In this document: positions 1-64,000 of the stretch, one piece after another
Layout: each line of letters opens with the position of its first letter
Numbering within the stretch: position 1 is the stretch's first letter
Source: Phyllobates terribilis
Taxonomy: Eukaryota
DNA length: 64,000 nucleotides
NCBI RefSeq assembly: GCF_046119375.1
Contig: NW_027362982.1
Coordinates: forward strand, 2,542,001-2,606,000
Reading direction: 5' to 3'
Position numbers and translations under genes: made by a program
The notes under the pieces: generated by a model
Seen by the model: the letters and a program-made list of their open reading frames with translations, nothing else
What the model was told of the DNA's origin: nothing
The model's database searches: none

Positions 1-370
1 GTCCCCTCATCCCCAATCCTGGTATGTATGGTCCCCTCATCCCCAATCCTGGTATGTATGGTCCCCTCATCCCCAATCCTGGTATGTATGGTCCCCTCAT
101 CCCCAATCCTGGTATGTATGGCCCCCTCATCCCCCAATCTTGGTATACATGGCACCCGTCATCCCCAATCCTGGTATGTATGGCCCCCGCATCCCCAATC
201 CTGGTATGCATCATCCCCTCATCTCCCATCCTGGTATGTATGGCACCTTCATCTCCAATCCTAGTATGCATGGTCCCCTCATACCCCAATCCTGGTATGT
301 ATGGCATCTTCATCTCCAATCCTGGTATGCATGGCACCCCTCATCCTCGAATCCTGGTATGTATGGCCCT
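1..370. repeat. 30-bp minisatellite (GTCCCCTCATCCCCAATCCTGGTATGTATG)n
   Basis: Near-perfect units over 1-120, then decaying copies; explains the repetitive ORFs 24..497, 28..264 and 140..433. Confidence 0.95.
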
Positions 371-767
371 CTCTTCCACTTATACTCACCTTCCTTCCTC
401 CCCTCTGCTCCAGCGGTGCTGTGTCCTGTCTGACAGCAGCTCATGTCAGCATCTGAGCAGTGCATGGCATCACAGCCATGTGCTGCTCAGACGCTGATGT
501 GAGCTGCCGGCATATTCATTCCTCTCCACGCATGGGCATGGAGAAGAGAGAATATTCATTTCCCTTTATCAGCGGACACACGCGGCTACAGCTTGTGCTC
601 TGTTCCTCCGCTGCCGCAACCCCCCTCCGTCACCGCAACACCCCCCTACCACTATCCACCAACGGAATTGCCATCTACTCGGGTATATACCCAAGTATTA
701 GCCGAGGGGGGCTTTTTCAGCACAAAAAGTGTGCTGAAAAGCTTGGCTTATACTCGAGTATATACGG
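1..767. mobile_element. Tc2/pogo-type non-autonomous DNA transposon (MITE), right part; left end lies outside the window
   Basis: Ends in ...GGCTTATACTCGAGTATATACGG followed by TA (768-769); reverse complement starts CCGTATATACTCGAG, a Tc2-like CCGTA terminus. Confidence 0.7.
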
Positions 768-773
768 TACATA

Positions 774-1891
774 CAGGTGCATCTTACTAAATTAGAATGT
801 CATCAAAAAGTTAATTTATTTCAGTTCTTGTTTCAGTGTTTATTTCTGTTAATGTTGATGATTATGGCTTACAGCCAATGAAAGCACAAAAGTCATTATC
901 TCAGTAAATTAAAACAATTAACAAAAAACACCTGCAAAGGTTTCCTAAGCATTTTAAAAGGTCCCTTAGTCTGTTTCAGTAGGCTCCACAATCATGGGGA
1001 AGACTGCTAATTCGACAGATGTCCAGAAGGCAGTCATTGACACACAGCACAAGGTCCCAGAGTTCCACTTTTCATTTGGAAATCAAGGTCCCAGAGTCTG
1101 GAGTAAGAGTGGAGAGGCACACAATCCAAGCTGTTTGAGGTCTAGTGTGAAGTTTCCACAATCAGTTATGGTTTGTGGAGCCATGTCATCTGCTGGTGTT
1201 GGTCCACTGTCTTTTATCAAGACCAAAGTCAGCACAGCCGTCTACCAGGAAATTTTAGAGCACTTCATGCTTCCCTCTGCCGACAAGCTTTTTGGAGATG
1301 GAAATTTCATTCTCCAGCAGGATTTTGCACTTGTCCACCCTGCCAAAAGTACTAATACCTGGTTTATAAATAACAGTATCACTGTGCTTAATTGGCCAGC
1401 AAACTCGCCCGACCTAAACCCCATAGAGAATCTATGTGGTATTGTCAAGAGGAAGAAGAGAGACACCAGACCCAACAATGCAGAAGAGCTGAAAGCGGCT
1501 GTCAAAGCAACCTGGGCTTCCATAACACCTCAGCAGTGCCACAGGCTGATCTCCTCCATGCCACGCCACATTGATGCAGTACTTGATGCAAAAGGAGCCC
1601 TAAACAAGTATTGAGTGCATTTACTGAAGATACATTTCAGTAGGCCAACATTTTGGATTTTAAAAACATTTTTCAAGCTGTTGTTATAAAATATTCTAAT
1701 TTACTGAGATAATGACTTTTGTGTTTTCATTTGCTGTAAGCCATAATCATCAACATTAACAGAAATAAACACTTGAAATAGATCACTCTGTTTGTAATGA
1801 CTCTATATAACATATGAGTTTCACTTATTGTATTGAAGAACTGAAATAAATTAACTTTTTGATGATATTCTAATTTAGTGAGATGCACCTG
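774..1891 (+). mobile_element. Tc1-like element T1, internally deleted, long TIRs, TA TSD
   Basis: CAGGTGCATCT...AGATGCACCTG termini flanked by TA (772-773, 1892-1893); ORF 994..1614 joins the transposase N-terminus directly to the catalytic region (LQQD...[14 protein letters not shown]). Confidence 0.92.
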
Positions 1892-1893
1892 TA

Positions 1894-4488
<2,595 letters not shown>

Positions 4489-6132
4489 TATAATGAATAT
4501 AATTTCTCTGGTTACCTAGTTAGACTACCTATCTCACCCTATCCCGATCTATGTATATGCATACGGATATTGAAGATAGAAAGATGTAGGGAGTAAATAA
4601 CATGGAAAATGCATTTAGTTAACATATAGATAATAGATAGCTAGATATGTAGAGATAGATATAATTTCTAGTATCTATCTCCGAGGAGTTTGTGAGTTGT
4701 TTAAATACCACCATTCTGATGGAAAAAAAGCATATACATAAAAAGGGGGGCCATTGCGAAATTTGGTAAATAGTGTGGACACTGGATTAAATGCCCAGCG
4801 GTAGTGTTGGAGGTATTAGCAAGAGATGTCATATTTAACTTACTTCTCCTTTAAAAACGAACCAATATTTCAGATCTGAAACACCTTACTGTATGTTCCT
4901 CATGTTTAAACTGTTGTCTAGTTATTGTACTCGATATATTAAAATGTGAGTTCAGATAAGTGAGAGGGAAGGGTGTGAGGAATCCTATGACAGGCATTGT
5001 ATTCCTGTCATAAACAATGATTGATACAAAATTGTACTCAATTTGTTGGGATTATATAATATGATTATTTTTATCAACCAATTTGTAAGATGTAAAAGTT
5101 TGCCCAATAAAAATGTTTTTGATAAATTAAAAAAACGCAAATCTGATTTTGTCCCCACAGGCGTCATTTTTGTATCATCGGCGTCTCTGCATCCTGATAG
5201 GCAGAGACGCCGCCCCCCTTACCACTGCGCTCCTGGCCCAGCGTCTTCCTGCTCCCCTGCTGCTGCTGTCGGCGCGCGCAGCTTCCTGGGCACTGTGCTT
5301 AGGGCGCGTGCACTTCCTCCCTCTTAAAGGGGCCGAGTGCCTTTCTAAAGAGTCCCCGGCCAATGATCGAAGGACCTCTCATATATAAGGCACCTCCTCC
5401 AAAATGGAGGTGCCGGTGCAAGGTTGTTGCTCTGTGTACTAAACTCTGCTTCAACCCTCAGGTCCCACTGCCAGTCTGACTACCAGTCCAGTCCGCTAGC
5501 CTGACTACCAGTCCAGCCCGACAGTCTGCCTACAGCCCAGTCCGCCAGTCTGTCTATGGGCTTGGCCAGTCCACTTATACGGAGCCTTTACCTGCTACCT
5601 GTCTCCGCCAGCTAGTATACACTCCAGCCCAACAGTCTGCCTACGGTCCAACCCGCCAGTCTGTCTATGGGCTTGGCCAGTCTGTTTACCCGGAGAACTT
5701 ACCAGTAACCTGTGGTGCCTGCCAGCCAGCCTACCTGGAGGCTCCTGCCTGTTACCTGTTGTGCCCACGAGCCTGCCTACCTGGAGGCTCCTGCCTGTTA
5801 CCTGCCGTGCCTACCAGCCTGTCTACCTGGAGGCTCCTGCCTGTTACCCGTGGTGTCAGCCAGTTCGTCTATCCGGACCACCCATCAGCCTGCCTGCCGT
5901 ACTCATCTGCTGTACCTGTCAGTCCCTGCCATCTGACCGTGGGAGTCACCTGCTCTCATACAAGGTCTGGCCCAGAGTGGCACCTGGTCCCTCTGCTTGG
6001 TCCCTCCCTGGTTCACGGAGTCGATTGAGCTGCCGTGCGACCTTGGTCAGTCCGAGTTGATACTTAGTTACGCCCCTCTGGTCCCTCCTTGCACCGCAGC
6101 ACAGAGGTTCCACCATCCGGATCCGTAACAGT

Positions 6133-6142
6133 TTGCACGGGC
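6133..6142 (+). promoter_or_regulatory. Non-tRNA primer-binding site of G1 (TTGCACGGGC)
   Basis: Lies 2 nt after the 5' LTR; exact complement of GCCCGTGCAA at 10390-10399, which is 30 nt after the LTR TATA. Confidence 0.75.
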
Positions 6143-6143
6143 C

Positions 6144-7073
6144 ATGGAACCCGGTGGCCCCCAGGCCCCCGCGCTCTCTGACCTGCACCAGGAGGTCTCA
6201 CGTCAGAGAGCTCAACAGGAGACTATCCTGTCTTTTCTACCAACTGTCAACTCACGCCTGGACACGCTGTCCACCCCATCTATGTCCGTCTCTAGCCGAG
6301 TGGCACCCGCTCCGGCGGCACCTCATACCAGTGGCGCTATGGCGTCCGGCTATGGACCCCGGCTCTTGGCACCTCCACGGTTTGCTGGTGACTCCGCCTT
6401 AGCTTGGGGCTTCATAAACCAATGCACCCTGCACTTCGAGCTCCTGCTGCACCAGTTCATTTCCGACCGGGCCAAGGTGGCCTTCAACATGTCTCACCTC
6501 ACTGGAGAAGCACTGGCTTGGCTAAACCCCCAGTGAGAGAAAGGGGACCCCCAGGAGTCTGATCGACCGGATTTCCTTGCTGCCTTCCGGAAGGTCTTCG
6601 ATGAACCAGGACGAAAATCCTCTACTGCCTCCGCTCTTCTCCGTCTCCGTCAAGGGAGTCTCACCGTGGGTCAGTATGCCATACGTTTCCGGACCCTTGC
6701 ATCGGAACTTGCTTGGAACAACGAGCCCCTGGTGTCCGTCTTCTGGGAAGGTCTCTCCGGACGGATTAAGGATGAGCTAGCCAGTCGGGACATTCCTTCC
6801 ACCCTGGACGACCTAGTGTCATTGGCTACCCGGATTGACATCCGTTTTCAGGAACGTGCCAAGGAGACAACCCGGGAGAGAAGCTTTCCATGTCTCGTGC
6901 CAACTTTCCTGAAGCCAGTACCGCAACCAATAATTCCCCGGACACGCTCGCCCGAACCCATGCAAGTGGACCAAACCAAGATGGCCAAGTCTCGAATGGA
7001 GATACGCCGAGTGGAGAGGAGTTGCTTCTATTGCGGCAGTAAAGAGCCGGTAATATCATTTCCCAGGCGATAG
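6144..7073 (+). pseudogene. G1 gag (retrotransposon Gag domain), in-frame stop at 6534-6536
   Basis: LLAPPRFAGD...AKVAFNMSHLTGEALAW, QYAIRFRTLASEL, PEPMQVD, truncated knuckle CFYCG; 6144 and 6666 are in the same frame. Confidence 0.88.
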
Positions 7074-7089
7074 TAGAGTGGTTCCAGAT

Positions 7090-10000
7090 TCCTACCATGT
7101 CTGGCTGAACCATTGTCGGTCGCCTCTGTGGATATTAGGCTTCTTCCAGTGAACATCCTGCTCGTCACAGAGCCTGTAACTCTTCAGGTGGGAATGCTGC
7201 ACTCGGAGAAGATCTACTTTCACGTGCTGTCCAGTCTCTCCTACCCTCTCTTGCTTGGTCTGCCCTGGTTACAGAAACATGAACCCGTCCTGGATTGGAG
7301 CTCCGATAAAGTGCTCCGTTGGGTGACGGATGCCATGAGTCCTGCCTGATTCCGATTCGTCCAGCCCGGCCTTTGTCTACTCCGGCTAACCTACCTGGTC
7401 TACCGGCACCTTACTGGTCCTATGCAGATGTCTTCGATAAGAAGGTGGCAGAGACACTACCACCTCATAGACCGTACGATTGCCCCATCGACCTGGTACC
7501 TGTTGCTACTCCACCGCGTGGGCGTATCTACCCCTTGTCGCTGGCCGAGACTCGGGCCATGTCTGAGTATATCGAAGAAAATCTTACTAGGGGATTAATC
7601 CAGAAATCTACCTCCCCGGCTGGAGCAGTATTCTTCTTTGTAAAGAAGAAAGATGGTTCACTGCTCCCCTGTATCGATTATAGGGGACTCAACCAGATTA
7701 CCATCAAAAACAAATAACCCCTGTCGCTCATTTCTGAGCTGTTCGACCGCCTTAAAGGCGCAAAGATCTTCACCAAGCTCGATCTTCGTGGTGCGTACAA
7801 CTTGATCCGGATCTGCCAGGGAGACTAGTGGAAGACGGCATTCAATACCCGGGACGGCCACTACGAATACCGTGTGATGCCCTTCGACCTCAGTAATGCT
7901 CCAGCCATCTTCCAAGAGCTAGTTAACGACATCTTCCGTGACCTCTTATATTCATGCGTGGTGGTGTACCTGGGCGACATCTTGGTCTTCTCTCCGGATC
8001 TGCCCACACACCGGAGGGATGTTCGTCAGGTTCTGCTTAGGCTCAGGCAGAATCACCTATGCGCAAAATTTGAGAAATGCCTCTTCAAGCAGACCTCTCT
8101 TCCGTTCCTGGGCTATATTATCTCTAAGACTGGTCTACGGATGGACCCCGAGAAGGTCTCTACCGTCTCAAAGTGGCCCCGGCCGGAGGGGTTGAAGGCG
8201 ATTCAGCGATTCCTGGGCTTCGCTAACTATTACCGCCTCTTCATCCCACATTTCTATTCCCGGACTGCACCCATCTCTGCACTCACCCGTAAGGGAGCAA
8301 ATCCTAAGGAATGGACGTCCGAAGCGGAGGAGGCCTTCCTCTCCTTAAAACAAGCCTTCTCTTCTGCCCCGGTGCTGCACCGTCCGGATTGCAAGAAACA
8401 GTTCTTTCTGGAGGTGGATACTTCCTCTTCCGGAGCTGGAGCGGTGAGAATGGTAACCTGCAGCTTCTTCTCCAAGCTCTTCTCCTCGTCCGAGCGCAAC
8501 TACTCCATATGAGACCGAGAACTGCTAGCCATCAAACTGGCGCTGGAGGAGTGGCATTACCTGCTAGAGGGGGCTCTGCACCCGGTGGTCATCTACACTG
8601 ATCACAAAAACCTGGCCTATTTACAAAACGCTCAAAGACTCAATCCGCGTCAGGCCCGGTGGTCTCTGTTCTTTGCCCGTTTCAGCTTTACCCTACATTA
8701 CCACCCTGCGGACAAGAACGTTAAAGCCGATGCTTTATCCCTATCTTCCCTGTCCTCCGATCAAGAGGAGGAGCCTATGTATATCATCGATCCTTCCAAA
8801 GTGATGAATGTGGCTCCGTTGGACCTGTCTCGTCTTCCATCCGGTAAGACGTTTGTAGCGGTTCCGGATCGTGAAAAGGTTCTTCACTGGGGCCATTCAT
8901 CTAAACTAGCTGGCCAGAGGAAGACCTTCCTGCTCATTACCCGGCATTACTGGTGGCCTTTCCTGCGCAAGGAGGTTGGAGACTTCATCACGGCCTGTTC
9001 ATCCTGTGCCCGCAACAATGTTCCCAGACATCTTCCAGCCGGCCGTCTCCTGCCTCTTCCCGTACCTGCTGCCCCGTGGCAACACAATGCTATGGACTTT
9101 ATTACGGATCTCCCTGTTTCTGCCGGTTGTGCTATCATTTGGGTGGTCGCTGACCGCTTTTCTAAAATGGCGCACTTTATCCCTCTGCCTGGTCTCCCGT
9201 CTGCATCTGTGCTGGCTAAGGACTTCATCCATCACATCTTTCGTCTCCACGGCCTACCCCTCCACATTGTGTCTGATCGCGGGGTCCAGTTCACTTTGCG
9301 CTTCTGGAGAGCTACGTGCAAGCTGCTGGATGTCTCCCTGGATTTCTCCTCTGCTTATTATCCTCAGTCCAATGGCCAAGTGGAACGTATCAACCAGATC
9401 CTTACCAGCTTCCTCCGGCACTTCGTCAACGCTCACCATACCGATTGGGTAGAGCTTCTACCATGGGCCAAGTTCTCCTATAACAACCATGAGAGCGAAT
9501 CTTCTTCTAAGTCCCATTCTTTGTGGTCTACGGTCAACACCCCCGGATTCCGTTTCCCGTCTCAGCTTCAGTGGACAATCCTGCCGCGGAGTCTCTGGTC
9601 AACGAATTTTCTACCATTTGGGAGGACACTAGATCCGCAATTCTTCAATCCTCCGAGCGGATGAAGAGACATGCCGATAAGAGATGTCTGGATCCGCCTC
9701 AATTCCGTCCGGGAGACAAGGTTTGGCTCTCATCCAAACATGTTAGTCTCAAAATACCCTCATATAAGATGGGTCCGCGGTTCATCGGTCCGTTTGAAGT
9801 CCTCAAGCAAATCAATCCAGTGGCCTGCAAGTTAAAACTCCCAGCCACCTTACGGATCCCCAACTCCTTCCACATATCTCTCCTCAAAGCAGTTGTTCTT
9901 AATTCTTTTTCAGACGATCCAGGTACCACCCCAGCTGCGGTCTCCGCTGAGGACGTCTATGAGGTAGAGAACATTCTGGCCACCAAAAGGGTAAGAGGAA

Positions 10001-10303
10001 AAACCTTTTTTCTGGTGGATTGGAAGAGGTTTGGCCCAGAGGAGAGGAACTTGGGACCCCAGGGAGAACATCCACGCCCCTCTTCTTCTTAAAGAATTTC
10101 TTACAGGCCTAAAAAAGAGGGGGCGTAAAGGAGGAGGGTGCTGTAGCATCAGCGTCTCTGCCCCCAGACAGATAGAGACGCCATCCCACCTTACCGCCGC
10201 GCTCCTGGCCCGGCATCTTCCTGCTCCCCTGCTGCTGCTGTCGGCGGGCGCCTCTTTCCGGGCACTGTGCTTAGGGAGCACGTGCGCGCTTCCTCCCTCT
10301 TAA
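7090..10303 (+). pseudogene. G1 pol remnants: RT, RNase H, integrase, C-terminal chromodomain; frameshifted
   Basis: VVYLGDILVFS (decayed YLDD), IQRFLGFANYY, YTDHKNL, VSDRGVQF/QSNGQVER, YEVENILATKRVRGKTFFLVDWKRFGPEE. Confidence 0.93.
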
Positions 10304-11698
10304 GGGGGCCGCGCGCGCCGCTCTAAAGAGTCCCCGGCCAATGACCGAAGGACCTCTCATATATAAGGCACCTCCTCCAAAATGGAGATGCCCGTGCAAG
10401 GTTGTTGCTCTGTGTACTAAACTCTGCTTCAGCCTTCAGGTCCCGCTGCCAGTCTGACTACCAGTCCAGTCTGCCAGCCTGACTACCAGTCCAGCCCGAC
10501 AGTCTGCTTAAAGCCCAGTCCGCCAGTCTGTCTATGAGCTTGGCCAGTCCGCTTACCCGGAGCCTTTACCTGCTACCTGTCTCCGCCAGCCAGTACACAC
10601 TCCAGCCCGACAGTCTGCCTACGGTCCAACCCACCAGTCTGTCTATGGTCTTGGCCAGTCTGCTTACCCGGAGTACTTACCAGTAACCTGTGGTGCCTGT
10701 CAGCCACCCTACCTGGAGGCTCCTGCCTGTTAAATGTCGTGCCCACGAGCGTGCCTACCTGGAGGCTCCTGCCTGTTACCTACCATGCCTACCAGCCTGT
10801 CTACCTGGCAGCTCCTGCCAGTTACCCGTGGTGTCCGCCAGTCCGTCTACCCGGACCATCCGTCAGCCTGCCTGCCGTACTCATCTGCTGTACCTGTCAG
10901 TCCCTGCCATCTGACCGTGGGAGTCACCTGCTCTCATACAAGGTCTGGCCCAGAGTGGCACCTGGTCCCTCTGCTCGGTCCCTCCCTGGTTCACGGAGTC
11001 GACAGCACAGAATGACTGTCCAAACTAAATCCTGCAGCTCAGTGCTACACGGCGGAGCCAAACATTTAAATACACCTTCCCACCTGCTTGTTTTCTCTCA
11101 ATATCCAGCCTCATGTTCTTTGATTCACAACTCTGGCATCGTAGATTCAGAGAAGGATTAAAATAGAGGAGCAGGTGAAAAGGTGCACTGAACTGATAGG
11201 CCACGCCAAGGGTACAGCAAGCGCCTCTACTTCGTTTGAACAGTCATGCTGTGTTGACAGAGTCACTTTAAAAAAAGACGTTTTTGCTTCTTAAAAACCT
11301 ACTCCACAGCTGCAGTTTAAAAAATACTAAATGAATCTCTGACACTGCTCTCGGTGTTTGTTATTGTCTACAATGCTGACATGACGCCAACAGCACAGCA
11401 GTCAACTGAGCCAGCGAATCCGCCTCGAGTTGACCGAGATCAACAGTGGAGCTTCAATGCGGGGAGTCAGAGAAAGGCGAGTAAAGGACAGGCTTTTTAA
11501 CAGACTGCAGACACTGGACAAAAGGTTTTCCAAAACTCAAAAAATGTCTTAACATGACAATGACATTTAAGGGGTTAATAGCACAGCTTTTTAATGGATT
11601 AAAGGTGCGAGAAAAATCAGCCCCCCACCCACTCTGAAGGACCTGCCACCATCATCTTCTACTTCATATAGTCAAAAGGTAATAAAAGTTAATACACA

Positions 11699-13383
11699 CA
11701 GGTGCATCTCACTAAATTAGAATATCAAAAAGTTAATTTATTTCAGTTCTTCAATGCAAAAAGTGAAACTCATTATATAGAGTCTTTACAAATAGAGTGA
11801 GCTATTTCAAGAGTTTATTCCTGTTAATGTTGATGATTATGGCTTACAGCCAATGAAAACACAAAAGTCATTATCTCAGTAAATTAGAATACTTTATAAC
11901 AACAGCTTGAAAAATGATTTTAAAATCCGAAATGTTGGCCTACTGAAATGTATGTTCAGTAAATGCACTCAATACTTGGTCGGGGCTCCTTTTACATCAA
12001 TGCAGTGTGGCATGGAGGTGATCAGCCTGTGGTACTGCTGAGGTGTTATGGAAGCCCAGGTTGCTTTGATAGCAGCCTTCAGCTCGTCTTCATTTTTGAG
12101 TCTGGTGTCTCATCTTCCTCTTGACATTACCCCATAGATTCTCTATGGGGTTAAGGTCAGGCGAGTTTGAAGGCCAATCAAGCACTGTGATACTGTTGTT
12201 TTTAAACCAGGTATTGGTACTTTAGGCAGTTTGGACAGGTGCCAAGTCCTGCTGGAGAATGAAATTTCCATCTCCAAAAAGCTTGTCGGCAGAGGGAAGC
12301 ATGAAGTGCTCTAAAATTTCTTCGTAGACGGCTGCGCTGACTTTGGTCTTGATTAAACAGTTTGTGGAAACTTCACACTAGACCTCAAGCAGCTTGGATT
12401 GTGTACCTCTCCACTCTTCCTCCAGACTCTGGGACCTTGATTTCCAAATGAATATTGGAACTCTGGGACCTTGTGGAGTGTGTCAATGACTGCCTTCTGG
12501 ACATGATTGTGGAGCCTACTAAAACAGACTAAGGGACCTTTTTAGATGCTTAGGAAGCCTTTGCAGGTGTTTTTGTTAATTATTTTAATTTATTGAGATG
12601 ACTTGTGTTTTCATTGGCTGTAAGCCATAATCAACATTAACAGAAAAACACTTGAAATAGATCACTGTTTGTAATGACTCTATATCAGACCTGGGCAAAG
12701 TGCAGCCCGCGGGCAACATCTGGCTGTTCAGTCCGGCCCGCAGACTGAGAGCTGAAGGACTAAAGCAGTGGCCCATGGACCGCACCATACCTGCCCCCTG
12801 CTGTCACCGCCGCCTGACCGTGTCTTCATGTGCGCACCGCTGAGTGCATTGGTATAGGAGGGGCCTCCAGCCCCTTCCCCCGCCAATCAGCATGTGAAGC
12901 AGCTGACGCGATGACATCATTGCAGGAGGAGAGGCACAGCACCGGGGGAATGGGAGCAAGGTGAATGTGTTTTCTTAATGTATATGGGATGTTTGGCAGG
13001 ACATGGGCAGGCTATGGGGGGTCTGCTGCAGGACATGGGCAGGCTATGAGGGTCTGTTGCTGGACGTGGGGAGGCTATGGGGCTCATACGGTATATAGAA
13101 GGGGTTGTATTCGTGTTCAAACGGTATATAATGGGATGTCAGCATACTTCTGCTCAATATTAAGTCATGCAATTAATATTAATCTAATAATTATAACTAA
13201 TATATTGATATGAAGCAAAATTAATTTCAGCCTATTGGTTCGGCCCTCCACAACCATCAGTCTTATGTGGCCCCTCGGGAAAATGAATTGCCCACCCCTG
13301 CTTTATATGGTATATGAGTTTCACTTTTTTTCATTGAAGAACTGAAATAAATTAACTTTTTGTTGATATTCTAAATTTATTGA
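11699..13383 (-). mobile_element. Tc1-like element T3, same deleted subfamily as T1, right end truncated
   Basis: CAGGTGCATCTC terminus; reverse complement matches T1 including the deletion junction. Confidence 0.88.
12686..13300. mobile_element. hAT-type non-autonomous element inserted in the T3 TIR
   Basis: TIRs CAGACCTGGGCAA / TTGCCCACCCCTG; 8-bp TSD CTCTATAT/CTTTATAT; T1 shows the empty site. Confidence 0.88.
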
Positions 13384-13400
13384 GAAAAAAATAAACAAAT

Positions 13401-13996
13401 AAGAAAGGGAAAAGAAGGGAAAAGGGTGTGAGTAAAAGTGAAATTCTTCATTAAATATTAATATTAAAAGCTAGTAAATCATACATCCCATTAGGGATGT
13501 ATAATGGATCATGATTATATAAATGGCGTCATGATCCACTAAATTCCTGATAGAGTCAGACAGTAAATCAAATTATTAGTAAAATAAGCCCCTAGCCAAT
13601 GTCCCTTATAATTGATGGCTGGGTTTATGCTTACATATTAGATGCCATAGATTATATCAAAAGTGTGCTGAATTGTACTAGTATCCTCAGCCAGGAGAGA
13701 TTTTATTAAATAAAGGCTCATATGGCCAGTGTGAATTCAATGGTAAAAAATTATCCTAGCCCATTGGATACACTCCCCATATTATATAAGGTGACATCAA
13801 AAGTGTGGCAGGTCTAGTAGATATAAGTGTAATGGGCCCTTGTACAGAGGTTATCAGGGCACTGATCAGGGAATTTAGTGGATCATGATCCATTATACAT
13901 CCCTAATGGGATGTATGATTTACTAGGTTTTAATATTATTATTTAATAAAGAATTTCACTTTTACTCACACCCTTTTCCCTTCTTTTCCCTTTCTT
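13401..13996. repeat. Long inverted repeat, arms about 13401-13552 and 13865-13996
   Basis: Arms are reverse complements with few mismatches and one 20-nt indel. Confidence 0.9.
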
Positions 13997-14745
13997 TTCC
14001 CTTTTGGTGGTGTTCACCTTTGAGTGCTGTCTGATGAGATCAGACAATACTTTGATTATAAATTGATTGAGATACACCTGTAGTTGGCTTCTTTTTTTGC
14101 AGCTATAACAGCCTCCATTGTCTGTGAAGGCTTTCTACAAGATGGTAAAGTGACTATGGAAATTTGTGGCCAATACACCATTTGTGAGGTCAGGCGCTGA
14201 TGACTGATGGGATGTTTTGGTTTGTCGGTGCTGTGCCAATGCTTCACTTAGTTGATTGATAAGTTTTGAGTACAGGAATTTGAGTTGTTTGCACAAAGCC
14301 TTGACCTCAATCTATGTCATTTTGGACCTTGGTTTTGGCACAAAGCTACAGACATCTTCAAACTTATATTGAAAATTCTGTAAAATGCAACTGTACCTTT
14401 CACTGGAAATAAAGGGAGTCCAGCCCAAACCCTGAAAAGTACCCAAATCATATTATACCTAGTCTCTCAAATTTGACAGTAGCCAGTAAAAGGTTTAAGT
14501 ATGTGATGTGCGCCAGGATTCGTCCATCAGACTGGCTTATAGTAACACGATTTATCTCTTCAGAGGAAGTTTCCACTGTTTGAGCTGTCATGCTTCTACA
14601 CCACTCCAGCTGCCGCATGGGTGTAGCTCATAAAATCCTTCTAGGATCTATATTAAGTTGTTATCTTGACCAGTTTAGAAAATAACCAGCTCTTAAGAAT
14701 CTACATCTCCTCCAAAATTGTTTCCCTTTATTCTGCACCAATTTT

Positions 14746-16490
14746 ACATAGTATACATAGTAACATGGTAACATAGTTTTTAAGGTTGAAGGAAGACTAA
14801 GTCCATCTAGTTCAACCCATAGCCTAACATGTTGATCCAGAGGAAGGCAAAAAAAAACCGTGGCAAACACTAAACTCCGCATTGGGGAAAAAAATTCCTT
14901 CCCGACTCCATACGACAATCAGACTAGTTCCCTGGATCAACGCCCTATCAAGGAATCTAGTATATATAACCTGTAATATTATACTTTTCAAGAAAGGCAT
15001 TCATGCCCTTCTTAAATTTAATAGTGAATCACTAATTACAACATCATGTGGCAGAGAGTTCCATAGTCTCACTGCTCTTACAGTAAAGAATCCCCATCTG
15101 TGATTATGATTAAACCTTCTTTCCTCCAGACGTAGAAGATGCCCCCTTGTCCAAGTCTCTGGCCTCAGAGTAAAAAGATCAGTAGAAAGGTCTTTGTACT
15201 GTCCCCTCATATACTTGCACATAGTAATAAGATCACCCGTAAGCCTTCTTTTTTCCACACTAAATAACCCCAAGTGTAATAACCTGTCTTGGTATTGCAG
15301 ACCCCCCAGTCCTCTAATAACCTTGGTCGCTCTTCTCTGCGCCCTCTCTAGTTCAGCTATGTCTTTCTTATACACCGGAGACCAAAACTGTACACAGTAT
15401 TCTAAGTGTGGTCGCACTAATGACTTGTATAGAGGTAAAATTATGTTCTCCTCATGAGCATCTATGCCTTTTTTAATGCCTCCCATTATTTTATTTGCCT
15501 TTGCAGCAGCTGCCTGACACTGGCCACTAAACGTCAGCTTGTCGTCCACCAATACACCCAGGTCTTTTTCAGTGACAGTTTTGCCCAGTGTTTTACAATT
15601 AAGCATATAATTATACATTTTATTTCCTCTGCCCAAGTGCATTACCTTACATTTATCCCCATTAAAGCTCATTTGCCATTTATCAGCCCAAGCTTCTAGT
15701 TTAGATAGATCCTCCTGTAATATAAAATTGTCCTCCTCTGTATTGATTACCCTGCAGAGTTTAGTGTCATCTGCAAATATTGAAATATTACTCTGTATGC
15801 CCCCTACAAGGTCATTAATAAATATGTTAAAAAGAAGGGGGCCCAATACTGACCCCTGTGGTACCCCACTATTAACTGAGGCCCAGTCTGAGTGTGTTCC
15901 ATTAATAACCACCCTTTGTTTCCTATCACTGAGCCAATTCTTAACCCACATACATATATTTTCCCCTATCCCCATTGTTCTCATTTTATGTATCAACCTT
16001 TTGTGTGGAACCGTATCAAAAGCTTTTGAAAAGTCCATATACACAACATCCACTGCATTTCCTTGGTCCAGTCGAGAACTTGCCTCCTCATAAAAACTGA
16101 TCAGATTAGTTTGACAGGAACGGTCCCTTGTAAACCCATGTTGATATTGGGTCATGAGGTTATTCTTCTTCAGATACTCTATTATAGCATCTCTTAGGAA
16201 ACCCTCCAGGATTTTACCCACAGTAGAGGTTAAGCTTACTGACCTATAATTTCCAAGTTCAGTTTTTGTCCCCTTTTTGAATATTGGCACCACATTTGCT
16301 ATACGCCAGTCCTGTGCTACAGACCCTGTTATTATGGAATCTTTAAAGATTAAAAATAATGGTCTATCTATGACGTTACTTAATTCCTGCAGTACTCGCG
16401 GGTGTATCCCATCCGGGCCCGGGGATTTGTCAACTTTAGTGGTTTTTAGACGCCGCCATACTTCCTGCTGGGTTCAGCAAGTGACATTTA
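14746..16490 (-). mobile_element. CR1-clade LINE, 5'-truncated; ORF2 RT fragment 15001..16293
   Basis: DFSKAFD, GVPQGSVLGP, FADD, KDLGV motifs; 3' GGTTGAACTAGATGGAC motif and short ACTATGT-type tail repeats. Confidence 0.95.
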
Positions 16491-17179
16491 ATGAAGAATT
16501 TTTGAGAGTTCTTCCCCATTTACTGTTGAAATGGTTTCTGCTGAATGTCTTAACACTGTTCTTCCAATTAAATTTCTATTCTGATGAGCTGTAACACACT
16601 TGGGTTCCGCCGCTAACAAAATGCACCAATCCAAATTATGAATCATACATGAACAATGCCAATATTTTATTAATATGCTGAGAACAGACATGCATACAGA
16701 ACTGACATCAGACTGCACAGTACAGTAATAAGTGCTAGAAGAGCAATACATTGCTAACCTGAGACAATGGCATCATGTACAATAAGAACATAGATCCTTA
16801 AAGTGGTTTTATACTAGTTTAATAGGGGCACATTTTTTTTGCACAATACTGGTCTGTGGGTCTAATGACTTTAATAACAGCACGAAGAGAACGTGACTTT
16901 AGACTGAAGTCTCACTACATGGATAACATACTTTTTTTTTTCTTAAAATAATCTTACAGAATGCTACCACTAATTTCCAAGAATCTTCTAGCTATAAGAA
17001 TACTAAGGAGGACCCTGCTGTGTATCTCAGATTCAGGTAGTCTCTTGTTAAAAATGAATGGAAAGATAAGGAAACTTCTAGTGTTCTGTTCATCTGTAAG
17101 GAGATCACATATAAAATACATATAGGACGATATGTACACAGTTCTCCGGGTAGTAACACAGTTGAACGTTTCCTGTACG

Positions 17180-17343
17180 TCACCAATAAATAATAACCAG
17201 CTTCCTTGGATCTCATCCTTTGCTGCTGGATGAGCTAGAGCTTTTTCTAGATCTTTCTGAGGACTTTACTCTTCCAGCAAATAGTCTGGCAAGCACTGGC
17301 TCTTTTCCACTTGATTGTTCGTAGTTAGCAGCGGTACATAAAC
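17180..17343 (-). pseudogene. ARMC1L: ARMC1-like exon 7 (last coding exon) with nonsense codon and frameshifting deletion
   Basis: Acceptor ...GCGTAG; VYVPLLTTNNQVEKSQCLPDYLLEE*SPQKDLEKAL...GSWL compared with ARMC1 [36 protein letters not shown]...ASWL; TAA at 17266-17268; terminal YW-TGA out of frame at 17180-17188. Confidence 0.9.
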
Positions 17344-17632
17344 CTACGCAAATGGAGCACAGAAGACAGTGATCACACATGGGAACACTCACTCTGGTTT
17401 TACTAGAGCAACTCGGTGTCCAGGTACCAGACCAAGCAAATGAACTAAAGCAGAAGTCACATGCGATCTTATGGCAACCTGCCTGTGGTTTTTGTCAGTC
17501 AAACCACATCTCTAAAACAGCACAACAGTAAGTTGCACAAATGTTTTTGGCTATGTGAGCAGAGTTGCTGGCTAGCCCAAGCCTAACTGTTTTAGATACC
17601 AAACCATCAGCTAAAAATGTGTTTGAGCGTAC

Positions 17633-17707
17633 CTCTTTACCATAGTCATTCTTGATCACCTGCTGTGCCTTCAGAACTTTTGTTTCTGCGATTGCCGAGG
17701 TTAAACA
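17633..17707 (-). pseudogene. ARMC1L: ARMC1-like exon 6 (75 nt), acceptor reads AA instead of AG
   Basis: CLTSAIAETKVLKAQQVIKNDYGKE compared with ARMC1 [25 protein letters not shown]; GT donor intact; upstream TTCTTGTTCACAA. Confidence 0.92.
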
Positions 17708-17743
17708 TTGTGAACAAGAACAATTGTGTAATACATCTACATT

Positions 17744-20700
17744 TGTGGCACCCTGCTGTTCACAGGTACCACAGGACCCAAAAGGGCGCATGGACGGACT
17801 TCTCCTCAAGAGGCCCTCAATACATACAGACACCTCCACCATTCCACCTCATACCACCAGAGGGAGCCCCGTTAGGGATATATATACTGGAGGGTGGAGT
17901 TAGGTAGTCAGAGTGTGCTGACGCTAGGAGATCAGCGAAGAAGCAGCACGCTGGCTGCTGTGCTGAGGCAAGCCAAGGCCTACAGCACGTGCTGAAGCCT
18001 GAGGGGGCCCCGAGTGTGGCCGGAGGCAAAGCAGAGAGAAGTGATAAGGGGGCAGAGGAGCATCATAGGCTCACCCCAGAATACAAACTTGACACCGGGT
18101 CCGCGCCTACAGGGTCCTCTACACCCAGTAGGGATTACCGGCATACCAGGAGGACTACAAGTACTGGTCGACCTGACGCTAAATCCATTTACAGGACTAG
18201 GAACCACGAAGGCCCCAGCGTCCAGGGATCGTGGTAGCCAGAAGAAAGTCCTACTACCAAGCCGACAGGTGAGAGAGTGAAACAGCATAGAAGCTAGGCC
18301 CAGTTGCAGGCTGGCCAGGAGCTTAGAGAGAGGAAGAAACAGACCAGGAGGCCTTATACCCGCTCACTGGGGAGAGTCCAGAAGTGCACCCTTCCTACCG
18401 AGTACCCTGGACCGTACCTGTTATTTACACCAGTAAAGGTACAAAGTGAATCTCCTGTGTGCGTGTCCGTCATTCCCCGTGATCCGACCTGGCCCCCTCT
18501 CACCTGCATCCCTAGCGAGCTGGACAGTCTGCGCTCTGAAGTGCGTCAGTTAAGTAAAACTCTGACCACTGTCCTGAGCGCCCTGCAGCTACAGACAGAG
18601 CCCGAGACGGATGGAAGGATCCTACTCGCCGACAGCCCTGAGGATGTCCCCTGGATGAGGAGAAGAAGGAGGACAACACCACCCCGTGGGAGGACCAACG
18701 ATCAACGTCGCCCTCCAAGAGAATTCGTCTGCTACTGTTGCCACAAGGCAGGCCACCCCGCATGGACCTGTAATTTAAACGGGCCGAGGGCCGACACCCA
18801 GGAGTAGACCGACCAGGCCCATCAAGCTGGTACTACCGGTTCGTGGGAGGAAGACCTTTCCTGTCCATTGTGCTGGACAGCATCGCAACACCTGCCCTAC
18901 TGGACACCGCATCACAGGTAACCATCATACCTGATGTCCTCTACAAAAGGTACTGGTCCATAGATTAACTCCACCCGCCAAACCCAAACCTCTCTGTGTA
19001 TGCCTCCAATGGCCTTCCTCTTAGCCTAGTCGGGGTTAAGGACGTGACAGTGAAGATGGGAAGAGCAGAACTAAAGGACCAAGGACTGATTGTAGTAGAG
19101 TCTAACCCTGGCGATACAGACTTATATATGATACTTGGTACAAATGTTGTTGTTAATTGTTTGGGAGAAGTGTTGTTCTTACTCCAACAGACGGCTGACA
19201 CTGCCAAACCAGGGAAGAGGAAGGTGCTCCAGAAAGAAATTTGAGCCCTCCTGTACCAGCAACAGGTAAAACTAACAGGTGGTGAAATTGGTATTGTACG
19301 GGTGACAGACCCGATACCCATTGTGATTCCCCCGCTAAGTGAAATGCTGATTTGGTGTAGGGCAGCAATAGGCCTCAGGGGACAGAACTACCAGGCGGTA
19401 GTAGAGCCCGTTAACTCAGAACACAGACCTAACTGCTAGAGGGGTAGTTGATGTGCACAATGGAAGGGTGCCCGTACGCCTCCTAAACTATGGGGGGGGG
19501 GGGGAGAAGTCAAATTGCCACGATATTCCACTGTTGCCAGATTGTATACTGTGAATAATGATGCTATACACACAGTGGAACCCTTGACCCCACCAGACAC
19601 GGTGGAGGACAATGACTCCAAAGCTCAGCTGGAGGAATGGTGTCAGCAGCTCCATGTTGGAACTGACGCCACTCCTGTCCATCAAAAACACGGTGTCTAC
19701 AGGGTGGTTCAGGAATATGAACAGGTGTTTAGTAAACACTCAATTGATTTTGGAAGGGTCAAAGGGGTACAACATCACCTACCCACAGGTAATCATCCAC
19801 CCATCAAGGAGCATTACAGACTCATACCACCAGCGCATTACCTGAAAGCGAAAGAAATGTTGCATGACATGAAAAGGGCAGGGGTAGTAAGGGATAGCTG
19901 TAGCCCCTGGGCAGCTCCCCTGGTCCTGGTCAGGAAGAAGGATGGTATCATGAGGATGTGTGTAGATTACAGGCAAATTAATTGAATAACACATAAAGAT
20001 GCATACCCTTTGCCCTGTATAGAGGAATCCCTGGCGGCACTAAAATCTGCCAATTACTTTTCCACATTGGATCTCACTAGTGGGTACTGGCAAGTCTCTG
20101 TTGCTGAGGAAGACCGGGAGAAGACAGCTTTCACCGCCTCTATGGGATTATGCGAGTTCAACAGTATGCCGTTTGAACTCTGCAACGCCCCTGGAACGTT
20201 CCAGAGGTTGATGGAGTGTTGCTTAGGACACCGGAATTTCGAGACAGTGCTGCTATACCTGGATGACGTTATCGTGTACTCAAAGACGTATGAAGACCAT
20301 CTGAAGCACCTGGCGGAGGTATTTGAAGCATTGTCCCGGTATGGGATGAAACTAAAGCCTTCCAAGTGCCACTTGCTCAAACGGAAGGTTCAGTACCTGG
20401 GGCACATAGTCAGCTCAGAGGGAGTAGCACCAGACCCGGAGAAGGTCACTGCCATCCAGAAGTGGCCTGAACCGAGAAACATCAAGGAAGTACGTCAGTT
20501 TCTGGGACTGGTCGGGTACTACAGGAGGTTCATAAAGGACTACACCAAAAAGGCAGCACCTTTACAAGATCTCCTAGTAGGACAGTCCAAGAGAGGTAAA
20601 AGTCCCCCATTCCAGTGGGGCAAGGAACAGACTGAATCCTTTGCAGTGATGAAGGAGATCCTAACTGGTGAAGAAATCCTGGCTTTCCCTGACTACAGCC

Positions 20701-23700
20701 AACCTTTCCTGTTGTACACCGACGCCAGCAACGAGGGACTGGGAGCTGTGCTATTCCAGAAGCAAAACGGCAGATAAAAGGTAATTGCCTATGCCACCAG
20801 GAAGGTTTGCCCTACTGAGAGGAACCCGGAGAATTACAGTTCCTTCAAGCTGGAGTTCCTGGCCTTGGTCTGGGCTATCACTGAAAGATTCAAGCATTAC
20901 CTAGCCTCAACTAAATTTACAGCCTTTACTGACAACAACCCCTTGACACACCTGGAAACAGCCAGGTTGGGAGCCATGGAACAGCGTTGGGTGGCCAGAT
21001 TGTCGAATTACCAGTTCACAATCAAGTACCGGGCAGGTCACAAGAACACCAATGCTGATGCCTTGTCAAGAATACCCCACCAGTCAGACACCGAGGATGA
21101 AGTGGAGGATCTCGAAGAAATTGAACTACCTGCTTTTCACAGAAATGGAATGGTCCACGAGCAGCGCGCCTCCAGAAGATGTCGTGGTAAGACACTAAAC
21201 CCTTTACCTCATCACAACTGGAAGGAAACCCAGGACAGTGACCCGGTTGTCAGCCTCATCAAAGGACTGATAACCCAAGAAGGTACTCACCTGGAGAAGG
21301 ATGCTCCTCCACAAGCCAAACAACTGTGGAATGAGAGAAGCCGGCTGTTCATCTACAGAGAGAAGCTGTACAGAAGGTATGTCAACCCTAGAACCCATGA
21401 AATGGCGTGGCAGATTGTAGTACCCAGGACAGACATCCAGATGGTGTTAGAGGCCTACCAGGATCAAGCAGGTCACTTTGGCTGGAAGAAGCTGGAAACC
21501 CTGCTGAAGGACCGGTTCTATTGGGTTGGAATGCGGAGCTCCATAGAAAGGTGGTGCCGGAATTGTGGACCCTGTAGCCTCAGAAGGAAAGACTACGGCG
21601 GCCAGAAAGCACCCTTGCAGTCCATCAAAACAACCCAACCACTGGAGATTGTCGCTCTGGATCACGTCAAACTGACACCCAGCAGATAAGGCTATTCCTA
21701 TGCACTGACTATGGTGGATCACTATTCCGGGTTCCTGGTGGTAGCCCCTGTCAAGGATCTGACAGCAGAAACTGCAGCAAGAACGTTCCAAGCCTACTTC
21801 TGCAGACCCCATGGATATCTGGAAAGGTGCTCACAGATCAAGGCCCTGCCTTTTTGAAGTCGAGCTATTTAAAGAATTCTGTCACCTGTATGGATGTAAG
21901 AAGATCAGGGCTACGCCGTATCACCCTCAAACCAACGGTATGTGCAAGAAAATGAACAACATAGACCTGTTGAAAATCTTACCTTTGGAAGAGAGGAACC
22001 AGTGGCCAGATAAACTACCTGACCTGGTAGACCTGTATAACCACATACCTGTGAGTTCTACTCATGAGAGCAAGACCTGGAAAATTGCCCATGAACCTGG
22101 AACTCGGAGTGGTAGAACCTACTGCAGATATGTCCACTGAAGACTGGGACACAAGTCGGCAAGAGCAGTACAGGAAAGTACAGGCCTGTGTCGAAGACAG
22201 TCTAAACCGAGTAAGGGAAAGGCAAGAAGAACAGTACAATAAGCATGCACCAGCAGAACCCTTGGCACCTGGAGAAATAGTGCTAAAGCGGAAGAGAAGA
22301 GGTCACAAGCTCGATGACCAGTGGGAAAGAGAGCCCTACACTGTGTTAAATTGCAGATTTGACAACAGCAAAACCTGCCTGATCAGCAAAAATGGAGGTT
22401 AGACAACCGCAACAGTTTCAAGATATCACTTGAAATTGTGCCCAGGTCTACTGAAGACACAGGGGGAAGAAGTACCTCTTATAGTGACGTGCCCCCAGGG
22501 CCGTGGGTCACTCGGTGCCGGGCCTATAGATGCTGGGGAAGGGAAATGTCACAGTGGCGGCGGCCCGGTCCGTGGCCCAGGGCGGTCAACAAAAAGGGGA
22601 AGGAAAATATTTTTATATGGGATTTGTAGTTCTTAGGAAGTGTTCGTCATGCCACCTGTGGTTTCTGGTAATAGGTACCAGCGCTGCTTCAGACCTCTGG
22701 GGCGGTTGTTAGAGCAGCTGGGTTGGAACGGCTCCCCACAGGTGGAGCGGGCCCCAGGGCAGTGTAGTATTGATGGTGGTGATGCTGGGGCTAGAGGTGC
22801 AGGAGAGATGGCGCAGCAAAAATAACTGACTGAGGCAGTGGAGTGCAGTCATCCGAGTTTACTCACAGTTCTGTTTAAGTTCCTCAGGTACACTGTACGG
22901 GTGTCAGCCTCTTGCGTCGCACTGCGTCTACCAGACAAGGGGTTCAGCACTTTCTCAAGTATATCGGGAACGCTTGACAGAACCCCGCTTTCTTTATGTT
23001 CCTTACTAGACCGACTTCCCGCGCTGGGTCTTCTCCCTCCTGCCCTGCGCTTCCCCACACACAGTCCCGATCGGGTGCTCTGAAGTCCTTCTGGGCAACC
23101 TGGAGTTCCCGTACCTACTTGATGCCCTTCACAGTGACTAGGTTGAGACTGTGGCAACTGCACCATGGAAGTGCAGAAGCCTCCGGTTTTCCAGCCGAGA
23201 CCTAGAGTAACACTGCTGGTCCAGGGACCGGTTCCCTTCTTGTGGCCTGATCCCTCTAACACTTGGCAGATTCGGGCGTACGGGTGCCGTCCTGCACTCA
23301 CCGTACCCCCTGGGATCCCTTCTGTTACCGGAGCCTTCCTCCTCTGCTCCCCTCCTGGGCCTCTTCTTACTAGGCCCCACTCATGGAGCAGAGCTCCTGA
23401 AGAGACTCTGCTCCCCTCTTCTCCTTTCACTGAGTCCACACTCACTAACTAACTCTTTCTAAGATGGCCCCCCTTTATATACACCTCCTCTATAAGTGCT
23501 CCACTGTTCTGCATCCTCCACCTACACCCACTACTGGTACCCTCTCTCTTTGGTTCACCTCACTCCATCCAAGGACAGGGCTCAGCAGAACACAGTGCAT
23601 CTTGCCCTTCCAGCCGGCCTGGAGCAGTGTAGTGTTGAATGCGGGTGTTGGGGTTCCGGGCAGCACTCCCTCCTTACCTGAGAGAAGGAGACACCACATC

Positions 23701-25689
23701 TCTGGGTGAGGTGCAGTACCTCTGTGGCGACTGAACCCTCAGGGGCGCCACACTAGCATTGGAAGAGCCCAAGGAAGATGTAATTCATACAGTTCTAGGA
23801 GACTTCCCTGTGGACTCTCCTCAACTTGATGGAGCAGTTATCATACCAGTGATACACTTCTATCAGCAACCAAAAGAACCTCCACCACAAGTAGAACCTG
23901 TAAGCGCCCTAGAAGAACCTGCTCAGGAACAGGAAGAGTCTCCAGTAAGAGGAGGGTCACCAGTTGAAGCAGAGCCTGAAGGCCCAGTAAACAGTGCACT
24001 TGCCAGTCCTATAGAGAGATTGAGGCATTTCTATAACTTACCTACATGTAGATCTGATAGGTTAGCAGATAGTGCATACACAGACACCAGTATCACTCCA
24101 GTGCTACGAAGATCCACATGCAGCACATAAGGCCAAATCCATGCCAGGTTTAGGGATTAAAATACAAAATGCCTAAAGTGTAAATAGTTACCCAGTTGGG
24201 TATTGCCTACTATTATTTATTGTGTGAACTGAAAAAGTTATATATGTGTGTTGCCCAGTTACCCATAAGGGTATAAAGACTTGTAGGCTGAGGACTGTGA
24301 GCAGCCAAAAACTGTCATGTAAATAGTTGCACTTATTAAAGTGCCCTTATTGATTGTATGCAACAGATGACCACTGAACAAATACCCGTTTGGCGTGGCG
24401 GAAGACGTGGTCCAACGTCGGATCACCTATGCCCTGCAGCCACGCCCAGGGCCTATGTTGAGGGTTTTCGGACAGGTCCCTCATGCTGCTCGATTTGCAT
24501 CTTTATCAGTGAGATGGACACCTGTTTTATGGAACTCACTGTAACTTTAAGAAAATATATTATTGTTATTATAATTGTTATTGTTGTAACCTGTTACAAA
24601 ATGCTTCAGTCCAGGAGTACTGAATTTTACTAGGGGGGAACGTGGCACCCTGCTGTTCACAGGTACCACAGGACCAAAAAGGGTGCATGGACGGACTTCT
24701 CCACAAGAGGCCCTCACTACATACAGACACCTCCACCCTTCCACCTCATACCACCAGAGGGAGCCCTGTTAGGGATATATATACTGGAGGGTGGAGTTAG
24801 GTAGAGAGAGTGTGCTGACGCTAGGAGATCAGTGAAGAAGCAGCACTCTGGCTGCTGTGCTGAGGCAAGCCAAGGCCTACAGTACGTGCTGAAGGCTGAG
24901 GGGGCCCCGAGTGTGGCCGGAGGCAAAGCAGAGAGAAGTGACTAGGGGGCAGAGGAGCATCATAGGCTCACCCCAGAATACAAACTGGACACCGGGTCCG
25001 CACCTACAGGGTCCTCTACACCCAGTAGGGATTACCGGAATACCAGGAGGACTACAAGTACTGGTCGACCTGACGCTAAATCCATTGACAGGACTAGGAA
25101 CCATGAAGGCCCCAGCGTCCAGGGATCGTGGTAGTCAGAAGAAAGTCCTACTACCAAGCTGACAGGTGAGAGAGTGAAACAGCATAGAAGCTAGGCCCAG
25201 TTGCAGGCTGGCCAGGAGCTTAGAGAGAGGAAGAAACAGACCAGGAGGCCTTATACCTGCTCACTGGGGAGAGTCCAGAAGTGCACCCTTCCTACCGAGT
25301 ACCCTGGACCGTACCTGTTATTTACAGCAGGGAAGGTACCAAAGTGAATCTCCTGTGTGCGTGTCCGTCATTCCCCCTGATCCGACCTGGCCCCCTCTCA
25401 CCTGCATCCCTTCCTCCACACTGCCCTGGGGCCCGCTCCACCTGTGGGGAGCCGTTCCAACCCAGCTGCCTTGTCAACCGCCCCAGAGGTCTGCAGCAGC
25501 GCTGGTTACCTATTACCAGAAACCACAGGTGGCGTCACAAGACAAAACTGCTAACCGCTCTATCAAGTGACAAAGCCCCTTTTCAAGAGAGACCCCAGAG
25601 TACGGGCCCGGGAGCCGACTGTCATGACATCCTACAACGAAGGTAAATGCCCGGGTACCGAGTTCTCCCATATCCCCCTGGGCGAGTCA
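17744..25689 (+). mobile_element. Gypsy element G2, TSD CATT; 5' LTR 17744-18513 fused by deletion to late gag; 3' LTR 24641-25689
   Basis: LTR repeats, PPT TTTTACTAGGGGGGAA, protease LLDTAS, RT YLDDVIVY, RNase H and integrase fragments with many disruptions. Confidence 0.95.
22485..23752 (-). mobile_element. Solo LTR (family D) inserted in the G2 integrase tail
   Basis: Reverse complement TGTGGCGCCC...GCACGTCA; TSD ATAG/CTAG; G2 pol sequence resumes after 23756. Confidence 0.88.
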
Positions 25690-25823
25690 CATTCATGGGG
25701 AGAGGGTGCAAAAAGAAAATGACAAATGTTGTAAGAAGATTACTGTAACCATGACGACTTCCTAACACACTTCAGATCTGTAGAAGCTGAAATATTACGT
25801 AAGAGGACATACCCCACTAGAAT

Positions 25824-26345
25824 ATACACTCCCCAACACTGAAATTGCAACACTAAGAAGGAATAGTCGTAGAATTATGGAAATCACAGGATTGACAGAT
25901 ATGTTAATGATATGCAAATTAAACAATGGACAGGACATCACCAGGACCCATGCTGCTCATGCCATTTTGAGAAACCTATGAGGCCTAAACATGCTGCAAT
26001 GGCCTGCAGGGTCTCTGGAAATGTCTTCCATCGATCACATCTGGGATGTCATTGTCTATTACAAAGGGAGCTGCCAGCAGCGGATCTTGATGATTTGAGT
26101 GCCTAAGTGTATTCAGCGTAACAGAACATTTCTTAGACAACCATTAATAACTACCCTGATAGCAGCTGAGGTGTGTAATTGTATTTCTGCATGTGGCACT
26201 CATACTCCATGCTGAATAAATCGAGCGGTTTTGAAAAATTTGCTTCCATTTTGTCAACATGTGCTAATAACATATCTATCCATCCTGTGATTGTCATAAT
26301 TCCATGACTTTTCCATCTTTGTTTTGCAATTTCAATGCTGAATGC
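25824..26345 (+). mobile_element. Old internally deleted Tc1 remnant
   Basis: Decayed LQWPA..IWD-type transposase segment about 25940-26060 between imperfect inverted ends; limits approximate. Confidence 0.55.
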
Positions 26346-26770
26346 ATAGAACTAGCTAGCAGACCGACTGTGCCTCTTGTCAGAGCTTCCTTTTCTTGCT
26401 TGCTAAAATGTGCACAAATAACACAATGTTAATTTCTGTAATTAAACTGATCAATTGGTAGAGTAAGGCTATGTGCACATGGAGTATTTGTAACGTGTTG
26501 AAACACTCGCCAAACAACGCGTAGATTATTTTCTTGTAGCAGCTTTGAATCATTTCGGCAGAGGTATTTTCCTAAGTTTTGCAGTCTTTTGATTGGATAG
26601 CGCTTAGTTTGGAGTGATTTCCATCAGGAAACTCTTACAAAGAAGAGAGATGCACTTTGTTTCCCACCAGGTGTTTTTTAAAACCTGAAGAGGAAAAACA
26701 TGTTCAAAAGACTGAACATATGAACAGCAAGTTGTTTTACTATACAAATGAAACTCTGTGTGCACATACC

Positions 26771-27196
26771 TTAAAGTAAACCTGTCACCTGAAAAAGCAG
26801 TATAATCTGCAGGCATCATGTTATAAAGCAGGAGGAGCTCAGCAGATTGATGTATAGTGCTGTGAGAAAAGATAAGGTATAACCTGTGTTTTCATCATTT
26901 AATACTCTGCTCTTTCTGGCATGTTTGGTCCAGTGGGCGGGGCTATCAATAACTGACAGCTATCTGTGTATAAGTGTGCATAGAGAAATAACTGTCAGTC
27001 ACTGATAGGACCGCCCACTGGACCGGAAGTCCCGGAAGTCCCAGAGAGAGCAGAGCTATAAATAAATGAATAAATCACAGGTTATACTGAATCTTTTCTC
27101 ACAAAATCACATATCATTCTGCTCACCTCCTCCTTCTCTATAACCTGGTGCGCTCAGATCGCATTGCATTTTCTTTTTCTTACAGGTTCACTTTAA
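26771..27196. mobile_element. T2-type MITE with TTAA TSD
   Basis: TTAA-AGTAAACCTGT ... ACAGGTTCACT-TTAA with internal inverted subrepeats. Confidence 0.8.
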
Positions 27197-27959
27197 GTGT
27201 TTTGTATTCATAACGCACCTGCTTTTTGAAGGATACCATTATTTCCACATGGCAGAACAATGAGAATCTGAATTCGACAAGACAGTATCATGTCGTTTAC
27301 AGCTAGCTGTCCGCTCTTCTGACATATCTCCATGTTGCATAAAACAAGTCCCATAACTCTGCATTGTGCTATATTTCTATTAATCCGACTACTGTACATG
27401 GTGTACGACTCTTGGTAAGTGGGCAGAGTCAAGTGTGCGCAAGCTAGTTATTCATACATTTGTTAAAGGACTACTGCACTAGTGTACTGAGTTCAGGAAA
27501 GATACAAGAGGATTGGTTGATAAAAGCGGTTTATTAAATTTAAAAGTAAAAATTCATAGAAAGCAATAATTAAAATTCATAGATAGGGATGATAAATTGC
27601 ATGGGCAGAGGGGAGGGAAGGGGAATCTTGGCTGGAGAATTTTTTGCTGTTGAGAATATGAGGTACCACTGTATTGAGGGTTGAGGTTCACTTTAGTGGG
27701 TCTTTCTGAGTGATCCAAGGCGTGTGGATACTTGTGAAGGGTATATACAATTGCTATAATATGCTGCTTCAGATGAGTTACCAGGTTACCTTTTTAGGAA
27801 GTGGACCGTATATACCTGGAGCACAATTAGGTGGTGTGTATGTTCTATTTGAGAGTAGGTAGGCGTCTCTGGTCAGCTGTATACAGGGCGACCAGCTGAA
27901 AGGGAAAAAACAACTGGATTAAGGGACGTTGTTTGGCCCCTCTTTTATCTTAGTACAAT

Positions 27960-29085
27960 TGACGCGCCCCCTGGGCCGTGGGGTACTCGGCAGCCGGGCC
28001 TCTGGTTGCTGGGGGAATATCATGGTAGCTTGCCCGGTCCGTGACCCAGGGTGGTCAGTAAAAGGGGGAATAGTTTATAGGGGATTTGGGAAAGTGTTTG
28101 TGATGCCACCTGTGGAATGCAGCTAAGGGGTGCTGCCACTGCGGAGGAGTCCTCTGGAGCTGGTGTGATGGCAGCAGGGATGGTGCGGCTCTCCACAAGT
28201 AGAGATAGCTCCAGGGCAGCGTTGGGTGTAATGGATGGTGGTGCAGGGGACAGACGGCAGGACGGTCCCGGAGGAAAGACGGACACTCACACGGGGGTAA
28301 GCTTCAGTACCTTTACTGGTGATGGTGCAGGCACGGTCCAGGGTACTCCGGGCGAAGGGCGCACTTTTGGACTCTCCCCAGTGAGCGGGTATAGGGCCTC
28401 CTGATCCGTGGCTTTACTCGCTAAGCTTCTGACCTGCCTGGAGCTAGGCCTAGCTTGGTTACTGTCTCTCTTTGCACCTGCTGACCTGGTGGTAGGGCCT
28501 TCTCTTGGAGATCACTCTCCTTGGATGCTGGGGCCTCCGTGACTCCTAGCCCTGGTACTGTAATCAGCGTTTGGTGAACCTGGGAACTGTAGTCCTCCAG
28601 GAGTTCCGGTGGTTCCTACTGGGTGTAAAGGGTCCCTGTAGGCGCGGAGACGGTGTCCGGTATATATATCGGGGTGAGCCTGGTATGCTCCTCTGCCCCC
28701 TCACTACTTCTTCCTTCTCCTCTCGCCTTCGGCCACTCAGGGCCCTCACTAGGCCTTCACACGTGCTGTAGGCCTTGGCTTGCCTAAGCACAGCAGCCAG
28801 CGTGCTGCCTCTTCGCTGCTCTCTGAGCGTCAGCACGCTCTCAGCTCAACTCTGAGCTCTGTCCCTCTCTGTGTCTGAGTAGGACCTGTCTGAACTCACT
28901 TCAGACTAAAACACAAACTGAGCTGCCTGGCTCCACCCTCCCTATATATATATCCCTAACGGGCTCCCTCTGCTGGTGTGAGGTGGTAGGGTGGAGATGT
29001 GTGAATGTGTGAAGGCCTCTTGTGGAGAAGTCCATCCATGCACCCTTCTGGGTTCTGTGGCACCAATGCGCAGCAGGGTGCCACA
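27960..29085 (-). mobile_element. Solo LTR related to the G2 LTR
   Basis: Reverse complement starts TGTGGCACCCTGCTG and ends GGGGCGCGTCA; TSD CAAT/CAGT. Confidence 0.88.
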
Positions 29086-31303
29086 CAGTAAATCTAGATA
29101 ATTACCTGTTTTAGTTGGCTGAAGAGTGGGTTTTGATTATTGATCCTGGTGTTCCGGGGAGCCACTTGTGTTTGTATGGCTAGAGAGGTAGTTTACTGTG
29201 GGGACTAAATGGTAACATTAGGTATGATCTGGACAAATAGACATGTACCTGACAAAACATATAATACACAAATTGCGATAGGGTAAAATACGTTACCAGT
29301 AAGGAAATGATGATTGATTAGGTGAACTCTATTTGGTTCAGTTCTACCCAACGGCTTGTTCTATGGTAAGTATGACTACTTCGGTCACAGTTTAGTCCAC
29401 AATTTCACTGTGTTAACCTGTAGGGACTTGAAGTGAGTTAATTAGTAAGGGTATATTTATCCCTCGTACTGATGTTATATAGTTTATAAAATATAGAATA
29501 AAATTACCACTGGCTGGTTTAGGTGGTAAATTTAATTATACTAGGGGGGCTGGTTGGCCGGTGTATTTTGGCTGCAGGATTCCTGTTCCTGTTAGTCTGA
29601 GGTACAAACGTTGGTTGGCTATTCAGTTTTAGAATTAGGCATAAGAATTCCCTGTAGTGTCCAGAGAGCCTTTTGGCTCTATAGTGTGTACCATAGGCGG
29701 AAGTTCCTATATAGGCAGCTGTCTTGAAAACATTGGTGAGGCAGTGCGGTACCTTAAGTAGTTATTGATCCGTGGTGTTGCGGCTTTCCTGTTGATGCAG
29801 TGCAGAGGTGTACTGCTGGCAGAGCAAGGCAGGAGCTGGTGGATGTCGGAGTCCAGGCCGGAGACTCCGGCATCAGCGTGCAGCGTCCGGAAGTAGAGTG
29901 GCGTCTGTGTATAAGGACCTGTGTAGCGTCAGGTCTTAGTTGGTCACGTGACCGAAGTTGAAGACGGAGAGCAGGGAGGACCAATGATCCATTACCTATG
30001 GGGTATATGGTGCCCCTCACTTCTTGCTGCAAGTAATACTGACTATATCCACCAGCACCCCTAAACCCCACTTTCTTTCTCTACATAGTTATTAATACAT
30101 ATTTCTAGAAGTGTTTATTTAATAAAAAATAGATCTAGATAGAAAAAAAAAAACCTATTGGAAGATCAGGTTTTCTTTGTCTGTCAGGTCGAATAATGCT
30201 ATTAACCTGCAGGTTAGCAGGTGCCCAGCGGCGGCGAGTCTCCCAGGAGAATATGAACTTTATTTCTCCCCGATACTGGCGACTTTCAGTCATGCAGGTG
30301 TGGCACCCCAGGGGTCTGGTTGCCGCAGTGGTAGAAATACCTTGTCTGAGAGCGAGCATGGGTTTTCCTGGTCAGGAACATTATTGCATGCCACACCTCC
30401 TGCCCCAGTCCAGGGAGGGGAGGAACCTGCCCTTTATAAACTGGAGCTGGGGCGGGGTTAGTCTAGTCTAGTCCAGAGAGAGGGACAGAGCAGCAGCAAG
30501 GAGCTCTGTAGGAGCCAGGAGCTGAAGACCAGGGACTGGAGCCGCGGAGCTCGTCCTGGCAGAAGACGCAGAGAACCGGACACCGGAGTCCGAGGCTGTG
30601 GGGATTCTACACCCAGCAGCAGAAACCACCTGGCAGGGGATTTCAGGTCCTCTGGCCATAGAAAGGCCAGACGCTAAGTCACACGCAAGGGACAGGCACC
30701 GCCATCGAGGAGCGGAAGTCAACAAAGGCCCCAAGTCACCAGCCATACGGGTGAGCACCACACGGTACACTCAGGGACGTGGGCTACTACACGACTACAG
30801 CAGGGTAGCCAGGAAGAGTGCAGTCAGATGGGAAGGCCTACACCTCCACCTGGCCAGGGGGACTCTTGTTCGCTCACAGAGTGACCAGGCCTCTAATGTT
30901 AGCCAGTACTCCCGGCAGGGCCTTCTTCCTTACCAACAGTAAAGACCCTGAACTGCACTGCACGGAGTCATTTCTGCTGCGCCCATGTACCACAACCCTC
31001 ACCATCTACACACGCTGCCCTGAGGCTATACTCCTCCCGTGGGGAGTTATACTACCCTTTGCTGCGCACACAACATCAGCCTCAGCTGTCTGCCCCGCAG
31101 CGGCGGTTTTCAGTGACCGCAATCCATGGGTGGCGTAGTCGGACATTTAAACATTACAAAACCAAGTTAACAGATCCGCCACTGGTTTGACCACCCTGAG
31201 CCACGGGACCGGGTCGCCGCCACGGAGACTACAACCCCTAGCATCACACAGAGATCCGGCTCCGGGTATTCCCCCACACACGGCCCAGGGGGCGCGTCAA
31301 CTT

Positions 31304-31322
31304 TGGCGTAGTCAGCAGGATT
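31304..31322 (+). promoter_or_regulatory. tRNA-Ser primer-binding site of G3
   Basis: TGGCGTAGTCAGCAGGATT, one mismatch to the complement of the vertebrate tRNA-Ser 3' end (...AAUCCUGCCGACUACGCCA). Confidence 0.85.
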
Positions 31323-31688
31323 TTGTGCCCGCAACCACCGGGTACTGCGTGCCTGAAGAAAGACTGTGATACTTACCGTGGTGAAGTTTCCCGCCATCCG
31401 CAACCATTTTCCCACCATCCGCAGCCATTTTCCCGCCATTGGGCGCCATTTCCGGGACGCCGCGCTGGAAGAAGTGGGGCGTGGACACCAAAAGCGCGCG
31501 AGAGCTGAAGCCCCACCTTACGCACTGACGCTGTGCAAGGTCCTGGAAGGAGCCCCGCGGACGCCGACATCACCAGCGCGCGACGCAAAGTCCTCGACCC
31601 CCGACGATCGACTGCGGAGCCGCGGCCTACAGAGAAAAAGCAACGAAAGGTAGGCCACGGTTAACTAGGGGGGAGGAAGACACCAGGA

Positions 31689-32672
31689 ATGGAGGGAGCT
31701 CCCACCGCCAGCGCGGCTGCTGCCGCAGTGATGCCTTTCACGATGCCGTATATCCCAGGAGCGGCATGGTTACCCCAGTACTCAGGGGAGTCGCATACCC
31801 TGAGTGACTTTAAAGAAAGACTGTATAGCCTATTCAAAGTATACCCCCTGTCCGAGGAACAAAAAGTGAGCATCCTGACAGGTCAGTTAATCGGGGCAGC
31901 CCAAAGAGAAGTAAAGTCCTGGTCAGCCAGGGGAAAGGGGACTGTAAAGGAAATACTGGCCCGTCTAAAGGACACTTTTGATACCCGCACCTCAGCAGAG
32001 ATCAAGTTAAAATTTTATGGATGCAAGCAGCGGGCACAAGACAGTATACGGGACTATGCTTTCAATTTGCAGGAGGCCCTGAGAGCCATTAAGCAGGCAG
32101 ACCCTGACAGTGTGCAGAATGAGGATAAGCTGTTGACTGAACAGTTCATTGAGGGTCTACTGTCCAGCGCCCACCGAACCCAGTTGCGTGTTATTTCCCT
32201 CCAGAACCCTGATTTAGACTTTGCGCAGTTTAAAGACAGGGCCATCTGGGTGCTCCGAGAACCGGCACCAGGTGGTTCTGTAACCCACAGGCGCCCTGCT
32301 ATCACCTACCACCAGGAGGCGGCGCCCTTGTCTGCAGAGCCTGTGGGAGCTGATGCACAGGCTTTGGACAAAACCCCGGCTGCAGACCTGCACCATCAGG
32401 TCCAAGAACTGACCAAAAGCGTTGCCGCGCTAACCAGAACTGTGCAGTCTTTACAGGTGTCTTCCCCAGGAAAGATCCAGCCGGCTTCCAGTCTGGAGGA
32501 TGTCCCTTGGAGTCGATGGAGGAGGATCCCATCATCCAGAGGAAGGCCAAGCAACCGCTACGACCAGGACGGACAACCCATCTGCCGCCGCTGCAACCAA
32601 CCAGGACATATGGCAAGGTACTGTCATTTAAACGGGCCCAACATGGGGCAGAGGGCCGACCCCCAGGCATAA
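31689..32672 (+). CDS. G3 Gag (PNMA-like capsid plus CCHC zinc knuckle), open, 327 aa
   Basis: YIPGAAWLPQYSG, LTEQFIEGL, CRRCNQPGHMARYC. Confidence 0.85.
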   Translation: MEGAPTASAAAAAVMPFTMPYIPGAAWLPQYSGESHTLSDFKERLYSLFKVYPLSEEQKVSILTGQLIGAAQREVKSWSARGKGTVKEILARLKDTFDTRTSAEIKLKFYGCKQRAQDSIRDYAFNLQEALRAIKQADPDSVQNEDKLLTEQFIEGLLSSAHRTQLRVISLQNPDLDFAQFKDRAIWVLREPAPGGSVTHRRPAITYHQEAAPLSAEPVGADAQALDKTPAADLHHQVQELTKSVAALTRTVQSLQVSSPGKIQPASSLEDVPWSRWRRIPSSRGRPSNRYDQDGQPICRRCNQPGHMARYCHLNGPNMGQRADPQA

Positions 32673-35600
32673 GATCTTCAGGCCCATCGAGCTGGCGTGA
32701 TAAGTACGTAGGGGGACGACCGGTTTTACCCGTGGTGCTGGATGGCATCCCTATGAGTGCACTACTGGACACCGGGTCACAAGTAACCACCATCCCCTAT
32801 GTGCTCTTTAAGCGGTACTGGAATGACTCGGATATTACCCGCTACCCAGATGACGATTTGAGCATCATTGCCAGCAATGGTCAGCCCGTACCGTAGGTGG
32901 GATTCAAGGAGGTGACCATAAAAATTGGTAAAGTTGGACTGCCAGCGCAAGGACTGATTATTGTGGACATTGACCGTCGTGAAAGCCACCCTAAGATAAC
33001 CTTGGGTACTAATGTTATTGAAAATTGTCTTGTAGAGATAACTGTCATATTACAGCAGGTTGCGATGAACGCCAGCTCCAGCCAGCAGCGTGTCTTACAA
33101 AAAGAGATCAGAGCCCTGATGAAAAGGCAACAGGTAGAACTGTCTGGTGGTGAGATTGGTAGTGTTAGGATGAGCGACCCGTTCCCTATCGCCATGCCCC
33201 CAAAGAGTGAGATGGTGATCTGGTGCCGGACTGCAATCGGGTTAAGAGAAAGGGACTACCAAGCCATGGTAGAACCTGTCTACTCAGACAGTAGGCCCAC
33301 CATTTTGACAGCACGGGGGGTGGTCGATGTACCCCATGGGGGGGTACCCGTCCGCATCCTAAACATTGGGGAAAGAGAAGTATACTTGCCCCGGTATGCC
33401 ACACTAGCCAAATTGTTCACTGTTAACCAAAATGGCCGTGGAACCTTTGCCTCCATCTCAACCAGAGGAGGGTAACGGCTCCAAGAAACAAATGGAGGAC
33501 TGGTGTCAGAAGCTGCATGTGGGCACCAACTCCACTCCCTCACACCAAAAACAGGGAGTCTACCGGGTGGTGCAGGAGTACGAAAGGGTCTTTAGCAAAC
33601 ACTCGCTAGACTTTGGGCAAGTAAAGGGGGTAGAACATCACATCCCCACGGGAGACCATCCACCCATAAAGGAAAGATACCGACCTGTACCCCCTGCACA
33701 CTATCAGAATGCCAAGGGAATGTTGCGAGAAATGAAGGAGGCTGGGTTAATCAGGGACAGCTGTAGCCCCTGGGCAGCTCCACTAGTTCTTGTGAAAAAG
33801 AAAGATGGCACTATGAGAATGTGTGTCGATTACAGAAAGGTCAACCGTATCACACACAAAGATGCGTACCCGTTACCTAGGATAGAGGAATCTTTAGCTG
33901 CATTAAAGTCTGCTAACTTCTTCTCCACTTTGGATCTTACTAGCGTGTACTGGCAGGTTCCTGTAGCAGAGGCTGACAAGGAGAAGACCGCGTTCACCAC
34001 CCCGATGGGTCTCAGCGAATTCAACTGTATGCCGTTCGGGCTCTGCAGCGCACCAGGAGCCTTCCAGCGGCTGATGGAGTGCTGCCTAGGGCACAGGAAT
34101 TTTGAGACGGTCCTGCTCTACCTAGACGATGTCATCGTGTGTTCCAAAACATATGAGGACCATCTGAAACACCTGGCAGAGGTGTTTGACGCCCTGGCAG
34201 GCTACGGCCTAAAGGTGAAACCCTCCAAGTGTCATCTACTGAAACCAAAGGTACAGTACCTGGGACATGTGGTGAGTGCTGACGTAGTAGCTCCAGACCC
34301 TGATAAGATCACAGTGATTAAGGACTGGCCAAAACCCTCCAGCATAAAGGAAGTGCGGCAGTTCCTCGGGTTGGTAGGCTACTACCAAAGATTCATCTCC
34401 GGGTTCACCAAGATGGCAGCCCCTATGCAAGATCTCCTGTTGAGTCAGTCAAAGACCAAGAATCAGAAGCCGCCCTTCAGGTGGGACAAGCAGGAAGAGG
34501 AGTCTTTCCGCCAGCTGAAGATGGCCCTCACGGAGGATGAGGTCCTGGCTTACCCTGATTACGGCCAGCCTTTCATCCTCCACACAGACGCCAGTAACGT
34601 GGGGCTGGGAGCCGTACTATCCCAGATGCAACAGGGCAGAGAACGGCTAATTGCTTATGCCAGCAGAAAGGAATCCTGAAAATTACAGCTCCTTCAAGCT
34701 AGAGTTCCTCGCGGTGGTATGGGCAGTGACAGAGCGCTTTAAACATTACCTTGCCTCTTCCAAGTTCACCGTGTACATGGACAACAACCCGTTGACACAC
34801 CTGGACACTGCAAAACTTGGTGCCCTGGAGCAGAGATGGGTGGCCCGCCTACCCAACTATGAGTTCACCATCAAATACCGGGCGGGACGCACAAATGCGA
34901 ACGCAGACGCCCTGTCCAGGATGCTGAACTTGCCAGACGGGTGGAAGATCCAGAAGAACTGGAAGAGATTGAACTCCCTGCGTTCCACCGTCGTGGGATT
35001 ACCCAGTATTCCCACCGTGTAAGGGACAGGCACTCTGCCACGTTCAATCCCTTACCCCACTACAGCTGGGAGGAGACGCAAGACAGTGACCCAGCCGTCC
35101 ACCTGGTAAAAGAGATGCTGACACAGGCTGGTGCCCGCCTTGACCCAGACGCTCCGGAAGAAACCAAACAGCTGTGGAAGGAGAAGAGTAAACTGTTTCT
35201 CTACAAGGGGAAGCTGTGCCGGAGGATTGTCAACTCCCGGACACATGAGCTGACCTGGCAGGTAGTGGTCCGGAGACGAGACGCGGCTATGGTCCTGGAG
35301 GCATACCACGACGGAGCAGGGCACTTTGGATGGAAGAAGTTGGAGTTCCTGTTGCGTGAACGGTTCTTCTGGGTAGGCATGAGAGGGGCAAGATAGATGG
35401 TGCAGAGACTGCGGCCCGTGCAACCTGAGAAGAAAGGACCATGCCAGCCACAAGACTCCCCTGCAGTCCATCATTACCAAGCAGCCACTAGAACTGGTAG
35501 CCCTGGTCCATGTGAAGCTGGCTCCAAGTAGGTCCGGGTACGTCTACGCCCTCACCATCGTAGACCACTACTCTCGGTTCCTGGTGGTGGTCCCTGTCAA

Positions 35601-36786
35601 GGACTTAACAGCTCAAACAGCAGCCAGAGCCTTCCAGCAGCACTTCTGCCGTCCACACGGGTATCCGGAGCAAGTGTTGACTGATCAAGGTCCAGCCTTC
35701 GAAGCGGAGGTCTTCCAGGAGTTCTGCAACCTCTATGGCTGCAAGAAGATAAGGACAATGCCCCATTACCCCCAAACCAATGGATTGTGTGAGAAGATGA
35801 ACCAGGTGGTGATAGACTTGCTGAAAACGTTGCCCCTGGAAGAATGCAGTCTGTGGCCTGAAAAACTGCCTGATCTGGTGGACTTGTATAACCACATCCC
35901 AGTAAATTCCACCAACTGCACCCCGGCTTACCTAATGAGAGCAAGACCTGGTAAGCTGCCTATTGACCTGGATATGGGAGTCCTGACACCTGAGGACACC
36001 TCGCCAGAGGCAGACTGGGATACAGAACGGCAGCAGCAGTACCGGAAAGTGCAGGAGAGTGTTGAGAGAAGTCTGTCTCAAGCAAGAGAAAGGCAAGAGA
36101 GGACTTACAACCAGCATCCTCCCGCTGCTCCCCTGGTGCCTGGAGAGCAGGTCTTGAAGAGGAAAAAGCGGCTCCATAAGTTGGATGACCAGTGGGAGAA
36201 AGACCTGTACACAGTACTGCCCTCAAGTCATGAAAATCCGAAAGTGTGCATTACCAGTAAGGATGGAGGAGAGACCACAGCCACTGTCTCCAGAGACCAC
36301 CTGAAGAAGTGTCCCGAGCAGCTGCAAAGCACTGATGAAGACCAAGATAGCCCTCAACCCGCAGAGGAAAGGGAAGAAATGGTCAGTACAGTACTCGGAG
36401 AATTTCCCCGGTCCTGGACACAGATTAACAACGCTATTGTGGTACCCGTCCTTACCTTTCTCCAGCCAGCCCCTCAAGGGCCTACAGAAGAGCAAGTAGT
36501 GTTGGGAGAGCAACCGGCCCCGGAGGCAGAAGATTCCATACCAGCAGCCCAGGAGAATCAACCCTCTGCTAGTAGTGAGCCTGCCGTGCCCGTGGTATGC
36601 CAAAGAGTATGCAGAAAGCTGCCCAGCCTACCCGTAACATCCCCAAACACCTGTAGTGCAGACACTAGCGAGCCCACTACACAAGGGGTGGAAATAGGGG
36701 ACCCAGAAAGAACACCACCAGATAGTGTGTTACGTAGGTCAACCAGGAGCACTAGAGGTCAGAGGCCCGCTTGCTGGAGAATCTAG
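32627..36786 (+). pseudogene. G3 pol in the -1 frame; stop at 32894-32896 and several frameshifts
   Basis: LLDTGSQVT, YLDDVIVC, HTDASNVGLGAV, VLTDQGPAFE/PQTNGLCE. Confidence 0.93.
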
Positions 36787-38841
36787 AAAAAGAAATGATA
36801 AATACCTGTATTTTGCAAATGTTAAAATGTTTTATGTTTGTTACCCGAATACTAATTATGTTTCTCTAGTTACCTGACAGGGTTTATGGACTGACAGGTT
36901 ATAGACAATGAATAACCGGATCTGTACCTTGTAAATAGTTGCACCTGTTAAGTGCCCCCTTTGTGCCAGACCACAGAACAAAAACCCGTGGAGGTGGCTG
37001 AAGACGTGGTCCAACGCCGGATCATCTATGCCCTGTAGCCACCCCAGGGCCTACGTGGAGGGTTTGGGACGGGTCCCTCAAAATGCATCTTTGGTGACAT
37101 GGACACCTGGTTACGGAAGCGCCGTGACCTATAAAAACTGAACTCCTTGTACATATGTTGTTGTGTTATTGCTTATATATGTTGTTAGAAATGTGTTTAG
37201 TCTCGGAGTACTAAAATTTACTAGGGGGGAATGTGGCACCCCAGGGGTCTGGTTGCCACAGTGGTAGAAATACCATGTCTGAGAGCGAGCATGGGTTTTC
37301 CTGGTCAGGAGCATTATTGCATGCCACACCTCCTGCCCCAGTCCAGGGAGGGAAGGAACCTGCCCTTTATAAACTGGAGCTAGGGCGGGGTTAGTCTAGT
37401 CTAGTCCAGAGAGAGGGACAAAGCAGCAGCAAGGAGCTCTGTAGGAGCAAGTAGCTGAAGACCAGGGACTGGAGACGCGGAGCTCGTCCTGGCAGAAGAC
37501 GCAGAGAACCGGACACCGGAGTCCGAGGCTGTGGGGATTCTACACCCAGCAGCAGAAACCACCTGGCAGGGGATTTCAGGTCCTCTGGCCATAGAAAGCC
37601 CGGAGGCTAAGTCACGCGCAAGGGACCGGCACCGCCATCGAGGAGCGGAAGGCACCAAAGACCCAAGTCACCAGCCCTACGGGTGAGCACCACACGGTAC
37701 ACTCAGGGACGTGGGCTACTACACGACTACAGCAGGGTAGCCAGGAAGAGTGCAGTCAGATGGGAAGGCCTACACCTCCACCTGGCCAGGGGGACTCTTG
37801 TTTGCTCACAGACTGACCAGGCCTCTAATGTTAGCCAGTACTCCCGGCAGGGCCTCCTTCCTTACCAACAGTAAAGACCCTGAACTGCACTGCACGGAGT
37901 CATTTCTGCTGCGCCCATGTACCACAACCCTCACCATCTACACACGCTGCCCTGAGGCTATACTCCTCCCGTGGGGAGTTATACTACCCTCTGCTGCGCA
38001 CACAACATCAGCCTCAGCGGTCTGCCCCGCAGCGGCGGTTTTCAGTGACCGCAATCCACGGGTGGCGTAGTCGGACATTTAAACATTACAAAACCAAGTA
38101 AACAGATCCGCCACTGGTTTGACTACCCTGAGCCACGGGACCGGGTCTCCGCCACGGAGACTACAACCCCTAGCATCACACAGAGACCCGGCTCCGGGTA
38201 TTCCTCCACACACGGCCCAGGGGGCGCGTCACAGGCGTTACTGGAACAATTACAGTCACTACTCACAGCATTAAGAGAGATGGCATATCCCCGTATTCAG
38301 CAATGCATCAGTGCAAAGCTAGTTGTCAGTCAGTGCCGGGGCCTGGACACAGCCACTCCGCTCAGTGCTGTGAGCAGTGACTCATTTCTACTAATACACC
38401 TGCATGACTGAAAGTCCCAGGCTCCTGGGAGAAATAAAGTTACATTTTCTCCTAGGCAAGCACTTTCAGCACTATGGCAGGGAACCTTCATAACAATATT
38501 AACTTGAAGATTAACCCTATAGCTGCAGGTTAATAGCAACACTGGACAAGACAGCTTCCGTAACTAACACTATTCTATCTGTGAACCCTTTCTAGGAAAA
38601 TCCAGTTCATTTCTTGCACCCTTTTAAAAAGTACTTTTTGTCAGATTTACTTTTAAAACCAGATGAAACAGGACACATGATAAAGGCTACAAGAGCAAGC
38701 TCCAGATGGATCATTTACTTTTCACAATAAAAGGTACAGCAAAAGGATAGGCATCCTGTTTTGACAGGTTATTTTTTTTTCCAATTTTGGCGAGGAGAAA
38801 AAAAAAAAAAGAAGTTGAGTGAAGTTTCATAGACTAGGTTG

Positions 38842-39236
38842 TTAAAGGGGTGCTCCAGGAATGTAATGAAATCGCAATCACAATTCAAACACAGCATGTC
38901 CTAGTCACATGTCAGGAAGAGCGAAGAAATCGAGAGAAGAGAATAGAAAGAAAAAAGAAATCTTCTTGGCTGACTGAATACAAAGGATATTCGTATGCAG
39001 TCTCAGTCATCTGTGCTCAGTCAGCTGAAGAGAAGATTTTCTTCTTCTTCAGTCACAGGCTTCCCCTCAGATCATGTAAGTATGTGTGCGTACGATACAG
39101 CTTCTGACAGTTGACACACAGGTCTCAGAAGCAGTGTTTTTTTCAGAGTGCAGCCAGTCCTGACGAGTAGAAAGGGTTGCATTTAAATTATGTGACGGGG
39201 CCATTTTATTACGTTCTTGGAGGAGAACCCCTTTAA
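38842..39236. mobile_element. T2-type MITE with TTAA TSD
   Basis: TTAA-AGGGGTGCTCC...GGAGAACCCCT-TTAA. Confidence 0.75.
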
Positions 39237-39285
39237 ACAGAAGCTTGCTTACTGGATTAACAAGCATCAAGCTTACTCAGATGTA

Positions 39286-41206
39286 CCGTATTTTTCAGAC
39301 CATAAGATGCACTTTTCCCCCCCAAATTTGGGAGGAAAATGGGGGGTGCGACTTATGTTCCAAACGCTGCTTACCTGCGGTGGTGGTGGAGCGAGATAGC
39401 GGGGCCTCCCTCCTTCAAGAACCCGGTGGTGGTGGTGGCAGCAAAGGAGGTGAGATGCTGCGGGTGTCTGGCTGGGGGCAGACGCGGTTTGGACTTGATA
39501 CGGGAAGTGTCTGGCTTTGGGCCCTGTGAGCGGCACAGGTTTCCAGTGTGCACGGTCATCTTCCTGAAGCTGTGATCCGCAGGAAAATGGCCACCCGAGC
39601 CGGCGCATGCGCTGACTTGAAGCTCAGGCAGCCATTTTCATGTAGATAGCAGCTTCAGGAAGATGGCCGCACACACCGGAAACCTGCGCCGCTCACCTGC
39701 CCAAGCCCGCAGCTAGACACTGCCTGCATCCAGTCCATCCCGCACCTTCTCCCAGACAGAAACTCGCAGCATCTCACCTCCTCCTCCTTTGCTGCCGCTG
39801 CCACCACCACCGGTCCCCAGGCAGGCCTCAGTGGCGCGCAGCCACGCCAGATCGCCAAGCCCCGGGCCTCAGCCAGGCCACCAGCCATGGACCGGGTCTC
39901 AGCCAGGCCCCCAGCCATGGACCGGGCCTCAGCCAGGCCCCTAGCTATGGACCGGGCCCCAGACATGGATCGGGCCCCAGCCAGCCACCGGGCCCCAGCC
40001 AGCCACCGGGCCCCAGCCAACTCTTCTGCTGCAGGGCAGTGCAGGGTTGATGGTAATGCTGGGGGTTGTAGTGCAGGAGAGATGGCGCAGCGAAAATAAC
40101 TGACAAAGGCAGTGGAGTGCAGTCATCCGAGTTTACTCACAGTTCTTTTTAGGTTCCTCAGGTACACTGTACGGGTGTCAGCCTCCCGCGTCGCACTGCG
40201 TTTGCCAGACAGGGGTTCAGCACTCTCTCTAGTATATGAGAAGCGCTTAACGGGACCCCATTTTTGTATGTTCCTTTCTTGACCGACTTCCCGCGCTTTG
40301 TCTTCTCCCTCCTGCCCTGCGCCTCGCAAACAAAGTCCCGAACGGGTACTCTGAGATCCCGGACCTACTTGGTGCTCTTTTCGGTGGCTTAGATGAGAGT
40401 ATGGCAACTGCACCTTGGAAGTGCAGAAGCCTCCGGTTTTCTGGCTGAGACGTGGAGTACTCGGCCAGTCCAGGGACCGGTTCCCTTCTTGCGGCCTGAT
40501 CCCTCTGACACCTGGCAGATTCGGGTGTACGGGTGGCCTCCTGCTCCTTCCATACCCCTGGAATCCCTTTCCTTACTGGAGCCTTACTCCTCTGCTCCCC
40601 TCCTGGGCCTTCCTTACTAGACCCCACTATGGAGCAGAGCTCCTGAAGAGACTCTGCTCCCCTCCACTTTCTTGCTTCCTCTCTGACTGAACTGAACGCT
40701 GTTTCTAAGATGGCTTCCCTTTTTATATCTTCCTAAAGTGCTCCCCTGAACTACGTCCTCCACCCACATCCACTACATGGTTCCCCCTCTCTTTGGTTCC
40801 CCCTTCTCCAGCCAGGGACGGGGAAGCAAAACAAGTGCATAAGGCCCTTCCAGCCGGCCTGGAGTAGTGTGGTGTTGAATGCAGGTGTTGGGGTCCCGGG
40901 CAGTACTCCATCCTTACCTGAGAGAAGGAGATACCACACCTCTGGGTGAGGCGCAGTAACTCTGTGGCGACTGAACCCTCAGGGGCGCCACAGAGGGCCC
41001 TGCAATCCAGCTCCACCGCAACTCCCCGCTGCTGGAGCACCGGATTCCTGAAGGACCCTGCCTCCTGTGACCTTCGCTCCACTGCCCCCCAGATAAGATA
41101 CTGTACCTATTCAGACTATAAAACGGACCCCCATCTTATAAAAATATATTTTTTTCTATATTCCACCCCAAAATTTGGGGTGCGTCTTATAGTCCGAAAA
41201 ATATGG
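39286..41206. mobile_element. Tc2-type MITE containing a 30/18-bp minisatellite (39862-40020) and a truncated family-D LTR
   Basis: TA-CCGTATTTTTCAGACCATAAG...CTTATAGTCCGAAAAATATGG-TA. Confidence 0.8.
40031..40992 (-). mobile_element. Family-D LTR fragment, one end missing
   Basis: Colinear with 22740-23752; ends AGGGGCGCCACA. Confidence 0.85.
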
Positions 41207-41428
41207 TATATGCCTCATAATAAATTTGGCACATCTTGTGCTGCAGGTGCGCCAACACAAACTCCAACATTTATGAACTGACTCAAATTTCCGCTACAAT
41301 TTACATCAATCCCTCCCACTAAAACCCACCACACTCTGTTTTATGAAAATTGGTGCGACAGCAGTGTAATTTTTTTTTCTCCACAAAACAGCAATCCCAA
41401 GTTAAAATATTTTTTCATTTTCTCCTAC

Positions 41429-41545
41429 CTCTGTGACCAGGTCTGGCTTCACTCGCACAGTGCACCTTCTGATTGCTGTCTGAAATGTAAAGCTGATGAC
41501 ACCTTTCACCTTTAATAATGTTTCTTAACATAGGTATTTCCTATC
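41429..41545 (-). pseudogene. ARMC1L: ARMC1-like exon 5 (117 nt) with nonsense codon
   Basis: AG/GT flanks; [38 protein letters not shown] compared with ARMC1 [39 protein letters not shown]; TAA at 41525-41527. Confidence 0.95.
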
Positions 41546-41765
41546 CTGAAAGTCCATAGTGGTCACTTCTTCCTACAAAAAAAAAAAAAAAAAAAATTAA
41601 ACAAAATAAATTAGGCAGAATTTTGCAGCTTAATATTTACCTGAATAGAGAGATATTTTAAGCCATTCTTTAAAAAAAAAAATCTTGGACGCCCTTTTAA
41701 AAAGTGGATCGAAGCTATAATAAGTTCTGTGTGCAGTATGGCAATATCAAACAGATGACCCTTAC

Positions 41766-41943
41766 CAGATCATCAAGTCCATGGATGTGGAGTGTTATGG
41801 TTTCGGCTCTTTTGTTTGCACTTGAAATGAAGAACTGTAGGTTGTTTTGCTTGTTCTTGGTTTCTGGTGTAAGCAAGTGACCTGGCACACCTAATGACAC
41901 GTGAATCTGATGGGCGAGTACTTTGCTACGATTATTCATGTCA
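41766..41943 (-). pseudogene. ARMC1L: ARMC1-like exon 4 (178 nt), open
   Basis: TTTTTTCAG acceptor and GTAAGG donor; ...LQFFISSANKRAETITLHIHGLDDL compared with ARMC1 [25 protein letters not shown]. Confidence 0.95.
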
Positions 41944-42029
41944 CTGAAAAAAAATAGAATTTATCCATATATCACAGGAGAGCTCTGTTGTCATCTTGTT
42001 CTGGAAAAGGTCACTATAAAAAGTACTGA

Positions 42030-42372
42030 TTAAAGGGGTTGTATCATCCTCTTTCTTCAGGAGTGCGCCACCTCTCGGCCTCCTAGCTTCCTAGGGAGCA
42101 GTGCTCTTCTGAAGACTGACGGTTCTTTCCAGCGGCATGACTGAGCAGCTCACCCAAAAAACACACTTTCCGCATTGGAAAAGCCGCCATCAGTGCAGCC
42201 TAGGAAATCGGCCACTGCAGAAGTGGACAATAACCTAGGCGATAAGCTGTAAACTAGAAGGAAAAATCCATCTGTTCTTAACAAAGAGGAAAGTATAAGT
42301 AAATTGCAAAGTTGCCCTGATTTTACAAGCACTTTGCAATATTAACTTGCAAATTTGAGACAACCCCTTTAA
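42030..42372. mobile_element. T2-type MITE with TTAA TSD
   Basis: TTAA-AGGGGTTGT...ACAACCCCT-TTAA. Confidence 0.8.
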
Positions 42373-43123
42373 TAAACATTAAAGAGTTTATTATTATTTG
42401 TCTGGCTGTTTTTTTTCAGGAAAGTTGTGTCCCAAGGTGCAATTTGTTGTGAAACAAAGAAACTGTGCTTTACTTACTGCTGAGTCTTCACCATGGCTCT
42501 TATTTTATTATTTGGAGCACTGACATCACGACGACAATGCTGCAGGAAATCAGTGAGGTCAGCGGCTCATGCTGTCTACAAGGACAAAGCCGCTGAGGTC
42601 ACTGATTGGCTTCAGCACTGCCGACGTGATGACGGCACTGCAGACAATGACAGACACCCGGAGAAGCAGCACTCAGCACTGGATCCTTCGAGGATGCATA
42701 ATACAGTTCGTTTTTATTACAATAAATTGCGTGTAAGGACAACTTTCCTGAAAATGGAAGACCCCTTTAAATATTACAAAATGGAAAATTGTTCTAGATA
42801 CACAACACCCGCTTGTCTAGTGCACACACTAGAGCTAATGGTGGACTACATTTAATTCATGACAATTTGTATGAAAAATATGAAGATCATCAAAAGACTG
42901 GCTACAGAGAGAGTTGTCCAAACAAGGATACATATGCCAAGGCATACAATGCAGTGAGGACTACCCAAAAACACAGGCCCATGTGCCCAGACATCCAGGG
43001 CATTACAGTGACAGCATTTCTGCTGGATGTACACTCACTTTGTACGGACACAACTACTACCAGCTAATATTTCACGACAGCTGTACACAAGCTCAGCCCC
43101 AGCATTACACGCAATGAGTTTAC

Positions 43124-43215
43124 CTGTTCTTAATGTTCTCCAGGCTCACCATCATACCTAGCTCACTCCTCGGTCTTTTACAGTGATTAGGATTTTCACA
43201 CAATTAGTGAATTGC
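43124..43215 (-). pseudogene. ARMC1L: ARMC1-like exon 3 (92 nt) with nonsense codon
   Basis: AG/GT flanks; AIH*LCENPNHCKRPRSELGMMVSLENIKN compared with ARMC1 [30 protein letters not shown]; TAA at 43204-43206. Confidence 0.92.
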
Positions 43216-43905
43216 CTGTAAAAGATGTAATACCGTTATATAGAAAATTGGCTTCAAGTGTGAAAGTTATAGTGTTCCCCCAATTATGTTCTATTTTATG
43301 TAACTAATGAATGGCCAATTCTTTGTTACCACAAATGAATCCTGAGCAGGCTTTTCAATAGTAAAGGGGGCCTGTCATTCGATTCATGCTGCTCGAACCA
43401 CGGGCAGGATGAATCAGAGCCTGTCTGTGCGATTGCAGACAGGTAGGTTTGAAAAACCAGGCGGAGACTATTGGGAGAGACCCAGCTAATTTGATGATGT
43501 ACTCAGCTGGCTTCTTTCCGCCCCACTCCAGATGACTGAGGGAGTCCCTTATCACATCAGACTAATCACATCTCTCTCCTTATGGTTCCTGGACGTCATT
43601 TAAAATTATATTTTCTCGGAAACAAGGGAGGGTCAAGAGGAAAACATACTTTGCAGCAATCATGCACAGGGCTGTGGAGTCGGTAAGCCAAACCTCCAAC
43701 TCCACGACTCCGACTCACTCCCTTATACATGGCTCATGTTTAAGTGATAAATTTACTGTAGCACAGATTCATCTCAGCTAAAAGTCTAGACCCTTTGATC
43801 AGGAATAGGACAGACATTTATAGGACATTTCATAACTTTCCCAAATTCTTATGAAAAATATTCCCCACAAACTACATTGAACTACTGTACCCAATTTATT
43901 ATATA

Positions 43906-44516
43906 TTTTAGGTGACTCTTGGTCTTCCTTTCCTGGGGCGGTCTTCATGTGAGACAGTTTCTTTGTAGCGCTTGATGGTTTTTGCAACTGCACTTGGGGA
44001 CACTTTCAAAGTTTGCCCAATTTTTCACGCTGACTGACCTTCATTTCTTAAAGTAATGATGGCCACTTGTTTTTCTTTACTTAGCTGCTTTTTTCTTGCC
44101 ATAATACAAATTCTGACAGTCTATTCAGTAGGACTATCAGCTGTGTATCCACCTAACTTCTGCACAACACAACTGATGGTCCCAACCCCATTTATAAGGC
44201 AAGAAATCCCACTTATTAAACCTGACAGGGCACGCCTGTGAAGTGAAAACCATTTCCGGTGACTACCTCTTGAAGCTCATCAAGAGAATGCCAAGAGTGT
44301 GCAAAGCAGTCATCAAAGCAAAAGGTGGCTGCTTTGAAGAACCTAGAATATAAGACATATTTTCAGTTGTTTCACACTTTTTTGTTAAGTATATAGTTCC
44401 ACATGTGTTAACTCATAGTTTTGATGTCTTCAGTGTGAATGTACAATTTTCATAGTCATGAAAATACAGAAAAATCTTTAAATGAGAAGGTGTGTCCAAA
44501 CTTTTGGTCTGTACTG
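43906..44516 (-). mobile_element. Tc1 fragment T4 (transposase 5' end plus TIR), same family as T6
   Basis: Colinear with 49510-49900 and 62963-63173; ends TTTGGTCTGTACTG-TA; abrupt left break. Confidence 0.88.
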
Positions 44517-44869
44517 TATATGGAGATGCTATCTGCTGTTATTACTCCATGGTGATGGTTCCTCTGTTTCTATATATATTTAAAATCAATGATTTTATTA
44601 TGTGTAATGTAGGATCTATTTTGGGGGTCGCTATGTGGGGAGGGTCATTTTTTAGCTTCACATATTATCTGCACTTACCCCTGTTGTGTGCCTAATTGAT
44701 TATCTGTAATAAATTTGTTATAACTTTGTCTTTTTTCCCTGTGCTCTCTATGTCTATTTGACGATGGAGCCTATATAGTCCATAATATGGTAGTATTGAG
44801 TATAACATTATATGTAATGGTGATTTAAAATATACATTAGAATTGTGGTGTACATACTACTTTTTCCAT

Positions 44870-46391
44870 GAATTGTGCTATTTTACATTGTTAATGTGGT
44901 AAATGACTATTCTAGCTGCAAAAGTCTTGTTTTTATTGCAATATCTACATAGGTGAATAGAGGCCAATTTCTAACAACCACCACTCCAGTGTTTTAATGG
45001 TACATTGTGTTTGCTAACTGTGTAAGAAGGCTAATGGATGTTTAGAAAACCCTAGAAAACCCTTGCACAAGTATGTTAGTCCAGCTGAAAATGGTTTGGC
45101 TGATTTGAGAAGCTATAAAGTTGACCTTCCATTGAGCTAGTTGAGAATCTGGAGCATTACATTTGTTTGTTCTATGAAACTCTCAAAATGGCCAGAAAAA
45201 GAGAACTTTCATGTGAAACTCGACAGTCTATTCTTGTTCTTAGAAATGAAGGCTATTCCATGTGAGAAATTGCCAAGAAACTGAAGATTTCCTACAATGG
45301 TGTGTACTACTCCCTTCAGAGGAGAGAACAAACAGGCTCTAACCAGAGTAGAAAGAGAAGTGGGAGGCCCCGCTGCACAACTGAGCAACAAGACAAGTAC
45401 ATTAGAGTCTCTAGTTTGAGAAATTGACGCCTCAAAGCTCCTCAAATGGCAGCTTCATTAAATAGTACACGCAAAACGCCAGTGTCAACGTCTACAGCGA
45501 AGAGGAGACTCCGGGATGCTGGCCTTCAGGGCAAAGTGGCAAAGAAAAATCCATATTTGAGACTGGCTAATAAAAGGAAAAGATTAATATGGGCAAAAGA
45601 ACACAGACATTGGACAGAAGAAGATTGTAAAAAAGTTTTATGGACAGACGAATCAAAGTTTGAGGTGTTTGGATCACACAGAAGAACATTTGTGAGATGC
45701 AGAACAACTGAAAAGATGCTGGAAGAGTGCCTGACGCCATCTGTCAAGCATGGTGGAGGTAATCTGATGGTCTGGAGTTGCTTTGGTGCTGGTAAAGTGG
45801 GAGATTTGGACAAGGTAAATGGGATTTTGAGTAAGGAAGGTTATCACTCCATTTTGCAACGCCATGCCATACCCTGTGGACAGCGCTTGATTGGAGCCAA
45901 TTTCATCCTACAACAGGACAATGACCCAAAGCACACCTGCAAATTATGCATGAACTATTTAGGGAAGAAGCAGGCAGCTGGTATTCTATCTGTAATGGAG
46001 TGGCCAGCGCAGTCACCAGATCTCAAACCCATTTAGCTGTTGTGGGAGCAGCTTGACCGTATGGTACGCAAAAAGTGCCCATCAAGCCAATCCAACTTGT
46101 GGGAGGGGCTTCAGGAAGCATGAGGTGAAATTTCTCAAGATTACCTCAGCAAATTAACAGCTAGAATGCCAAAGGTCTGCAATGCTGTAATTGCGGCAAA
46201 AGGCATTCTTTGACAAAAGCAAAGTTTGAAGGAGAAAATTATTCTTTCAAATAAAAATCATTATTTCTAACCTTGTCAATGTCTGGACTATATTTTCTAT
46301 TCATTTGGCAACTCATTTGATAAATAAAAGTATGATTTTTCATGGAAAACACAAAATTGTCTGGGTGACCGCAAACTTTTGAACGGTAGTG
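44870..46391 (+). mobile_element. Tc1-like element T5, disabled
   Basis: ORF 45446..46036 with [25 protein letters not shown]; right end GAACGGTAGTG-TA; left limit approximate. Confidence 0.88.
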
Positions 46392-46392
46392 T

Positions 46393-46611
46393 ACACACAC
46401 ACACACACACAGACACACACACAGACACAGACACAGCCCCTCTGCAGAATATAAACCAGAATGTAAACCTATATTTCTCTGCGGTATCTGTGCATCATGA
46501 ATCATTGTATGTATTAAAGGGGCCCACTGAGACTCAAAAACCTGGAGCCGGCCCTGTGTGTGTATGTATTTTACACAGGAGCAGTGTGTGTGTATATATT
46601 TTGCAGAGGGG

Positions 46612-46657
<46 letters not shown>
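46393..46657. repeat. (CA)n and (TG)n microsatellite tracts
   Basis: CA-rich tract 46393-46436 and long TG run about 46614-46657. Confidence 0.9.
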
Positions 46658-46659
<2 letters not shown>

Positions 46660-46702
46660 TTTGCAAGTCTCCTGTAATGTCCACACCTGCCCCAGGTTAA
46701 AT

Positions 46703-47440
46703 CTCTGACTGACGCAGCGCTCTGACTGACGCAGCCCCCTGACTGATGCAGCGCTCTGACTGACGCAGCCCCCTGACTGACACAGCCCCCTGACTGATGC
46801 AGTGCTCTGACTGATGCAGTGCTCTGACTGATGCAGCGCTCTGACTGACGCAGCGCTCTGACTGATGCAGCGCTCTGACTGACGCATCGCTGTGACTGAT
46901 GCAGCCCCCTGACTGACGCAGCCCCCTGACTGACACAGCCCCCTGACTGACGCAGCGCTCTGACTGACGCAGCGCTCTGACTGACGCAGCGCTCTGACTG
47001 ACGCAGCGCTCTGACTGGCGCAGCGCTCTGACTGACGCAGTGCTCTGACTGGGGCAACGCTCTGACTGACGTATCGCTGTGACTGACGCAGCCCCCTGAC
47101 TGACGCAGCCCCCTGACTGACACAGCGCTCTGACTGACACAGCCCCCTGACTGACGCAGCGCTCTGACTGACGCAGCGCTCTGACTGACGCAGCGCTCTG
47201 ACTGACGCATCGCTGTGACTGGCGCAGCGCTCTGACTGATGCAGCGCTCTGACTGGTGCAGCGCTCTGACTGACGCAGCCCTCTGACTGACGCAGCGCTC
47301 TGACTGACGCAGCGCTCTGACTGACGCAGCGCTCTGACTGACGCATCGCTGTGACTGGCGCAGCGCTCTGACTGACGCAGCGCTCTGACTGACGCAGCGC
47401 TCTGACTGACGCATCGCTGTGACTGGCGCAGCGCTCTGAC
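46703..47440. repeat. 17-bp minisatellite (GCAGCGCTCTGACTGAC and variants), about 43 units
   Basis: Direct reading of the array; its 51-nt periodicity produces the spurious 17-aa repeat ORFs. Confidence 0.95.
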
Positions 47441-47749
47441 TTTTATATGTATGTGCACAGCGCTGACCCACTACCCGCGTCACATGACTATGGGAGACAT
47501 ACAGGGGCCAGGTGGTAGACTTTTGGCTGGTGTAGAAATTAAAGTTTTGCCCTTTTTCCATCACAGGTGAGAAAGGCTGCAGAGTCCGGCTCCACAGTCA
47601 GGAGCCATCATAGGAGCACACAGGATGCAAAGTATGCTGGCCCTGTGACGCAGGAACACTTCCATGGAGCCAGAGGCTGGAGCTCGTAGAGACCGCGGCG
47701 GTGAGCCCTCCAGCACCCGGCCACCCCCCATGTATACACGGCCACTTAC

Positions 47750-48023
47750 ACCTCACCGGCCGCTCAGCTCTCCTGGACGCAGCACGTACACCGGGGTCAC
47801 ACAACAACCTCTCCAGCCTCAAGCACACGGCGACCGTTACCTAACCCCGCCCACAGCGACACCTGCAGCTGATTGGCTCTGGAATCTGTCACATGTCTTC
47901 ACACAGCTGGACGTAATCTCACAGCGCTGGGTTTGAAGGAGTCTCGTCCGTTCTCCTCGTCCTGTCCCGGAGCTGCGCGGAGACACCAAGAGCTGACACT
48001 ACCCCCGGGCGGACACGGTGAGT
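47750..48023. promoter_or_regulatory. Probable bidirectional promoter with divergent non-coding first exons
   Basis: GC-rich; GC box CCCCGCCC 47845-47852; CCAAT on the minus strand 47872-47876; minus-strand donors GTAAGT (47749) and GTGAGG (47756); plus-strand donor GTGAGT at 48018. Confidence 0.6.
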
Positions 48024-48180
48024 GACGTCCTGTGCTCCTTATATACCGGGGCCTGTTTCCGGCCTAAAGTGGCTGATCACAGAGAACAATAGCTTGAACG
48101 TAAAGTGACTGATACCAGAGAGCACCAGCAGGCATAGATTGCTGCAGCCAGGTCAGTGAGCTTTCATTGTTGTTTTCCAG

Positions 48181-48267
48181 GAGGAAGGAATCCTGTGTCC
48201 GCCATCACCTCTGCAGCTGGAGCTGATCCACCAGCTGTCGGAATACCTGGGAGTGCCCACTGAGCAG
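48181..48267 (+). pseudogene. MTFR2: MTFR2 first coding exon, start codon absent
   Basis: TTGTTTTCCAG acceptor and GTGAGT donor; SPLQLELIHQLSEYLGVPTEQ compared with human MTFR2 [21 protein letters not shown]; Kozak-like CCGCC followed by ATC, not ATG. Confidence 0.75.
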
Positions 48268-51221
48268 GTGAGTGGTGATCGGGCCTGGGACTGGCGCACA
48301 TGTATAGGGGCTCCAGCCTTATGTTGTACTTTATATATGGTACCAGTGATTGCTCACTGACACCCCCATGTTCCTTCATATCGCTACCCGTAGCGACCAC
48401 GCACCAATGGCAGAAAAGGAGAAGTGACCTCTCCAGCAGGACAGGGGGGCATGGGGGATTCATAGCTGAGTATACTCAGGACATACAGTACAGACCAAAA
48501 GTTTGGACACACCTTCTCATTTAAAGATTTTTCTGTATTTTCTTGACTATGAAAATTGTACATTTACACTGAAGGCATCAAAACTATGAATTAACACATG
48601 TGGAATTATATACTTAACAAAAAAGTGTGAAACAACTGAAAATATGTCTTATATTCTAGGTTCTTCAAAGTAGCCATCTTTTGCTTTGATGACTGCTTTG
48701 TACACTCTTGGCATTCTCTTGATGAGCTTCAAGAGGTAGTCACCAGAAATGATCTTCCAACAATCTTGAAAGAGTTCCCAGAGATGCTTAGAACTTGTTG
48801 GCCCTTTTGCCTTCATTCTGTGGTCCAGCTCACCCCAAACCATCTCGATTGGGTTCAGGTCTGGTGACTGTGGAGGCCAGGTCATCTGGCGTAGCACCCC
48901 ATCACTCTCCCTCTTGGTCAAATAGCCCTTACACAGCCTGGAGGTGTGTTTGGGGTCATTGTCCTGTTGAAAAATAAATGATGGTCCAACTAAACGCAAA
49001 CCGGATTGAATAGCATGCCGCTGCAAGATGCTGTGGTAGCCATGCTGGTTCAGTATGCCTTCAATTTTGAATAAATTCCCAACAGTGTCAAAAGCAAAAC
49101 ATCCCCACACCATCACACCTCCTCCTCCATGCTTCACGGTGGGAACCAGGCATGTAGAGTACAACCATTCACCTTTTCTGCGTCGCACAAAGACACAGTG
49201 GTTGGTACCAAAGATCTCAAATTTGGACTCATCAGACCAAAGCACAGATTTCCACTGGTCTAATGTCCATTGCTTGTGTTCTTTAGCCCAAACAAGTCTC
49301 TTCTGCTTGTTGCCTGTCCTTAGCAGTGGTTTCCTAACAGCTATATTCCGATGAAGGCCTGATGCACAAAGTCTACTCTTAACAGTTGTTGAAGAGATGT
49401 GTCTGCTGCTAGAACTATGTGTGGCATTGACCTGGTCTCTAATCTGAGCTGCTGTTAACCTGCGATTTCTGAGGCTGGTGACTCGGATAAACTTATCCTC
49501 AGAAGCAGAGGTGACTCTTGGTCTTCCTTTCCTGGGGCGGTCATCGTGTGAGCCAGTTTCTTTGTAGCGCTTGATAGTTTTTGCAACTGCACTTGGGGAC
49601 ACTTTCAATGTTTTCCCAATTTTTCAGACTGACTGACCTTCATTTCTTAAACTAATGATGGCCACTGGTTTTTCTTTACTTAGAATTTGTATTATGGCAA
49701 GAAAAAAGCAGCTAACAGTCTATTCAGTAGGACTATCAGCTGTGTATCCACCAGACTTCTGCACAACACAACTGATGGTCCCAACCCCATTTATAAGGCA
49801 AGAAATCCCAGTTATTAAACCTGACAGGGCACACCTGTGAAGTGAAAATCATTTCTGGTGACTACCTCTTGAAGCTCATCAAGAGAATGCCAAGAGTGTG
49901 TGACGCGCTCCCTGGGCCGTGGGGCACCCAGTGCCGGGCCGGTAGATGCTGGGGGATGTCACAGTGGCGGTGACCCGGTCCGTGACCCGGGGAGGTCAAT
50001 AAAAGGGGTTATTGATAGGGGATTTATAGTGACTCTATAAAGTTTGTGACGCCACCTGTGGTACGCGGCTAAAGGGAGCCACCGCTGCGCAGCAGGTCCT
50101 CTAGAGCTGATGTTACTGAAGCAGGGATGGTGTGGCTCTCCACAGGTAGAGCTTAGCTCCAGGGCAGTGTAGATGTTGTTGTAGGTGATGCTGGGCGTTG
50201 TAGTGCAGGGGTTGATGGTGCAGTAATAAACACAGAGGCAGTGTAGTGCAGTCCTCAGGGTCTTTACTCTCGGTTGTTGCAGTTCAGGTTACAGGTACCA
50301 GTGTAACTTCCCTCGACGTGCTGCGCTTACTCAGGGAGGGGTTCAGACCACCCCCAGTTAACTTCAGAGTACTTAACAGGACCCCCTTCTGTGTGTTCGA
50401 TCTCTCTGGCCTTCTCCCTGCACCTCACACCTAGTGCCCCCAATCCGGAACCAGCGGGCCTTGGCGGGTGACATCTGTTCCATTCCCTGGGTCCTATATG
50501 GCTACCTTCTCGGTGAGACTGGTGTGGACTTGTGGCTACAGGACATAAAATACTGTAGCCTCCAGTTTCTAGTTAGGCATAGAGTCCTCTGCTAGTTGAG
50601 GGATCGGTTCCCTTTGTACGGCCTGACCCCTCCACCGCCTGATAGATTCGGGCGTACGGGTGGCCTCCAGCACTGCCCGTACCCCTGGCGTCCTTTCCTT
50701 ATTCCTGGAGCCTTTCTCCTGCTCCTCTCTCCTTTCCGTTCAGTCCTGGGCCTCTCACCAGGCCCTCCTCCTGAGCAGAGCTCCTACAGAGCCTCTGCTC
50801 CTTCAACTTCTCCTCCTCACTGAACCTCACTTCACAAGATGGCTCCTGTTCTTATATCATCTCTCCAGTGTTCCCCTGAACTGCTTCCTCCACCCACACC
50901 CACTACATGGTTCCCCCTTACTGTGGTCCCCCCCCCACTCCTGCCTGGGACCAGGGACTGTGCTCTCCAGTAGGAGCAATCTCGCCCTGCCCTCTGTACT
51001 GGAGTAGTGTAGTGTTGGATGCAGGTGTTAGGGTCCCGAGCCGTACTCCTTCCTTACCTGAGAGTGAGACACCACACCTCTGGGTGAGATGCAGCACCTC
51101 TGTGGCGACCGAACCCTCAGGGGCACCACATACCCCCCTGGTAAAACACAGTACGTCCGCGGGCTGGAACAGAGTAAAAAACAGGGTATTTTTAAAGACA
51201 TGCAAAATTTTGGAATGCATT

Positions 51222-52462
51222 TGTGGCGCCCCTGAGGGTTCGGTCGCCACAGAGGTACTGCACCTCACCCAGAGGTGTGGTGTCTCCCTTTCTATCAGGT
51301 AAGGAGGGAGTATTGCACGGAACCCCAACACCTACATCCAACACTACACTACCCCAGGCCAGCAGGAGGGGCAAGACGCAATGTAGTTTTCTGCTGAGCC
51401 CTGACCCTGGCTGGGGTGGGGGGAACCCAAAGTTAGGGCGAACCAGTAGTGGGTGTGGGTGGAGGAGGTAGTTCATGGGAGCACTTATACAGTAGATATA
51501 TAAAAGGTAGACATTTTAGCATTGGGGAGTTGAAGAACAGTGTGTGGTTGAGTAGGAACAGTCCGGGAGCAGAGTCTCTTTAGGAGCTCTGCTCCACCAC
51601 AAAGGGCCTAGAACTGAGGCCCAGGAGGGGAGCAGGAAGTAAGCTCCGTTCTATAGAAGGGATCCTAGGGGGTACGGCGAATGCAGGCGGCACCCGTACA
51701 CCCCGAACCTGCCAAGCGTCAAGAGGATCTAGGCCGCAAGAAGGGGACCGGCCCCTGGCCCAGTCGTGCAGCTTCAAGCCTCGGCTGGAAAAACCGGAGG
51801 CTTCTGGCTTCTATAGCCACAAGCCAAACCCTCACTTCAATCCAAAGTAAGGTCAAGCAGGTCTGTGCAACTCCGACGGACAGGGGGGACCTCGCAGCAC
51901 CCGAACAGGATTCACAGTGGCAAGCGCATGGCAGGAGGGAGAAAGACCCAGCGCGAAGTCGGTCTAGAAAGGTACATAAGAAAGTGGGGTTCTGCCAGGT
52001 ACACCCAAGCTGCCTGAGGAAGGACTGAACCCCTGCCCGGTGAACGCAGAGCGACGCGGGAGGCTTGCACCAGTACAGTGCACCTGTGGACTGTCTAAGA
52101 ACTGTGAGTAAATCTTGGATGACTGCACCGAATTGCCTCCGTCCCTTCCTTTCACCAGCGCCGTTTCCCTCCCTACACTACAACGCCCAGCGCACCTGCA
52201 TTTATTCTACACTGCCCTGAGGCCTGCTCCACCTGTGGGGAGCCGTTCCATCTCAAGCTGCCCTAACACCTGCCTCAGAGGACTGTCGCAGCGCTGGTGA
52301 TCCTCACCAGACACCACAGGTGGCGGCACGACATATCCCCTATAAATATCCCCCTTTTGAGTGACCGCCCTGGGCCACGGACCGGGCCAGCCACCGTGAT
52401 ATCCCCCAAGAGCAGCCATAAGGCCCGGCTGCCGAGTACCCCACGGCCCTGGGGGCGAGTCA
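51222..52462 (+). mobile_element. Solo LTR (family D) in the 3'-UTR of E
   Basis: TGTGGCGCCC...GGCGAGTCA; perfect TSD CATT. Confidence 0.92.
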
Positions 52463-52957
52463 CATTCACATAGAAGATTATGAATATAACATTTCTTCCC
52501 TTTATGGGAGGCACATTTCTTGAACGTTACTGGTTGTCAAAACATTATAAAACACTTTTAATAACATTCTTCAACAAGTTACAGCACGATCTGTAACCGG
52601 GTGTCCATTTTCTTTAGTAAGGTGCTATTCAGTGAACATGAGGGACCCGCCCGAAAACCCTCAACGTAGGCCCTGGGCATGGCTACAGGGCATAGATGAT
52701 CCAGGTGTTGGACCACGTCTTCGGCCACGCCAAACGGGTTTTTGTTCGATGGTCTTTTTACATAAAACCAATAGGGGGCACTTTAATAAGTGCAACTATT
52801 TACACCGGAAAGTTCTTCGGTTATTCACCGTCCATAACCTGACAGTTTTTGTACCCTTTCCAGGTAACTGGATAAACACACTCACATCTCAAACTTGCAG
52901 TGTCTCTGCCATACCCCTACGGGTAACTATATACTGTTCAAGTTCCAGCTACTGTGC

Positions 52958-54330
52958 TCAGTAGTGGTGCTCCCTCCTGGGAAGCTCTTGTCCACTATAG
53001 GCTGGCCCAGCCAGGTCATCAGCGCTGTAGGATGAGGAACTGCTCACTTTCCCCACCCTGTAGACATTCAGGGCATACCAGTTCCTCTCACATCTATGCC
53101 TGGTGTAGGTGACGTAATCATCCGGGTACAAGTTCCGATCCGGATGTCCTTCTTTAAGGTGGGACTCCACGTCCCTCTGATTCACGAAAAGGTCCGTCTC
53201 GGCCTGTGGATCCCGGATGAAACCCCATCCTCCATGCTGGTTGAACTTCACTACGGTCCCTTCGGCACGGGGACCTTATGCTGACTTCCTGTCCTTGCGG
53301 GCCCTGGCCTTCTTCTCCATGTTCCGGGCCTCCAGTCTCTCCTAACGCACCCGCCGGATGTGGCACTCCTTCTCGAGCTGCTCCACTTTCCTCTTGCAGT
53401 CCTCTCTTCTGCGGGCAGCCTCTGCTTTTGTTTCTCGGGGAAACCCCATGAGGTCTTCCCCAGGGTTATCCCACTCAAATTGATCCTCCTCACTTCGGGA
53501 GACGGTGGGGGGTGGGGGAGCTGGTAATAGTGGGAGCCACTGGTCTTCCACCTCTGCGGTCCAATCCCAGGGTCGGCGTCCGTACACCCACTCGGGTGTC
53601 GGGGTAAGCGGTTCCCGTAAGGGGCCCAGGAGCGGGCCGGTGTTGCTGGTGCCCGGAGGTGACGGTTCCGAGCCCCAGAGGACGTCTAGGGCGTGCGCGC
53701 CCGGGGACAGATGACCTGGAAGGAGGGCCCGGAATGGGTCCGCGTCTTCCGCGCCCGGGGGCGGAGGGCCTTGCTGGGGTGTCAGGAGCGGGTCTGCGTC
53801 AGTAGCGCCCGGGGTCGACGGTTCCACCAGAGGGCCAGGAGCAGGTCAGCGCCTCTAGCGCCCGGGACAGGGAGGCTCCTCTTACCTGCTCCCGCGGCCG
53901 CTCTTGCGCTGCACTCTGCCTCCTGGTGCTGGTCCGGATCCGCCAAGGCTGGGGCGCTGCCTGTGCTTTGCAGCGCTGGCTGCTGCCGGTTCGCCATCCT
54001 CTCTACTATCTCCTTTTTCCAGCTGGCGATGGCATCTTGCTGGGCCCTCTCCATTCTCCCGGTCAGGTCCTCCATCCCGGCATAGAGGAACTCCGAATCC
54101 TCCCGGGACAGCTTGGAAACTACCTCCTCCAGGGTGAGGGGTGCCTCAGGTCGTAGCAGGCCGCTGGCAGGGACTCCTGGTGCACTTCCCTTCATGTTGC
54201 CTGCCAGGTGCGGTCTGTCTAGACTGGTCAAGACCACACCCTGTCTCCCAGTTTTCTTCTCTCCTCTCCCCTTTCTGGGGCGGTCCCATGGCTGCTTGCT
54301 GTCGGCCACACCCGGAGGTAGCCTCTCCAT
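52958..54330 (-). pseudogene. Element E internal ORF (about 455 aa reconstructed): Pro/Ala repeats, charged helix, C-terminal cold-shock domain (53063-53260)
   Basis: One frameshift near 53830 and two in-frame stops; GTVVKFNQHGGWGFI...DLFVNQRDV...WYALNV matches the CSD RNP1/RNP2 pattern. Confidence 0.8.
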
Positions 54331-55846
54331 ATATGGCTACCTTCTCGGTGAGACTGGTATGGACTTGTGGCTACAGGACATAAAATACTGTAGCCTCCGG
54401 GTTCTAGTTAGGCATAGAGTCCTCCGCTAGTTGAGGGATCGGTTCCCTTTGTATGGCCTGACCCCTCCACCGCCTGATAGATTCGGGCGTACGGGTGATC
54501 TCCAGCACTGCCGTACCCCTGGGGTCTTTTCCTTATTCCTGGAGCCTCTCTCCTGCTCCTCTCTCCTCTCCTTTCCTTTAAGTCCTGGGCCTCTCACCAG
54601 GCCCTCCTTCTGAGCAGAGCTCCTACAGAGCCTCTGCTCCTTCCACTTCTCCTCCTCTGACTGAACCTCGCTTCACAAGATGGCTCCTGTTCTTATGTCA
54701 TCTCTCCAGTGCTCCCCTGAACTGCTTCCTCCACCCACACCCACTACATGGTTCCCCCTTACTGTGGTCCCCCCCCACTCCAGCCAGGAACCAGGGACTG
54801 TGCTCTTGTGTCACCCTGGCCTGGATGCCACAAAATCTAATAAAGCTGTGTCTTTAGAGCAAGGGGGAGGTTCTCTAGTCAAGGGAACATTAGCATGCAA
54901 TACCTCCTGTCTCAGGCCAGTAGGGGGGCCGGCTGCCCCTATAAAAGCTGGAACTGGGGGCAGGGTTAGGGAGAACTGGACGACCTGTCTCAGGACTGAG
55001 AAGCGTCCCAGAGCAGAGAGGGACAGTTGTATTGCACCCTAAGAGGAAGTGTGGCGGTAGGAGAGCCACAAGCCAGAGACAAGAGGCGAAGTGAGCCTGT
55101 CTTGGCAGATAAAGAACTCAATTTACCAGACTTTGGTGTCTGAGGCTGTGAGGATTCCACATTCTCCAGCAGATAACCAGTCCGCAGGGGACTGTAGGTT
55201 CCTTGGCCTAAGAAGCCTGAATGCCCTGCCACAACAGAAGGGACCAGAAAAGCCGTACCAGGCCGGGAGCAGAAAGGAACCCACGTCGCAGGCGATACAG
55301 GCGAGAATACACGGAAAGCTCGGAAACGTGGGCTGTTACCCTATAAGGAGGAGATAGCCAGAAGGAGCACAGAAAGCACGGTAGGCCTACACCCTCACCC
55401 TGACAAGGGCCAATTTCCCAATTGCTCTCAGACATCCAGGTCCCCTCCTAGCCGGGACTGTTTATGGGTCAGTTTACCTGTTCTAGTAAAGACCCTGGAC
55501 TGCAACCTGTTGTCTGTGTGCTCCTTCGTGCCTCCAGCACTACCGGTACTGGGACTCTCACCACCATCACTCCCACCATCCATTATACTGCCTGGGGCCG
55601 CACTCTTCCCGTGGGGAGTCACACTACCCCAGCTGCACACCTTATCAGCCCCAGCGGTCTGCATGCAGCGGCGGTTCCTAATAACGGCAATCCACGGGTG
55701 GCGTAGTCGGACATTATCAATAGTGCATAGCAGACTATCACTGGCCTGACCACCCTGAGCCACGGAACCGGGTAGCCACTACTACCCCCATCGTTCCCCT
55801 GTTGCCCGGATCCGAGTGCCCCACGGCCCAGGGGGCGAGTCAGCTT

Positions 55847-55865
55847 TGGCGTAGTCGGCAGGATT
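55847..55865 (+). promoter_or_regulatory. tRNA-Ser primer-binding site of G4
   Basis: TGGCGTAGTCGGCAGGATT, complement of the tRNA-Ser 3' end. Confidence 0.88.
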
Positions 55866-56262
55866 GCAACCAACCCACCACAAATGGGTATTGCGTGCCT
55901 AGAAAAGACTTTGCACTTACCTGAGTGAAGTTTCCCGCCATCCGGAACCGTTTCCCGCCATTTCCACACCGTCTCCCGGCATCTTCCATCGGTTCCTGCC
56001 ATCTTCAGCCGTTTTCCCGCCATCGGACGCCATCTTCAGGACGCCGCGCGGGAAGAAGAGGGGCGTGGACGTCCAAACCGCGCGAGACCCGAAGCTCCGC
56101 CCCACGCACCGACGCTGCGCAAGGTCCTGGAAGGGAGAGAGAGCGATGCTGACGTCACCAGGACGCGACGCAAAGTCCTCGTCCGGAGCAGCACCAGCGG
56201 AGCCGCGGCCTACAGAAGAGGATCGTCGGAAGGTAGGCCACGCTTGACTAGGGGGGAGGAAG

Positions 56263-57255
56263 ATGTCGGACACGGAGGCGCCCACTACCACCAGCGCAGC
56301 TGCAGCAGCGGTGATGCCATTTTCCCTGCCCTACATTCCTGGAGCGGCCTGGCTGCCTAAGTATTCAGGGGAGCCCCATGCCCTAACTGACTTTAAGGAA
56401 AGGCTGTACAGTTTGTTCCAAGTTTACCCCCTGACAGAGGAACAGAAGGTCAGCATACTAACAGGGCAGTTAACTGGCGCAGCCCAAAGGGAGGTAAAAT
56501 CATGACCCACTGAGGAGAAAAGGACCGTGAAGGGTATTCTGGCCCGGCTGCGGGGTACCTTTGACACACGTACCTCTGCTGAAATTAAAATGAGGTTCTA
56601 TGGATGCAAGCAGCGGGCACAGGACAGCATCAGAGACTATGCCCTAAATCTGCAGGAAGCCTTGAGGGCTATCCAACAAACTGACCCTGGCAGTGTGCAG
56701 GAAACGGATAAGCTACTAACAGAACAATTCATAGAAGGTCTGCTGTCTAGCGCCCACAGGGCCCAACTGCACCTCATGTTCTTTCAGAACCCTGATCTGA
56801 CCTTTGCCCAATTTAAGGACAGGGCCATAAGGGTGCTCCGTGAACCTGCAACCAGTGGCGCTATAAACCCCCGGCGCCCTGCTCTCACCTACCACCAGGA
56901 GGCGGCGCCGTCCTCTGTGGACTCCGTGGGGGCTGAAGCACAGGCCCTGAGCCAAGCCCCGTCGAAGGATCTACACCACCAAGTCCAGGAGCTGACCAGG
57001 AGCGTTGCTGCATTGACCAGGACCGTCCAGGCATTACAAGTGGACCCGTCAAGACCCATTGAGTTGGCTTCAAGTCCGGAGGATGTCCCGTGGTGTCGAC
57101 AGAGGAGGATCCCGTCGTTCCGAGGGAGGCCCACAGACCGCTACGCGGAGGATGGACAGCCCATTTGCCGTCGATGCAACCAGCCCGGACACATTTCCAG
57201 GTACTGTAATTTAAACAGGTCCAACCTGGGGCAGAGGGCCGACCCCCAGGCATAA
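56263..57255 (+). pseudogene. G4 gag with one nonsense codon (TGA at 56503-56505, TGG in G3)
   Basis: Colinear with G3 Gag; CRRCNQPGHISRYC knuckle. Confidence 0.9.
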
Positions 57256-60200
57256 GATCACCAGGCCCTTATAATTGGCGTGATAAGTACTTTGGGGGGC
57301 GCCCGGTTTTACCCGTGGTGCTGGACGGTATCCCATTGAGCGCCTTGCTGGATACTGGGTCGCAAGTAACCACTATCCCTTATGTACTTTTTAAGCAGTA
57401 TTGGACTGATGCTGATATCACACGGTATCCAGACAGTAACTTGAGCATCATCGCCAGTAATGGCTTACCCGTGCCGCAGATGGGGTTCAAGGAGATGACC
57501 ATTAAAATTGGTAAAGTTGAACTACCAGCACAGGGAGTGATTATTGTGGACATTGACCGTCGTGAAAGTCACCCTAAAATAACTGTGGGTACTAACGTGA
57601 TTGAAAATTGTCTTTCAGAGGTAATTGTAATTCTACAACAGGTGGCGGTGAATGCTAGTTCCAGCCACAGATAGTCCTCAACAAGGAGATAAAAGCCCTG
57701 ATGAGACGGCAGCAGGTAGAACTATCTGGTGGTGAGATCGGTAGCGTAAGAATGAGTGACCCATTCCCCATTTCCATGCCTCCCAAAAGTGAAATGATGA
57801 TCTGGTGTCGGACTGCAATCGGGTTGAGAGGTAGAGACTACCAAGCCATGGTAGAACCCGTGTACTCGGACAGCAGGCCCACCATTTTGACAGCCCGGGG
57901 GGTGGTTGATGTCCGTCATGGGAGGGTGCCCGTCCGCATCCTCAACATTGGGGAGAGGGAAGTACACTTACCCAGGTACGCTACACTCGCCAAACTGTTT
58001 GTTGTCGAACACAAAGCTATCAGGGCCGTGGAACCCTTGCCTCCATCTCCACAGGCGGAGGGTAATGGCTCCCAGAAACAAAAGGAGGACTGGTGCCAGA
58101 AACTCCATGTGGGTGCTGACTCCACTCCCCTGCACCAAAAACAAGGAGTCTACCGGGTGATACAGGAGTACGAGAGAGTCTTTAGTAAGCACCTGCTAGA
58201 TTTCGGCAGAGTAAAAGGGATAGAACACCACATCCACACAGGGAGCCACCCACCAATAAAAGAGAGACACAGGCCTGTACCCTCTGCACATTATCAGAAT
58301 GCCAAGGGTATGCTAAGAGAAATGAAAGAAACTGGGGTCATTAGAGATAGCTGTAGCCCCTGGGCAGCCCCCTTGGTTCTGGTGAAAAAGAAAGACGGCA
58401 CCATGAGAATGTGCGTAGACTATAGACAAATCAACCGTATCACCCATAAAGACACATACCCGCTGCCTAGAATAGAGGAGTCTTTAGCCGCACTAAAATC
58501 AGCTAACTTCTTTTCTACTTTGGACCTTACTAGCGGGTACTGGCAGGTTCCTGTGGCAGAGGCTGACAAGGAGAAGACCGCCTTCACCACCCCGATGGGA
58601 CTGAGCGAATTCAACTGTATGCCTTTCGGGCTCTGCAACGCACCAGGGACCTTCCAGCGGCTGATGGAATGCTGTCTAGGGCACCGAAACTTCGAGACGG
58701 TCCTCCTTTACCTGGACGACGTGATCGTCTATTCGAAGACCTACGAGGGCCATCTAAAGCACCTGGCCGAGGTGTTCGAAGCCCTGGCAGGCTATGGCCT
58801 GAAGGTGAAACCATCGAAGTGTCACCTGTTGAAACCGAAGGTCCAGTACCTAGGGCACGTGGTAAGTGCGGAAGGAGTAGCCCCCGACCCTGACAAGGTC
58901 ACGGCAATCAAGAGCTGGCCAAGCCCCTCGAATATCAAAGAGGTGAGACAGTTTCTCGGGTTGGTAGGCTACTACCGAAGGTTCATCCCCGGGTTCACTA
59001 AGATGGCAGCTCCTATGCAGGACCTCCTGATTGGACAGTCTAAGTCCAGAAGTCAAAAGCCACCCTTCAAGTGGGATAAACCGGAAGAGGAGTCCTTCCG
59101 CCAGCTAAAGATTGCCCTCACAGGGGATGAGATCCTGGCTTACCCTGATTATGGCCAGCCTTTCATTCTCCACACAGACGCCAGTAATGTGGGACTGGGA
59201 GCCGTACTGTCCCAAAACCAACAGGGCAGAGAAAGGGTGATCGCGTACGCCAGCCGGAAGCTGAGGCCCACCGAGAGGAACCCGGAGAATTACAGCTCCT
59301 TCAAGCTAGAATTCTTGGCGGTGGTGTGGGCCGTGACGGAACGCTTCAAGCATTACCTGGCCTCTGCAAAGTTCACCGTGTACATGGACAACAACCCGTT
59401 AACACACCTGGACAATGCAAGACTGGGTGCCCTAGAACAGCGGTGGATGGCCCGTCTCTCCAATTACGACTTCGTGATCAAGTATCGGGCAGGCAAAACC
59501 AATGCCAACGCTGATGCCCTATCGAGAATGCCTCACTTACCTGAAGGTGACGAAGACCCAGAAGAGCTGGAGGAGGTAGAACTCCCCGCGTTTCACCGGT
59601 ATGGAGCCGCTCAATACTCCCACCACGTGAAGGAGGAGGATCTAACAACCATGATGATCAATCCCCTACATCACCACATCTGGGCCGAGACCCAAGATAG
59701 TGACCCTGCCATCCGCCTGGTGAAAGATCTGCTGACCCAGGAAGATGCCCGCATAGATCCGGATGCTCCAGAGGAAGCCAAGCAGCTATGGAAAGAGAAG
59801 AGCAAGCTGTTCCTCTATGAAGGCAAGCTGTGCAGAAGGATTGTCAACCACCGGACGCACTAGCTGACCTGGCAAGTCGTGGTCCCAAGGCGGGTTGCAG
59901 CTATGGTCCTGGGGGCTTACCATGACAGAGCGGGGCACTTCGGTTGGAAGAAACTGGAGTTCCTGCTAAGAGGATGGTTCTTTTGGGTCGGCATGAGAGG
60001 GGCTGTAGAGAAGTGGTGCAGAGACTGTGGCCCTTGTCACCTAAGGAGGAAGGACCGTGCCAGCCAGAAGACACCCTTGAGGCCCATCATCACCACGCAG
60101 CCTCTTGAGCTGGTAGCTCTGGACCACGTCAAATTGGCTCCAAGCCGGTCAGGATACATCTATGCGCTGACAATCGTGGACCACTATTCCCGTTTTCTAG

Positions 60201-61381
60201 TGGTAGTCCCGGTGAAAGACTTGACAGCCCAAATGGCGGCCAGAGCCTTCCAGCAATACTTCTGCCGTCCACACGGGTATCTGGAACAGGTCCTGACAGA
60301 CCAGGGTCCAGCGTTCGAAGCTGAAATCTTCCAGGAGTTCTGCAACCTCTATGGCTGTAAGAAGATTCGTATAACGCCTTACCACCCACAAACCAACAGG
60401 ATGTGTGAGAAAATGAACAATATAGTCATTGATCTCCTGAAGACGTTGCCCCTGGAGGAACGCAGCCTGTGGCCAGAAAAACTGCCGGACCTGATAGACT
60501 TATACAATCATATCCCGGTGAATGCTACCAACTGCACCCCGGCTTACCTGATGCGAGCCAGACCAGGTAAGCTGCCCGTAGACCTGGAGATGGGAGTCCT
60601 GACGCCTGAGGACACCTCCCCGGATGCGGACTGGGATACGGAAAGACAACTGCAGTACAAGAAGGTACAGGAGAGTGTGGAGAGGAGCCTGGCCCAGGTG
60701 AGAGAACGGCAAGAAAGCCTCTTCAACCAACACGCCCCTGCTGGTCCCCTAGAACCTGGTGAGCAGGCCCTGAAGCGGAAGAGAAGGCTACATAAGTTGG
60801 ACGACCAGTGGGAAAGGGAACCCTACACCGTACTGCAGTCTGATCACGTCAACCCGAAGGTGTGCGTGATCACCAAGGACGGAGGTGAAACCACTAGCAC
60901 CGTCTCCAGAGACCACCTCAAAAGATGCCCCGAGCAACTCCGTAGTGCAGAAGAGGATCAGAGTGACCTTGAACCCGCAGAGGACAAGGAAGAAATGATC
61001 AGCACCGTTCTCGGAGAGTTCCCTCAGTCCTGGACTCGCATAAATGATGCCATAGTGGTACCCGTCCTGCATTTCCTGCAACCGGCACAGCAACAACCAA
61101 CACCAGAGCCGGAAGGTGAAGAGGAGCAAGCGGTTCCAGAGGCAGAAGAGCCTGTACTAGCAGCCCAGGAGAGTCAACCCTCTGCTGACATTGAGCCTGC
61201 CATGCCTGCGGTAAGCCAAAGGACCCGCAGACAGCTGCCTGCCCTACCTGTACACCCAGCTGGTAGCTGTACCCCTAACGCTAGTGGGGAAAGTCAGGTC
61301 AGTCCACCACCAGACAGTGGGTTAAGGAGGTCAACCAGGAGCACAAAGGGGCAGATACCCGCTCGCTGGAGAAAACTGTAA
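57210..61381 (+). pseudogene. G4 pol (PR-RT-RH-INT) with one frameshift near 57680 and a stop at 59861-59863
   Basis: LLDTGSQVT, YLDDVIVY, HTDASNVGLGAV, HDRAGHFG...CGPC, VLTDQGPAFE. Confidence 0.95.
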
Positions 61382-63326
61382 ATAACCTTGTTGCCAAATG
61401 TTGAAATCTTTGCCAAGTTACCTGCATGATTGTTAATAGTGTATTTCAGTTTCTTGCAGTTACCGTACGGACTCAAAGGTTATGGACTTTTTTATAACCG
61501 GGACCATGTATGGACTGCGTTCGGAGCCTAACCCAGGAATGAACTAAGACTGTAAAGGATTTGGGGTAGGACAGACCCCCCCCACCTGGTTAAGGCTCCC
61601 CGTTGTGCTGGTGATATGGACACCCGGTCACAGACCACACTGTGACCTTAAGAACTCAATCTGTGCGTCGTTTGTCTATTAATGTTTTATAGTCATGTAT
61701 ATTATCTTTGTTTATTGTTTAGTCCCGGAGTACTAAATTTTACTAGGGGGGAATGTGTCACCCTGGCCTGGATGCCACAAAATCTAATAAAGCTGTGTCT
61801 GAGAGCAAGGGGGAGGTTCTCTAGTCAGGGGAACATTAGCATGCAATACCTCCTGTCTCAGGCCAGTAGGGGGAGCCGGCTGCCCCTATAAAAGCTGGAA
61901 CTGGGGGCAGGGTTAGGGAGAACTGGACGACCTGTCTCAGGACGGTGAAGCGTCCCAGAGCAGAGAGGGACAGTTGTATTGCACCCTAAGAGGAAGTGTG
62001 GCGGTAGGAGAGCCACAAGCCAGAGACAAGAGGCGAAGTGAGCCTGTCTTGGCAGATAAAGAACTCAATTTACCAGACTTTGGTGTCTGAGGCTGTGAGG
62101 ATTCCACATTCTCCAGCAGATAACCAGTCCGCAGGGAACTGTATGTTCCTTGGCCTAAGAAGCCTGAAGGCCCTGCCACAACAGAAGGGACCAGAAAAGC
62201 CGTACCAGGCCGGGAGCAGAAAGGAACCCACGTCGCAGGCCATACAGGCGAGAATACACGGAAAGCTCGGAAACGTGGGCTGTTACCCTATAAGGAGGAG
62301 ATAGCCAGAAGGAGCGCAGAAAGCACGGTAGGCCTACACCCTCACCCTGACCAGGGCCAATTTCCCAATTGCTCTCAGACATCCAGGTCCCCTCCTAGCC
62401 GGGACTGTTTATGGGTCAGTTTACCTGTTCTAGTAAAGACCCTGGACTGCAACCTGTTGTCTGTGTGCTCCTTCGCGCCTCCAGCACTACCGGTACTGGG
62501 ACTCTCACCACCATCACTCCCACCATCCATTATACTGCCCTGGGGAAGCACTCTTCCCGTGGGGAGTCACACTACCCCAGCTGCACACCTCATCAGCCCC
62601 AGCGGTCTGCATGCAGTGGCGGTTCCTAATAACGGCAATCCACGGGTGGCGTAGTCGGACATTATCAATAGTGCATAGCAGACTATCACTGGCCTGACCA
62701 CCCTGAGCCACGGAACCGGGTAGCCACTACTACCCCCATCGTTCCCCTGTTGCCCGGATCCGAGTGCCCCACGGCCCAGGGGGCGAGTCACTCTCCCTTA
62801 GGAGCAATCTCGCCCTGCCCTCTGTACTGGAGTAGTGTAGTGTTGGATGCAGGTGTTAGGGTCCCGAGCCGTACTCCTTCCTTACCTGAGAGTGAGACAC
62901 CACACCTCTGGGTGAGATGCAGCACCTCTGTGGCGACCAAACCCTCAGGGGCGCCACATGTGCAAAGCAATCATCAAAGGAAAAAGGTGGCTACTTTGAA
63001 GAAACTAGAATATAAGATATTTTCTGTTGTTTCACACTTTTTTGTTAAGTATATAATTCCACTTGTGTTAATTCATAGTTTTGCCTTCAGTGTGAATGTA
63101 CAATTTTCATAGTCAAGAAAATACAGAAAAATATTTTAATGAGAAGGTGTGTCCACACTTTTGGTCTGTACTGTATGTAAAATACAGCAAAAACCCTTTA
63201 CCAGGTCCACTGCCCTGGCAATAAGCTGTGTAAGAAACTTTGTAATGTATTTGAGAGAAAAGTGCTTCTTTCTCCACTTATGAGCCACTTCATCTCCTCC
63301 CCCTTCCTCCTAAAGTTATCATACTG

Positions 63327-63688
63327 TTAAAGGCATTATCCAGGACTATATTATTTTTTTTACAGCAAGCAGGCAGGTAGTTACTAAGGGGTCACAGACC
63401 AATTCTGCGGCAGCTGCTTCTCTTCCGCTCTGCTCTGTTGACTACGGACACTGTGCTGACAGCCGGCTCCTCACTGCCTAACTGCGGGAATCCAGCTGTC
63501 AATCAGCATGACGTCAACAGTCAACATAGCAGCCCGGAAAAAGAGGTGCTGTGTTGACCTGGAGCAGCTGAATCGCCGACAGGAGCGGTCGGTGACTGCT
63601 TTGAGCCGGCGCCGGATACAACAAGCAGATAGTTAGCAACTACCTGCTGATAGCAACAAAATAATTTAGTCCTGGATAAACCCTTTAA
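63327..63688. mobile_element. T2-type MITE with TTAA TSD
   Basis: TTAA-AGGCATTATCCAGGACTA...TAGTCCTGGATAAACCCT-TTAA. Confidence 0.8.
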
Positions 63689-64000
63689 ATCTGTCTCAGT
63701 GAAAACAAGACAGACTGATAGCTCACTGAGGGATCTGATTACAGCTGTCTTTTAAAGTCTATGGAAAGGGAAGATCTGAGAAAGAACCAGAGACATGCAT
63801 AGACCCGTGCTGCTGCTTGCTTTCTAGGAAGTGTATAACTAAACTTAGGTAAAGGCCTGTCAGCCATCACTAAGTGTACATCATGGGGTGGCGAGGGTCT
63901 CATGAAGACAACCCCCAACCATGTGGCTTTTCTGGCATATAGATGTTATAGGCGACATGTATGTGCCAAAGTGAAGAGCCAATCCGTAAGAAGGACTCTG

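Follow-up and report, generated by a model that had tools for sequence, protein, structure and literature searches.

Exon structure and identity of the armc1l copy

The window (the whole 64,000-nucleotide stretch of Phyllobates terribilis contig NW_027362982.1 that was analyzed; zero N) carries on its minus strand five coding exons that match armc1l, an MTFR2-linked paralogue of ARMC1. They are numbered here after the six coding exons of the gene in Xenopus tropicalis and Dendropsophus ebraccatus. Exon 2 (43124–43215, 92 nt; flanked by cag and gtaaac) and exon 4 (41429–41545, 117 nt; cag and gtagga) each contain a TAA codon, and exon 3 (41766–41943, 178 nt; cag and gtaagg) is free of stops. 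Exon 5 (17633–17707, 75 nt) has the donor gtacgc and AA in place of its acceptor dinucleotide, while the last coding exon (17180–17343, 164 nt) is preceded by tag, ends in TGA, and contains both a TAA codon and a deletion. Reading the letters alone, an earlier annotation (the sequence-only reading) had proposed an unprocessed pseudogene with five minus-strand exons of 92, 178, 117, 75 and about 164 nt, in the order and with the intron phases of ARMC1. All five were located to the base, and their order and phases equal those of X. tropicalis and Dendropsophus armc1l, the references for this comparison being armc1l rather than ARMC1 proper. Coding exons measure 150/92/181/117/75/192 nt in X. tropicalis and 150/92/175/117/75/192 nt in Dendropsophus; the sizes in the window correspond to these, with 164 versus 192 nt in the last exon due to the deletion. 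Four introns separate the five exons, with GT at all donors and AG at three acceptors. Because the introns occupy conserved, parental positions and the exons carry multiple disabling lesions, the description as an unprocessed pseudogene stands. Unlike the window copy, the X. tropicalis and Dendropsophus genes are intact, spanning 8 and 17 kb, respectively.

Two further P. terribilis copies were used for comparison. The main copy (XP_073529334.1 / XP_073529333.1) is intact and slowly evolving, encodes 267 amino acids ending in FYW, and lies in a compact 14 kb gene with a divergent neighbor of 436 residues 663 nt away. It has the same exon order as the window and the same head-to-head arrangement with an MTFR-family gene, but the window copy lacks exon 1 and the tail, has three stops and a lost acceptor, and extends over ∼31 kb. 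Copy 2 (XP_073511241.1) encodes 238 amino acids ending in DYLLEE, exactly at the third TAA of the window (17268–17266); its gene spans 60 kb and has no called neighbor within 10 kb. Exon 1 is present in copy 2, unlike in the window, and sense codons occupy the positions where the window has its first two TAA codons. The proteins of copy 2 and the window differ by 8.5%, and thus they do not represent a single locus of one genome.

A tblastn search of the window with the P. terribilis armc1-like protein (P0009) gave five collinear matches on the same strand (E 1e-11 to 9e-31), and Dendropsophus exons 2–6 matched at 76–86% nucleotide identity (E 2e-17 to 2e-33); the five-exon array is therefore not a product of chance. 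In a search against 1.8 billion proteins, exon 3 matched R. imitator armc1-like (E 7.6e-23, 82% identity), and the exon 2 peptide has 87.5% amino-acid identity to both the main copy and copy 2. Pfam searches with the exon peptides yielded sub-threshold noise and no ARMC1-specific family (full armc1-like proteins give a weak Arm repeat), and a sequence search of the PDB returned designed armadillo proteins only, with no ARMC1 structure. A literature search on ‘armc1l’ found no papers, and nothing on paralogy was found in PMC2656531. Human ARMC1 belongs to the same family but is a different paralogue; note that it is used here for functional background, obtained from experiments on ARMC1 rather than armc1l, and not for sequence comparison. 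Its armadillo-type helical domain at the N-terminus is accompanied by an HMA-like domain and by a short C-terminal domain whose last residue is Trp; the protein acts together with MTFRs, as recently shown (PMC11980836). Removal of the 15 C-terminal residues of ARMC1, or of W282 alone, abolishes its localization to mitochondria and its stabilization of MTFRs (PMC11980836).

Disabling lesions

TAA codons are present on the minus strand at 43206–43204, 41527–41525 and 17268–17266, each one base away from a sense codon of Dendropsophus and Xenopus (TAC/TAT, GAA and GAA, respectively). The earliest, four codons into exon 2, replaces a conserved Tyr (TAC in Dendropsophus, TAT in Xenopus), and the one in exon 4 replaces a Glu that is invariant in 26 frogs. 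In the last exon, AGC TGG TTA (SWL) is followed by 5 nt (TTATT) and then by TAT TGG TGA. SWL and the YW-stop are separated by 11 codons in intact frog armc1l, so that the window has a net deletion of 28 nt that shifts the frame and removes the C-terminal tail. The exon 5 acceptor dinucleotide (17709–17708) is AA rather than AG, the context being gttcacaa|TGTTTA in the window, ttttacag|TGTTTA in Xenopus and gtttacag|TGTTTA in Dendropsophus. Exon 4 has an in-frame cryptic acceptor 27 nt upstream, from which the exon would start at 41572. The nine residues read from there, EEVTTMDFQ, match an EEVTTIDFH insertion in copy 2, whose normal exon 4 acceptor appears from the protein to be lost (it has His at the residue that is read as Gln, from cAG, in the window).

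The 150-nt first coding exon was not detectable anywhere in the window, though exons 2–6 were found easily; Dendropsophus exon 1 gave no match, whereas Dendropsophus exons 2–6 all did. A candidate relic at 44644–44573 (SDPQNRSYI; HMM E 0.07) was rejected because ∼90% identity would be expected of an exon only 8% diverged from its parent, and because the site adjoins Tc1/mariner-derived DNA. The expected place of the first exon is occupied by a 17-bp minisatellite of 43.5 copies (46703–47441; Tandem Repeats Finder score 1107).

The reading frame thus lacks residues 1–50, stops interrupt both the ARM and the HMA-like part, and no single frame in the window copy joins an ARM domain, an HMA-like domain and a Trp-ended C-terminal domain. 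At the protein level, to which the test is confined, the window lineage has 10 unique changes versus 2 for that of the main copy (p 0.039), and branches are longer too, which would fit relaxed constraint. Given its three premature stops, the frameshift caused by the tail deletion, the loss of an acceptor and the absence of the first coding exon, the copy is dead, from which we infer that it lacks function. The sequence-only reading had called the gene dead in this copy, citing the three TAA codons and the 5 nt between SWL and YW-stop that leave the tail deleted and out of frame. Each of these points was confirmed, and the dead gene is very probably an extra copy, the P. terribilis parent being intact. 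That reading omitted the missing first exon, the AA acceptor and an LTR insertion 37 nt away.

Promoter, MTFR2-like neighbor and repeats

The armc1l/MTFR2 intergenic promoter block, together with the armc1l 5′ non-coding exon, lies at 47760–48000 (minus strand), with its CCAAT box intact. It shows 79% column identity to the segment between both genes in Dendropsophus, a hylid frog (L002:9200–9460; blastn E 7e-18). Positions 47896–47861 translate to TCDRFQSQSAAG, of which 11/12 residues equal the N-terminal extension of R. variabilis isoform X1 (E 8e-4).

Head-to-head with armc1l is an MTFR2-like first coding exon (48205–48267, plus strand; donor gtgagt), which matches exon 1 of the X. tropicalis neighbor (tblastn E 3e-4) and aligns without gaps to the DNA of Xenopus and Dendropsophus. 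The position of the conserved ATG reads TCA in the window. This may be a lineage feature, since the P. terribilis neighbor has 436 residues versus 402 in other frogs and the frame in the window stays open upstream as far as position 48180, where there is an acceptor-like site. Divergent MTFR-family neighbors are also present at the X. tropicalis and Dendropsophus armc1l loci; that of X. tropicalis belongs to Pfam Mito_fiss_reg (E 7.4e-12), and the exons of both carry K29, R35 and R39. On this numbering, along with the human N-termini, the neighbor is tentatively assigned to MTFR2 rather than MTFR1. K29/R35/R39 is the numbering reported for human MTFR2 (PMC11980836). Searching by tblastx with the MTFR regions of Xenopus and Dendropsophus revealed no further MTFR exons in the window, and a regular-expression search of the window for MTFR2 motifs found nothing. 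With the promoter and the first exon both kept, in the arrangement seen in X. tropicalis and Dendropsophus, the MTFR-family neighbor is real, and it is probably the MTFR2 that the sequence-only reading had invoked.

The exon 4–5 intron measures 23.7 kb in the window, versus 2.3 and 1.5 kb in Dendropsophus and X. tropicalis, respectively, and contains two plus-strand LTR retrotransposons. The first (17745–25411; LTRs 17745–18513 and 24642–25411, 96.5% alike by self-megablast; gag/pol-like ORFs) ends 37 nt from the exon 5 acceptor, and the second (30299–38231) has LTRs that are 97.0% alike. The best matches of the gypsy-type pol are from P. terribilis (86–90%), compared with 57–75% for Ranitomeya/Dendrobates. 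Cold-shock-like ORFs at 52958–54330, flanked by a 94%-identical repeat pair, were rejected as a host gene and treated as part of a transposon.

Probable origin of the copy

The window peptide is identical to the main copy at 185/201 residues (92%) and to copy 2 at 162/177. The tree, built from armc1-like proteins alone, places the window within the anuran armc1-like clade; its outgroup consists of fish proteins named ‘armadillo repeat containing 1, like’. Anomaloglossus branches first, followed by Ranitomeya and by (P. terribilis main, (P. terribilis copy 2, window)); supports are 100/97 and 98/94, the latter for the window and copy 2 as sisters. An AU test of a grouping named after the tree was seen rejects a duplication predating the Phyllobates/Ranitomeya split (p 0.008). 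Window and copy 2 have in common a Pro-to-Leu change, the cryptic nine-residue segment EEVTT(I/M)DF(H/Q) and the position of a stop, a commonality that the end of the copy 2 protein indicates. Gene conversion between copies could draw duplicates towards the Phyllobates main copy in such a tree.

The window copy is most consistent with the armc1l lineage, separate from ARMC1 proper, as judged from database names, best-hit ranking and synteny; the sequence-only reading had likewise favored the ARMC1-like paralogue. Descent from ARMC1 proper, or an origin as a processed copy, would account for general family resemblance only, and the chance of either is minimal. All of the 120 matches listed are of the armc1l type, the top fish relatives carry the name ‘like’, the neighboring exon is of the MTFR family, with the human-MTFR2 residues in its Xenopus and Dendropsophus versions, and the four introns with their splice sites argue against retrotransposition. 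That the gene is alive, its lesions being sequencing or assembly errors or bypassed by splicing, is very hard to credit. Every stop is indeed a single-base change, and exon 4 could use its in-frame cryptic acceptor, but there are six independent defects of differing kinds in five exons, plus a missing start exon, an excess of unique substitutions, and one stop that recurs in the independently annotated copy 2.

It is unlikely that the window holds the only armc1l locus of the frog, decaying at the ancestral MTFR2-linked site and so representing true gene loss, an event that did happen in mammals. The window keeps the ancestral head-to-head MTFR2-like exon and promoter as such a history would predict, but it pairs with the truncated copy 2, both being sister to the intact P. 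terribilis gene with its full 436-residue neighbor. Moreover, one short ATG-less MTFR2-like exon is all that was detected of the neighbor, and the transposon relatives point to Phyllobates. Because an intact parent gene is present in P. terribilis, a dead duplicate is supported over loss of armc1l from the frog. Nor is the locus at all likely to matter still, through a promoter-driven regulatory transcript or a short tail-less N-terminal product. Such activity would fit the conserved promoter with its intact CCAAT box and the RefSeq annotation of tail-less copy 2 as protein-coding; however, the start-codon exon is absent, the earliest stop comes almost at once in exon 2, a young duplicate is expected to keep promoter similarity without any selection, and copy 2 departs at 10 columns from residues that are invariant in 26 frogs. 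There is a further, quite improbable variant, in which tail-less armc1l was not dead from the outset but, being unable to dock on mitochondria, was kept for a while in Phyllobates as a cytosolic MTFR2/MIRO decoy and decayed later in the window copy; it is raised by the codon-239 stop common to two copies that later diverged by ∼8% in protein.

The window thus very probably contains an unprocessed, non-functional armc1l duplicate of the Phyllobates lineage. Since it pairs with copy 2, which ends at the position of the third TAA, the duplication probably arose on that lineage, and the tail was probably lost first. In the proposed order of events, a segment would have been copied after the Phyllobates–Ranitomeya split, spanning the first MTFR2 coding exon, the bidirectional promoter shared by both genes and armc1l in its entirety. 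A GAA-to-TAA change, common to copy 2, would have been the first disabling event, removing the last 29 residues, a tail presumably needed for mitochondrial targeting by homology with ARMC1. Freed from selection, the window copy would then have gained two more TAA codons and lost the exon 5 acceptor, with the 28-nt deletion arising within the dead tail. The first coding exon would have been lost from what is now a minisatellite and transposon zone, and ∼16 kb of LTR retrotransposons would have accumulated in one intron. The locus would yield no ARMC1-like protein and at most a non-coding transcript from the kept promoter. A tail-first order of decay fits the importance of the ARMC1 C-terminal domain established by experiment (PMC11980836).

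This is an ordinary young pseudogene, with nothing surprising to a specialist. It would document a lineage-specific duplication of the armc1l–MTFR2 gene pair, and its value for annotation is that an unannotated dead gene copy is marked in a giant, transposon-rich frog genome. A second pseudogene is probably represented by the P. terribilis RefSeq model XP_073511241.1, which carries a protein-coding annotation.

Exon structure and gene identity

The five minus-strand exons proposed by an earlier sequence-only reading were all confirmed, in size and coordinates, by direct reading of the window (64,000 bases, zero N). Numbered after intact frog genes, they are exons 2 (43215-43124, 92 nt), 3 (41943-41766, 178 nt, stop-free), 4 (41545-41429, 117 nt), 5 (17707-17633, 75 nt) and 6, the last (17343-17180, 164 nt). 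Exons 2, 3, 4 and 6 have AG acceptors, and all four introns have GT donors. Coding exon chains at the intact armc1l (ARMC1-like) loci are 150/92/181/117/75/192 nt in Xenopus tropicalis (L001) and 150/92/175/117/75/192 nt in Dendropsophus ebraccatus (L002). The window copy has the intron phases of both, and Dendropsophus exons 2-6 match it at 76-86% nucleotide identity (blastn). Because introns and phases are as in these frogs and exons 2-6 are matched, the copy is unprocessed, a textbook case of such a pseudogene in a known gene family.

A search of 1.8 billion representative proteins with the 178-nt exon gave one strong match, the “armadillo repeat-containing protein 1-like” of Ranitomeya imitator (E 7.6e-23, 82% identity). 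With that protein as query, ∼30 anuran armc1-like proteins were followed by fish “armadillo repeat containing 1, like”, all 120 matches listed being of the armc1l type. When armc1-like proteins were run against the window by tblastn, the only matches were five, all collinear and on the minus strand (E 1e-11 to 9e-31 for P0009, the intact P. terribilis main copy). Assignment to armc1l, apart from ARMC1 proper, is probable from database names, best-hit ranking and synteny; the tree described below covered armc1l-type proteins. No structure or family model was found for ARMC1, and a literature search on armc1l found no paper mentioning it.

Lesions and the annotated P. terribilis copies

Three in-frame TAA codons, already reported by the sequence-only reading, are present on the minus strand at 43206-43204, 41527-41525 and 17268-17266, each one base from TAC/TAT, GAA and GAA, respectively. 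The second stands at a site where all 26 intact frog proteins compared have Glu. The last exon, 28 nt short relative to intact armc1l, reads AGC TGG TTA, then five bases, then TAT TGG TGA. These five bases, also noticed earlier, are TTATT and replace the 33 nt encoding 11 residues between SW(L/V/I) and YW in intact armc1l. The acceptor of the 75-nt exon is AA at 17709-17708, AG in Xenopus and Dendropsophus, and the LTR retrotransposon at 17745-25411 ends 37 nt from it. The 150-nt first coding exon was not found in the window using tblastn with five frog N-termini, an unfiltered profile of 25 frog exon-1 peptides, or blastn with Dendropsophus exon 1. A weak exon-1 match at 44644-44573 was rejected as chance, being too diverged for a young copy and abutting Tc1/mariner-derived DNA.

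Two armc1-like genes are annotated in P. terribilis. The main copy (XP_073529334.1/XP_073529333.1) is intact and spans 14 kb, with a divergent neighbour of 436 residues at a distance of 663 nt, whereas the second (P0025, XP_073511241.1, 238 aa) spans 60 kb with no called neighbour within 10 kb. P0025 ends ...DYLLEE at the exact position of the window's third TAA and shares with the window a Pro-to-Leu change just before it; its nine extra residues, EEVTTIDFH, correspond to the in-frame stretch of the window from a cryptic acceptor at 41572 to the start of exon 4. A maximum-likelihood tree built from 34 proteins paired the window peptide (stops entered as X) with P0025 (support 98/94) and joined this pair to the main copy of P. 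terribilis as its sister (100/97), with Ranitomeya and Anomaloglossus outside. Forcing the Phyllobates and Ranitomeya main copies together, a grouping chosen after the tree was seen, was 19.9 log-likelihood units worse (AU p 0.008). The window peptide is identical to the main copy at 185/201 residues and to P0025 at 162/177. Unique changes numbered 10 in the window lineage versus 2 in the main copy (p 0.039), and 6 each when the window and P0025 were set against one another.

P0025 lacks the C-terminal 29 residues, though it is a RefSeq protein-coding model, and at columns where 26 frogs do not vary it has 10 changes. It has apparently lost the normal exon-4 acceptor, to judge from a His at the site of the window's Gln (from cAG), and seems to use the cryptic acceptor because the normal one changed. 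XP_073511241.1 is probably also a pseudogene and serves as an annotation warning.

We propose that a duplication in the Phyllobates lineage copied a segment made up of armc1l, its promoter and exon 1 of MTFR2, and that the first disabling event would have been the stop at codon 239, with loss of the final 29 residues. Human ARMC1 without its last 15 residues, or without only the terminal Trp, neither localises to mitochondria nor stabilises MTFR1, MTFR2 and MTFR1L (PMC11980836); by homology, the truncated copy would already have been useless for the known function. Once their lineages separated, the duplicates would have been damaged independently: P0025 by exon-4 acceptor loss and changes at frog-invariant columns, and the window copy by two more stops, acceptor loss, tail deletion, disappearance of exon 1 and the insertion of two LTR elements. 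The unprocessed armc1l pseudogene of the sequence-only reading is supported; however, the evidence favors a dead additional copy over loss of the armc1l gene. Duplication of the armc1l-MTFR2 pair makes a small case study.

The 5' end and the MTFR2-like neighbour

The neighbour claimed earlier is real, as one MTFR-family exon, probably of MTFR2: 48205-48267 (plus strand, donor gtgagt) aligns ungapped to coding exon 1 of the gene that Xenopus and Dendropsophus have head-to-head with armc1l. The second exon of that gene in Xenopus matches Pfam Mito_fiss_reg (E 7.4e-12), and in both frogs the gene has K29, R35 and R39, positions numbered as reported for human MTFR2 (PMC11980836). No further MTFR exons were found in the remaining 15.7 kb of the window. 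The window exon has TCA at the conserved ATG position of Xenopus and Dendropsophus, and its frame runs without a stop back to an acceptor-like site at 48180. The main-copy neighbour in P. terribilis has 436 residues versus 402 elsewhere. TCA for ATG could be a lesion, or else a feature of dendrobatids. In Xenopus and Dendropsophus, a conserved ORF segment that separates MTFR exon 1 from exon 2, QLVPIWE...HLP (L001:4909-4989 and L002:5784-5864, minus), is exon-2-like and may be a duplicated alternative MTFR2 exon.

The block at 47760-48000 contains a CCAAT box. It is 79% identical to the sequence that separates armc1l from its divergent neighbour in Dendropsophus, and it also matches an N-terminal extension present in one isoform from Ranitomeya variabilis. 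On these two matches, it is read as the shared armc1l/MTFR2 promoter with an armc1l 5' exon. Note that the 79% identity is between a dendrobatid-type sequence and that of a hylid. The stretch from this block to exon 2 contains Tc1/mariner pieces, microsatellites and a minisatellite with a 17-bp unit (46703-47441; consensus CTCTGACTGACGCAGCG; 43.5 copies, 89% matches), about where the start exon should sit. Runs of (AC)n and (TG)n flank the minisatellite, which produces artefactual long minus-strand ORFs at 46239-47564.

Transposable elements and other ORFs

Four Ty3/gypsy-type LTR retrotransposons together make up roughly half of the window: 5171-11002 (LTR pair 91.8% alike), 17745-25411 (LTRs 17745-18513 and 24642-25411, 96.5%), 30299-38231 (97.0%) and 54807-62790 (98.3%). 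One armc1l intron is 23.7 kb, versus 1.5-2.3 kb in other frogs, because two of these elements inserted. Among the four, those at 31.4-36.6 kb and 56.0-61.3 kb are 79% alike and therefore belong to related families. The best relatives of the gypsy-type pol ORF are in P. terribilis (86-90%), with Ranitomeya and Dendrobates at 57-75%, which places the window in the Phyllobates lineage. Its armc1l pseudogene may be a third P. terribilis copy or else a congener's version of the P0025 locus.

An uninterrupted Tc1/mariner-type transposase ORF of 319 residues (48649-49608, minus) sits within intron 1 of the MTFR2-like remnant, and related pieces occur at 43910-44519, 45446-46036, 994-1614 and 11691-12357. 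At 50492-54806, two 480-bp repeats (94% identical) enclose three consecutive minus-strand ORFs in different frames (52958-54330), which look like the interior of another repeat element; the last has a weak, below-cutoff match to the cold-shock domain (Pfam CSD, E 4.5e-5). The last exon of the pseudogene is closely followed downstream by a LINE-type reverse-transcriptase ORF of 430 residues (15001-16293, minus).

Follow-up and report, generated by a model that had tools for sequence, protein, structure and literature searches.

The interval at positions 47750–48267 of the window (the whole 64,000-nt stretch of DNA analysed here) is, with a probability that we put at about 0.8, a duplicated compact bidirectional promoter of the armc1l/MTFR2-type gene pair of bony vertebrates, together with exons 1 and 2 of the mtfr2 copy. 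It is the orthologue of a copy on chromosome 1 of Phyllobates terribilis and not a working pair. The plus-strand half of the duplicated promoter fires, and the mtfr2-side transcript is spliced from exon 1 through exon 2 to exon 3. Throughout, the parent locus is that on chromosome 3 of P. terribilis, and not one from the window's own species.

The interval lies in about 1 kb of unique DNA between a 17-bp satellite (46703–47441) and a Tc1-like insertion (from ~48483). Direct reading of the sequence places a GC box, CCCCGCCC, at 47845–47852 and an ATTGG motif (an inverted CCAAT box) at 47872–47876, both within a conserved core at 47817–47908, where the P. terribilis parent and Anomaloglossus share 88% identity, against 68–69% for the flanking exon-1 and intron sequence. 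On either side, donors of the two strands face outward at a distance of 268 bp: GTGAGT on the plus strand, read directly from 48018, and GTAAGT on the minus strand, at 47749–47744. The latter is retained in the alignment with the parent, the chromosome-1 copy and Anomaloglossus, and puts the end of a putative non-coding first exon of the armc1l copy (minus strand, 47750–47850, upper bound approximate) at 47750. There is no TATA box between the donors, the sole TATA-like string being in intron 1 of the mtfr2 copy, and the observed/expected CpG ratio is 0.6–0.8 around the promoter compared with 0.48 for the whole window. A further CCAAT box, set in C-C-A-A-T-C-A-G-A-G, occurs in the parent and in Anomaloglossus and is the better conserved of the two. 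According to the alignment, a 21-bp deletion at ~47908/47909 took it out in the window and in the chromosome-1 copy of P. terribilis; neither the parent nor Anomaloglossus has this deletion.

The first-pass annotation described this arrangement as two divergent, non-coding first exons around a GC box and a CCAAT box, on a promoter of about 150 bp. Both boxes and the outward-facing donors are there, while the minus-strand exon has no RNA contig, and the plus-strand exon is not strictly non-coding in Phyllobates, where it contains an upstream ATG, which the parent has in frame with MTFR2. Since no RNA was found on the armc1l-side exon and Logan contigs give no start sites, we infer, and do not observe, that the corresponding core of ~200 bp, of the GC-box/NF-Y type, fires in both directions in intact loci, and likewise that the divergent starts are spaced by ~150 bp.

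On the plus strand, exon 1 of the mtfr2 copy (the 5' leader) spans 47891–48017, with RNA contigs reaching at least 47891. It is followed by a 163-nt GT..AG intron at 48018–48180, whose acceptor AG at 48179–48180 is confirmed by an RNA junction, and by an 87-nt exon 2 at 48181–48267, which consists of 29 open codons without an ATG and precedes a GTGAGT donor, as established by alignment and RNA. The MTFR2-like exon that had been proposed 164 bp downstream of the plus-strand donor is thus in place, with an intron shorter by one nucleotide. Relative to both P. terribilis loci, ~87 bp are deleted from this intron near 48051. Intron 2 begins at 48268 and, by colinearity with the chromosome-1 (L002) and chromosome-3 (L006) loci of P. 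terribilis, extends to the end of the window at 64000. Exon 3 corresponds to L002 2205–2104 and L006 1366–1265, about 850 bp past the window end, which is why a pattern search for the next MTFR exon within the window returned none. Intron 2 also harbors a Tc1-like element (~48483–49900) and LTR retroelements (51131–62791, including gag-pol at ~56250–61380), the LTR retroelements being missing from the P. terribilis chromosome-1 locus.

The exon at 48181–48267 aligns with the first coding exons of the homologous genes of Anomaloglossus, the P. terribilis parent, Xenopus tropicalis and Chanos, with the donor at the same codon. Those exons begin with M-S-L-L or M-P-L-L and have the core L-E-Y-L-G-V/I-P in common with the window exon. 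The alignment at the nucleotide level to the annotated first coding exon of the divergent neighbor of armc1l bears out the assignment of this exon to an MTFR2-type gene and to no other. The choice of MTFR2 over MTFR1 follows from synteny and from a presumed similarity to the N-termini of the human proteins; the name was not given by any tool, a search with a Chanos MTFR exon having produced no usable match. A search of the window exon against PF05308 (Mito_fiss_reg) gave no match, because the profile leaves out the first 21 residues and starts only in the following exon, as seen in X. tropicalis, whose exons match profile positions 4–35 and 41–73 (E = 8e-12). The Chanos product also carries PF05308. 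As a separate observation, the start of the conserved domain in frog mtfr2 seems to be encoded by two related exons in tandem (L003:4786–5070 and 4215–4403 in X. tropicalis), the first of which begins with L-V-P-I/V-W-E and has no Pfam match, while the next matches PF05308 positions 4–35. In RNA of the window's organism, the exon spliced onto the first coding exon is the leading member of this tandem pair (L006:1265–1366, L002:2104–2205); in Chanos there is a single exon.

The only competing candidate for the exon at 48181–48267 was another gene such as a METTL16-like RNA methyltransferase, suggested by a weak match to the Pfam family Methyltransf_10 (E = 0.02–0.07, below the curated cut-off). 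This identity was rejected, and we give it practically no chance of being correct: at the nucleotide level the exon has its orthologue in the first coding exon of armc1l's Mito_fiss_reg neighbor, the RNA shows it joined to the following mtfr2 exon, and the start of PF05308 in that following exon accounts for the missing domain match. A very unlikely, if less remote, alternative is that the mtfr2 copy is still a working gene which uses another start, either the ATG that lies upstream, in exon 1, or a CUG in exon 2 as a near-cognate start codon. In its favor, the transcript is made and correctly spliced, the NCBI model of the parent (436 aa) starts at the same upstream ATG, and the P. terribilis chromosome-1 copy keeps that ATG in frame, with exons 1–3 open.

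The reading frames themselves, which were followed by exon lengths and by translating single exons, each exon also being searched singly, speak against a working mtfr2 copy. According to the alignment, the canonical mtfr2 ATG was taken out by a 16-bp deletion between 48207 and 48208 that is common to the window and L002; across the homologous start, the parent reads M-P-L-L-L-E-L-I-R-Q-L-L-E-Y-L-G-V-P-T-E-Q. The upstream site in exon 1, at 47937–47939, is AGG in the assembly and ATG in the RNA. In the parent, the upstream ATG is in frame with MTFR2 (80 + 40 nt), which explains the length of the NCBI model, whose annotated CDS starts at the homologous ATG. In both copies this frame is preserved (81 + 24 nt), as exon 1 carries a +1 insertion while exon 2 lacks the 16 bp. 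It runs open through exons 1–3 in the P. terribilis chromosome-1 copy, where no protein-coding gene is called on the mtfr2 side. In the window, however, the upstream frame is ended after 19 codons by a TGA at 47994–47996, a position at which the RNA contigs agree with the assembly. From there on, judging from the P. terribilis copy, the window transcript has no ATG for the MTFR2 frame until late in exon 3, and a protein starting at the end of that exon would drop the conserved N-terminal region. The mtfr2 copy is therefore without a start codon in the window, the canonical ATG being deleted and the upstream frame closed, and its partner, the armc1l copy, is clearly dead.

The body of this armc1l pseudogene was located on the minus strand at 17164–43221 by tblastn with three armc1l proteins (P0001, P0060 and P0076), one of which, that of Ranitomeya imitator (P0001), was also returned by phmmer with one window exon. 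Exons 2 (43221–43126), 3 (41945–41757), 4 (41572–41429), 5 (17713–17630) and 6 (17343–17164) are recognizable, with in-frame stops in exons 2, 4 and 6, so that there are at least three in total. The stop that follows D-Y-L-L-E-E is also found in the P. terribilis chromosome-1 protein (P0076). No match to the first coding exon was found anywhere in the window. The piece at 43667–43912 corresponds to the sequence that follows armc1l exon 1 in L002 and L006; here it is inverted and exon 1 is gone, which points to a rearrangement or else to an inverted repeat element that the loci share. Intron 1 of the armc1l copy contains the satellite mentioned above, for which Tandem Repeats Finder reports a period of 17 and 43.5 copies. 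The array is 0.74 kb long in the window, and its counterpart in the P. terribilis chromosome-1 copy (L002:7943–9893) measures 1.95 kb. In the parent there are only ~14 bp of it (L006 ~11018–11032), which indicates that it expanded after the duplication.

Two armc1l loci are present in P. terribilis, an intact one on chromosome 3 (P0060/P0177, in L006) and one on chromosome 1 with a truncated 238-aa model (P0076, in L002, record JBJBSG010000001.1). The window is colinear with the chromosome-1 locus at 95–97.5% identity and with the chromosome-3 locus at ~85–94%, the latter over armc1l, the promoter and mtfr2 exons 1–2 and into intron 2. Over ~1.9 kb of aligned blocks, it is closest to the chromosome-1 copy (97.7% identity), followed by the parent (96.1%) and by Ranitomeya and Anomaloglossus (~85%). 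A maximum-likelihood tree has the topology (Anomaloglossus,(Ranitomeya,(parent,(window, chromosome-1 copy)))), with support of 100/100, which places the duplication in the Phyllobates lineage, before the split between the window's species and P. terribilis. What was found corresponds to an unprocessed duplicated pseudogene: the introns are kept, an intact parent exists elsewhere (shown in P. terribilis), and there are disabling mutations. It had been proposed that the interval is the paralogous duplicate of a linked mitochondrial module. An intact pair does exist; the window itself is a lineage-specific copy of it in which both genes are disabled. A segmental duplication carried the whole head-to-head unit (armc1l, the promoter and at least mtfr2 exons 1–3) from a chromosome-3-type to a chromosome-1-type locus, after the split from Ranitomeya. 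Afterwards one CCAAT box and the start codon of mtfr2 disappeared from the copy; in the window's species the first coding exon of armc1l is gone as well. The P. terribilis parent further contains a 1.17-kb segment (L006:9596–10769), which neither the two copies nor Anomaloglossus have; the alternative first exon of armc1l isoform X1, with its ATG, comes from this segment, possibly an exonised insertion.

Transcription of the duplicate is documented by Logan contigs from two runs (X15 and X13), which belong to two studies of the same organism. The comparison covered 1041 bases outside the 17-bp satellite, and contigs of this type cannot show starts, ends or absence. The contigs of both runs join 48017 to 48181 across the 163-nt intron. 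They cover exon 1 from 47891 or 47913 to 48016, across exon 2 they show 0 differences from the window, and a contig tail of 30 letters matches the chromosome-1-type exon 3 exactly, with 1 mismatch to the parent. The parent differs from the window by a dozen positions in exon 1 and by the 16-bp segment and several further bases in exon 2, so that the contigs represent spliced transcripts from this copy or a near-identical one. At 47938, where G stands in the assembly, the contigs of both runs have T, meaning that the upstream ATG exists in the sequenced animals; the discrepancy could reflect an assembly error, or the contigs could stem from another allele or a further near-identical copy. No RNA contig was found over 47617–47861, the region of the putative minus-strand armc1l exon, in these Logan contigs, from which absence is not provable. 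The remaining core, with its GC box and one inverted CCAAT box, still drives transcription of the plus strand, and the product in the window is most likely a non-coding pseudogene RNA from a relic promoter that is still active.

Contigs from a third run (X9, labelled as another organism) were also found on 47442–47684 and 48048–48240. They show no base substitutions relative to the window, carry a 3-base ATG insertion after 47502, and have a high depth for a small run. One of them leaves the window exactly at 47684 and continues into a sequence found in none of the fetched loci.

In intact loci, armc1l adjoins an mtfr2-type gene in divergent orientation, as had been anticipated, and the arrangement is annotated in four species. 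In the milkfish Chanos chanos, a gene with a 350-aa product carrying PF05308 lies head-to-head with armc1l, with a gap of 1.5 kb between the CDS starts. The corresponding gene of X. tropicalis, whose exons match PF05308, encodes 402 aa and has a gap of 4.9 kb, and that of Anomaloglossus baeobatrachus encodes 410 aa with a gap of 4.5 kb. On chromosome 3 of P. terribilis, the 436-aa gene lies 664 bp from the ATG of armc1l isoform X1. A word search of annotations finds armc1l in a salamander and in numerous frogs and ray-finned fishes, and no amniote appears among the best 120 matches. Public annotation shows the arrangement of armc1l and mtfr2 plainly, and gene pairs of this class are well known; no paper was found on armc1l, nor on ARMC1 and MTFR1 in connection with synteny, head-to-head orientation or a bidirectional promoter. 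In Ranitomeya, the 10-kb flank upstream of armc1l is made of a 53-bp satellite. A 7.5-kb array with a period of 53 bp (L001:2400–9900) lies upstream of the armc1l ATG exon and resembles the armc1l exon-1 donor region (window 47707–47768), and a 15-mer at window 47744–47758 is repeated in dozens of its units.

It could be argued that the two genes are merely inherited neighbors with separate promoters, the core serving mtfr2 only while armc1l starts elsewhere. The RNA seen is all from the plus strand, isoform X1 of P. terribilis armc1l starts at another exon ~0.5 kb away, and the gaps between coding sequences in other species amount to 1.5–4.9 kb. We nevertheless regard separate promoters as rather improbable: the minus-strand GTAAGT donor, 95–100 bp from the GC box, is kept from Phyllobates to Anomaloglossus, the orientation and adjacency of the genes have held from teleosts to frogs, and the exon of isoform X1 is located in the 1.17-kb segment that Anomaloglossus and the copies do not have.

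Bidirectional promoters of vertebrates are CpG-rich and TATA-less, with GC boxes (Sp1) and CCAAT boxes (NF-Y). The window resembles them in its divergent genes, the donor spacing of 268 bp, the GC box, the inverted CCAAT box, the lack of a TATA box between the donors and the raised CpG ratio, as well as in a core that is likewise kept between frog families. The copy differs from them in that one CCAAT box and both protein products are lost, and in that RNA is seen in the plus direction only. Compared with the intact armc1l–mtfr2 pairs, the window has the same gene order, orientation, first-exon structure and core, with 96% identity to the P. terribilis parent in the gene-body blocks, but it differs by the 21-bp and 16-bp deletions, the missing armc1l exon 1, the stops, the satellite and the transposons. 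Like other transcribed unprocessed pseudogenes, it has retained its introns, has its parent elsewhere, carries disabling mutations and was copied along with an active promoter; unlike them, it is a copy of a whole bidirectional unit of two genes, of which only one side is seen spliced.

As to the function of the intact pair, human ARMC1 and MTFR1 are divergent neighbors, probably some 10 kb apart, and the first-pass annotation considered the armc1l–mtfr2 pair to mirror them. A mirror pair at a comparably short distance was not recovered: within 10 kb of the ARMC1 coding region, neither an MTFR exon nor a called gene was found in any of four species, namely a teleost (L007), an eagle (L008/L009), a lamprey contig (L010) and Xenopus laevis (L011/L012). 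If ARMC1 and MTFR1 are neighbors, they are thus less tightly paired than armc1l and mtfr2, and the tight pairing is documented here for armc1l–mtfr2 only. In ARMC1L, the aspartate of M-R-D-R-S (P0060) presumably corresponds, by eye, to the interface residue D37 of ARMC1.

That ARMC1 works with MTFR proteins and MIRO at mitochondria, as the first-pass annotation had stated, was published in 2025: ARMC1 assembles MTFR1, MTFR2 and MTFR1L with MIRO, binds two conserved MTFR helices and is required for MTFR stability, while gene order and genomic linkage of ARMC1 and MTFR are not discussed (PMC11980836). Set against this complex, the intact pair encodes an ARMC1 paralogue and one of the three MTFR clients. 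The output of armc1l and mtfr2 would be coupled by the shared core in the intact loci, with MTFR2 as the presumed client of ARMC1L. More tentatively, and with less than even odds in our judgment, ARMC1- and MTFR-type genes may have stood head-to-head since before the vertebrate genome duplications, encoding an obligate complex that needs matched dosage, with ARMC1L as a dedicated stabiliser of MTFR2 in fishes and amphibians. If this were true, the Phyllobates duplicate would show the fate of a copied unit, in which both halves decay together and the promoter outlives them.

No general principle is changed by the finding of the armc1l–mtfr2 pair. The window is a small natural experiment: both coding regions are decaying, and one arm of the promoter still works after the loss of a CCAAT box. 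An ARMC1 paralogue without prior study that lies head-to-head with mtfr2 from teleosts to frogs leads to a cheap and testable prediction, namely that the two are a partner pair with coupled expression, for which zebrafish and Xenopus are the obvious systems, since ARMC1L appears to be absent from the amniote matches.

Follow-up and report, generated by a model that had tools for sequence, protein, structure and literature searches.

Element E, an LTR retroelement on the minus strand of a 64,000-nucleotide stretch of Phyllobates terribilis DNA (the window), carries between its LTRs a single broken ORF that ends in a cold-shock domain (CSD). The locus raises the question of what such a protein does in an element that encodes neither Gag nor enzymes, and of whether E belongs to a family built in this way or is a remnant of something larger. 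The analyses described below identified a genuine and unusual variant of non-autonomous LTR retrotransposons, and we have high confidence that it is a non-autonomous family with a CSD maintained by selection.

Structure and History of Element E

Self-comparison and reading of the sequence showed that the window is a nest of insertions. Element E, a dead copy of a non-autonomous LTR retrotransposon, occupies positions 49901-62958 (minus strand) and lies within an element that we take to be of the Tc1 type, where a TGTG target duplication flanks it at 49897-49900 and 62959-62962. Its parts are collected in Table 1. The two remnants of the 5′ LTR are identical to the 3′ LTR at 611 of 635 aligned bases, and the Gypsy element inserted in this 5′ LTR encodes a PNMA-like gag (below the cut-off), protease, RT, RNase H and integrase. 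The solo LTR that interrupts the 3′ UTR is of a type that also flanks CSD ORFs at two other loci (L046 and L191).

Table 1. Parts of element E and the later insertions within it, in window coordinates.
Feature	Positions	Strand	Basis or remark
3′ LTR of E, 1.23 kb, TG...CA	49901..51130	-	84% to LTRs of whole sisters
Polypurine tract, abuts 3′ LTR	51131..51139	-	Type as in sisters and autonomous Gypsy neighbours
Distal 3′ UTR	51140..51221	-	In sisters runs unbroken into proximal UTR
Solo LTR, later insertion, CATT target duplication	51222..52462	+	From related CSD-carrying subfamily
Proximal 3′ UTR, contains module 52881-52637	52463..52957	-	Module common to autonomous Gypsy elements
Two covarying hairpins in proximal 3′ UTR	52844-52752	-	Alignment of relatives
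Single ORF, broken in E	52958..54195	-	Sequence and cross-lineage alignment
Cold-shock domain	53057..53263	-	Pfam PF00313 match, residues 5-73 of last open piece
5′ leader remnant, stops at deletion junction	54196..54329	-	Comparison with whole sister
5′ LTR remnant, inner part	54330..54806	-	Matches 3′ LTR
Young autonomous Gypsy element, later insertion, CTCT target duplication	54807..62790	+	Candidate helper type
5′ LTR remnant, outer part (start of E)	62791..62958	-	Matches 3′ LTR

The ORF encodes, in order, an N-terminal helix, a Pro-rich repeat linker, an EWD..DLMGF motif with a long charged helix, the CSD and a short acidic tail. The initial annotation had described one disrupted ORF, and the damage proved to consist of one frame break near 53836 and two in-frame stops (53342-53344 and 53276-53278). 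The three PGAxxAD/LD repeats, the acidic Trp-rich stretch and the charged helix that it listed were all found in 53845-53342 (minus), and the CSD peptide that it quoted was placed at 53275-52961 (minus). The start of the ORF had to be revised: position 54330, where it had been taken to begin, is a deletion junction, and the ATG at 54195 is the most likely start, with a Met at that place conserved across lineages. Compared with a whole sister copy, E has lost about 830 bp, comprising the 3′ half of the 5′ LTR, the primer site and part of the leader. It had been cautioned that this deletion could have taken gag-pol. The lost segment has neither, and because none of the 74 LTR-paired CSD matches recovered from the genome contains pol, we concluded that the deletion in E did not remove gag-pol.

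Ten other loci are 98.7-99.3% identical to E's stretch and contain the same nest. They were considered as transpositions and rejected as such; because the nested insertions and the deletion are common to all of them, they are segmental copies and not new jumps. Elsewhere in the window, a tandem array of 17-bp units, with long minus-strand open frames, lies at 46584-47441, and a 490-codon minus-strand frame, presumably of LINE type, lies at 15004-16473.

Layout, Copy Number and Age of the Family

The genome (G000, 10.6 Gb) was searched with the CSD piece, and 150 matches were scored among 37,175 first-look candidates. Whole sisters measure about 4.6-4.7 kb and consist of an LTR, a tRNA-Ser primer site, a leader, one ORF, a structured 3′ UTR, a polypurine tract and a second LTR; the LTR is 1.2 kb, the leader about 370 nt and the UTR about 640 nt long in most of a set of 20 from among the closest non-segmental matches, taken as 10-kb stretches. 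Nine sisters had both ends readable. Their LTR pair identity was 0.91-0.985, and the 4-bp target duplication was exact in seven, had one mismatch in one and was missing in one. Complementarity to the 3′ end of a genomic tRNA-Ser(CGA) was found for the primer site, with 20 exact places, and ARAGORN called one of the five loci examined. Another sequence resembling the primer site was observed within the LTR, some 170 nt short of its end (window 50030-50065 and 52315-52335; L087 and L090-L105). It tends to match the PBS type of its own lineage and could possibly be a second tRNA-pairing or primer-activation signal.

Further lineages were found by a Pfam CSD scan and by searches with diverged copies. 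Group A comprises several lineages with CSDs 53-70% identical to that of E, group B has unrelated 1.03-kb LTRs and a CSD about 30% identical to that of E, and a third group of CSD elements is older. The same short layout recurs in three deep lineages whose synonymous sites have diverged. Copies of group B (L156-L166, L163) have LTRs that end in TA and not CA and open frames of 819 codons; this group also forms head-to-tail arrays with a period of about 3.64 kb, in which neighbouring units share LTRs.

Among the 75 CSD matches located in stretches of at least 4 kb, 55 sit between a pair of direct repeats, of which 54 have no gag or pol, one has a 40-residue piece of gag, and none has pol. Around the 20 unpaired matches, no same-strand gag or pol was detected within 2.5 kb upstream with the probes used. 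The family lacks the combination of gag and PR-RT-RH-INT that marks an autonomous Gypsy (Metaviridae) element, and the initial proposal that it is non-autonomous was borne out by the absence of pol from all 74 LTR-flanked matches. One locus (L101) that was considered as an autonomous carrier of the CSD was rejected, being a nested insertion with no polypurine tract before its LTR.

A 28-place CSD motif of group A had 15,393 exact matches in the genome, and its reversed control had none. A position-ordered sample, conditioned on this motif, was formed by 20 copies taken in order from the first 30 listed on contig C1, minus L218, L219 and L232. LTR pairs were 99.0-100% identical in 19 of these copies, no gag or pol was found inside the LTR pair in any of the 19, and 15 of the 20 had at least 440 open codons upstream of the motif. 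Because the LTR pairs are so much alike and the open frames are long, the family is very young in part and probably still active. Altogether, about 95 of at least 15,000 copies were sampled. Retrieval of the family, an initial suggestion, thus recovered sisters with a PBS, without pol and with long open frames.

Not all copies have the same protein. In a mini form (L087, L097 and L099) short tandem repeats come before the sole ORF, which encodes a CSD started by an ATG and nothing else; this points to the CSD as the core. CSD-less copies (L193, L195 and the element nested in L183) and half-CSD chimeras (L188 and L189) also exist, and the CSD is therefore not strictly required in cis by every copy.

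Relatives were found in Phyllobates terribilis, Ranitomeya variabilis, R. imitator and Anomaloglossus baeobatrachus, which represent three poison-frog genera, and the Logan proteins P0075 and P0123 belong in the element CSD clade. Profile searches of the protein collection, which are weak evidence on range, yielded nothing but poison-frog proteins among the longer candidates (8000 candidates scored) and no relatives among the short ones.

Fold, Surface and Origin of the CSD

The last open piece of E matched Pfam PF00313 with 30.4 bits (cut-off 27; E 3.5e-7; profile positions 2-65 of 66), as the initial annotation had anticipated, and five of five sister ORFs matched it at 27.6-29.5 bits. No other Pfam match was found in the rest of the ORF. 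The structure prediction that had also been suggested, an AlphaFold2 model of the helix and the CSD, adopted the CSD fold with a mean pLDDT of 83.6 (over 90 across the domain). When the predicted CSD was compared with cold-shock structures, Foldseek gave E 6e-7 to Csp proteins and a separate structural comparison gave Z of 10-11 (VIA Z 11.1, rmsd 2.9, 70 aligned), in keeping with a five-stranded OB barrel of the Csp type. In an unbroken sister, AlphaFold2 placed the helix at residues 290-341 of 448 (9-53 in the trimmed model), and the model of the whole single ORF had low confidence except for two helices. ESM Atlas returned CSD-type leads only, all under its 0.9 mark.

A kinship with Lin28 had been considered at the outset and was not sustained: a profile of 17 element CSDs scored 57-58 bits against YB-1/YBX2 (58 for YB-1), at most 44 against bacterial Csp, and 23 against the Lin28 CSD. 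Lin28 has a CSD followed by two CCHC knuckles, and no CCHC knuckle was found in whole element ORFs. The element CSD resembles Y-box proteins (YB-1/YBX1 and YBX2) in giving its best profile score with them, in the length of the loop between strands 3 and 4, and in the presence of F74 and F85. However, it is about 30% identical to YB-1 structures, has W65 and H87 replaced, and is C-terminal, intronless and located behind a long helix. In Y-box proteins, the CSD is nearly invariant, follows an Ala/Pro N-terminus and precedes a long basic/acidic tail, an architecture that differs from that of the element ORF.

RNP1 reads GWGFI or GYGFL in the element CSDs; the F of RNP2 is kept and its H is replaced in 75 of 76 stretches. 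The residues of YB-1 that stack on RNA are W65, F74, F85 and H87, according to PMC7498358. The equivalents of W65 and H87 are each replaced in 75 of the 76 stretches, many rows being near-identical, while those of F66, F74 and F85 are kept in 74-76 of 76 (F74 in 74; F85 in 74, with Y in 2). Y72 is often W. Because the equivalents of W65 and H87 are replaced, RNA binding could be weak, changed or absent, and their loss weakens a plain YB-1-like binding model.

In a tree based on 72 columns, all element CSDs formed one clade (97/91) across genera. The phylogeny that had been proposed to place the domain among YBX and Lin28 grouped the element CSDs but resolved no sister and had no true YBX or Lin28 row. 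The CSD of host ybx is split by introns (one exon is at L200) and that of the element is unsplit, which fits capture from an mRNA and does not prove it.

Other CSD-like sequences were observed. Protein P0084 has two tandem Y-box-like CSDs including a C-terminal extension. A single-copy 138-codon frame (L196/L201/L202; G000:C3:249.52 Mb) has a diverged CSD-like stretch that keeps the first-strand Trp, and no relatives of it were found among 97 candidates. A triplicated block (L136-L138; G000:C4:791.48-791.52 Mb) contains a diverged CSD with the RNP2 His, and each of its units adjoins an inverted group-A element. Loci L051-L056 (G000:C1:734.44 Mb) and L057-L058 are intronless, partly duplicated CSD retrocopies with frames of 358-508 codons, together with exons of the likely parent gene, and we take them to be CSDE1/UNR-like.

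Selection on the Protein

The dN/dS values were calculated on 33 of the 76 extracted CSD stretches, stop-free and picked to span the lineages. Although these are pooled pairwise counts, non-independent and without intervals, the contrast is large: dN/dS of the CSD was 0.11-0.17 within six lineages and 0.10-0.20 between group-A lineages with unsaturated synonymous sites, versus 1.1-3.0 in the two off frames. Across 14 long natural frames, dN/dS was 0.2-0.5 for the N-terminal helix, about 0.5-0.7 for the linker, 0.09-0.28 for the motif and long helix, and 0.07-0.23 for the CSD. Synonymous divergence falls upstream of the conserved Met, as would be expected for a leader constrained at the RNA level.

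Because the earlier copies had been found by protein likeness, the calculation was repeated on eight copies found via the primer site or by chance. Compared with L043, their dN/dS was 0.14 for the CSD (318 codons, 5 copies), 0.27 for the helix, 0.44 for the N-helix, 0.70 for the linker and 0.74 for the tail. Among the mini forms L087, L097 and L099 themselves, the CSD gave 0.15. These codon comparisons demonstrated that the CSD and both helices, the N-terminal one and the one that precedes the domain, are under purifying selection. An ORF confined to E and evolving neutrally, which would have spoken against the initial annotation, is thus contradicted by both the 15,393 motif matches and the CSD dN/dS of 0.1-0.2.

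Proposed Link to Gypsy Helpers

E's exact U5-PBS junction was found at 1,178 places. Among the first 30 elements with this junction, 15 continue into gag, 10 into an E-type ORF or leader, three into gag-CSD chimeras, and two into neither. When 11 gag-bearing junction elements were extended, four had both LTRs in view and none of the four contained a CSD. LTR ends are common to CSD elements and helpers, E and autonomous Gypsy elements have the same type of polypurine tract, as had been recognized initially, and over 62 nt the leader of the young lineage matches an autonomous leader at 92% identity. Autonomous copies that are young and have long pol frames are abundant.

The 3′ UTR had been described as common to E and two autonomous elements (G2 and G3). 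Module 52881-52637 matched autonomous elements of the window at 24245-24485 (81%) and 36859-37080 (79%), and BLAST gave no match in the one at 54807-62790. Of the four whole helpers that have the primer site of E, three likewise showed no E-type UTR module by BLAST. In the hairpins of the module, five of nine predicted pairs had changes on both sides. In the extended structure, 94.7% of the cells pair, and the covariation score of 0.233 exceeded all 500 shuffles and every slid control; the number of covarying pairs did not exceed the shuffles (123 of 500), and relatedness is uncontrolled in both measures. The loop of the first hairpin (window 52844-52752) reads GGAC in most rows and also in the Gypsy element at 54807-62790, presumably an m6A-type motif.

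The chimeras (L113, L125 and L130, extended as L187-L189) join a helper gag start to part of the CSD. Two of them, at distant loci, have the gag start in frame with the back half of the CSD and an identical junction; the third has a different gag and a junction at a similar point. The simplest reading would be template switching between co-packaged RNAs. From the shared cis signals and the chimeras, we infer that the E family borrows Gypsy enzymes, and the helper is quite probably the PNMA-gag Gypsy group. The element ORF was also considered as a degenerate Gag and rejected, since it has no likeness to eight local helper Gags (profile-profile probability 0.5%, no HMM hit) and Pfam gives a CSD only.

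Proposed Function of the CSD Protein

We favor, with moderate confidence, a helper-dependent satellite whose protein likely binds its own RNA and would favor the survival or packaging of that RNA in helper particles; a cis RNA-binding role for the CSD protein appears somewhat more probable than its absence. The element RNA would be transcribed from the 5′ LTR, translated, and packaged by helper Gag. Then, tRNA-Ser would prime at the PBS, helper RT would copy the RNA, and helper integrase would insert the copy via the shared LTR ends. The CSD-plus-helix protein would coat its own RNA and stabilize it, localize it or deliver it to helper particles. With the CSD on the RNA and the helices on itself, Gag or the host mRNP, it would be a cis-preferring coat or adaptor. 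Since amino-acid selection acts in many selfish lineages at once, the protein should chiefly benefit its own template. Host YB-1 supports HIV particle output via viral RNA metabolism (PMC6040738), and Gypsy RNA is plentiful in poison-frog ova (PMC6278860). More tentatively, the CSD elements may be parasites of Gypsy elements in poison frogs and form an old superfamily that is still active, in which a captured Y-box CSD serves as a cis adaptor that coats RNA and hijacks the helper particle. If true, satellite viruses and phage satellites would have a eukaryotic counterpart in these elements, which would also contribute to the giant genomes of frogs.

An action of the protein in trans, as counter-defence or as a modulator of the helper, seems rather unlikely. 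The protein could imitate a Y-box protein and displace host masking or silencing factors of the YBX/FRGY2 type from element RNAs, or it could bind a protein through a remodelled CSD surface. Loss of the W65 and H87 equivalents with retention of the fold and of F74/F85, the best sequence match being to Y-box proteins, the occurrence of copies with half a CSD or none, and the selection that acts on the helices as well all speak for such a role. Nonetheless, a product acting purely in trans is a public good that ORF-less copies can exploit, yet long frames are kept by 15 of 20 motif-conditioned copies; selection was found in each lineage tested, and the autonomous relatives, which stand to gain most, have no CSD. 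It is improbable that the host now needs the protein, with selection operating via frog development. There is a precedent in the single protein of a non-autonomous LTR family required in zebrafish development (PMC12067270), Xenopus LTR elements without pol are developmentally expressed (PMC4585706), and relatives are present in three poison-frog genera. However, selection in many parallel, spreading lineages with saturated synonymous sites is what is expected of selection at the element level, and no single orthologous locus was identified.

The initial annotation had left room for an accessory gene of an autonomous Gypsy element, with E-type copies as its deletion derivatives, and we consider this very improbable. 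The 5′ deletion in E is in its favor, and an unsampled autonomous carrier may exist among the 15,000+ copies or in another species. Such an element was seen among none of the sampled copies: pol is absent from all 74 LTR-flanked CSD matches, the 20 unpaired ones have no upstream gag or pol within the range given above, a CSD is missing from all four whole helpers that have E's primer site, and the short layout is uniform over three deep lineages with diverged synonymous sites. On these sequence comparisons, the accessory-gene reading can be taken as largely refuted for this genome. That the CSD is a functionless passenger, a piece of host mRNA, is hardly credible. The E copy is dead and the genome does contain host ybx and CSDE1 retrocopies, but a dN/dS of 0.1-0.2 versus off-frame controls above 1 and the single clade of element CSDs across genera argue against it.

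Comparison with Known Systems

TRIM, LARD and retrozymes are non-coding, helper-dependent, non-autonomous LTR elements. Retrozymes carry a hammerhead ribozyme in the LTR; the E family differs from them, with no Rfam match, ribozyme or other, when three whole elements were scanned at E up to 1, and only sub-threshold miRNA-like matches in the flanks. Satellite viruses such as hepatitis delta depend on a helper and encode their own RNA-binding protein, and are not integrated LTR elements. LINE-1 ORF1p combines a coiled coil with an RNA-binding domain and prefers its own transcript in cis. The likeness to the latter is a functional analogy and no homology is claimed, since LINE-1 is an autonomous non-LTR element and its protein has an RRM fold.

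The closest descriptions concern other vertebrates. Xenopus 1A11, Xretpos and lambda-olt 2-1 are likewise LTR elements of frogs that have a single ORF and lack pol (PMC4585706). The same source gives 1A11 a Gag-like protein and these elements tens to hundreds of copies, whereas the ORF of the E family has no Gag homology (local helper Gags tested) and ends in a CSD, and the family numbers at least 15,000 copies, their LTRs being near-identical. Zebrafish BHIKHARI (Bik-1/2) is also non-autonomous, recently mobile and endowed with a single protein-coding ORF; it is of lokiretrovirus origin and its ORF is a Gag (PMC12067270), in contrast with the Gypsy-type cis signals and non-Gag ORF of the E family. 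A review of accessory transposon genes (PMC6431247) does not contain the word "cold". No description of a CSD-coding LTR element was found in the literature searched, which excluded Repbase, Dfam, most subscription journals and supplements.

The usual description of non-autonomous LTR elements is that they are non-coding or encode only Gag. A family without gag and pol that has a foreign RNA-binding fold under strong selection in numerous active lineages shows that a retrotransposon parasite can evolve a protein tool of its own. It makes testable the competition of non-autonomous and helper RNA in packaging, cis preference in LTR elements, and the use or evasion by transposons of Y-box-type germline mRNA masking. 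With each copy about 4.8 kb long, the 15,000 or more coding copies amount to roughly 70 Mb before solo LTRs, which bears on the expansion of poison-frog genomes. Gene annotation is also affected, since element ORFs are listed as uncharacterised or chimeric genes. Gene models P0001, P0003 and P0154 fuse element ORFs to PF04827/PF13359, PF02854 and PF01400/PF00431, and are probably annotation chimeras.
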